A stretch of 32,466 nucleotides of DNA from a virus (IMGVR_UViG_3300012943_000022:1-32466); one strand, 5' to 3'; positions 1 through 32,466 are shown, counted from the stretch's first letter. Program-made: numbers and translations. The notes: generated by a model from the letters alone, not told the origin.

Positions 1-123
1 CTGAGGACATGATCGACGACCCCCTCATCAAGAGGAGGAAGGAGATCTCCACCAAGCAGAAGGGCCGCCTCCTATCGCTGCTGATGGAGCGCTCCGGCGG
101 GGCCTGCCACTACTGCGACAGGC
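1..123. repeat. Terminal direct repeat, left copy (circular assembly overlap)
   Basis: 1-123 (ctgaggacatgatc...tactgcgacaggc) is identical to 32344-32466. Confidence 0.97.
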
Positions 124-422
124 CGTGCCACAGGCATTCCCTGGTCTCAGGCAAGCCACCGGGACAGATGGCCACCGTGGAGCACCTGAAGACGAGGCAC
201 ATGGGCAGGCGCAGGTACTTCGACGGCGGCGTGGTGCTCTCCTGCCAGGGCTGCAACCTCAGGATGAACAAGTTGGAGATGAGGACGAGGGCCGGGGACA
301 AGAGGGCGAAGTCGATGCTGCAGGAGGCGCGCCTCGTCGCCGAGATCAGGTACCTGATGGATCAGAAGCCGCGCAACTTGACCTCTGGCGCGCCCCTGGC
401 CTTGAACGGCCTCCTGAGATAA
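9..422 (+). CDS. HNH endonuclease
   Basis: CHYC...ATVEHL...VVLSCQGCN zinc/HNH pattern; GAGG RBS upstream; its 3' end overlaps the convergent terminase gene. Confidence 0.85.
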   Translation: MIDDPLIKRRKEISTKQKGRLLSLLMERSGGACHYCDRPCHRHSLVSGKPPGQMATVEHLKTRHMGRRRYFDGGVVLSCQGCNLRMNKLEMRTRAGDKRAKSMLQEARLVAEIRYLMDQKPRNLTSGAPLALNGLLR

Positions 423-1666
423 ACGGCGTAGCCAACCGCGTCCGCCGGGCCCGATATGTCCGTCCCCGCCTCCTCCACCCACGTCTTCTTGTCAGGTGCG
501 CCCGCGAGGTACGTCTGCATTGCGAGGCATCGCGTGGATACGGGGGCTGCCTTCGGGTTCATGAACAGGTGCCTCGTCCCGTCCGCTGCGCGGATCGCCA
601 GGTTCATGGACGCGACGCGCCACTCCACTGGGGGTGCCGAGGTCATTATCTGGTTCCTCCACCCACCCTGCCTGATGAACGGCTGCACCTGCGTGGATGC
701 GGGGTCGCAAGTAAGGATGACCTTGTCCTTGGGGATGATCTGGGATATCTTCGTGAGGAGGGTCAGCACGTCCTTCTCCTTGACGATCTCCCCGACAAGG
801 TACATGCAGCCCTGGCGCTCGAGGAAGAACGCGCAGGACATGCCGCCGAGGTTCAGGTCGAAGCACGCGAGCACTGTCTCGTCCGGGGCCCTGTCCCTGA
901 GCGTGAGCCCGGTCCAGTTGCTGGTCCTGGACTTCCCGTCCTCGTTGGGGGTGAGGTCAAGGTCCGGATAGACGAGGTCGTCCGTGTTCTTGTAGAACTG
1001 CCCCCTGATCCATCCGGCGGCGTGGCTCGACGGGATGAGGGCAACCGCATCCGCCTTGTAGTCGTCCGTCAGGGTGTAGTTGTCCAGCATGGACCAGTGC
1101 CACTTGGCGCACTGAAGGCCGCGCTCGACGCAGATCTCCCACAGACGGGACAGGTTCCCGTTCATCACGGGGGCGCCGGTGATGTTGATCTGCCCCCTGT
1201 TCCCTGGGAAGGGCCTGCGCAGTCGGCCCGCCACCGCCTCGTTGAAGAACTGCTCGCACTTGTCCCACGGGGCCTCATCGACCTCCTCCATGAAGATCCT
1301 GGAAGCGTTGATGCCCACGGTGCGGTGAGGCCTCTCTATGGGCCTGTTGAGCCAGATCCTGCATGTGCCGCCCTGGAGGCAGGACACGTCGAGGTAGTTG
1401 GGCGCGCCCAGGTCCAGGCCCTCGACCTTTAGTTTGAGGGTCTCGTTCATCTCGCGCATGAGCGGGAGCACGTTCGAGTAGGTCATGCCTATGGTGGGGC
1501 TGGCGAGTATCTGCGTCGTGCCCGGCTCCACGGCGGCGGTGGCGAGGGACTTCAGGGCCGACATCGTGCCCGTCTTGCCAGACCCCTTGCCACCTGCGAC
1601 CATCACCACCTTCGTGTCCCAGTCGTAGAACGCCTCGTCCTGGTACGGCATCGTGGATAGTTTCAT
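362..1666 (-). CDS. terL: Terminase large subunit
   Basis: Walker A GGKGSGKT, Walker B-like IFMEEVDE, C-terminal nuclease acidic motifs (CFDLN, CDPAS, PADAVGY). Start reassigned to ATG 1666 (MKLSTMPYQ), which overlaps the upstream TGA. Confidence 0.92.
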   Translation of the reverse strand: MKLSTMPYQDEAFYDWDTKVVMVAGGKGSGKTGTMSALKSLATAAVEPGTTQILASPTIGMTYSNVLPLMREMNETLKLKVEGLDLGAPNYLDVSCLQGGTCRIWLNRPIERPHRTVGINASRIFMEEVDEAPWDKCEQFFNEAVAGRLRRPFPGNRGQINITGAPVMNGNLSRLWEICVERGLQCAKWHWSMLDNYTLTDDYKADAVALIPSSHAAGWIRGQFYKNTDDLVYPDLDLTPNEDGKSRTSNWTGLTLRDRAPDETVLACFDLNLGGMSCAFFLERQGCMYLVGEIVKEKDVLTLLTKISQIIPKDKVILTCDPASTQVQPFIRQGGWRNQIMTSAPPVEWRVASMNLAIRAADGTRHLFMNPKAAPVSTRCLAMQTYLAGAPDKKTWVEEAGTDISGPADAVGYAVYLRRPFKARGAPEVKLRGF

Positions 1667-1989
1667 CAGTACTCCGGGTTCCCGTGCCTCGGGTCCTCGA
1701 GGTACCTCACTGCCTCCCTGAGCCACTGCAACTTGTTCGCGCCCCTGTTCCAGCGCATCGAGTTCTCTATGCGCCCGATGGAGGTGTTGCAGCCCCTGCA
1801 TATCGCGTCCCGCACCGCGCGCTTGTTTGGGGACACCCCGTCCGCGTGGCAGTGGTCGAGCACGGCGGGCATCTTCTCGGTGTATGGCATGTGGCAGAGG
1901 GCGCAGTGGGGCCTCCTGGCTACCAGGCCCTCCTTGAACTTGCGCCTGCCATCAACCGTCAGTTTTCGGGGGTTCTTTCGCTGGTACAT
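1666..1989 (-). CDS. Endonuclease VII-like (T4 gp49 family) junction resolvase
   Basis: CALC...VLDHCH...VRDAICRGCNTSIG motif characteristic of recombination endonuclease VII. Confidence 0.85.
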   Translation of the reverse strand: MYQRKNPRKLTVDGRRKFKEGLVARRPHCALCHMPYTEKMPAVLDHCHADGVSPNKRAVRDAICRGCNTSIGRIENSMRWNRGANKLQWLREAVRYLEDPRHGNPEY

Positions 1990-2428
1990 CTGCTTCCTTG
2001 GGAGGCATGGGCGGGCGGATCCTCTCGAAGACCCTGTCCTGGTCCGAGTACCCGTTGGATACCTCGAGGTGGGTCCTGTCGTGCTGCTCGCAGACGGCCT
2101 TGCCGAGGTGGATCAGCATCTTGCCGTCCCCGGAGAGGGCCAGCATGAGTTGCTTCTTCAGGATCTCGTCCTTGAGCAGCATGCGCCCCTCGGCCAGGAT
2201 CGGGGCGAAGTGGGTCTCGAAGTCCCTGGGCGGGAGCGAGTACCTCGCGGCGAGGTCCTTGGTCTGGTGGCCCATCACGACGAAGTAGATGAGTTCGTCC
2301 GGGTCTATCCTGCCCGACTTGAACAGGCAGTCCCTGATGAGTTTGCGCGCCGCCTTCACGAGCGCGGGTATGCGCTGCGCGAGCACGCTGTATGGGAAGA
2401 ACGAGATGATCTCGTCAGTTAGTTTCAT
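1952..2428 (-). CDS. Putative terminase small subunit
   Basis: Upstream of terL; HTH-like segment, then KKQLMLALSGDGKMLIHLGK resembling the 'ALSGNxxMLIWLGK' motif of phage small-terminase-like proteins; GGAGG RBS. Confidence 0.6.
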   Translation of the reverse strand: MKLTDEIISFFPYSVLAQRIPALVKAARKLIRDCLFKSGRIDPDELIYFVVMGHQTKDLAARYSLPPRDFETHFAPILAEGRMLLKDEILKKQLMLALSGDGKMLIHLGKAVCEQHDRTHLEVSNGYSDQDRVFERIRPPMPPKEADVPAKEPPKTDG

Positions 2429-2465
2429 TGGGACCTCCGGTCTCCACAGATCTCCGATCTACGGA

Positions 2466-2471
2466 TATTTA
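2466..2471 (-). promoter_or_regulatory. TAAATA late-type promoter core for the terminase operon
   Basis: cATAAATAt on the minus strand, 38 nt upstream of ATG 2428. Confidence 0.7.
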
Positions 2472-2514
2472 TGCCCCGAATATGTTAAGTGGCCCCCGAT
2501 CGAGGGATGGCCCC

Positions 2515-2523
2515 TGGTATAAT
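2515..2523 (+). promoter_or_regulatory. Sigma70 extended -10 promoter (TGnTATAAT)
   Basis: TGGTATAAT is a perfect extended -10, about 30 nt upstream of ATG 2555. Confidence 0.7.
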
Positions 2524-2554
2524 TGCACCATTGATTGATGATGTGGAGATTGAA

Positions 2555-3355
2555 ATGTCTGACGCGAGATTGAATGGCCTCCACGGGGGCGGCGATAGCA
2601 ATGTCAGTAAGCAAGCGATGAGCACGGCCCTGAGGATGCGCGAATTGGTGAAGTCGGGGCATTGGTCACCGATACCGCACTTCGACGACAGGATCGTGAA
2701 GACGGGACGCATGACGTACCCAGAGGTATTCGAGATCATCGCGAATGGCACGATATCCAATGCCAAGCCGGTGCATAACCAGTTCAGGATGAAGTTCGTC
2801 CTGGGAAAGAAGGCCGTGATCTGCGCCACTTCGATGATCGGTAGGTCCGACCCGGATCACATATTCAACGGCGGAAGGGTGCTCCTCATCACCTGCTTCA
2901 ACATCGACGATTGGGGGCTCGAGGAGAACCAGAGCATCCAGTATCCGCTCAAGGAAGTCGTGGTGCGCGAGAAGGTGGTGGAGCGCGTAGTGGCGAGGCC
3001 CATCGAGGACATGACCGAGGAGGAACTCGAGGACGAACTCAGGCGCCGTCGCGAGACGAGGGAGGCCGAGAGGATGGATGCCCTGAGGCGCAGCCGTGAG
3101 GCGATATCCCTCGAGGTCCAGGACCTGGAGGCGCGGCTCTCGGATGCGAAGGCGCGCCTCAGGGCAGTGGCCCAGGAACTCGGGGGGGGGGGGGGTAGTG
3201 AGACACCTGAGAGCAGTTCCGGCAAGTTGTCCGCGCTGACGCGCGAGGAGTTCGTATCAAGCACGATCGCCGGCCTGGCCGAGAAGTACGGCGTGTCGAG
3301 GCCGGCGATTTACAACCGGGCCCGCCGAGCCGGCTGGTCCAAGGAGGAGATGTGA
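2555..3355 (+). CDS. Coiled-coil protein with C-terminal helix-turn-helix (putative regulator)
   Basis: GGAG RBS before ATG 2555; charged coiled coil; C-terminal TIAGLAEKYGVSRPAIYNRARRAGW HTH; G14 tract in the linker. Confidence 0.7.
   Translation: MSDARLNGLHGGGDSNVSKQAMSTALRMRELVKSGHWSPIPHFDDRIVKTGRMTYPEVFEIIANGTISNAKPVHNQFRMKFVLGKKAVICATSMIGRSDPDHIFNGGRVLLITCFNIDDWGLEENQSIQYPLKEVVVREKVVERVVARPIEDMTEEELEDELRRRRETREAERMDALRRSREAISLEVQDLEARLSDAKARLRAVAQELGGGGGSETPESSSGKLSALTREEFVSSTIAGLAEKYGVSRPAIYNRARRAGWSKEEM
3182..3195 (+). repeat. G14 homopolymer inside CDS
   Basis: c-gggggggggggggg-t, encoding GGGGG. Confidence 0.9.
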
Positions 3356-3651
3356 GCAAGATCAGGATCACGATACTGCGCCGGGACGGCGACGCCATCT
3401 ACGATGCGGTGCATGCCCAGTACCTGGGCCAGGGCCGCGTCTTCAACACCCTCGAGAACGCGAGGAAGGACGGGGACGAACTCTCGAGGAACCCGATGGA
3501 CGACATCTTCAACTTCGAGGTCCAGGCCGACGAATTGCTGGAGTTGGCAGACCTGTTCCGCGCCCAGGGGTTCCCGTTCCAGGTCTCGATAGACCGGGAG
3601 TTGGTCTATGCGTACAGGGCCAACCTGTTCGGCGAGTGGAGCAGGAAATGA
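3352..3651 (+). CDS. Hypothetical protein
   Basis: GTGA overlap with the upstream gene; GGAGG RBS. Confidence 0.75.
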   Translation: MSKIRITILRRDGDAIYDAVHAQYLGQGRVFNTLENARKDGDELSRNPMDDIFNFEVQADELLELADLFRAQGFPFQVSIDRELVYAYRANLFGEWSRK

Positions 3652-3950
3652 CGAGGGACGAGAAGTACATCTGGGTGATCTCCGCCACGGGCGAGGAGAT
3701 CTGCATGAACGGAGCCAACTGGCTAACCACCGACGAGTTCGATGAACTCTCGGAGGAGCAGCGGGACGGGGTGAATGCCTCGATGAAGAGGGCGACGGAG
3801 TGGGCAGCGACCGAGGCCGCGAGGCAGTTCGTGGATGCCATGACGCAATCCGTCAAGGGCGTCTATGACTCGGGCTTCCGGCTCGGCTTCTCCATGGGCT
3901 GCGGCCTGATGACCGTCGTCGGGTTCATCGTAATGGCGATCGTCCGATGA
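3648..3950 (+). CDS. Hypothetical protein with C-terminal transmembrane helix
   Basis: ATGA overlap at 3648; hydrophobic C-terminus GLMTVVGFIVMAIVR. Confidence 0.7.
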   Translation: MTRDEKYIWVISATGEEICMNGANWLTTDEFDELSEEQRDGVNASMKRATEWAATEAARQFVDAMTQSVKGVYDSGFRLGFSMGCGLMTVVGFIVMAIVR

Positions 3951-4468
3951 GGAACGACTTCGTGGTCTATGCAGTGGCTGTCGATCCAGGCCGAGGGCCC
4001 CGGGATGAGGTCAGGTCCTACTTCGAGGTGGCCCTGTGCAACCCGAAGTACGACAAGAACGTCGGGACGGCAATCAGGGGATGCCACGCGTTCGGGGCAT
4101 CCTCCATACACATAGTTGGAGAGCGGTACAGGAGGCAGATGACGGACGTGTCCAACGGCACGAAGTGGATCGGCACCCAGCACTGGGCCGAGGGGGACAC
4201 GACGAAGGTCCTCGTCGCCGCGGAGTTGGCAGGCCTCGAGACCGTCGCCGTGGAGGTCGTGCCGTTCGTCGAGTGGCTCCCGGCCTTCGAGCACCCGACC
4301 AGGGCCCTCTACCTGTTCGGACCCGAGGACGGGTCCATACCCGAGGACGCGCTCGACATGTGCCGCAGGAAGGTCATGATACCCCAACTGTACGCCAAGG
4401 TGTGCCTGAACCTGGCTTCTGCCGTGAATGTCGTGCTGTACGACCGGATGTCGAAGGGGATGCGATGA
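3947..4468 (+). CDS. SpoU/TrmH-family (SPOUT) RNA 2'-O-methyltransferase
   Basis: NPKYDKNVGTAIRGCHAFG, YLFGPEDGSI and CLNLASAVNVVLYDR match the three SpoU motifs. Confidence 0.88.
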   Translation: MRNDFVVYAVAVDPGRGPRDEVRSYFEVALCNPKYDKNVGTAIRGCHAFGASSIHIVGERYRRQMTDVSNGTKWIGTQHWAEGDTTKVLVAAELAGLETVAVEVVPFVEWLPAFEHPTRALYLFGPEDGSIPEDALDMCRRKVMIPQLYAKVCLNLASAVNVVLYDRMSKGMR

Positions 4469-4686
4469 GCGTGTCCATGCCACCGAACTACGTGGAGATA
4501 CTTCTCGGCGCCTGCCCACACGTTTTCCGCGAGGGGATCTACATGTCCTGCGACACGGACAGGGAGGCCTCCGACTACCAGGACTTCTGCAGGTCCGTGC
4601 GCCTCACCGCGACACGGATATCCGCGCGTCGGGCCGGGGCTCCGGAGGGATACGAGAGGAAGATCTGGCTGTGGGTCCGCCGCTGA
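4465..4686 (+). CDS. Hypothetical protein
   Basis: ATGA overlap at 4465 (MSVSMPPNY...). Confidence 0.6.
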   Translation: MSVSMPPNYVEILLGACPHVFREGIYMSCDTDREASDYQDFCRSVRLTATRISARRAGAPEGYERKIWLWVRR

Positions 4687-4859
4687 CCTGCTCCTCATGC
4701 GGCGAGGACGCGGAATTGACCTATAGATCCAGGCACACTGGCGGGGAGTACTGCGACAGGTGCGGGTGGTTCATACACGACAACCTGACGACGGAGAAGG
4801 CCAAGAAGTTGGGCCTCCAGGGGCTGGAGAGGATCTATCCCTCGACCACCCGAGGTTGA
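4671..4859 (+). CDS. Small zinc-ribbon protein
   Basis: CSSC...YCDRC; in-frame GTG at 4671 after GAGAGGAAG; start uncertain. Confidence 0.55.
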   Translation: MGPPLTCSSCGEDAELTYRSRHTGGEYCDRCGWFIHDNLTTEKAKKLGLQGLERIYPSTTRG

Positions 4860-5113
4860 TGCGCCTGTGAGGACACGTCCGCAGCATCCACGATGACGGC
4901 GGGGGCCCTGCGGATCCTGGTTGTCCCGAGGAACGAGGTCCTGGTGCTCACCACGACGCCCCTGCGCTGCTTGACGATGTTGCTGGGCCAGCGCAGGCCC
5001 AGGCGGCGCAGTTGCCTCCTGAAGGTCTTTGTGCTGATCCCCAACTCGCCGCAGTAGTCCAACTGCGAGGTCCTCAGGGCCATCGCGTCCAACTGGGACT
5101 GTGTGTATGTCAT
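4835..5113 (-). CDS. Small basic HTH protein
   Basis: ATGA-coupled to the o-spanin; CGELGISTKTFRRQLRRLGLRWP HTH-like segment. Confidence 0.6.
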   Translation of the reverse strand: MTYTQSQLDAMALRTSQLDYCGELGISTKTFRRQLRRLGLRWPSNIVKQRRGVVVSTRTSFLGTTRIRRAPAVIVDAADVSSQAHQPRVVEG

Positions 5114-5352
5114 CGGCACGCGTCCAGGGACTGCCTCAGGGTCTCCTCGTAGGCGAGTGCGAGGATGCGGTCCGCGTACAGGGCCTTGGTGAGGTCGAAC
5201 GCGTCCGTGTATGGCGGTGAGAAGGCGTAGTTAGGCCTGTCGGGCTGCTCGACGGAGCACGGGACGCGGTACGGCACCTTTACCTCGACGGTCCTGGTGA
5301 ATGCTGAGCAGCCGCACAGCGCGAGCAGCGGGATGGCCCAGAGGATCCTCAT
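5110..5352 (-). CDS. o-spanin (Rz1-like lipoprotein)
   Basis: Signal peptide with lipobox MRILWAIPLLALCGC; Pro-rich VEVKVPYRVPC; directly follows the i-spanin. Confidence 0.8.
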   Translation of the reverse strand: MRILWAIPLLALCGCSAFTRTVEVKVPYRVPCSVEQPDRPNYAFSPPYTDAFDLTKALYADRILALAYEETLRQSLDACR

Positions 5353-5669
5353 CGGTTGAACTCCTTGAGTATCGTGTCGCACGAACCCTTCAACTTCATT
5401 ATCTCGGCGTGCGACCTCTCCGCCTCCGACTGCGCTGCTGCGGCCTGGGCCACCTTCTTGGCGGATGCCTTCTCGGATGCCGCCTGGTCCCTCTTGAGTT
5501 TGTCGATCGCCTCGTTCTGCGTCTTCACGCTCGCCTCGAGGTTCAACTTGCTGGCCTGGCACAACTTCAGCGATGAGCGTAGGTGGCCGATGTAGGCGAT
5601 GTTTGCCCCGATGAGGAGCAGGAACACGAGGGCCGCGATGATCTTCGCCTGGATGCCAGTGATCGTCAT
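5349..5669 (-). CDS. i-spanin (Rz-like)
   Basis: N-terminal TM (IIAALVFLLLIGANIAYI), then coiled coil QNEAIDKLK...; lies in the lysis cassette. Confidence 0.78.
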   Translation of the reverse strand: MTITGIQAKIIAALVFLLLIGANIAYIGHLRSSLKLCQASKLNLEASVKTQNEAIDKLKRDQAASEKASAKKVAQAAAAQSEAERSHAEIMKLKGSCDTILKEFNR

Positions 5670-6007
5670 ACCCCACCCCGGATGCCGTGGATGGCACAGT
5701 CGGGATTTACCTCGGTCTCGCATGAGCATTCCGGCTCGTCGGGGACCTCAGTGGCAATCGTCTCCTGGTTCTTGTGCGTCTCGCTGCGCGAGCGGCTGAA
5801 CCAGAAGGCCACGATCGTGACCACGGATCCGGTGAGGACGGCGAGGAGCATCTTGACGATCTCGAGCGCCTCCTTGGGATCCATCTTCTCGGAGGGCGGC
5901 ATGAACGAGTGCAGCGTCCAGAAGAACGCGCCGATGAATAGGACCGAGAGCAGTATCTGTGCGAAGCCGAGGAAGAACCCGGTGGTGAGGTGGAACTTCT
6001 TGCTCAC
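5666..6007 (-). CDS. Putative holin (two TM helices)
   Basis: Two hydrophobic segments and VAFWFSRS ending; sits between endolysin and spanins. Confidence 0.65.
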   Translation of the reverse strand: MSKKFHLTTGFFLGFAQILLSVLFIGAFFWTLHSFMPPSEKMDPKEALEIVKMLLAVLTGSVVTIVAFWFSRSRSETHKNQETIATEVPDEPECSCETEVNPDCAIHGIRGGV

Positions 6008-6288
6008 TTGCGGTCCTCGTAGAGTTTGTCGTAGAGGCGCGTCAGTTGCGCGTCCATCCTGTCGGAGAAGGAGCCGATGCTCTTCTCGATCTTGTTGAAC
6101 GACTGCTGGTCCGTCTCCTCGTGCCTCAGCAGGCGGGAACTGAGTTCCGAGACCCTGTCGTTGAGCCCGTCCAACTTCGCGTCCGTGAGTTCCTTGCTGG
6201 ACTTCACGGTCTCCTTCCAGAGGTAGCCGATCACGACGAGGACCACGTTGGTGCAGATGCTGATGATGCCCACTGTGTTCGCGTCCAT
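6004..6288 (-). CDS. Single-TM coiled-coil lysis-cassette protein (holin/antiholin-like)
   Basis: ATG 6288 overlaps the endolysin stop; N-terminal TM followed by coiled coil. Confidence 0.6.
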   Translation of the reverse strand: MDANTVGIISICTNVVLVVIGYLWKETVKSSKELTDAKLDGLNDRVSELSSRLLRHEETDQQSFNKIEKSIGSFSDRMDAQLTRLYDKLYEDRK

Positions 6289-6746
6289 CACGCCACCTCG
6301 GTGTAGCCGACGCGGCCCTGGGGGTTGATGGTGCGCGCCAGGAGGAACTGCCTGCGCGGCTGCTTCCCGTCGTCCGCGAGGCCGATATGGACCCACCTGC
6401 CGAACTCGTCTATGACCTGGTCGAACCTCGGGAGCGCGTCCCGGTTCTCGCGGATCCAGGCGAACAGTTCCGTCGTGGTCATACCCACGACCCTGAGGTC
6501 CGCTGCGAGGGCCTTCATGTGGGCCGATGTCTTAGAGCCCCCGACCTTCTCGTTAGTGGCGAGGGACCTGTACCCGCTGGACAGGACCACCGGCTTCCCG
6601 ACGAGATCCCTGAAGTGCTGGAGTGCCTCGGCGAGCCGGGCCAGGTTGGGGTAGAGTTCCCTCGGGATCGTGTTGTCGTACGCGTACCGCGCGGCGGTCT
6701 CCGAGTACTCGAACTCCGCGAGGGAGAAGTTCTTGGTTAGTTGCAT
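6288..6746 (-). CDS. Endolysin, peptidase M15A family
   Basis: LTKNFSLAEF...SSGYRS...VGGSKTSAHMKALAAD...FDQVIDE..WVHIG, with the Zn-binding H/D/H pattern. Confidence 0.9.
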   Translation of the reverse strand: MQLTKNFSLAEFEYSETAARYAYDNTIPRELYPNLARLAEALQHFRDLVGKPVVLSSGYRSLATNEKVGGSKTSAHMKALAADLRVVGMTTTELFAWIRENRDALPRFDQVIDEFGRWVHIGLADDGKQPRRQFLLARTINPQGRVGYTEVA

Positions 6747-6767
6747 GCCGATCTCCGGATGTGAAAG

Positions 6768-6793
6768 AGGGACGCGATCTGCACCGCGTCCCT
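6768..6793 (-). terminator. Probable intrinsic terminator after the 6825-7265 gene
   Basis: AGGGACGCG / CGCGTCCCT 9-bp inverted repeat followed by CTTTC on the minus strand. Confidence 0.6.
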
Positions 6794-6795
6794 AC

Positions 6796-6801
6796 TATTT
6801 A
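6796..6801 (-). promoter_or_regulatory. TAAATA promoter core for the lysis cassette
   Basis: gGTAAATAg, 50 nt upstream of the endolysin ATG. Confidence 0.65.
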
Positions 6802-6824
6802 CCGACTTGCGTCGAACTTTCGAC

Positions 6825-7265
6825 TTAGACGGCGGTGAAGATGCCAGCGGCGTTCCACTGGATCGTCAGGTCGCCCGTCGTGTTCGTGCGGTTCGTGTCC
6901 AGGTCGAGCAGGAAGACCAGCGGGCTGGTGCTCGCGGTACCCGTGCTCTTATAGACCACGGCGTAGCGGGCTCCGGTGAAGCCGGCTCCGTTCTGGGTCC
7001 ATGTGACGTCGTTGCCATCCACGGTGGCCGTGCCCGCGCTCTCCGTGACCGCGATGGATCCGATGGTCGCGCCGCCAGCCGTGTAGCCGGTGCCGGAGAC
7101 CTCGTCCGCGCTGACGTCGTCGAAGAAGTCGTGCGTCGAGACGGACGGGGTGTGGGACGAGGAGAGCAGGGCCACCTTGATGGTGTCCGTGTCCCAGTCG
7201 ATCGATCCCGCGCCGTTGAGCGAGTTCTTGACCCACTTCTGATACTTGTTGATTGAAACTGCCAT
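6825..7265 (-). CDS. Virion structural protein (possible filament/fibre subunit)
   Basis: IDWDTDTIKVALL...EVSGTGYTAGG motif familiar from phage structural proteins; strong AGGAG RBS. Confidence 0.65.
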   Translation of the reverse strand: MAVSINKYQKWVKNSLNGAGSIDWDTDTIKVALLSSSHTPSVSTHDFFDDVSADEVSGTGYTAGGATIGSIAVTESAGTATVDGNDVTWTQNGAGFTGARYAVVYKSTGTASTSPLVFLLDLDTNRTNTTGDLTIQWNAAGIFTAV

Positions 7266-7294
7266 TTTCTTAACTCCTGCCTTGCGTAGTTGGA

Positions 7295-7675
7295 TTACTC
7301 GAGCGTGGTGACATTCTTGTTGAGGGTGAATGTCCCCTGAAGGACCCTATAGACCGTGTCCGGATCCGCCGTCTTGTAGATCTCCAGGTCGTGGATGAAG
7401 TCGGCGAACTCGTCGCGTATGTTGGTATTTATCGTGTTCGCGGGGAGCAGGGCTATAGATACGCGACCTACCACCCCGTCCATGTGGAGCGGTAGCAGCC
7501 CGTTCTCGGTGCTCAGGGTCATGATGATGTCTGGCTTCCGGTAGGACTTGCGCACCTGCATGCGAGCGGCGTATCCGCCTCCAACCAGGTCCAGCGGCTC
7601 TCCGCCGCGGGTGATGAGGATGTGCTCCAGGTACGTCGCGCCCTGATCAACGGTTATGTCGTGTCTAAGTGCCAT
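7295..7675 (-). CDS. Ig-like beta-sandwich virion protein (LtfC/p132-like fibre-attachment type)
   Basis: ITVDQGATY...PLDL.GY.ARMQVRKSY...RVLQGTF pattern. Confidence 0.55.
   Translation of the reverse strand: MALRHDITVDQGATYLEHILITRGGEPLDLVGGGYAARMQVRKSYRKPDIIMTLSTENGLLPLHMDGVVGRVSIALLPANTINTNIRDEFADFIHDLEIYKTADPDTVYRVLQGTFTLNKNVTTLE
7426..7431 (-). promoter_or_regulatory. TAAATA promoter core (intragenic) upstream of 6825-7265
   Basis: gATAAATAc. Confidence 0.55.
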
Positions 7676-7693
7676 TTGATGATCTCCTATGCG

Positions 7694-7699
7694 TATTTA
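7694..7699 (-). promoter_or_regulatory. TAAATA promoter core overlapping the TAA stop of 7697-9661
   Basis: tGTAAATAc, 19 nt upstream of ATG 7675. Confidence 0.55.
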
Positions 7700-9661
7700 C
7701 AGGCCAGGCGGGATCTCGACGCGCCTCTGGGGGCGCACGATCCACAGGTACCTGACCTTGGACGCGTTGTCCTTGATGATGGTCTGGATGCCCCAGCGGT
7801 AGTCCTCGAAGACGGGCTCGGCGATGGACGCGTCGAACTCGACCCCCTCGTATCCCATGAGGACCTTCTCGTCGATCTGGGGCGCGGTTCCATCGAATTC
7901 GACGGACGACGCGAATGGCCCGACGGCCTCGTTGATGTTGATCCCACCCACCGCGTCGTGCTGGAAGCCGATGGTGTAGAGCAGGAACACGCCCTCGTGT
8001 ATCCCTGGGGTGATATCAGTGAATTCCACGGACGATACCGGGATCGACACGCCCTCGTGGATGTTGTCGAAGATCGGGCTGTGGGCCACATTGGCAGCCG
8101 CCTGGAGCACCCACTCGTTCGCGTTCGGGACCATCGAAGACACGGACAGGAGGGCGGACGGGATCGCCATCTTCTCGTTGATCTGGGCCACGTACAGGGA
8201 GTACGACTGCGAGGACGCGGGGGCGGAGACCTGCTCCCACACGGAATGGACCTGGGGTGAGAACTGTACCTGGCCCGCGGGCAGGAACACCCAGTGCTTC
8301 TCGACGAGCACCTGGAGCAGCGCGGTGTGCTCCAGCGATCCCGCGTCCGCGAGAACTGTCTCGTTGATCCACGGGGCATACGTGGAGTGAGCCACGGCCG
8401 CGGCGGATGCCAGCACGCTCTCGTTGATCAGCGGGCTCAGTCCGTCGAAGGACAGGGCGAACGCGTCCGGATTGACCGTGCCGATGACCTTCGGCTCCTG
8501 CTCCGAGAAGGCAACGGATGAGGCCAGGGAGTGGATGACCTCGTCGATGAAGATCGACAGGGGGGTGTGCGAGATCGACGATGAGGGAGCAGAGATCGCC
8601 TCATTCACCTTGTCGAGGAGCGGGGTGTAGTCGAAGCCGACCGTGTCGAAATCAACCATCTCGCCGATGAACGGGGCAGATCCGCTGAATATCGCCGTGG
8701 CAAGGGGCCCGTAGATCCTCTCGTTGTAAGTCGGCAGCACCGCGGTGCGGGTGCTCGTGCTGAGGGGCTGGAGCACCCTCTCGGAGACGATCTCGGACTG
8801 CGGGGTGTATGCAACGGATGCGGCTGGCGCGTTGAAGCCATCCACCATCTTGTACGTGCCACCCGTGTATGTGGATGCACCGAGGGGTTGCAGGACCTTC
8901 TCGGAAACCTTCGGGACGCGCCCGGTGTATGCCGTGCTGGACGGGTCCATGACGATGGGCATGACCTGCTGCAGTCGCGGGGTGAATGCGGATGACGAGA
9001 CGGGCGCGAACGCCTTGGTGAGGTCCGACTGCGGCAGGTACAGGTTGAAGGCGCAGTAGTAAGTCGTGGATGTGGTACCAGTCGTGACCGTGGCCGTGCC
9101 ACTGCCAACCGTACTGTCTATGTTCGAGGTCTGCGTCAGGATCCCTATGCGGTTGGACGTGGCTGTCGTGAATAGCACGTTCGAGAAGCCGCTCGTCGGG
9201 TAGTTCGTCGTGACCGCGGAGAACGTGGATGCTATCACGAACCTCTGGGTGCCGTACGGCTTCGACGGGTACGGCACGGACACGGTGAATGCGGATGCTA
9301 CTCCAGCCCCCGTGCCCCCGTAGTTGCCCGCGGATCCGGAGACGTATGCGCTGGATCCGCTGAGCCCGGTGCTGAACACGTAGATGCGGATCTGCGACTG
9401 GCTTGAGCCGAAGGTGGCCGTGACCGTTCCAGTGGTCGTGCTCGATGCGATGAACATGTGCCCGCCCATGTAGGTGTTCGACTGGTTGAAGTCGAACTGG
9501 GAGGAGATGTTGGTCCCGGTGAGCGTGCTCGAGGTGTTGCTCGACCCGGACACGCGCTCGACGAGGACGAGGTACTGCACCCCGGCCGTCATGGAGAAGG
9601 ATCCGGTGGTTAGTGCGGCGGTGCTCGACTGGCTCGCCTCTGCTACGTATGTCCAGGCCAT
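7697..9661 (-). CDS. Virion protein: Ser/Thr/Gly-rich N-terminal domain plus about 20 degenerate 20-aa repeats
   Basis: Units such as ERVLQPLSTSTRTAVLPTYN and EAISAPSSSISHTPLSIFID. Confidence 0.7.
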   Translation of the reverse strand: MAWTYVAEASQSSTAALTTGSFSMTAGVQYLVLVERVSGSSNTSSTLTGTNISSQFDFNQSNTYMGGHMFIASSTTTGTVTATFGSSQSQIRIYVFSTGLSGSSAYVSGSAGNYGGTGAGVASAFTVSVPYPSKPYGTQRFVIASTFSAVTTNYPTSGFSNVLFTTATSNRIGILTQTSNIDSTVGSGTATVTTGTTSTTYYCAFNLYLPQSDLTKAFAPVSSSAFTPRLQQVMPIVMDPSSTAYTGRVPKVSEKVLQPLGASTYTGGTYKMVDGFNAPAASVAYTPQSEIVSERVLQPLSTSTRTAVLPTYNERIYGPLATAIFSGSAPFIGEMVDFDTVGFDYTPLLDKVNEAISAPSSSISHTPLSIFIDEVIHSLASSVAFSEQEPKVIGTVNPDAFALSFDGLSPLINESVLASAAAVAHSTYAPWINETVLADAGSLEHTALLQVLVEKHWVFLPAGQVQFSPQVHSVWEQVSAPASSQSYSLYVAQINEKMAIPSALLSVSSMVPNANEWVLQAAANVAHSPIFDNIHEGVSIPVSSVEFTDITPGIHEGVFLLYTIGFQHDAVGGININEAVGPFASSVEFDGTAPQIDEKVLMGYEGVEFDASIAEPVFEDYRWGIQTIIKDNASKVRYLWIVRPQRRVEIPPGL

Positions 9662-11988
9662 CAGACACCCACCTCTGTCTCGTACGGGTCAGGGAGGTCG
9701 AACGAGCCGAAGCCCACGGTTAGGGTACCGTCCTCGTGTCCTGGCGTGTCCTGCGAAAGCATATTCTCTCCGATGAACTCGTCGAGATCCACCTCGACCC
9801 TATGAACGAGCGTGAGCCGCTTGGCCCTGAGCCCCCTGTTCGTGGGCTCCTCCTCGATGTCAATGACCTCCGAGGACACGACCCACTCCTCGTCCCTCTC
9901 CGCGATGGAGAGCACGGAGGCCCCGTAGATGGTATTTATGGCCCCGACCTCGAGGATCGTCTGTCCCAGCACGACATCCAGGAGGGCGACGTGGGCCACG
10001 GATTGTACCCCTATCGGCACCACCTCGTTAAGTGCGGGCCCGACCGCGGAGTACGATACGGAGGACCCGTCCGCGTGGATCGATACCAGCATGGTCGCGT
10101 TGGATGTTGAGTAGGCGGCGATGGATGTGCCGACGGCGATCGTCTCATCGATTTCGACGGACTGCGGCGAGTGCGAGATCGACGAGGATGGGATCTGCAC
10201 CGTGCTGTCGTTGATGGTCCCGATGGACCAGTTCTGGATCTGCAACTGGGCCACCCCAGCGAGGATGGTCGTCGGCAGGAGCGCTCCCGCCGCCTGGTGT
10301 GAGATCGACGAGGACGGGATCTGCACGGTGAGGTAGGACCTGACGGACTGTACCTGCGTCGAGTACGTAGAAGACGAGGCCGGCAGGAGCACCCTCTCGT
10401 TGATGGTAGGGGCGAGTGCTCCGGACGAGTAGGCGAACCTCTGGAACTGGACGACATCCACGATGTTCGGCAGCGGGTAGTTATGGACCTCGCTGAGCCA
10501 GAACTGGATGGTCGTGGATGCGAGAGGCATCGAGATCGGCGAGAGCACAGAGAAGTCGTGCCCTGAGTAATCGACGGATCCGCCCGGGATCTGGACGTAC
10601 GCCACCGGCGGGACCTGCCACTCCTGCGGGTCGTGCTGGATCGACGAGGCGTCGATCAGGATCGCCTCATTTACGGCGCTGGGCTCCGTGGATGCCAGCA
10701 CGTTCGCGACCGATGCCAGCACGTTCTCGGCGACATACGGTGCGTTCTCGACGTACGTCGCGGAAGCAAGGCCCAGGTGTAGGATTTCGTGCAGTTCTGG
10801 CCCGACGGGCGAGAAATCGACGCCGGATGGCTCCTGGGCCACGGTCTCGTTGATGGTTGGCTCGGATCCGGTGAATTCGACGGAGGACGGGTCCGTCGGG
10901 AGGGCCACGACTACGTCTGGTGGCTGCTCTGAGAAAGATACGTCCGATGCATCGGCGAGCATGGTCTCCGAGACGTGGAAGTCCATCGGATCGTGCTCGA
11001 CTGCCTCGTGCCCGAACGGCAGCACCGCTCCAGTGAGTACTGACGGCTCCTGCTCCGAGTACGCCACGTCAGACGCGTCGAGGTGCAGTACCTCGTCGAG
11101 TTGCGGCTCCACTCCTGTGAAGATGGAGGATGCGGATGGGGCCTCGACCTTCTCATGGACCAGTGGGTCCAGTGCGGAGTAGGTGGATGAGGACGCGTCC
11201 TGAGGAACGACCGTCGTGATGACGATCTCCTGGGTCTGCGCGTCGAATGCCTCTGATCCTGCGGGTGCGTGGATCGCCTCATTTACGGTCTCTGCGAGAC
11301 CCGTGAAAGTCGATGATGCTGCCGGGGCGTGGATTGCCTCCGAGACGAGTTGCGTCTGACCTGTGAAAGTCGAGGATGCCGCAGGGATGGCCACGGTGAC
11401 GACGGTAGGCCCGCTGAAGGCCATGATCGCCGCCGTGTGCGAGTAGGCACCGCCTGAGGCGAAGGTCCAGTTGCTCGGCACGTTCCCTGTGGCCCAGTAG
11501 GCGAACCGGTTCGAAGAACTGTTCGGATTGTAATTGGCGGAGGATCCGCCGGTCGGGCCACCGCTGACGCTCCACCCGGTGTTCGTGGAGAGGGTCCTCA
11601 CGCCGACGTACCACTCGGCCGATCCTGGGGTTCCCGTTGCCTGCGTCGTGCCTGACGAGTTTCCGAGACCAGCGCTGCCGACGAACGTCGCCCCCGCCTG
11701 CGCGAACTCGAGCACGACGTACCCGGTCATGTTCGATATCGACGCGAACGTGGTGGATCCGGATCCGGTGGCGACGAAGTAGGCCACCCCGCCCATTGCA
11801 GGGGACGTGCTCGAATTCACGGCCACGACCGTGCCGCGGGACGAGGTCAGCGCGGTGTCTGTGGATGCGCCGAGCCAGATGAGGACGTAAAGGTACCCGC
11901 TGACGGCGGTGAAGGAGGCCGTGGCGGACCGGGCCGTACTGTTGTAGGACCAGTCATTGATGAGTACTGAGGGTGTTGGCAGTGCCAT
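9661..11988 (-). CDS. Virion protein, paralogue of 7697-9661, with about 25 degenerate 20-aa repeats
   Basis: [20 protein letters not shown]-type units; 60-bp DNA periodicity visible near 11270-11390. Confidence 0.7.
9933..9938 (-). promoter_or_regulatory. TAAATA promoter core (intragenic) upstream of 7697-9661
   Basis: cATAAATAc. Confidence 0.5.
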
Positions 11989-12015
11989 CAGATCCTACCG
12001 GGGAGAACTATGCTG

Positions 12016-12021
12016 TATTTA
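12016..12021 (-). promoter_or_regulatory. TAAATA promoter core upstream of 9661-11988
   Basis: aATAAATAc, 28 nt upstream of ATG 11988. Confidence 0.65.
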
Positions 12022-12180
12022 TTCGTCAGACGGTTCCCGCTCCTCGCGCCAAGCGAGGCATGCGTTCCTCAGCCGGGCCAGGGAGGCATCGTGCTTCTTC
12101 CTCTGATCCCTGGAGTTCCTCCCGGAGAGTATGACGGTTGCGAGCCAGAGTGCTATGAGTGCGTAGTGCAGGGTATCCAT
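12019..12180 (-). CDS. Small membrane-anchored protein (53 aa; absent from the ORF track)
   Basis: Manual translation gives MDTLHYALIALWLATVILSGRNSRDQRKKH...PSDE*; GAGGAG RBS directly upstream; fills the intergenic gap exactly. Confidence 0.65.
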   Translation of the reverse strand: MDTLHYALIALWLATVILSGRNSRDQRKKHDASLARLRNACLAWREEREPSDE

Positions 12181-12189
12181 GTTATCTCC

Positions 12190-13311
12190 TCAGTATCCGG
12201 CCACATCGACGGCCATCAAAGTAGTGGGGTCGCCGTAGTTCCAGTTGGCGTAGGTGCTCGGCGTGTATCCCGACGGGAACCCGCCGGCGTCGTAGGGCTG
12301 CAGGACCCAGGCCGTGCTGATGCTCGTGCTGTCGCAGAAGAACCCGTCCTGCACGTAGTCGCTGGACCCGTAGGCCCCGGCCGGGGACGCGCCTCCCGCC
12401 CTGTGCCTGGACGCGATCACGGCCCAGGTCCCTGATGGGACCGCGTAGTCCTCCTTCGGCGGCATTGACCCGGAGAGGGTGCTCTGCCATCCCGTCCCCG
12501 TGGATACGATGGTCGAGACGTGCATCAGGGGCTTGCCGTCCTTGATGCTGAAGGTGCAGTTCCCGGACGCGTCGAACGTGGCCATCGCGACCTCGCCGGC
12601 GATAGGTGTGGTCCAGGAGTGCCTCTTGAAGACGTACGCGACCGTGTCAGGGATCGTGGTGGTGGTCCCGCTCATGGTCTCCCACAGGCGGCAGGACGTG
12701 CCCGAGGACGCGCTGAGGTCGTGCCAGTTGCTGGTGAGGATGCAGAGCACGTTCCCTGGGTACCCGGCGATCGTTCCCACGGCCTGCCAGAAGGAGCCGC
12801 TCCACTCGAACACGGTGCTGTAGTACGTGCTGAGGAGCACCTCGCCCGCCACGGATCCCGGGTGGGTTATGTCCAGGTTCCCGGACCCGCCGTACGTGGT
12901 CCCGTCCTTGATGTAGTTCCACGTCGCGGTGGCCCTGGACCACTGGTACAACTTGTTCTGGTCCGACCTGTACCACCACCACCCGTCCCCGGGGCTGGAC
13001 GGGAAGGAGGTCCCGTAGAGTTCGCTGTCGTGCGTGCTGCGGACGATCTGCAGCGTGACTGGCATGGTCCCCCTGAGGGCCACGAGTTCGTCGTTGCCGA
13101 CCCCGGGGACCAGCGCGCCGTTGATGCTCAGGTAGTCCCCGGTGGATCCGTAGGACCAGCCCGTGCCCCAGCCGCCCGCGCTCCACACCCCCGAGGAGTA
13201 GGAGATGCTGCCACCGGACACGGTGGTCTTCCTGTCGTAGGAGATGCAGACCATGTTGTGGTCGAAGTTGATGTTTCCGGACGTGTCGAAGGTCCTGAGG
13301 TGCGTCGTCAT
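12190..13311 (-). CDS. Tail-tip accessory / receptor-binding-type protein
   Basis: ATGA-coupled start at 13311 (MTTHLRTFDTSG); FPSSPGDGWWWYRSDQNKLYQW fibre-type motif; downstream of J. Confidence 0.6.
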   Translation of the reverse strand: MTTHLRTFDTSGNINFDHNMVCISYDRKTTVSGGSISYSSGVWSAGGWGTGWSYGSTGDYLSINGALVPGVGNDELVALRGTMPVTLQIVRSTHDSELYGTSFPSSPGDGWWWYRSDQNKLYQWSRATATWNYIKDGTTYGGSGNLDITHPGSVAGEVLLSTYYSTVFEWSGSFWQAVGTIAGYPGNVLCILTSNWHDLSASSGTSCRLWETMSGTTTTIPDTVAYVFKRHSWTTPIAGEVAMATFDASGNCTFSIKDGKPLMHVSTIVSTGTGWQSTLSGSMPPKEDYAVPSGTWAVIASRHRAGGASPAGAYGSSDYVQDGFFCDSTSISTAWVLQPYDAGGFPSGYTPSTYANWNYGDPTTLMAVDVAGY

Positions 13312-13616
13312 TGGGCCATTATCCCGTAGTAGAGGGTACCTGTGGCGAGGGCGTACGCCGGGTCGTACCCGGTCATGATGTAATCCACCTTGAGGTTCGT
13401 CGATGTGCTCATGTAGATCGTCGGGTACCAGGTGTATCCGCCGGCCATGTCCGGCCCGACGTAGAACCACCGCGGCGTGCCCTCGAGGAACTTCGAGTTT
13501 GTGATGTCAAGGTCCAGGCCCGTGAGGGTCGCGGACCCTATGATCCTGAAGAACATGCGCTCGCTGTCGAGCAGCACGAGGCCTGAGGGCGCGAAGGCCT
13601 TTACCACGGTGGCCAT
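13308..13616 (-). CDS. Small tail-tip accessory protein
   Basis: Directly follows J; AFAPSGLVLLDS resembles the TFDxSG motifs in the next gene. Confidence 0.6.
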   Translation of the reverse strand: MATVVKAFAPSGLVLLDSERMFFRIIGSATLTGLDLDITNSKFLEGTPRWFYVGPDMAGGYTWYPTIYMSTSTNLKVDYIMTGYDPAYALATGTLYYGIMAQ

Positions 13617-13617
13617 G

Positions 13618-16600
13618 TTAGACGATGCCTATGAACACGGCCACGTTGGTGTAGGAGCCCACGGTCCCGCCTCCGGATCCGTAATGGACCCTGATGTTCT
13701 TGCCGTCGAACACGGTGCGCTCGCCCGACGCGCCCGACTGGATCACGACGCCGTCCGTGGGATTGTAGAGCAGGGCAGAGCCGCTCGACGGGACCAGGGA
13801 CATGCGCGGCGATCCTGAGTTGTACTCGAGGAAGATGCCAGCGGAGCCGTAGGATGCCGCGCCGATGCCGATGGATCCGCCTGTAGTCATGCCCATCGCA
13901 ACCGCGAGGGAGCCGGTCGAGATCTTGGACGCGCTCAGATCCACGATGTAGGCGGATCCGATGGCCGCGGTCGAGATGTACGTCGAGATGTTTCCGGCGC
14001 TGATCTGCGCGTTCAGCGTGGCCCAGAAGCCGGCCCCGAGGCCTGACAGGGACACGGATCCGCCGCCCGCCCCGGTGAGGGTTCCGTTCGAGTTGATGCT
14101 GATCTGCGAGTTCTGCAGTTGGGCCAGGTTGTCGATGTAGGACTGGGGCAGGTTGGATCCCGCGGCCAGGATCACGTTGCCGCTGTTGTCCCGGACCGTG
14201 AGGCCCCTGGTGAGGACGTTGTCGCCCTGGAACGTGCCCGCGACGACGGAGGACGCGGCGACGGTCTGGGCCACGAGCAGGCCTCCGTCGAGGTACGCGT
14301 TGCCGTTGCCGTTCTCGATGAGCGTGCCCCCGCGGTACGTGGCGAAGATCTTGTTCGACGTGCCCGCCGCGGTGGCGATGTTCGTGGTCGTGCTGAGGGC
14401 CGTGTCGCCGACCACCCAGTAGATGTAGATGATGCCGCTGGTCCAGGCCACGGATCCGGACGATATGGCCCACTGCGTGCCCGCCCCCGAGCCGAGGGAC
14501 TGGGACACGGTCCCCGAGGTCCATGACACGTGGTTCGCTGATGGGTCGTTCGGCTTGAAGATGGACCCGGTGAGCAGGAACTCGTTCGTGTCTGCCACGC
14601 CAGAGGAGGTGGCCGCGCCCGTGGTATATACCGCGTGGTTCGCGCCGGTCTCGATCTCGGACTGCGTGCTGAACCAGTCGTAGGCGAAGATCTTGTAGTA
14701 GTAGGACGTGCCGTTCGTGGCCTGGCTGTCCGTGCATGACGTGCTGAGGCCCTGCTGGATCAGCGTGGCCGATGACATCGTGAAGCCGGAGGACGTGCCG
14801 CGATGCACGGCGTAGCCCTTGATGTCGGGCTCGACCGGTGGGCTCCAGTTCAGCCAGTTGCTGTCGATCTGGCCCTCGGCGGAGACGTTGGAGACCACAC
14901 CCGGGTACGGGTTGTCGAACGTGTCCTCGACCCAGGCCGTGTAGCGGCCCAGCGCGTCCCTGATGCGGACCGCGACCTTGATGGAGCGCGCCTCGCCGTA
15001 CGCGAGGGTCCCGTCGCCGTCCTGCTTGTCTGGGCCGTACTCGAACTCCTCGGCATCCACGACATAGACGCGCTTGACCACGTCCGCGACCGTGCTGACG
15101 CGCACCTCGTACAGGAACGTGGCATCCACCTCGTTCGGGTTGGTCCATGTGAGGGAGAGGGTCGGGCCGCCGAACTCCGTGTCCGCCGTGCCCCTGACGA
15201 AGAGGTCCTCGATCGGTAGGAGCGAGGACACGGTCGGGTCCGTCTCGAGATTGACGACGACGGTCTCGGTCGTGTCCTGGGACTGGAAGCCGCGCAGCGA
15301 TACCGTGCGCACGGAGACCTTGTACGTACCGGACTTGGCGACGACGAACGTGGCCCACGGATTCACCGTGGTCTTGACCTCGACCGTGGCCCCGTCCTGC
15401 AGCCGGACCTCGTAAGCGCGCACCAGGCCCTGCGGCTTGGTCCAGTTCGCGACGATGGAGACCAGCGGGTTCCCGGCGCCGTCTATGCTGCCCTCGAGTG
15501 AGAGCACCAGGTTCCCCGGTGGGAGCACGGTGGCTGTATCCACGAAGGTCGGGAGGGTCGGGATGGCCGGCGTGTCATCGACGTAGGTGTAGAGGTTGTC
15601 GTCGTACTCGGAGCACACGACGGACCACTCGATGTCCCCTGTTGGCTGGATGGCCTCCACCTTCCACTTCTTCGGGACGATGTCGCCGTAGATGAAGACC
15701 TGCTTCGAGGTGAAGCCGCTGAGGTCCGCTCCGGTGTAGTTGATGGTGCTGAGGGTGCCTGACGAGGAGACGGTCACGCTCTCGTATGTGAGGGCGTCGT
15801 TCTTGAGGATGGCGAGCGTGTCCCCGGTCTCCACCACCACCGGCTGGTCCAGCACGATGGTCGATGAGGTAGCGGACAACTTGCCTGCGGTCCTGCTCTG
15901 CGCGGCCCAGCGAGGGTCCGAGATCTCGATGACCTGGCCCGGTACGAGGGTGCAGTGGTACGGGCCTGTCCTGAAGGACACGGTCCATGGAACCATCGAG
16001 GAGCGCGCGATCGCGTACTTGGCCGAGCGCAGGGCCTGGCCTGGCGTGACGGTTCCCGCACGGCGGATATCCACGCGTCGAAGTTCCGTGCGGGGGCTGA
16101 ACGACACGTCGCTGTGCTCGACCATCTTCTCGAGCCAGTTGTTGTTAGGGTCCCGGTACCAGGCCGTGGCGAAGTTGTAGGAGGTCGCGAGGGATCCGCG
16201 GGCATAGACGAACTCGCCATCCACGACCTGCTGGTGCGAGACCTTGCGGGTGCTGACCCCAGGCCTGTCCTGGATGACCGTGAGTAGGCCGTTGATCCAG
16301 TCCGGCTTGGCCTGGCAGGTCTCGAGCACGTCCCTGATGTCGAAGAGGTCGATGTGCTGGTGCCTGTACGAGAAGCGGTGCTCCGTCTGGCCCTCCACTC
16401 CGGACCCGTCCGGGACGAGCCCGTCGCAGTACTCGGCCGCGAGGTAGAAAGATCCGAGGTCGAGGTCCGCGTCCGTCACCTTGTCCCCGGTGCCGTACTC
16501 GGAGTTCGTGATGAGTTCGAGCACGTTCCAGACAGGGTTAGAGGTGGCGAACTTCTCCTCCTGGAACTCGTAGTCCCACGGGCCCGAGTAGGTCCTCGAG

Positions 16601-17463
16601 ACAGGATCGTAGTTCGACGGGACGCGGCACAGGATGCCGTCCCAGAGGAAGGACTGGTTCGGGAAGTCCGTGCCGATGGTGTTGCTGTCGATCTCGACGC
16701 GGGCGATCGCGTAGCCCTCGTACGCGCGGGTCTGCTCCTTGATCTCCTCGACGTACAGGAGCACTGTGGTATGCACTGTGCGCCCGTCGCTCAGGTTCGG
16801 CGTGTCCCTGCGGACCCGCAACTGCCACGACCCCGCGCCCTCCGGCCTCGGCACGTGGATCTGGATTGCGAACTCGTCCTCGGCGACGGACGTGTCCGCG
16901 ACCACGCGCACGATCTCCCACACCGCGTCCGAGGCCAACTTGCGCTCGAACTTGATGTCGATCGGGGTCGGGTCCTTGTTGCCCTTGTCGTCGGAGTAGT
17001 AGAGGCCTCCGGGGAAGAAGATGACCGCGTCCGCGCTATCAACGCTGTCGTCCGTCATGGTGTGGATCTGTGGCGTGCCCTGCTCCAACTCCACATTCTT
17101 CGAGATAACCGAGGAACTCTCGGTGAAGGACGGGATCACGGTCTGGTCCGACGATCCGGGCCTCCAGTCGTACGAGACCGCGGAGTAGTTGATGCTCCCG
17201 TCCTCGTTCCCGATGGCGTTGTTGTTGAGGAAGATGTCCCTGTAGATCTGGCCCGAGGCCCTATGCACCGGGCCGCCCGTCGGGCCGACGGAGATCAGGT
17301 GCAGGAGGTTCGCGATGTTCGGCTTGGTCGTGATCTCGTGCGGCAGCGGGCTGTACCTGGAGCCGTACGTGAGTTGGTTCAGGTTGCGTGCCGCGTCCTC
17401 GGCGGAGACGCGCTGGGCGCGTCCCCCGCGGGGGTTGTTGTGGAGGTCCTGTGGGGATGGCAT
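13618..17463 (-). CDS. Central tail fibre / tip attachment protein (lambda J-like)
   Basis: LLHLISVGPTGG, RVPSNYDPVSRTYSGPWD, TSNPVW, AEYCDGLVPDG, IQDRP motifs and FN3-like repeats. Start reassigned to ATG 17463 (TAATG overlap). Confidence 0.9.
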   Translation of the reverse strand: MPSPQDLHNNPRGGRAQRVSAEDAARNLNQLTYGSRYSPLPHEITTKPNIANLLHLISVGPTGGPVHRASGQIYRDIFLNNNAIGNEDGSINYSAVSYDWRPGSSDQTVIPSFTESSSVISKNVELEQGTPQIHTMTDDSVDSADAVIFFPGGLYYSDDKGNKDPTPIDIKFERKLASDAVWEIVRVVADTSVAEDEFAIQIHVPRPEGAGSWQLRVRRDTPNLSDGRTVHTTVLLYVEEIKEQTRAYEGYAIARVEIDSNTIGTDFPNQSFLWDGILCRVPSNYDPVSRTYSGPWDYEFQEEKFATSNPVWNVLELITNSEYGTGDKVTDADLDLGSFYLAAEYCDGLVPDGSGVEGQTEHRFSYRHQHIDLFDIRDVLETCQAKPDWINGLLTVIQDRPGVSTRKVSHQQVVDGEFVYARGSLATSYNFATAWYRDPNNNWLEKMVEHSDVSFSPRTELRRVDIRRAGTVTPGQALRSAKYAIARSSMVPWTVSFRTGPYHCTLVPGQVIEISDPRWAAQSRTAGKLSATSSTIVLDQPVVVETGDTLAILKNDALTYESVTVSSSGTLSTINYTGADLSGFTSKQVFIYGDIVPKKWKVEAIQPTGDIEWSVVCSEYDDNLYTYVDDTPAIPTLPTFVDTATVLPPGNLVLSLEGSIDGAGNPLVSIVANWTKPQGLVRAYEVRLQDGATVEVKTTVNPWATFVVAKSGTYKVSVRTVSLRGFQSQDTTETVVVNLETDPTVSSLLPIEDLFVRGTADTEFGGPTLSLTWTNPNEVDATFLYEVRVSTVADVVKRVYVVDAEEFEYGPDKQDGDGTLAYGEARSIKVAVRIRDALGRYTAWVEDTFDNPYPGVVSNVSAEGQIDSNWLNWSPPVEPDIKGYAVHRGTSSGFTMSSATLIQQGLSTSCTDSQATNGTSYYYKIFAYDWFSTQSEIETGANHAVYTTGAATSSGVADTNEFLLTGSIFKPNDPSANHVSWTSGTVSQSLGSGAGTQWAISSGSVAWTSGIIYIYWVVGDTALSTTTNIATAAGTSNKIFATYRGGTLIENGNGNAYLDGGLLVAQTVAASSVVAGTFQGDNVLTRGLTVRDNSGNVILAAGSNLPQSYIDNLAQLQNSQISINSNGTLTGAGGGSVSLSGLGAGFWATLNAQISAGNISTYISTAAIGSAYIVDLSASKISTGSLAVAMGMTTGGSIGIGAASYGSAGIFLEYNSGSPRMSLVPSSGSALLYNPTDGVVIQSGASGERTVFDGKNIRVHYGSGGGTVGSYTNVAVFIGIV

Positions 17464-18032
17464 TAGAACATGTACCTCGCGTTGTAGTCGCTGCCGATCA
17501 CGACGGAGCCGCAGCGGACCTGCTCGCCCATGACGATGGGGATGGGCGAGCCGAACGTGGTGATGTTCGGCAGGTAGCCGAAGACGGAGCGGACCCGCTC
17601 GTCCTGCGACGGGTCTAACGGCTTGGCCCACAGTTCCATCACGCCCTGGAGTGCGAGCGAGAGGCCCATGGAGAACATCATCGGGGCGAGCCACGTGGTG
17701 CTGCCCGGGACGTAGAACGAGGCCACGATCAGGATGACGCCGATGATGATCTTGAGGAACGAGCCGAAGCCCTGGGCGCAGATCGCTGGCTGGATGACGA
17801 GGGACTTCAGGTCCAGGTTGTCGGCGAGCATGGCCTCGCAGTCGAGGGACACGACGGTCCCGTCGCGCCTCGTCCCGGTGAAGTGCCAGGAGCCGCGCTC
17901 GATGTCGTGTATGATCTCGTCGCCGAAGTGGAACCTGAGGCCGGAGAGTATGTGCTGGAAGGAGTTGCCCTGGACGAAGCGCGGCTCCGCCGAGTACTTG
18001 CGAGCGAGCCATCCCTTTAGTTGTACCTTCAT
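17463..18032 (-). CDS. Tail assembly protein (lambda I-like)
   Basis: VQLKGWLARKY start, IIIGVILIVASF hydrophobic stretch, GSPIPIVMGEQVRCGSVVI C-terminus. Confidence 0.85.
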   Translation of the reverse strand: MKVQLKGWLARKYSAEPRFVQGNSFQHILSGLRFHFGDEIIHDIERGSWHFTGTRRDGTVVSLDCEAMLADNLDLKSLVIQPAICAQGFGSFLKIIIGVILIVASFYVPGSTTWLAPMMFSMGLSLALQGVMELWAKPLDPSQDERVRSVFGYLPNITTFGSPIPIVMGEQVRCGSVVIGSDYNARYMF

Positions 18033-18334
18033 ATTACCTCTATCTCCGTCGAATTCGTCCCGTCCGTCGCCACAACGGCGAAGGGCCTTCCCTCGAGTTC
18101 CCTGAAGTGCATGTCCGCGTCCGACAGATGGCCCAGGGCCATGTCCGTGTGCGAGTGGCAGAACACGTCGTACTCGTCCGGTGGGACCACCTCGACGTGC
18201 CCCTTGGACGACGAGACGGGCTCCAACTCGATGTATTTACCGCCGAGGACGTATCCCGCGCACTCGACCGGCCAGGTCCTGAGCGCGTGGGCCACGAAAT
18301 CAGCCGCGCACTCTTCCGGCAGCCGGGAACTCAT
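18029..18334 (-). CDS. Tail assembly protein K-like, JAB/MPN domain only
   Basis: PVECAGYV...FCHSH...LSDAD JAMM motif; no NlpC/P60 half. Confidence 0.8.
   Translation of the reverse strand: MSSRLPEECAADFVAHALRTWPVECAGYVLGGKYIELEPVSSSKGHVEVVPPDEYDVFCHSHTDMALGHLSDADMHFRELEGRPFAVVATDGTNSTEIEVI
18234..18239 (-). promoter_or_regulatory. TAAATA promoter core (intragenic) upstream of I/J
   Basis: gGTAAATAc. Confidence 0.45.
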
Positions 18335-18788
18335 TGAGCGTCACTATCCTCTGGGTGTATTTCTCGTTGAGGTTCAGCGGGTTCTTGATCCTGAACCCCA
18401 CGTGGCTCTTGGACGCGCTGTCGGGGCAATCGACCTCCCACCTGCGCGTGCCGAACCTGTAGTCCTGCGGGTCCGAGCCGTCGTCCAGGAACTTCCTGAG
18501 AGTGCTGAACTTGTAGAGCACCGCGCTGCTGAGGCCCTGGTACTGCTTGAGGTACGAGAAGATCTCGCCCATCACGTCCGCGATGATCAGGGACCCCTCC
18601 TTGCCCGTCTCACGGTACTGCATCGGGGTGGCGAGGTAAGTGTCCCCTCGGAACGAGAGGTTGCCCCCGTCCTCCTTGGTCTTCGGGGTGAGGTAGATCA
18701 CGCCCTCGCCGAAGCCGGACGCGTCCAACTGGAAGAGATCGACGCGCGTGTCGATGATGCTCTTGACGAACTCCTGGGCCAAACTCAT
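18300..18788 (-). CDS. Minor tail protein (lambda L-like, short)
   Basis: VDLFQLDASGFG...FRGDTYLATP...TLRKFLD; lies between M and K. Confidence 0.75.
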   Translation of the reverse strand: MSLAQEFVKSIIDTRVDLFQLDASGFGEGVIYLTPKTKEDGGNLSFRGDTYLATPMQYRETGKEGSLIIADVMGEIFSYLKQYQGLSSAVLYKFSTLRKFLDDGSDPQDYRFGTRRWEVDCPDSASKSHVGFRIKNPLNLNEKYTQRIVTLNEFPAAGRVRG

Positions 18789-18792
18789 GACA

Positions 18793-19128
18793 TCACCCGT
18801 ACCATATGTCCAACTGGCATGACACGATCGTCGTGTTCGCCTTGGTGTTCGAGGACCATCCCTCGATCATCCACTTCGTCTCGGTCCCGCTCGGAGGGGT
18901 CCATGTGAAGTAGTCCGCACCGGCGGCCGCGTCGAGGGCCGCGGCGAACGTGGCGAAGCCGGCGTTGTCCATGGCAATCTTCACGTTCCAGGACTGGATC
19001 TTGTTGTTGATGCCGTCCCTCATGCGCTGGCTGTTGCCGTCGCCGTACTCGACCTTCACGATCCGGTAGTTTGTGTTCGGGGTGCTGCCGTCGAGCACGG
19101 TCCCGTAGTCAGATAGTTCGTACGGCAT
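18793..19128 (-). CDS. Distal tail protein (lambda M-like)
   Basis: VEYGDGNSQRMRDGINN...FTWTPP signature. Confidence 0.88.
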   Translation of the reverse strand: MPYELSDYGTVLDGSTPNTNYRIVKVEYGDGNSQRMRDGINNKIQSWNVKIAMDNAGFATFAAALDAAAGADYFTWTPPSGTETKWMIEGWSSNTKANTTIVSCQLDIWYG

Positions 19129-20912
19129 TACGCGTACCTCGCCTGGTATGACTGCATGTTGATGAACTCGTTGCGGATCATCTCGAGGGTCTCGTTCTGG
19201 AGTTGGACCGCGCGAGCGTTGCTATCCACCGAGCCGATCTGCAGGGTGATGACCGGCGAGAACGCGGCCCCGGGCATGCCCGTCTGGATGGATCCGTTGC
19301 TCGGCGGGACGAAGAGTTCCGGGCCTCTCTCGCCGACGAGGATCGGCCTCCCGCCCTGGACCGGTCCGCCGAGGGCCTTGGCCCCTGCGACGGCCCCGCC
19401 ACCGAAGCCGCCTGCGAGGCCTCCGCCGATCCAGGACACGAACTTCGCGATCTGCTGGTTCAGGACCATCTCGAGGATCATCTTCATGATGCTGGTGACG
19501 AGGGACTTGAAGGACAACTTGCCCGTCTCGACGAACTTGACGATCGCGTCGGCCATCGAACTCGTGGCCCGCTTCATCGCGTCCATCATGATCTCGCCCG
19601 TCGTCTGGGCCTGCTTGCCCACGTCCTGCATCGCCATGCCGAGTTCCTCGTACCACGTAGGGAGGTCGATCGAGACCTCCGGGACGAGGATCTCAGGGAT
19701 CGACGGCTTCTCCATGAGGGCCTCGACCTGGTCGTTCAGTCCCTGCACGAGTTTCTCGTACGCCTCGGCCTCCTCAATGCTCTCTCCCTCGCCCGTGCCA
19801 CCTGGGAGGGACGTGCCCTTCAGCAGGTGGCTCTTGTAGATCGGGTCCTGGCGGTCCCACGCGTCGCGCGAGCCCATCCAGCCCTTGTCCTGGGCCTGCT
19901 CGAACTCCTTCTGGAGCGCGTCTGCCATCTGCTTGCGCTTCTGGGCCTCCTCTTCGGCCGCCTTGGCCGCCTCGTCCTGGGCCTTCTTGTACTGCGCCTG
20001 CACCCGGTCCATCTCGACCGGGGATGGGATGTTGGCGAGGCGCTGGGCTCGCGTCGCGGCGAGCGGGTCCGCTCGCCTGGTCTCGAGTTCCGACGGGCCG
20101 TAGATCGGATTGTCGTAGTAGTCCCTCCCGCTCACCGTCGGCTTCGAGATGGACTTCATGGTCTCGTCGTAGTACCTCGCCGCGTCGAGCGGGGTAAGGC
20201 CCATGAAGGTCAGGACGCGCGTCGCGTTGTCCTTGTCGAGCCACGCGATGGTGTTGCTGCGCGCGTCCTCCATCTGCTCCTCGAGTTCCTTCACGGACTG
20301 GTCCGTCATCGGACCCTTGTAACCGGACCCTGTTGCGGTGGAGATCGCGTTCTGCGCGGCGAACGCGGCGTTGTCTGGCATGCCGAGGCCGAGGCGCAGG
20401 CCGAGCATCTTGTTCATGGTGCTCTGCGCGAACTTGTTGGAGGCGGTCTCCATCTCCTTGGAGAACTTGGATGCCTCGCCGGTCATGGAGACGAGCACGC
20501 CGAGCGCGGCTGTCAGCCCGCCGACTATCATGCCCATCGGCCCGCCCGGGGACCCCGCGAGCACGCCGCCCACGATGGTGCCGAAGCCCTGGGCCAACTT
20601 GCCCGTCTCGGTGGTCGCGTCCATCATCTGGGAGGTGATGATGGTGAGCACGCCGGACGCGCTGGTGAGGCCCTGGCGCAGGATGCTGAGGTTCTTGGAC
20701 GTGTCCTGGCCGAACTTGTTCCACTTGGTGGTGGCCTCCTGGCCCTTCTCGCCCGCCTCCTCGAACTTGTCGCCCGTCTGCTGCATCTCGGAGCCGGCAT
20801 CCTTCATGGACTTCTGGAGTTTGTCTGCCTCCTCATGGACGAGGCGCATCTGCTCCTTGACGAAGTCCGAGCCCTCGACCTTCAACTTGTACGTGTGGTT
20901 GATCTCAGCCAT
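19128..20912 (-). CDS. Tail tape measure protein (594 aa)
   Basis: Helical Ala/Gly-rich; FVETGKLSFKSLV and ALGGPVQGGRPILVGERGPELFVP C-terminal motifs. Confidence 0.9.
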   Translation of the reverse strand: MAEINHTYKLKVEGSDFVKEQMRLVHEEADKLQKSMKDAGSEMQQTGDKFEEAGEKGQEATTKWNKFGQDTSKNLSILRQGLTSASGVLTIITSQMMDATTETGKLAQGFGTIVGGVLAGSPGGPMGMIVGGLTAALGVLVSMTGEASKFSKEMETASNKFAQSTMNKMLGLRLGLGMPDNAAFAAQNAISTATGSGYKGPMTDQSVKELEEQMEDARSNTIAWLDKDNATRVLTFMGLTPLDAARYYDETMKSISKPTVSGRDYYDNPIYGPSELETRRADPLAATRAQRLANIPSPVEMDRVQAQYKKAQDEAAKAAEEEAQKRKQMADALQKEFEQAQDKGWMGSRDAWDRQDPIYKSHLLKGTSLPGGTGEGESIEEAEAYEKLVQGLNDQVEALMEKPSIPEILVPEVSIDLPTWYEELGMAMQDVGKQAQTTGEIMMDAMKRATSSMADAIVKFVETGKLSFKSLVTSIMKMILEMVLNQQIAKFVSWIGGGLAGGFGGGAVAGAKALGGPVQGGRPILVGERGPELFVPPSNGSIQTGMPGAAFSPVITLQIGSVDSNARAVQLQNETLEMIRNEFINMQSYQARYA

Positions 20913-21228
20913 CTTGCGGTTCCCTAAGTTCTGACGAAGCGGCGATGTACGCCGCGTCCATCCCCATGAGGATATTTATGAAGTCCGTGTGCATCTCGTC
21001 GTGCCAAAGGACCTGGTAGGCCACGTACTCGCTTAGGGGGATCGGCGTCGGCCCCCCCATGCCCCAGTTCCTGCACCCGCACAGGAACGAGAACGCGTCG
21101 AGGAAGAGATCGTCGATCTCGTCCCTCTCGGCCTGGGCCACCCCAGACAGGCGCTGTATGTCCCGGACCGTCAGTTTGGACTTGCCTGCCTTAGCCACGC
21201 GGGAGCCCAGGACCTCGTCCCGGACCAT
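20905..21228 (-). CDS. Tail assembly chaperone, T portion (probably reached by frameshift)
   Basis: RNWGMGGPTPIPLSEYVAY motif; between chaperone G and the tape measure; frame is open back to the T6 run. Confidence 0.7.
   Translation of the reverse strand: MVRDEVLGSRVAKAGKSKLTVRDIQRLSGVAQAERDEIDDLFLDAFSFLCGCRNWGMGGPTPIPLSEYVAYQVLWHDEMHTDFINILMGMDAAYIAASSELREPQDG
20973..20978 (-). promoter_or_regulatory. TAAATA promoter core (intragenic) upstream of the tape measure
   Basis: cATAAATAt, 61 nt upstream of ATG 20912. Confidence 0.55.
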
Positions 21229-21241
21229 CCCCCGCCAGCGC

Positions 21242-21574
21242 TCAGTCCTGCTTGCGAAAAAAGTTGTTCCTGTCCCTGATGACGGACATGATGTCCTCGA
21301 CGGCCCACTCGTTCTTCACGTCCAGGAAGGTCTCGCGAACGTTCTCCGGGGTGAAGGACTGCTCCATCGCGACCTCGTCCCAGCCGCGGATCATGGCGAC
21401 GATGACATCCACCAGGAGGTTCTTGTCCTCCGGCTTCTTGTGGAAGCGCTCCATCTTGTCCCTGACGAGGTTGTCCTGGGGTCCCGCCAGGCGGAACACG
21501 ATGCCGGTCTTCCCGGACGTGGGGTGTGTGAGTTCGTGGTCGATGACCTGCGCTGCGAGTTCTCTGAACTTCAT
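21242..21574 (-). CDS. Tail assembly chaperone G
   Basis: ELTHPTSGKTG...IRGWD...FTPENVRE...DRNNFF; position before the tape measure. Confidence 0.8.
   Translation of the reverse strand: MKFRELAAQVIDHELTHPTSGKTGIVFRLAGPQDNLVRDKMERFHKKPEDKNLLVDVIVAMIRGWDEVAMEQSFTPENVRETFLDVKNEWAVEDIMSVIRDRNNFFRKQD
21257..21262 (-). other. Candidate programmed frameshift site AAC-UUU-UUU-C
   Basis: T6 run near the end of chaperone G; the +1 (=-2) frame continues into 20905-21228. Confidence 0.55.
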
Positions 21575-21843
21575 GGTGCGTTCTCCTTTGCTATCTTGCG
21601 ATCCGTGATGGACCTGTATCTCTCTATGTCGGACGCGCTGAGCGCGTCGTCCTTGAACTGGGACTGGGGCACGACCACGTACCCGTTGGCGAACGAGTGC
21701 TCCTCCTCGAAGTACTGCCAGCCGGACTGGGGCAGGACCGAGGTCAGATAGTCGATGCGTGGTGTTGGGTCGTACGGGACGGCCTGAGGGGCCACCGTGC
21801 GCTCGGCGATCGCGAGCGGGATCGAGATGATGTCTGCTGCCAC
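21571..21843 (-). CDS. Hypothetical protein
   Basis: AGGAG RBS, GTG start, ATGA overlap with chaperone G. Confidence 0.65.
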   Translation of the reverse strand: MAADIISIPLAIAERTVAPQAVPYDPTPRIDYLTSVLPQSGWQYFEEEHSFANGYVVVPQSQFKDDALSASDIERYRSITDRKIAKENAP

Positions 21844-21870
21844 TTGGGCTCTCCTATTATTCTAATTGGT

Positions 21871-21899
21871 GGGCAGGGAGAGCGCATCTCCCCTACCCC
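21871..21899 (-). terminator. GC-rich hairpin in the 21844-21927 intergenic region
   Basis: GGGCAGGGAGA / TCTCCCCTACCC imperfect stem; weak U-tail, so terminator function is uncertain. Confidence 0.35.
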
Positions 21900-21924
21900 G
21901 ACCGGCTAAGGTCGTATTCGAATG

Positions 21925-21930
21925 TATTTA
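21925..21930 (-). promoter_or_regulatory. TAAATA promoter core overlapping the TAA stop of 21928-22323
   Basis: tGTAAATAc. Confidence 0.55.
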
Positions 21931-22323
21931 CACCACGGTCCGTTCCCCAGAGAGGATCTGCTGGAGGCGCGCGTCGAGCCACGCCGCTGGGCCGATGAGC
22001 CCGTCGGGACGTGCCTGCGTGGGCATGCCGGTGATGCCGTTCGGGGCCTGGAACGACCCGCCCCACACGCCGTTGGACTTGATGTGCCTTCCCTCCTCGA
22101 GTACCCCGATGTACGGGACGAGGTTCTGGAGCACGCCACCGTCGCTGTCGAGGATCAGGTCCCAGCCCTCCATCGCGGTCCCCGCGTGGTGGCCCTTCGC
22201 GTCCTTGCCGTACGGCGTGGCGACGATGACCTGCTGCTGGAACTCCCGGAGTTCCTTGGATATGTCGAAGGACGAGAGGTCCGGCCCCTCATCCACCTCG
22301 ACCTCTATGCCCCAGTCGGCCAT
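21928..22323 (-). CDS. HK97 gp10-like neck/tail-completion protein
   Basis: VIVATP...GTAMEGW...QNLVPYIGVLEEG...SFQAPNG; start reassigned to ATG 22323. Confidence 0.7.
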   Translation of the reverse strand: MADWGIEVEVDEGPDLSSFDISKELREFQQQVIVATPYGKDAKGHHAGTAMEGWDLILDSDGGVLQNLVPYIGVLEEGRHIKSNGVWGGSFQAPNGITGMPTQARPDGLIGPAAWLDARLQQILSGERTVV

Positions 22324-23228
22324 TACGCCGAGCGGGTGATCTTCGTGACGAACCCGTCCTTGAGGGCGTGCCAGTCGATGGTCGCCATGATCTGGCCAGA
22401 GCCGCCGCCGTTCGGGATGCGCGCGGAGTTGAACTTGACGCGGGGCCACTCGAACTTCATGGTGTTGGTGCCGTCCGTCAGGGTGATCTCGATCTCCGTC
22501 TCGGCCTCGTTCTTGAACACGTTGTACTCGGCGAGGGAGGTGAAGTAGGACACGAGGGTGCCAGACGCGTTGAACTCGCCCAGCGGGGCCGCGAAGCCGG
22601 CAGGGGAGCCGATGCCGCGCAGCATCTCGATGTTGTTGCCGTACTCCCAGGTGAGGGACGTGCCGGTGGCGATCGTGGATCCGCCGACCTTCAGGGCCGA
22701 GCCGATGTGGGTGAATGGCACGAAGTCGCCATAGGCCGCGATGGACGCGTCCGGCGGGCTCGTGTCCTCATCCACGGACGCGCCGATCACGTCGAAGGAG
22801 ACGGACACGATGCCGCGGTTATTGACGGCGTACGAGGTGCGGTTGATGGCGCAGCCGGAGAACACGAAGTGCTGGGGCGTGTCGAGGCCGAGGAACCCGC
22901 GGTGGATCGCGAAGTACTGGGCCACGTCGCCGTTCTGCAGCACGTTGGCTGTCCAGGTCCCGCCCACGGAGGCCGCGATGAAGTCGTCCCAGTAGGAGTG
23001 GCCCAGTTCGCCCTGGATCGTGCCGGAGATGTCGTAGTTGCCGTGCCTGGACCAGTTCTCGGAGCGATCGCTCGAGAGCACTGCGCTGTCGATGATCTCC
23101 TTGTTCAACTGGAGCGAGTTATTGACCTTCGGGATCTCCGTGAAGTTCGCCGGGCTGCCGAGCGTTCCGAAGGAGACCTCCGGGCAGTACGATGTGATCT
23201 CGCGGTTGTTTGACTGGACCTGTGCCAT
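22323..23228 (-). CDS. Major tail tube protein
   Basis: 301 aa; YCPEVSFGT, IDSAVLSSDR, FSGCAIN, ASGTLVSYF pattern of siphophage tube proteins; GAGG RBS. Confidence 0.85.
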   Translation of the reverse strand: MAQVQSNNREITSYCPEVSFGTLGSPANFTEIPKVNNSLQLNKEIIDSAVLSSDRSENWSRHGNYDISGTIQGELGHSYWDDFIAASVGGTWTANVLQNGDVAQYFAIHRGFLGLDTPQHFVFSGCAINRTSYAVNNRGIVSVSFDVIGASVDEDTSPPDASIAAYGDFVPFTHIGSALKVGGSTIATGTSLTWEYGNNIEMLRGIGSPAGFAAPLGEFNASGTLVSYFTSLAEYNVFKNEAETEIEITLTDGTNTMKFEWPRVKFNSARIPNGGGSGQIMATIDWHALKDGFVTKITRSA

Positions 23229-23254
23229 TTGGAATTACCTCTTCAGTATGTGGG

Positions 23255-23260
23255 TATTTA
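23255..23260 (-). promoter_or_regulatory. TAAATA promoter core for the tail tube gene
   Basis: cATAAATAc overlapping the stop of 23258-23653, 27 nt upstream of ATG 23228. Confidence 0.7.
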
Positions 23261-23653
23261 TGCCTCGAAGGCGATGTACCCGGTGTCTATGGGGGCCATC
23301 ACCCAGGCCTGGCCCGTGATGATCTGACCCTGGTTTGAGTTCTCGATGTATAGCCGCGCCCCGCCGCCCATGTCCTCGATGGTCTGCTCCAGTCCGCCGG
23401 AGATCAGGCCGCAGATGCGGTCCAGTTCCTCGGATCCCCTGGCCGCCGGGTAGAAGACCTCGACGTGGTAGTTGCCGGACCAGCGCTTGAGGCCGAACCC
23501 GGCCTTCTCGGTGGCCCTGTTGTCGAGCACGGTCCTGAGCCACGGCTGGCCCGCCTTGGTCTCGTAGCGCTGGCCCTCGACGACCACGTCGATGTCCTCG
23601 TCCTCGAGGATTGCCTGGACCAGAGTGTTGAACCTGCCCCTGATGTCGATCAC
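23258..23653 (-). CDS. Tail terminator-like protein
   Basis: PWLRTVL...GNYHVEVFYPAARGS; immediately upstream of the tube gene. Confidence 0.7.
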   Translation of the reverse strand: MIDIRGRFNTLVQAILEDEDIDVVVEGQRYETKAGQPWLRTVLDNRATEKAGFGLKRWSGNYHVEVFYPAARGSEELDRICGLISGGLEQTIEDMGGGARLYIENSNQGQIITGQAWVMAPIDTGYIAFEA

Positions 23654-23967
23654 TGGTTGATCCCCAGCGCGTAGTAGATGGCCCCGGTCAGGTCGGGGTC
23701 CTCGAACTTGACGGACGCGATGTTGAACCTGCGCTTCTGCGGGCCAACCACGAGGTAGTCATTGACCTTCGGCTCCCGAGAAGTGGGGGTGATGTACGCG
23801 GTGTGAGAGTGGTGGATGACCCCGTCCTGGCCCGCCTTGTCGTTCGGCGTGATGGTGCAGGTGCATTCGCTGCGCTTCCCGTCCGCGTGCTCCACGACCG
23901 CGGACGCGCCGTTCGCGTGTATCAGCCGGATCGCGGCCCTCTTGAGTTTCCTGGCGAGGCGGGACAT
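23650..23967 (-). CDS. Head closure / head-tail joining protein
   Basis: Start reassigned to 23967 (MSRLARKL); AIRLIHANG...EPKVNDYL...AIYY; synteny. Confidence 0.65.
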   Translation of the reverse strand: MSRLARKLKRAAIRLIHANGASAVVEHADGKRSECTCTITPNDKAGQDGVIHHSHTAYITPTSREPKVNDYLVVGPQKRRFNIASVKFEDPDLTGAIYYALGINQ

Positions 23968-24413
23968 CAGGCCCCCCTGGACTGCGTGAGCCCGCCCGTG
24001 CCCTCGACGAAGATCGGGGATAGGATCATCTGGATGTAGGAGAGGTCGCCGAGGTCCTGGTGGCCCGACGACTTGTAGGTGTATGACGCGCTGAGGGAGC
24101 CGATGCTCTCGGTGCTCTGAACCACGGCGCCCGAGGACTGCTCGCGCACGTCGTAGTCGTCGTATATGAGGGAGGCCATCTCGACCGTCGCCTCCTGCAG
24201 TTCCGCGGGGATCTCGTCCGCGTCGTAGTCGGCGAGGAGCGATCCCCACCTGCGATCGATGAACTTGGTGGCCTGGATGAGGAGTTTCTCGAGTTCGGGC
24301 CACGCCTCCGGCGATCCGCCGTCGCCCTCGGTGGGCAGGTCTATGTCGTACGTGTCCGCGTACTCTATGGCGAACTCGACGGTGCAGTAAGAATTGACTC
24401 CCAACTCGATCAT
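23967..24413 (-). CDS. Head-tail adaptor (DnaT-like annotated family)
   Basis: NSYCTVEFA...LIQATKFID...IPAELQEATVEMA...ESIGSLSASY; follows the capsid gene. Confidence 0.75.
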   Translation of the reverse strand: MIELGVNSYCTVEFAIEYADTYDIDLPTEGDGGSPEAWPELEKLLIQATKFIDRRWGSLLADYDADEIPAELQEATVEMASLIYDDYDVREQSSGAVVQSTESIGSLSASYTYKSSGHQDLGDLSYIQMILSPIFVEGTGGLTQSRGA

Positions 24414-24435
24414 GGCGGACCTCCAGCGTACCTGG

Positions 24436-24441
24436 TATTTA
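24436..24441 (-). promoter_or_regulatory. TAAATA promoter core restarting transcription after the capsid terminator
   Basis: cATAAATAc, 23 nt upstream of ATG 24413. Confidence 0.7.
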
Positions 24442-24449
24442 TGTGAGAA

Positions 24450-24479
24450 GGGGGACGCCCTCTTGCGAGTTCGTCCCCC
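24450..24479 (-). terminator. Intrinsic terminator after the major capsid gene
   Basis: GGGGGACGAACTC-GCAA-GAGGGCGTCCCCC followed by TTCT on the minus strand. Confidence 0.7.
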
Positions 24480-24507
24480 AGTTCCTCTCAGAGGATGTCG
24501 AGGTCAA

Positions 24508-25371
24508 TTAGACCGGGACATCTACCGCGGCGACGGAGCGCACGCTGTGGATGGCGATGACCGCGTCCAGCGTGACCAGGGCCGTCCAGGCATCCTTGCC
24601 CTTCTCGACCGGGATCTCGGCGAACGTGAAGCGGCCGCTCTCCGGCTCGATCGCGACCGTTCCGGAGGTCTCGTCGGCCACGATCGCGTAGAGGCGGTTC
24701 GTGTCCGGGGAGGCATCCACGGTCGAGATGAAGTCGTTGCGGACGAACGGCATGCCGTCGTACGCCAGGAAGTACTGGCCGTTCAGTTCGACGGTCGTGA
24801 CGCCGCCGGAGGTGCGCATCTTGGCCTTGATCTGGTTCTCGACGTACGCGTTGCCCATCAGGAACACGTTCTGCTTCTGGTACAACTTGGCGGATACCGC
24901 GTCGATCGAGGCGAGGATCTCGCCGGAGACGTTTGCGGCAACCTGGCCCGAGTTGGCGGACAGGAAGGTGTTCAGGGTGGAGACGATGGCCGCCTGGAAG
25001 GAGTACGTGGCCTGCTTGGCGCCGGCCGCGATGGCGATGTCCTTCTTGTTGGCCGCACCCTGCGCGCCCGCAGAGCGGAGGTCGCGGTTCGGGATGCTGT
25101 GCGTGCCGGAGTACGAGACGAACGGCGCAGCGATCTGCGTGCTCGTGATCGCGGTCCCGGCGGTGATCGTGCCGTCGGCCGCAACCACCGCGCCAGCGCC
25201 GATGTCGGACAGGCGGTTGTAGGTGTAGGCGGAGCCGGCGGAGGTGATCCACGGCAGGAAGGCGTCGAGGCCCGGTGCGACCTTGGTGTAGAGGTCGATC
25301 AACTGCGTCTGCAGGTCTGCAGGTACGTACTTGGCGCTCTCTGAAGTGCTGAAATCTACGAATGTAGCCAT
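24508..25371 (-). CDS. Major capsid protein (putative)
   Basis: 287 aa; follows the scaffold; strong GAGG RBS; terminator downstream; AYTYNRL and YDGMPFVRNDFI motifs. Confidence 0.75.
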   Translation of the reverse strand: MATFVDFSTSESAKYVPADLQTQLIDLYTKVAPGLDAFLPWITSAGSAYTYNRLSDIGAGAVVAADGTITAGTAITSTQIAAPFVSYSGTHSIPNRDLRSAGAQGAANKKDIAIAAGAKQATYSFQAAIVSTLNTFLSANSGQVAANVSGEILASIDAVSAKLYQKQNVFLMGNAYVENQIKAKMRTSGGVTTVELNGQYFLAYDGMPFVRNDFISTVDASPDTNRLYAIVADETSGTVAIEPESGRFTFAEIPVEKGKDAWTALVTLDAVIAIHSVRSVAAVDVPV

Positions 25372-25394
25372 TTGGATTTACCTCTGTTGGGTCG

Positions 25395-26057
25395 TCAGAC
25401 CTTGTTCTTGAAGAAACTGATGGATCCTGACTTTCTCTCGGACCCTGGTGTATTTATGCTCAGTCCCTGGCCGCCGCCCCTCTTCTGGGACAGTCCGGGG
25501 CCCGTGGTGGGCTTCACGAAGTGGGGGGCCTTCTTGAGGACCTCTGCGAGCCACGCGGACACGGTCAGGGGGTTGCCCTTGCCGTCCTTCTTGTCCCCCT
25601 TGGCCACGACCTTGCCCTCGTCATCCACGTCGAACTCCGCGGATGCGCGGACCATGAGGTCGTCGTACGCGCTGTCATAGACCCCGAGTTCGGAGCCGGC
25701 CGCGCGCAGCGTGCCCCCGAGGAAGTACTTGGCGGTCGTGCCGCGCAACTTCTCGTTCTGCTGCTTGATGGTGGTGGTCTCGCCCTCGTGGGTCTCCTGC
25801 ATCCTCTTGATGACCTCCTCGGACTTGGCCCGGGCCATCTCGTCGATCTTCTTCTGGAGCCCGTCAGGGGTCAGTTCGGTGGCCCCGCCGAGGAACTTGC
25901 TGAACGCGCCGAGGGTCTCGTTGCTCTTCAGCAGGTTGGTGTTGGTGGTGCGGAACTCATCGACCTTGGTCTTGAGTTCGCTGTAGGCCTTGTCGTCGTG
26001 GAGCACGCCCTCGTGCTTGACGAACTCGCCCTTGTCGTTCTGTACGTAGTAATCCAT
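25395..26057 (-). CDS. Capsid scaffolding protein
   Basis: Charged coiled coil KVDEFRTTN...; GNPLTVSAWL...APHFVKPTTGPG C-terminus typical of scaffolds. Confidence 0.75.
   Translation of the reverse strand: MDYYVQNDKGEFVKHEGVLHDDKAYSELKTKVDEFRTTNTNLLKSNETLGAFSKFLGGATELTPDGLQKKIDEMARAKSEEVIKRMQETHEGETTTIKQQNEKLRGTTAKYFLGGTLRAAGSELGVYDSAYDDLMVRASAEFDVDDEGKVVAKGDKKDGKGNPLTVSAWLAEVLKKAPHFVKPTTGPGLSQKRGGGQGLSINTPGSERKSGSISFFKNKV
25451..25456 (-). promoter_or_regulatory. TAAATA promoter core (intragenic) for the capsid gene
   Basis: cATAAATAc, 80 nt upstream of ATG 25371. Confidence 0.65.
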
Positions 26058-26106
26058 GGTCTGTACCTCCGGTACTTCAGTTGGCCCTCTGGGCCGGTTG
26101 TGAAAC

Positions 26107-26112
26107 TATTTA
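26107..26112 (-). promoter_or_regulatory. TAAATA promoter core for the scaffold gene
   Basis: aCTAAATAg overlapping the stop of 26110-26421. Confidence 0.6.
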
Positions 26113-26421
26113 GTAGTCGAACTCGATCTCCGCCTCGACGTACTGCAGCCCGAGGGACCTCAGGGACCTCTGGACCGAGCGCATCAGCGCGGCCTCGTCG
26201 AAGTAGCCGAGCCCTATAACGTAGGACGCGTACTCCGCGGAGTTGTGGGCCACGAGTTCGTCCCCGACGAAACCCACGTCCCAACTGTCGGCGAAGTGGC
26301 CCGTGTCGAACGGGCTCCCGTCGATGCAGTCCTGCCAGGCCCACGCCGCGATCACATCCCTGTCCGACGGGAGGAGGTCCTCCGCGAGGTCGAAGGACAC
26401 GGTCAGGTTCGCGTCGCTCAC
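26110..26421 (-). CDS. Second HK97 gp10-like morphogenesis protein
   Basis: SPFDTGHFADSW...HNSAEYASYV resembles the PVDTG.L..SW...N..EYA.YV motif. Confidence 0.6.
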   Translation of the reverse strand: MSDANLTVSFDLAEDLLPSDRDVIAAWAWQDCIDGSPFDTGHFADSWDVGFVGDELVAHNSAEYASYVIGLGYFDEAALMRSVQRSLRSLGLQYVEAEIEFDY

Positions 26422-27746
26422 GCCGAGGGCCTCGCGACCCTCGTGGTGCTGGCGGAGTTCTGGGCCACGACCTCATCCACCTTCGCGTTCGCGTCCGCCT
26501 CGGACATGCCCAACTCGCGGTAGTAGTCCTGGCGCGAGCCGAGGTTCATGCTGATGCGCTTGATGTGCATCTCGTCGAACGAGGCCCTGTCCGCCGGGTT
26601 CTGCGGCTTGCCGTCGAGCGAGAGCGCGATGGTCGTAGGGCCCGAGATCTGGGACACGAGTTCGAGGGCCCCGTTCAGGGCCGCCTGCATCGCGTTCTGG
26701 ATGCCCTCGAGGGACGCGGTCTCGGCGGAACTGCGGATGGCGAGGGCCTCGGCGCTCTCCACGCCGGACTTGTTCGTCAGCAGGCGCGAGCCCGCGGCGT
26801 AGATGCGCTCCTCGATGTTCTTGAGTTCGGACTGGATGATGGACGCGCCGGACCCGCCGACCTCGACGTACGAGAGTTCCGCGTCCTGCTCGATGTGGCT
26901 GATGTTCTTGGTGGATCCGACATAGACGTGGCCCGTCTCCGTCTCCCCCGAGGTGTTCGTCGATGAGTACATCGCGCCCTTGAGGGTGAGGGTCGGCAGG
27001 GCCATGAAGTGCTCGTAGTGCGCGAGGTCGCACGACATGCGGAAGTGCTGGATGTTGAGTTGCGCCTGGGTCAGGAGCGGCGGGGCGAAGGCCTCCCACG
27101 TGTCGTCGAACGGGTTGCACGGGAAGATCGGCAGGCGCACGAGGGGCTCGCCGCGCACGACCAACTGCGGCAGTTCCACGGAGACCCAGTCGGACTTCTT
27201 GGTGGCCCTGGACCACTCGCGGACCCTGTACTGGCCCTCCTCGTCGAGGTAGTGCTCCGTGAAGATGGACTGGCACAGCATCTCGAAGAAGTTGTCGGGG
27301 TTCCTGTACTCGCGCACGTCGTGGAAGACCACGCGGTCGTCGGACCAGTTGATGCAGTCGTCGGCGGAATAGACCACCAACTTGCCCTTGCCCCCGTCGC
27401 CGAGGCCCACCACGAAGATGGCCCGGCTCGTCAGGAGCACGTTCTTGTATGATATGTTGAGGAAGGCGCCGACGTCGGAGAACTCGGTCTCGAACTCGCC
27501 CGTGACCACCGGGTCCGCCGCGGATAGGGTGCCGACGAGCGCGCTGAGGGTGGGGGCCACCACGTTGTTGTAGCCGGTCCTCGTGAGGTAGGCCTGGCGC
27601 TCCATCTCGGTCTGGCCGTCCAACCTCTCGACGTAGTCGAACACGTCCCCCGAGTACGCGTCCCTGGTGTTCTTGCTGCGGGCCACGATGGCCTCGTAGT
27701 CCCTGTGGGCCGTGCCCGGGTTCAACTTGCTGGATGGCTTCGCCAT
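26418..27746 (-). CDS. Portal protein (DUF4055-like)
   Basis: 442 aa; AYLTRTGYNN, YSADDCINW, PPLLTQAQLNIQHF, VESAEALAIR; located upstream of scaffold and capsid. Confidence 0.85.
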   Translation of the reverse strand: MAKPSSKLNPGTAHRDYEAIVARSKNTRDAYSGDVFDYVERLDGQTEMERQAYLTRTGYNNVVAPTLSALVGTLSAADPVVTGEFETEFSDVGAFLNISYKNVLLTSRAIFVVGLGDGGKGKLVVYSADDCINWSDDRVVFHDVREYRNPDNFFEMLCQSIFTEHYLDEEGQYRVREWSRATKKSDWVSVELPQLVVRGEPLVRLPIFPCNPFDDTWEAFAPPLLTQAQLNIQHFRMSCDLAHYEHFMALPTLTLKGAMYSSTNTSGETETGHVYVGSTKNISHIEQDAELSYVEVGGSGASIIQSELKNIEERIYAAGSRLLTNKSGVESAEALAIRSSAETASLEGIQNAMQAALNGALELVSQISGPTTIALSLDGKPQNPADRASFDEMHIKRISMNLGSRQDYYRELGMSEADANAKVDEVVAQNSASTTRVARPSA

Positions 27747-27752
27747 GGTGCT

Positions 27753-28220
27753 TTACTTCCTACCTCTGGTGGATTTGGATCCCCTCTGGGGATCCTTGCT
27801 GATTGTATTTATGCCCGGGTTGATGTTGATCTGGCCCACCAGGTGCTCCAGGTGGTAGGCGAAGGTCTCCTGGTTCTTGTAGGAGGTGGGCACGGACGCG
27901 TAGTTGAACACGTGGAACACGGCGTGCGTGAGTTCGTGGATCAGGCACCCCAGGTCCGCGCGGTCCAGCCACACGAGCACGGCCCCGTCTATGCCTATCG
28001 TGTATCCCCTGGAGGTGCTGCTGATCTTCGCGATGTCGTCGGCGAACTGGGCCACGGTCTCCGGCCCCAGTCCGTGCTGGTCCCTGAGTTCCGGGAGGCC
28101 GTCGATCGCCTCCCTCGGCGTGCAGTCGAAGGTGAGATACACGGAGCCGGGCAGGGCCCCCATGTCGAGCCGCTGGTACCGCGGGTAGTCCTGCTTAGGT
28201 TGCCTCTTCGACGATCTCAT
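27753..28220 (-). CDS. HExxH metallopeptidase-like protein
   Basis: LIHELTHAVFHV...QETFAY; likely start at ATG 28220. Confidence 0.65.
   Translation of the reverse strand: MRSSKRQPKQDYPRYQRLDMGALPGSVYLTFDCTPREAIDGLPELRDQHGLGPETVAQFADDIAKISSTSRGYTIGIDGAVLVWLDRADLGCLIHELTHAVFHVFNYASVPTSYKNQETFAYHLEHLVGQININPGINTISKDPQRGSKSTRGRK
27806..27811 (-). promoter_or_regulatory. TAAATA promoter core (intragenic) for the portal gene
   Basis: cATAAATAc, 60 nt upstream of ATG 27746; followed by the hairpin GGATCCCC/GGGGATCC (27777-27795). Confidence 0.6.
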
Positions 28221-28446
28221 CGTGCATCCTCCTGGCCCAGCGCCACCGCCACATGCCGTCGTCGCCCTTGTAGGAGAGCACGCAGTAGTCCGCGCCGGGG
28301 ACGAGCGCATCCACCGGGAAACTGCCGGGCTCGAGGAAGGCCGTGGTGTGCTGGCCCGTGTCGAGCCACGCGAACTTCACGAAGTGGGGCCTCACCTGGA
28401 CCACCCGTATGGCGCACGTCTTCTTGTAGATGTGGTCGTAGTCCAT
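28195..28446 (-). CDS. Hypothetical protein
   Basis: AGGAG RBS and its own TAAATA. Confidence 0.65.
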   Translation of the reverse strand: MDYDHIYKKTCAIRVVQVRPHFVKFAWLDTGQHTTAFLEPGSFPVDALVPGADYCVLSYKGDDGMWRWRWARRMHDEIVEEAT

Positions 28447-28447
28447 G

Positions 28448-29032
28448 TCAATCTCCTATGGTGGTATTTACGCCATGGACGTGGATGCGGAGGTCCGGAG
28501 GGCGGACCGCGAGCAGGTTGATGAACGCTGATCGCCAGCGCTCCATCAGTTCCACGCCCTTGGAGGGCTCGTGCGCCTTGCCCTCGGGGTAGTGCCTCCC
28601 GTATGACGTATTACGCTCAGAGAGGTGGTCGAAGCCGAGCAGGTGGATCTCCCTGTGGCCCAGCAGGTAGGCGAGGTTGATCGCGGCGTACCCGGAGTTG
28701 TGTCCGGTGAATAGGTGGCCCTCCGTCAAACTGAACCCCAGGTCCCCGTCGAACTGCCACGCCTCGAAGTTGGGCCACGGCGGGTCCATGATCGGTGGCT
28801 CGAACTGCCACCTGTGGTAGGTCCCGTGGATCACGCGTACGCCTGCGATGCACGCCATCTGGCCGTGCGTGGAGAGCCACGCCGCATCAGACGTGTAGCA
28901 CAGGTGCGAGCGAGCAGATGGTGGCACGCGACGCCAGGAGCCGTTTATGGAGACCACGTCGCGTCCGGAGAGGGTGGCCCAGTCGAACTCGGCCAGGGAC
29001 GATCCCCCGCCGACGATCCAGCAATCAGACAT
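28448..29032 (-). CDS. MptE-like / Maf (DUF115) nucleotide-sugar transferase-like protein
   Basis: CWIVGGGSSL...VVSIN...NSGYAAINLAYLLGHREIHLLGFD. Confidence 0.72.
   Translation of the reverse strand: MSDCWIVGGGSSLAEFDWATLSGRDVVSINGSWRRVPPSARSHLCYTSDAAWLSTHGQMACIAGVRVIHGTYHRWQFEPPIMDPPWPNFEAWQFDGDLGFSLTEGHLFTGHNSGYAAINLAYLLGHREIHLLGFDHLSERNTSYGRHYPEGKAHEPSKGVELMERWRSAFINLLAVRPPDLRIHVHGVNTTIGD
28465..28470 (-). promoter_or_regulatory. TAAATA promoter core upstream of 28195-28446
   Basis: cGTAAATAc. Confidence 0.55.
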
Positions 29033-29255
29033 CGCGCAGGGCCGATCTCGCGGCGCGCCTGCGCTCGGACGCGGCCCTCTGTATCTCCCGGACCCGCTCC
29101 GGGTTGGCCTGCTGCCACGCCTTGGCCCCGGCGAGGATCCTCGCCCTGCGGTCCGGGTCGGCGGCGTAGCGCTCCCTCAGTTTGGCGAGGTGCGCCTCCC
29201 TGTTCCTTACGTACCACTCGCGATCGCTGGCGCGCTTTCTCTCGGACTTTGTCAT
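29025..29255 (-). CDS. Small basic helical protein (resembles the N-terminal arm of HNH nucleases)
   Basis: GGAG RBS, ATG 29255; WYVRNRE...RYAADPD...WQQANPERV periodicity. Confidence 0.6.
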   Translation of the reverse strand: MTKSERKRASDREWYVRNREAHLAKLRERYAADPDRRARILAGAKAWQQANPERVREIQRAASERRRAARSALRDV

Positions 29256-29277
29256 GTGATCTCTCCCGGTTTGCGTG

Positions 29278-29283
29278 TATTTA
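29278..29283 (-). promoter_or_regulatory. TAAATA promoter core heading the leftward structural arm
   Basis: aATAAATAc, 23 nt upstream of ATG 29255. Confidence 0.65.
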
Positions 29284-29303
29284 TTGGGCCACAACGACAG
29301 AAG

Positions 29304-29400
29304 GCGCGCGCCAGTAGAAGTCGGTATTAGGGCCTGTGCCGACCCATCTCTCCCTTCTTGATTGTCTTTCTCTAACATAGCAACTTCTACTGGCGCGCGC
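29304..29400. repeat. Perfect 18-bp inverted repeat (imperfectly extendable) in the largest non-coding region; candidate origin element
   Basis: GCGCGCGCCAGTAGAAGT (29304-29321) / ACTTCTACTGGCGCGCGC (29383-29400). Confidence 0.85.
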
Positions 29401-29670
29401 ACCTTCGTCGAGCGAGGCGAAGCCGAGCGATGACCTGATCGAGCGGAGCGAGATCACTCGTCGATGCGCGAGCGGTCGTGGCCCAGTTGATCGACGGGCT
29501 TCGCCCTGGCTGCCGGAGCAGCCCGCTCAACTCGACCCGACGTCGTTCGGCGAGATCGATGGTTCAGGACAAGCAGGACCGAGGCAGATCGCCGTCCTTG
29601 CTAAGCGCTGCTGAACGACTTCGGGGAAAGAAAGTGGCCCAAAATATGTCGAAAAGATTTGGAACGCGAC

Positions 29671-29676
29671 TAAATA
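29671..29676 (+). promoter_or_regulatory. TAAATA promoter core heading the rightward cluster
   Basis: aCTAAATAg on the plus strand, upstream of 29832. Confidence 0.6.
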
Positions 29677-29705
29677 GATGTGTCATCTCGAAGACCCCAC
29701 GGGTC

Positions 29706-29824
29706 CTCCGATGTGATTGTTCGCTTCTTCTTGTCTGGGCTCATCACCCCCGGGGTCTGCTGATTACAGACCCCGGTAAGACATGGGAGCGTCCAGAGAA
29801 GAACAACAAGAACATATCTCGGAG
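29706..29824 (+). promoter_or_regulatory. Long imperfect leader hairpin covering the RBS of 29832
   Basis: Apex CCGGGGTCTG/CAGACCCCGG (29750-29776); base CTCCGA/TCGGAG; pyrimidine-rich and purine-rich arms between them. Confidence 0.55.
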
Positions 29825-29831
29825 TTAGAAG

Positions 29832-30335
29832 ATGAAGAACAAGTCCAGATCCGGCCGGAGGCCCTCCGGGAACAAACTCAAGTTGAGGCGCGTGGTCCAG
29901 TCGGAGGCCAACGTCGCCGTGTTCGCCAAGGCCATCGGCATCGCATACGCCCTGCACGCCGCGTCCAGGCCCAACAGCCGCATAAGGCACTCAATCACCA
30001 AGTCGTACCTCGCCTGCGGGGCGAACAGCGACGGCCGCAAGGCCCTCGTCAGGCAGGCGCACGCCGTCTTCTTCGACAGGGTGCGCGTCGGCAACGAGAG
30101 GGTGGGCTGCAGCACGTACCGCGTCAGGCGCGCCGTCGAGCCCAGCACCGTCGTGCGCGCGATGGCGATGCGCGTGGTGGATGCCAACAGCAAATTCACG
30201 GACCAGGGGGTGCAGTTCATCAGGACGCGTGGCACAACCGTGGTGAGGTACGAGTACTCGTTCGACGTCCCCAAAGAGGTGGCCCTGGGGATCGAGCGCA
30301 TCATAAATGACGGGCCGCAGGGGAGCAGATCATGA
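29832..30335 (+). CDS. Basic hypothetical protein
   Basis: GGAG RBS; ATGA overlap with the next gene. Confidence 0.7.
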   Translation: MKNKSRSGRRPSGNKLKLRRVVQSEANVAVFAKAIGIAYALHAASRPNSRIRHSITKSYLACGANSDGRKALVRQAHAVFFDRVRVGNERVGCSTYRVRRAVEPSTVVRAMAMRVVDANSKFTDQGVQFIRTRGTTVVRYEYSFDVPKEVALGIERIINDGPQGSRS

Positions 30336-30739
30336 TAACTACTGAGCAGTGGGACCTGAAGAACCGGGGTGGCTACACGCTGGGCCAGTGCCTTGGGACG
30401 ACGATAGACAAGATCCGCAAGGGCGCGTACGGGTGGTCCCTCGAGACCATGCACGCGCGCCTGGCGTGGGACTTCGGCGAGGGGTCCTTCGGGATCTCGG
30501 TCGAGGACCTGTACGAGGAGGCCGCGTCCAGGGACGACGGCTTCGTGAGGGTCGGCGGCGAGTACTACTGGAACGCGGACCCGAGGACCAAGGCGCGCCT
30601 CGAGGAGCGGGAGAACCTCTCCGCGGCCTACCGCGCCGCCACGAACCTGTTCGGCGTCCCGATCGACAACGTGGCCATGCTCGCGGCGGTGCTCGCGATC
30701 GAGGCGCGCAGGAAGTTGGAACGGGATCACGGCGGCTGA
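30332..30739 (+). CDS. Hypothetical protein
   Basis: Coupled start; codon usage matches the rest of the genome. Confidence 0.7.
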   Translation: MITTEQWDLKNRGGYTLGQCLGTTIDKIRKGAYGWSLETMHARLAWDFGEGSFGISVEDLYEEAASRDDGFVRVGGEYYWNADPRTKARLEERENLSAAYRAATNLFGVPIDNVAMLAAVLAIEARRKLERDHGG

Positions 30740-30740
30740 A

Positions 30741-30746
30741 TAAATA
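30741..30746 (+). promoter_or_regulatory. TAAATA promoter core upstream of 30792
   Basis: aATAAATAa, intergenic. Confidence 0.6.
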
Positions 30747-30791
30747 ACAACATGCGCGAGAGCGCGATTAGAAGACAATAGGAGAACGGAA

Positions 30792-31457
30792 ATGAGCAAG
30801 TTATCGAACGCATGCGCGGCCCTTAGGGCCGCCTACGACGCGCTCCCGCACGGGGCGAAGTCATTCACGCTGGCGCAGTGGAAGGGATGGACGGGGATGG
30901 ACCCGGAGAACAACGGGAGCGCCAGCAAGTTGTTCAACATCACCACCGAGGCGATAGACGACGTGGATGCGCGCAGGGACGGCAGGTTCCTGCCGAACAC
31001 CACGCACCTCGCCCGCATCTCGCACCGCAGGGACCTTGACGCGATCCAGCCCAAGGCATACACGTACAGGAAGCGGAAGAAGGGCCGGAAGACCCGCGGA
31101 TCGCGCATGGCTGACATCGCTCAGAGGGTGGCCAAGTCCGTCGCGAGGCAGGACCGCGAACTCCTGTTGCCGAAGGTGGCCGGGAGCGTGCTCTCCTACG
31201 ACCAACCCGAGGTAAAGGCAGAGATCAAGGTCGGCGCCGTCGCCACCCCAGCAGAGGCGGCGCATGTCACGGACATGGTGCGCGAGATTGTGAGGAGCCA
31301 CTCGGCGCCGAACTCCTACGCCAGGCGCATAGCAGACCTGGAGGAGAGGTACGAGGAACTGCTCGACGTGTGCATCAAGTTGAAGTTGCGCGTGCTCGAG
31401 GGCGAGGAGCGGATGCGCAACGCGACGAAGTACCTGTCCGGGGAGGTGCTAAAGTGA
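30792..31457 (+). CDS. Hypothetical protein with basic patch and C-terminal coiled coil
   Basis: AGGAG RBS; YRKRKKGRK patch. Confidence 0.75.
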   Translation: MSKLSNACAALRAAYDALPHGAKSFTLAQWKGWTGMDPENNGSASKLFNITTEAIDDVDARRDGRFLPNTTHLARISHRRDLDAIQPKAYTYRKRKKGRKTRGSRMADIAQRVAKSVARQDRELLLPKVAGSVLSYDQPEVKAEIKVGAVATPAEAAHVTDMVREIVRSHSAPNSYARRIADLEERYEELLDVCIKLKLRVLEGEERMRNATKYLSGEVLK

Positions 31458-31945
31458 TCCCCGAGATCAGGTACAGGGACGAGTTGGGGGCGATCTCCTG
31501 CGGAGGCCTATTCGAGACCTTCAAGTACGAGTTCGACATGACCGAGGAGGAGGACCGGGAGGTGGTCCTCTCGAGGTACAAGGCCATCCTCACTCAGAAG
31601 TTGAAGGACCTGGTGCGCCTCCCTGCCGCGCTTAGGCCCCAGGCCGGATCCGCCATCGCGGAATGCAAGGAGAGGATCCTGGCCTACGCCAGCAAGCCAT
31701 CCACACACGAGGATCGCCTGGACCTCCTCGAGGCGCAGGCGATGTCGCTGCACGAGTTCGACGGGACCGTGATCCAGTTCATGACCGAGGTCAGGCGGGA
31801 GATCCAGCGGCTGGAGCAGGTGTGCCTCGAGATCATCAAGTTGCAATTCCCGCCATCAACGAGGCACACAAACGAGATCGCCCTATTCAACGAGGCGGGG
31901 GACATCATACTGTCCAACGACAAGTACAAGGAAAGGCACCCATGA
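31454..31945 (+). CDS. Hypothetical helical protein
   Basis: GGAGG RBS and GTGA overlap at 31454. Confidence 0.7.
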   Translation: MIPEIRYRDELGAISCGGLFETFKYEFDMTEEEDREVVLSRYKAILTQKLKDLVRLPAALRPQAGSAIAECKERILAYASKPSTHEDRLDLLEAQAMSLHEFDGTVIQFMTEVRREIQRLEQVCLEIIKLQFPPSTRHTNEIALFNEAGDIILSNDKYKERHP

Positions 31946-32157
31946 AGCGCGTTCGCGTCCCTACGGCTGAGATCGCAGAGCGCCTTGCGAAGCAGGAGCG
32001 CATCAACGCGGCCATCCTGAGGTCCCTGGGTGCGGCCCAGGGGCTCGCCCTGCCGATGTTCCTGTGCGACACGGACGGGAGCATCCTGATGTACCTGGAC
32101 CGCGACGGGGAGCCAGGACTGAGCCCTACCAACGTAATATCGACCAAGAGGCAATAA
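31942..32157 (+). CDS. Hypothetical protein
   Basis: ATGA overlap (MKRVRVPT...). Confidence 0.6.
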   Translation: MKRVRVPTAEIAERLAKQERINAAILRSLGAAQGLALPMFLCDTDGSILMYLDRDGEPGLSPTNVISTKRQ

Positions 32158-32158
32158 C

Positions 32159-32347
32159 ATGATCGACTTTGACGACGGATCCAGGTCCGACAACTCCGGC
32201 TTCGACGTGGATTTCGCCAGGCGCGCGGGGGTGCAGGCCAAGCGGTACCCCCACATCGACGCGGCCGTCAGGCGAGCCATCCAGGAGGACGTGTGGCGGC
32301 AGATCAGGGAACTCGAGGCGAAGAGGGATGCGGTTCGTCCTGACTGA
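32159..32347 (+). CDS. Hypothetical protein
   Basis: GAGG RBS; ends just before the HNH start across the circular junction. Confidence 0.6.
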   Translation: MIDFDDGSRSDNSGFDVDFARRAGVQAKRYPHIDAAVRRAIQEDVWRQIRELEAKRDAVRPD

Positions 32348-32466
32348 GGACATGATCGACGACCCCCTCATCAAGAGGAGGAAGGAGATCTCCACCAAGC
32401 AGAAGGGCCGCCTCCTATCGCTGCTGATGGAGCGCTCCGGCGGGGCCTGCCACTACTGCGACAGGC
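32344..32466. repeat. Terminal direct repeat, right copy; contains the duplicated 5' part of the HNH gene
   Basis: Identical to 1-123. The ORF at 32159-32347 runs into it and the HNH gene restarts at 32352. Confidence 0.97.

Follow-up and report, generated by a model that had tools for sequence, protein, structure and literature searches.

A TAAATA regulon in a circular 32-kb siphophage genome: a possible virion-complete satellite of a T4-superfamily helper

The window – the whole 32,466-nt stretch of viral DNA that was analysed (IMGVR_UViG_3300012943_000022:1-32466) – ends in an exact repeat (32344..32466) of its first 123 nt (1-123) and represents a complete, circular genome with a unit length of 32,343 bp. 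On the minus strand lie packaging genes (362..2428), a lysis cassette (5110..6746: a spanin-like pair, small membrane proteins, likely holin, and an M15 endolysin), a siphovirus tail and connector module (13618..24413: J, I, JAB, L, M, tape measure, chaperones, tube, terminator and head-tail adaptor) and a head module (24508..27746: major capsid, 24508-25371; scaffold, 25395-26057; portal, 26418-27746). The packaging genes comprise terL (362-1666), endonuclease VII (1666-1989) and a probable terS; the last was named in an earlier, sequence-only reading, but ORF 1952-2428 matches no family and keeps the name by position alone. The genome thus encodes its own encapsidation machinery: terminase, portal, scaffold and capsid. 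A tblastn search of 50,697 phage records with the capsid found no match, in a set not confirmed to include MiniFlayer and MulchRoom. On the plus strand, six orphan ORFs (167, 135, 221, 163, 71 and 62 aa; 29832..32347) without a sigma or gp55 match are followed, across the circular junction, by an HNH-like ORF (9-422). For about 19 ORFs, non-structural or unassigned, there is no family match.

The hexamer TAAATA occurs 18 times in the whole stretch, 16 times on the minus strand and twice on the plus strand, exactly at the coordinates and on the strands listed in the sequence-only reading. None of 100 dinucleotide shuffles reaches this number (mean 0.53, maximum 3), and the Markov-2 expectation is 0.09, so that the earlier chance estimate of about two copies was too high. 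TAAATA ranks first among 4,096 hexamers, and its one-mismatch neighbours are scarce (0-7 copies apiece). All 18 boxes are co-oriented with the downstream gene, as had been claimed, and lie 18-271 nt before its start; 14 of them lie within 100 nt, compared to 14% of background positions (p=2e-9). By our own gene calls seven copies are in genes and five provide a TAA stop – the same numbers as before – and six are intergenic. The pattern described earlier is confirmed.

Divergent boxes head both gene runs. One (29278..29283, minus strand) opens a 35-gene run, 22 nt before ORF 29025-29255; the other (29671..29676, plus strand) opens the orphan-ORF run and lies 155 nt ahead of 29832. Between them a structured non-coding stretch (29290..29665; DNA fold z = -5.4), not conserved in relative G001, is a candidate origin or cis-element. 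A second plus-strand box, intergenic (30741..30746), precedes ORF 30792-31457 by 45 nt. The remaining boxes are on the minus strand. Those at 2466..2471, 6796..6801 and 24436..24441 are intergenic, standing 37 nt before the ORF 1952-2428, endonuclease VII and terL series, 49 nt before endolysin and 22 nt before the head-tail adaptor, respectively. Five double as stop codons: 7694..7699 (18 nt before a phrog_1084 gene; 24 nt in G001 and 17 nt in G004), 12016..12021 (27 nt before a 775-aa gene), 21925..21930 (81 nt before ORF 21571-21843), 23255..23260 (26 nt before the tail tube; 25 nt in G001 and G003, 28 nt in G004, 27 nt in G005) and 26107..26112 (49 nt before scaffold; 28-82 nt in all five relatives).

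The seven in-gene boxes are found at 7426..7431 (ATA-AAT-ACC in gene 7295-7675, 160 nt before a phrog_644 gene), 9933..9938 (ATA-AAT-ACC in gene 9661-11988, 271 nt before a 654-aa gene), 18234..18239 (GGT-AAA-TAC in JAB, 201 nt before tail assembly gene I; 169 nt in G001, 193 nt in G004), 20973..20978 (ATA-AAT-ATC in a tail chaperone gene, 60 nt before tape measure), 25451..25456 (ATA-AAT-ACA in scaffold, 79 nt before major capsid), 27806..27811 (ATA-AAT-ACA in a phrog_1365 gene, 59 nt before portal) and 28465..28470 (GTA-AAT-ACC in a phrog_4603 gene, 18 nt before an 83-aa ORF). The boxes that the sequence-only reading had placed before endolysin, capsid, scaffold, portal, tube and tape measure are thus all located in the gene calls. 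Five of the seven in-gene copies read ATA-AAT-A (the others GTA-AAT and GGT-AAA-TAC), and the seven compare with a mean of 0.23 and a maximum of 2 under codon-preserving (synonymous) shuffling (n=1000). G001 retains the same Ile-Asn-Ile codons in its tail chaperone gene, at the box before tape measure, and an ATA-AAT at equal distance from the end of its scaffold gene.

Late promoters of the T4 family, which gp55 reads together with gp33 and the gp45 clamp, are lone AT-rich boxes with a TAAATA core, no -35 element and a start 6 nt downstream (PMC2988020, PMC7892883, PMC1524935); the T4 consensus spans -13 to -6 relative to +1 (PMC1524935). In the window the core is invariant (18/18), and in 12 of 18 cases a pyrimidine-purine step (YR) marks the sixth base downstream of the box (p=2e-4); each of the other nine offsets has p>=0.14. 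The same step is present at 31 of 59 boxes in G001, G002 and G004 together (p=1.5e-5), at 18 of 32 T4 TATAAATA sites and at 12 of 24 sites in ACP17; it is not significant in G003 (7/23), G005 (10/31), PhiW-14 (7/23) or DLP6 (6/17). Among 77 sites from four genomes no conserved -35 or upstream element was found, positions -25 to -14 having no fixed base. The claim of a T4-type lone -10 element is supported, in a relaxed form: none of the 18 boxes has the full T4 octamer TATAAATA, and the flanks (-12: A in 11, G in 5, C in 2, T in none; -5: C in 12) share the relaxed -13/-12 of Aeh1 (CTAAATA), pf16, PhiW-14, ACP17 and DLP6. T4 gp55 flips the A at -12 into a pocket (PMC7892883), and that A is present in just 11 of the 18 boxes, which counts against reading by gp55. 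The boxes sit before virion, packaging and lysis genes; they are almost certainly promoters, and the factor that reads them would very probably be of the gp55 type. A signal acting at the RNA level or in packaging (a processing site, a protein-binding site or a translational enhancer) would also fit strict sense orientation near gene boundaries, but the YR at a fixed offset matching T4 +1, the divergent pairs at the heads of both runs and a box-to-start spacing that varies from 18 to 271 nt make this extremely improbable.

If the hexamer alone can fire, then antisense copies within genes are expected to be purged. In the window none occurs, as had been noted by eye, but with 0.03 expected this is uninformative; only the relatives are informative. 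Antisense in-gene copies are absent from G001 (2.3 expected), G002 (5.7), G003 (5.2) and G004 (2.7) – together 0 vs 15.9 expected – and number 8 vs 23 expected in G005. Total copies are not clearly enriched in G003 (23 vs 15) or G005 (31 vs 51). All gene runs of G001 and G004 begin at TAAATA, and boxes hold position before orthologous virion genes in phages of 39-63% GC. Among portal relatives of at least 30% identity 8 of 12 are TAAATA-enriched, as opposed to 1 of 30 below that value. G002 has several host-type TATAAT sites, and G005, where signals are weaker, encodes primase/helicase-like proteins, so that dependence for replication would not be family-wide. These two genomes lend something to the notion that use of the boxes is facultative, the phage achieving limited growth unaided, through read-through or weak recognition by the host, while the boxes boost co-infection or persist as a relic of a gp55-encoding ancestor. 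Yet rare codons are kept for in-gene boxes and antisense copies are purged, which points to current selection, and the virion run of this genome showed no host-type promoter at its head; we regard facultative use as very unlikely.

The motif is common to the window and to gp55-encoding phages as a class. In four cultured GC-rich phages, in each of which gp55 was confirmed, the relaxed hexamer is 6-21-fold enriched: pf16 (31 vs 4.9 expected), PhiW-14 (23 vs 1.7), ACP17 (24 vs 1.1) and DLP6 (17 vs 1.4). No regulon is evident in rV5, which has no gp55 match (108 vs 90), or in five phages in culture that share virion genes with the window at a distance: CRP-6 (5 vs 8.7), eiAU (10 vs 14), Vibrio 1.165.O (21 vs 28), and Ab18 and DoCa5 (two copies each).

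The window itself encodes no detectable reader. Profile and six-frame searches found neither gp55 (no phrog_234 match) nor a sigma factor, in agreement with the sequence-only reading; gp33, gp45 and replisome proteins had no match, and polymerase, primase, helicase and initiator families were absent from all 52 ORFs and from four further frames. Nor was gp55, sigma or a replication gene detectable in four relatives with terminal repeats. Against T4, pf16, PhiW-14, ACP17, DLP6 and rV5 the window proteins gave one match, a 126-aa hypothetical gene. That the genome is itself a T4-superfamily phage was rejected: no gp55, gp33, gp45, replisome or T4-type virion genes were found.

Without a detectable sigma factor or replication enzyme, the phage is likely to depend on a co-infecting T4-superfamily phage for virion and lysis transcription and for DNA copying. 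A virion-complete satellite switched on by such a helper is the probable state of affairs, and the gp55-type factor would, with similar probability, come from the co-infecting phage. Since no box has the full T4 octamer, a GC-rich divergent helper (DLP6-, PhiW-14- or ACP17-like) appears more likely than T4 itself.

One gene run stands apart. The plus-strand run at 2618-4859 has no TAAATA upstream, so that "genome-wide", as the regulon had been called, is not quite correct. Its head carries the only TATAAT in the genome, with a TG extension (TGGTATAAT, 2515..2523, plus strand), a candidate extended -10 sigma70-type promoter. The likely early operon (2555..4859, plus strand) has six ORFs: a 245-266 aa protein, 99 aa, 100 aa, a SpoU/TrmH methyltransferase, 73 aa and a Zn-ribbon. 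The phage may then be autonomous, with an orphan ORF, most plausibly in this operon, acting as a private late factor and host enzymes replicating the DNA via an unrecognised initiator. Thermus phage Lalka27a, in whose description 16 lone -10 late promoters appear without any recognisable sigma factor or RNA polymerase, offers a precedent; it is autonomous, and the TAAATA pattern alone is thus no proof of dependence, although its TAGGGT box fits host TANNNT and its authors infer a phage-encoded factor (10.64898/2026.04.20.719267). The first early protein has an HTH-like C-terminus, ORF 29025-29255 weakly matches a "transcriptional regulator" family (phrog_19880, E=1.7e-5), and a private factor could be concealed among the ~19 orphan ORFs, which have no confident structure models: four were checked by structure or features, and two low-confidence models (pLDDT 49 and 48) matched nothing. 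A satellite would not usually keep a full lysis cassette, and neither an integrase nor a partition gene for meeting a helper is present in this genome; both count against a satellite. However, the six early ORFs have no homologs in five relatives that use the TAAATA promoter, nor have the orphan ORFs of the plus-strand units, although the promoter is common to them. The largest early ORF has no homolog among 5.8 billion proteins of similar length, and its N-terminal fold – a lead only – is that of a DUF4258/RelE-like nuclease, not sigma. The only non-virion family common to three genomes (phrog_1365; G000, G001 and G004) lies behind TAAATA, no activator site is conserved upstream of the box, and an independent factor would imply convergence on gp55 phages in both sequence and spacing. 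We consider autonomy unlikely.

A resident cellular factor – whether an alternative sigma of the host or a gp55-like protein encoded by its chromosome or by a prophage – could also read the box with no second lytic phage. Endolysin matches are scattered (31-53%) and give no clear pointer to a host, and a proviral relative exists. But the T4 register puts T at box position -11, where sigma70 needs A, and there is no -35 or upstream consensus; a search of 14 cellular control genomes with the gp55 profile gave no match at E<=0.01, and the phages that carry the motif range from 39 to 63% GC and probably have different hosts. We regard such a factor as improbable, less likely than a private one.

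Under helper dependence, host sigma70 would after entry transcribe the small operon 2555-4859 only. The helper would then supply gp55, gp33, the gp45 clamp and probably the replisome, and both divergent units and the internal boxes would fire; in T4, clamp loading and late transcription are coupled (PMC2988020). The satellite would build and package its own particles, endonuclease VII possibly resolving branched DNA, and lyse the cell with its own cassette.

Known satellites share parts of this design, and the contrast drawn with them in the sequence-only reading was overstated. The Streptomyces satellites MiniFlayer and MulchRoom (13-17 kb) already encode their own encapsidation genes, lack key replication genes as described, and have a virulent large helper, as proposed here; MiniFlayer, like the window, is without integrase (PMC10690885). 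The words "promoter" and "sigma" are absent from the main text of that paper (PMC10690885), and Ando is described as lacking tail and lysis genes (PMC13587820), whereas the window encodes head, tail and lysis. The late genes of P4 respond to Ogr, the late transcription factor of its helper P2; P4, however, has its own Ogr homologue delta, a primase-helicase and an integrase and borrows P2 structural proteins, the reverse of the window (PMC8628076). With full head and tail modules and no integrase or replicase, the window does not belong to the P4, PICI, PLE or cf-PICI groups.

If the helper model is true, this is a satellite with its own virion whose dependence is written in its promoters, and it would multiply only in cells that a large T4-like phage also infects, much as virophages depend on giant viruses. 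Sputnik, Mavirus and Guarani make their own virions and carry the late promoter motif of the helper upstream of their genes, but have eukaryotic hosts, giant-virus factories and non-tailed capsids, with no homology to the window; dependence was demonstrated experimentally there and is predicted here (PMC6723459). Integrated virophages await a helper (PMC6723459). Comparable is provirus G020, which has no gp55 and combines a TAAATA regulon with an integrase domain, GIY-YIG nucleases and a T-even-type glucosyltransferase family gene.

The window represents an entire phage genome: bases 1-123 are repeated exactly at 32344-32466, and the record (63% GC) is classed as direct-terminal-repeat and 100% complete. 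Of the listed sequencing runs, only a soil metagenome contains the genome and may be its source; no RNA run is listed as containing it. Contigs from run X1, a possible source, span 12467-32466 with a depth near 8-12 and show no readable integration joint there; one low-depth X1 contig (depth 2.7 of 12) lacks a single base at 30827, which may be an error. The 52 ORFs of the window were scanned against PHROGs and Pfam, and 24 of these also against NCBIfam. Family matches identify genes for packaging and the head (terminase, portal, scaffold, capsid, connectors), the tail (tube, tape measure, lambda-like tail tip) and lysis (M15 endolysin with spanin-like genes), plus endonuclease VII, an HNH-like ORF, a SpoU methyltransferase and a sialyltransferase-like gene; some 19 non-structural or unassigned ORFs belong to no family. 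In these scans none of the 52 ORFs matched a polymerase, primase, helicase, initiator, integrase, sigma factor or RNA polymerase, and tRNA and Rfam scans of the window returned nothing.

The sequence-only reading had placed 18 copies of TAAATA – a candidate lone -10 late promoter – in the window, and an exact search recovers every one of those positions. Shuffled sequences contain 0.53 copies and a second-order model predicts 0.09, the hexamer ranking first of all 4096. With gene boundaries taken from a self-trained gene caller, the reported co-orientation and placement before starts hold throughout: all 18 boxes point in the gene direction, with a start codon 18-271 nt downstream, and for 14 of them it is at most 100 nt away (P=2e-9). 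Seven boxes are within genes and five double as stop codons, the same numbers as originally given, and the remaining six are intergenic. The codon-preserving shuffle that had been proposed as a check gives a synonymous-shuffle mean of 0.23 (maximum 2 in 1000) against the seven in-gene boxes. ATA-AAT encodes 6 of the 37 Ile-Asn pairs in the window, where 83 of the 560 Ile codons are ATA and 35 of the 379 Asn codons are AAT. The reversed pattern, ATAAAT, overlaps TAAATA and, being unsuitable as a control, was left out of comparisons. Three of the four gene runs in the window are headed by TAAATA.

Searching viral contigs with the single window capsid gave no match; a capsid alignment did return relatives, including five near-whole records (G001-G005; 39-51% GC). 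The capsid matched no cultured phage, and GTDB genomes yielded no relative to the capsid alignment and none to the portal of G020, a proviral relative. The five records carry 16, 24, 23, 19 and 31 copies of TAAATA, respectively. Together with the window, the box precedes scaffold in six of six genomes and lies 25-28 nt before the tail tube in five; in the window and G001, identical odd codons form the box within the chaperone and scaffold genes. Antisense in-gene copies number zero in each of G001-G004 (2.3, 5.7, 5.2 and 2.7 expected) and eight in G005 (23 expected). Because antisense copies are depleted in the relatives, the hexamer alone would appear to be enough to fire. Overall enrichment is unclear in the two AT-richest relatives. 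A wider survey found 79 portal loci, of which the 42 of at least 9 kb were analysed: sense enrichment (P<0.01) is evident in 8 of 12 loci with a portal at least 30% identical (five of the 12 being G001-G005) and in 1 of 30 below 30%, some of the latter being near-duplicates. We infer that the TAAATA regulon is a clade trait under selection.

T4 late promoters occupy positions -13 to -6 (PMC1524935), which puts +1 six bases past the last A. A pyrimidine-purine step was first noticed by visual inspection of the window sequence; in a subsequent test of offsets 2-11, it is present at offset 6 in 12 of the 18 window boxes (P=2e-4), the only significant offset in that range, and in 31 of 59 boxes from the three relatives rated 100% complete (G001, G002 and G004; P=1.5e-5). 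Among phages encoding gp55, the T4 late sigma factor, the step accompanies 18 of 32 full octamers in T4, 12 of 24 boxes in ACP17 and 13 of 31 in pf16; it is without significance in PhiW-14 (7/23) and DLP6 (6/17), and in the relatives G003 (7/23) and G005 (10/31). No position upstream of the box is conserved. Judged by its sequence context, TAAATA acts as a promoter spaced like those of T4 late genes; that the hexamer is instead some signal other than a promoter is scarcely credible.

The same box is enriched in all four GC-rich cultured phages that encode gp55: pf16 (31 observed, 4.9 expected), PhiW-14 (23, 1.7), ACP17 (24, 1.1) and DLP6 (17, 1.4). Bases at -13/-12 are mixed in all four, and C is commonest at -5 in three of them, as in the window; gp55 itself pockets bases -12, -9 and -8 (PMC7892883). 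Correlations of flank profiles with the window range from 0.26 to 0.58 for the four gp55 phages vs -0.35 to 0.19 for three controls, values that carry no significance test. Five cultured comparison phages have distant virion genes (21-32% identity), with CRP-6 and eiAU represented by their first 40 kb each. No regulon is evident in Ab18 (2 copies, 0.12 expected, one per strand, rank 433), DoCa5 (2 copies), CRP-6 (5, 8.7 expected), eiAU (10, 14 expected) or Vibrio phage 1.165.O (21, 28 expected). Effie (45+46) and Shemara (17+12) are represented by raw counts. Phage rV5 was once reported to carry a T4-like late motif despite having no gp55, and was dropped as a counter-example because that motif is TggTAaAAtA (PMC3606486) and TAAATA is not enriched in rV5 (108 vs 90). 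The ST32 paper was also set aside, its matches being incidental.

What, then, reads the box? As the sequence-only reading had proposed, no gp55-like ORF is apparent: the gp55 family profile, run over six frames of the window and G001-G005, gives nothing at E<=1 (T4 control 2.5e-70). A five-sequence unfiltered gp55 profile over 2955 six-frame segments has a best match of E=2.8, with no window segment among the matches listed. Sigma70_r2 matches nothing in the window or G001-G004, and sigma families are absent from 76 non-structural ORFs of G001-G004 and from 100 further ORFs and frames. Only G005 contains replication families, as primase/helicase-like genes. The main rival explanation, that an orphan ORF of the window encodes a private late factor, has a parallel in Lalka27a, a phage with this type of regulation; however, the box of Lalka27a conforms to the host pattern TANNNT, and no candidate gene in the window clade travels with the promoter, and we consider such a factor unlikely. 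The ORFs of the early and plus-strand units of the window have no homolog in any relative; phrog_1365, common to the window, G001 and G004, sits behind TAAATA in each. Searches with orphan ORFs 29832 and 2555 returned only themselves, that with ORF 31454 itself and one repetitive protein, and ORF 30792 had an Atlas match score below 0.8. Fold searches with two low-confidence single-sequence models of orphan ORFs were empty, and no sigma fold came up in two Atlas searches. A factor from the resident host or a prophage might also read the box, an explanation we regard as improbable; an endolysin-based host search gave no consistent host.

Late transcription in T4, which is coupled to replication, requires gp55, gp33 and the DNA-loaded gp45 clamp (PMC2988020). 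The simplest account, and in our estimation a probable one, is that a co-infecting GC-rich T4-superfamily helper supplies these factors: its gp55, gp33 and DNA-loaded gp45 would transcribe from the TAAATA boxes, and its replisome would probably serve the window genome as well. Facultative use of the boxes seems very improbable. On balance we lean towards a broader proposal, that tailed phages of 30-37 kb, both lytic and proviral, form a widespread clade of true bacterial virophages – structurally and lytically complete, and silent until a T4-superfamily phage gives the late sigma factor and clamp, which would be diverted to their own virions – with proviral members acting as a helper-triggered anti-phage system.

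The proviral member G020 (33,455 bp, classed as a provirus, 66% complete) has a portal 37% identical to that of the window and carries 14 boxes on the plus strand and two on the minus; no gp55 was found in it. A scan of its two end stretches, on either side of 13.5-22 kb, took in 31 of their 37 ORFs with PHROGs and 23 with Pfam. It identified a tyrosine-integrase domain, GIY-YIG nucleases (three ORFs), a ParB-like protein and a terminal H-NS gene, and no sigma or replication family among the scanned ORFs. Integration would offer some clade members a way to wait for a helper; the window genome has no integration gene of the G020 type. G020 also encodes a TAGT / beta-glucosyl-HMC-alpha-glucosyltransferase family gene (L208:1457-2365), which, with GIY-YIG, belongs to families typical of T-even phages.

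Virophages combine their own virion with the late promoter of a helper (PMC6723459), and the window genome would work likewise. It would fall under the phage satellite viruses, a category introduced with MiniFlayer and MulchRoom, from both of which it differs in being twice the size and in retaining tail and lysis genes (PMC10690885). P4 responds to Ogr of P2 yet takes P2 capsids (PMC8628076). Most known phage satellites take capsids or tails from their helpers, and for the few with their own capsid the mechanism of dependence is so far undescribed; the clade suggests a definite mechanism open to testing, in which the late sigma factor and clamp of a lytic phage would be parasitised. The hyperparasites of large phages named in a 2026 review are limited to ICP1 satellites, MiniFlayer and one genomic island (PMC13359090), and among the papers listed by full-text searches, which left most subscription journals out of reach, none describes a small phage with its genes under gp55 promoters. 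If true, the T4-like phages, which rank among the main killers of soil and aquatic bacteria, would gain a class of parasite; some complete small phage genomes that have neither replication and regulatory genes nor a cultured relative would be explained; and such phages should be isolable by plating alongside a gp55 phage.

The fourth gene run of the window (2618-4859) starts after TGGTATAAT, the sole TATAAT in the genome, and is likely an early, host-transcribed unit; a sigma70 scanner called three sites in the whole window, which is chance level. This early operon (2555-4859, plus strand), the only one with a host promoter, encodes a RelE/DUF4258-like nuclease fold (an Atlas lead scoring below the Atlas bar) and a SpoU/TrmH RNA methyltransferase with phage homologs mostly in large genomes of 115-595 kb, and could be a translation-targeting module. 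In G001 and G004, TAAATA heads both gene runs. The phrog_2267 gene, common to G001 and G002 and absent from the window, is preceded by host-type TGATATAAT in G001 (L026:15451-15758), while in G002 (L028:3513-4046) it forms the one gene run that lacks TAAATA: possibly it is an early gene of both.

The divergent intergenic region of the window was rejected as a shared helper-like element, having no similarity to G001, cultured phages or six large phage genomes. Within this structured region lies a 21-nt element (29410-29430, plus strand) with a GCGAAGC mini-hairpin as its core. It is absent from G001-G005; exact copies occur in 14 viral contigs, unrelated and 6-68 kb long, mostly without nearby boxes, and a search of these for gp55 found none, that search having matched nothing anywhere. 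The terminase (362-1666) shares only 25% identity with its counterpart in G001 (L026:6323-7681), the closest relative, but 35-36% with those of G003 and G004, which suggests that the packaging module was swapped. The best cultured match of the phrog_1084 gene (7295-7675, minus strand) is in the gp55-encoding phage ACP17 (35%), and the family recurs in G001, G002, G004 and G020. Sugar-related accessory genes – sialyltransferase-like genes, a DAHP-synthetase-I family gene and a methyltransferase – are found among the late genes of G001 (L026:7668-12069 and 16181-16696) and of the window (28448-29032).
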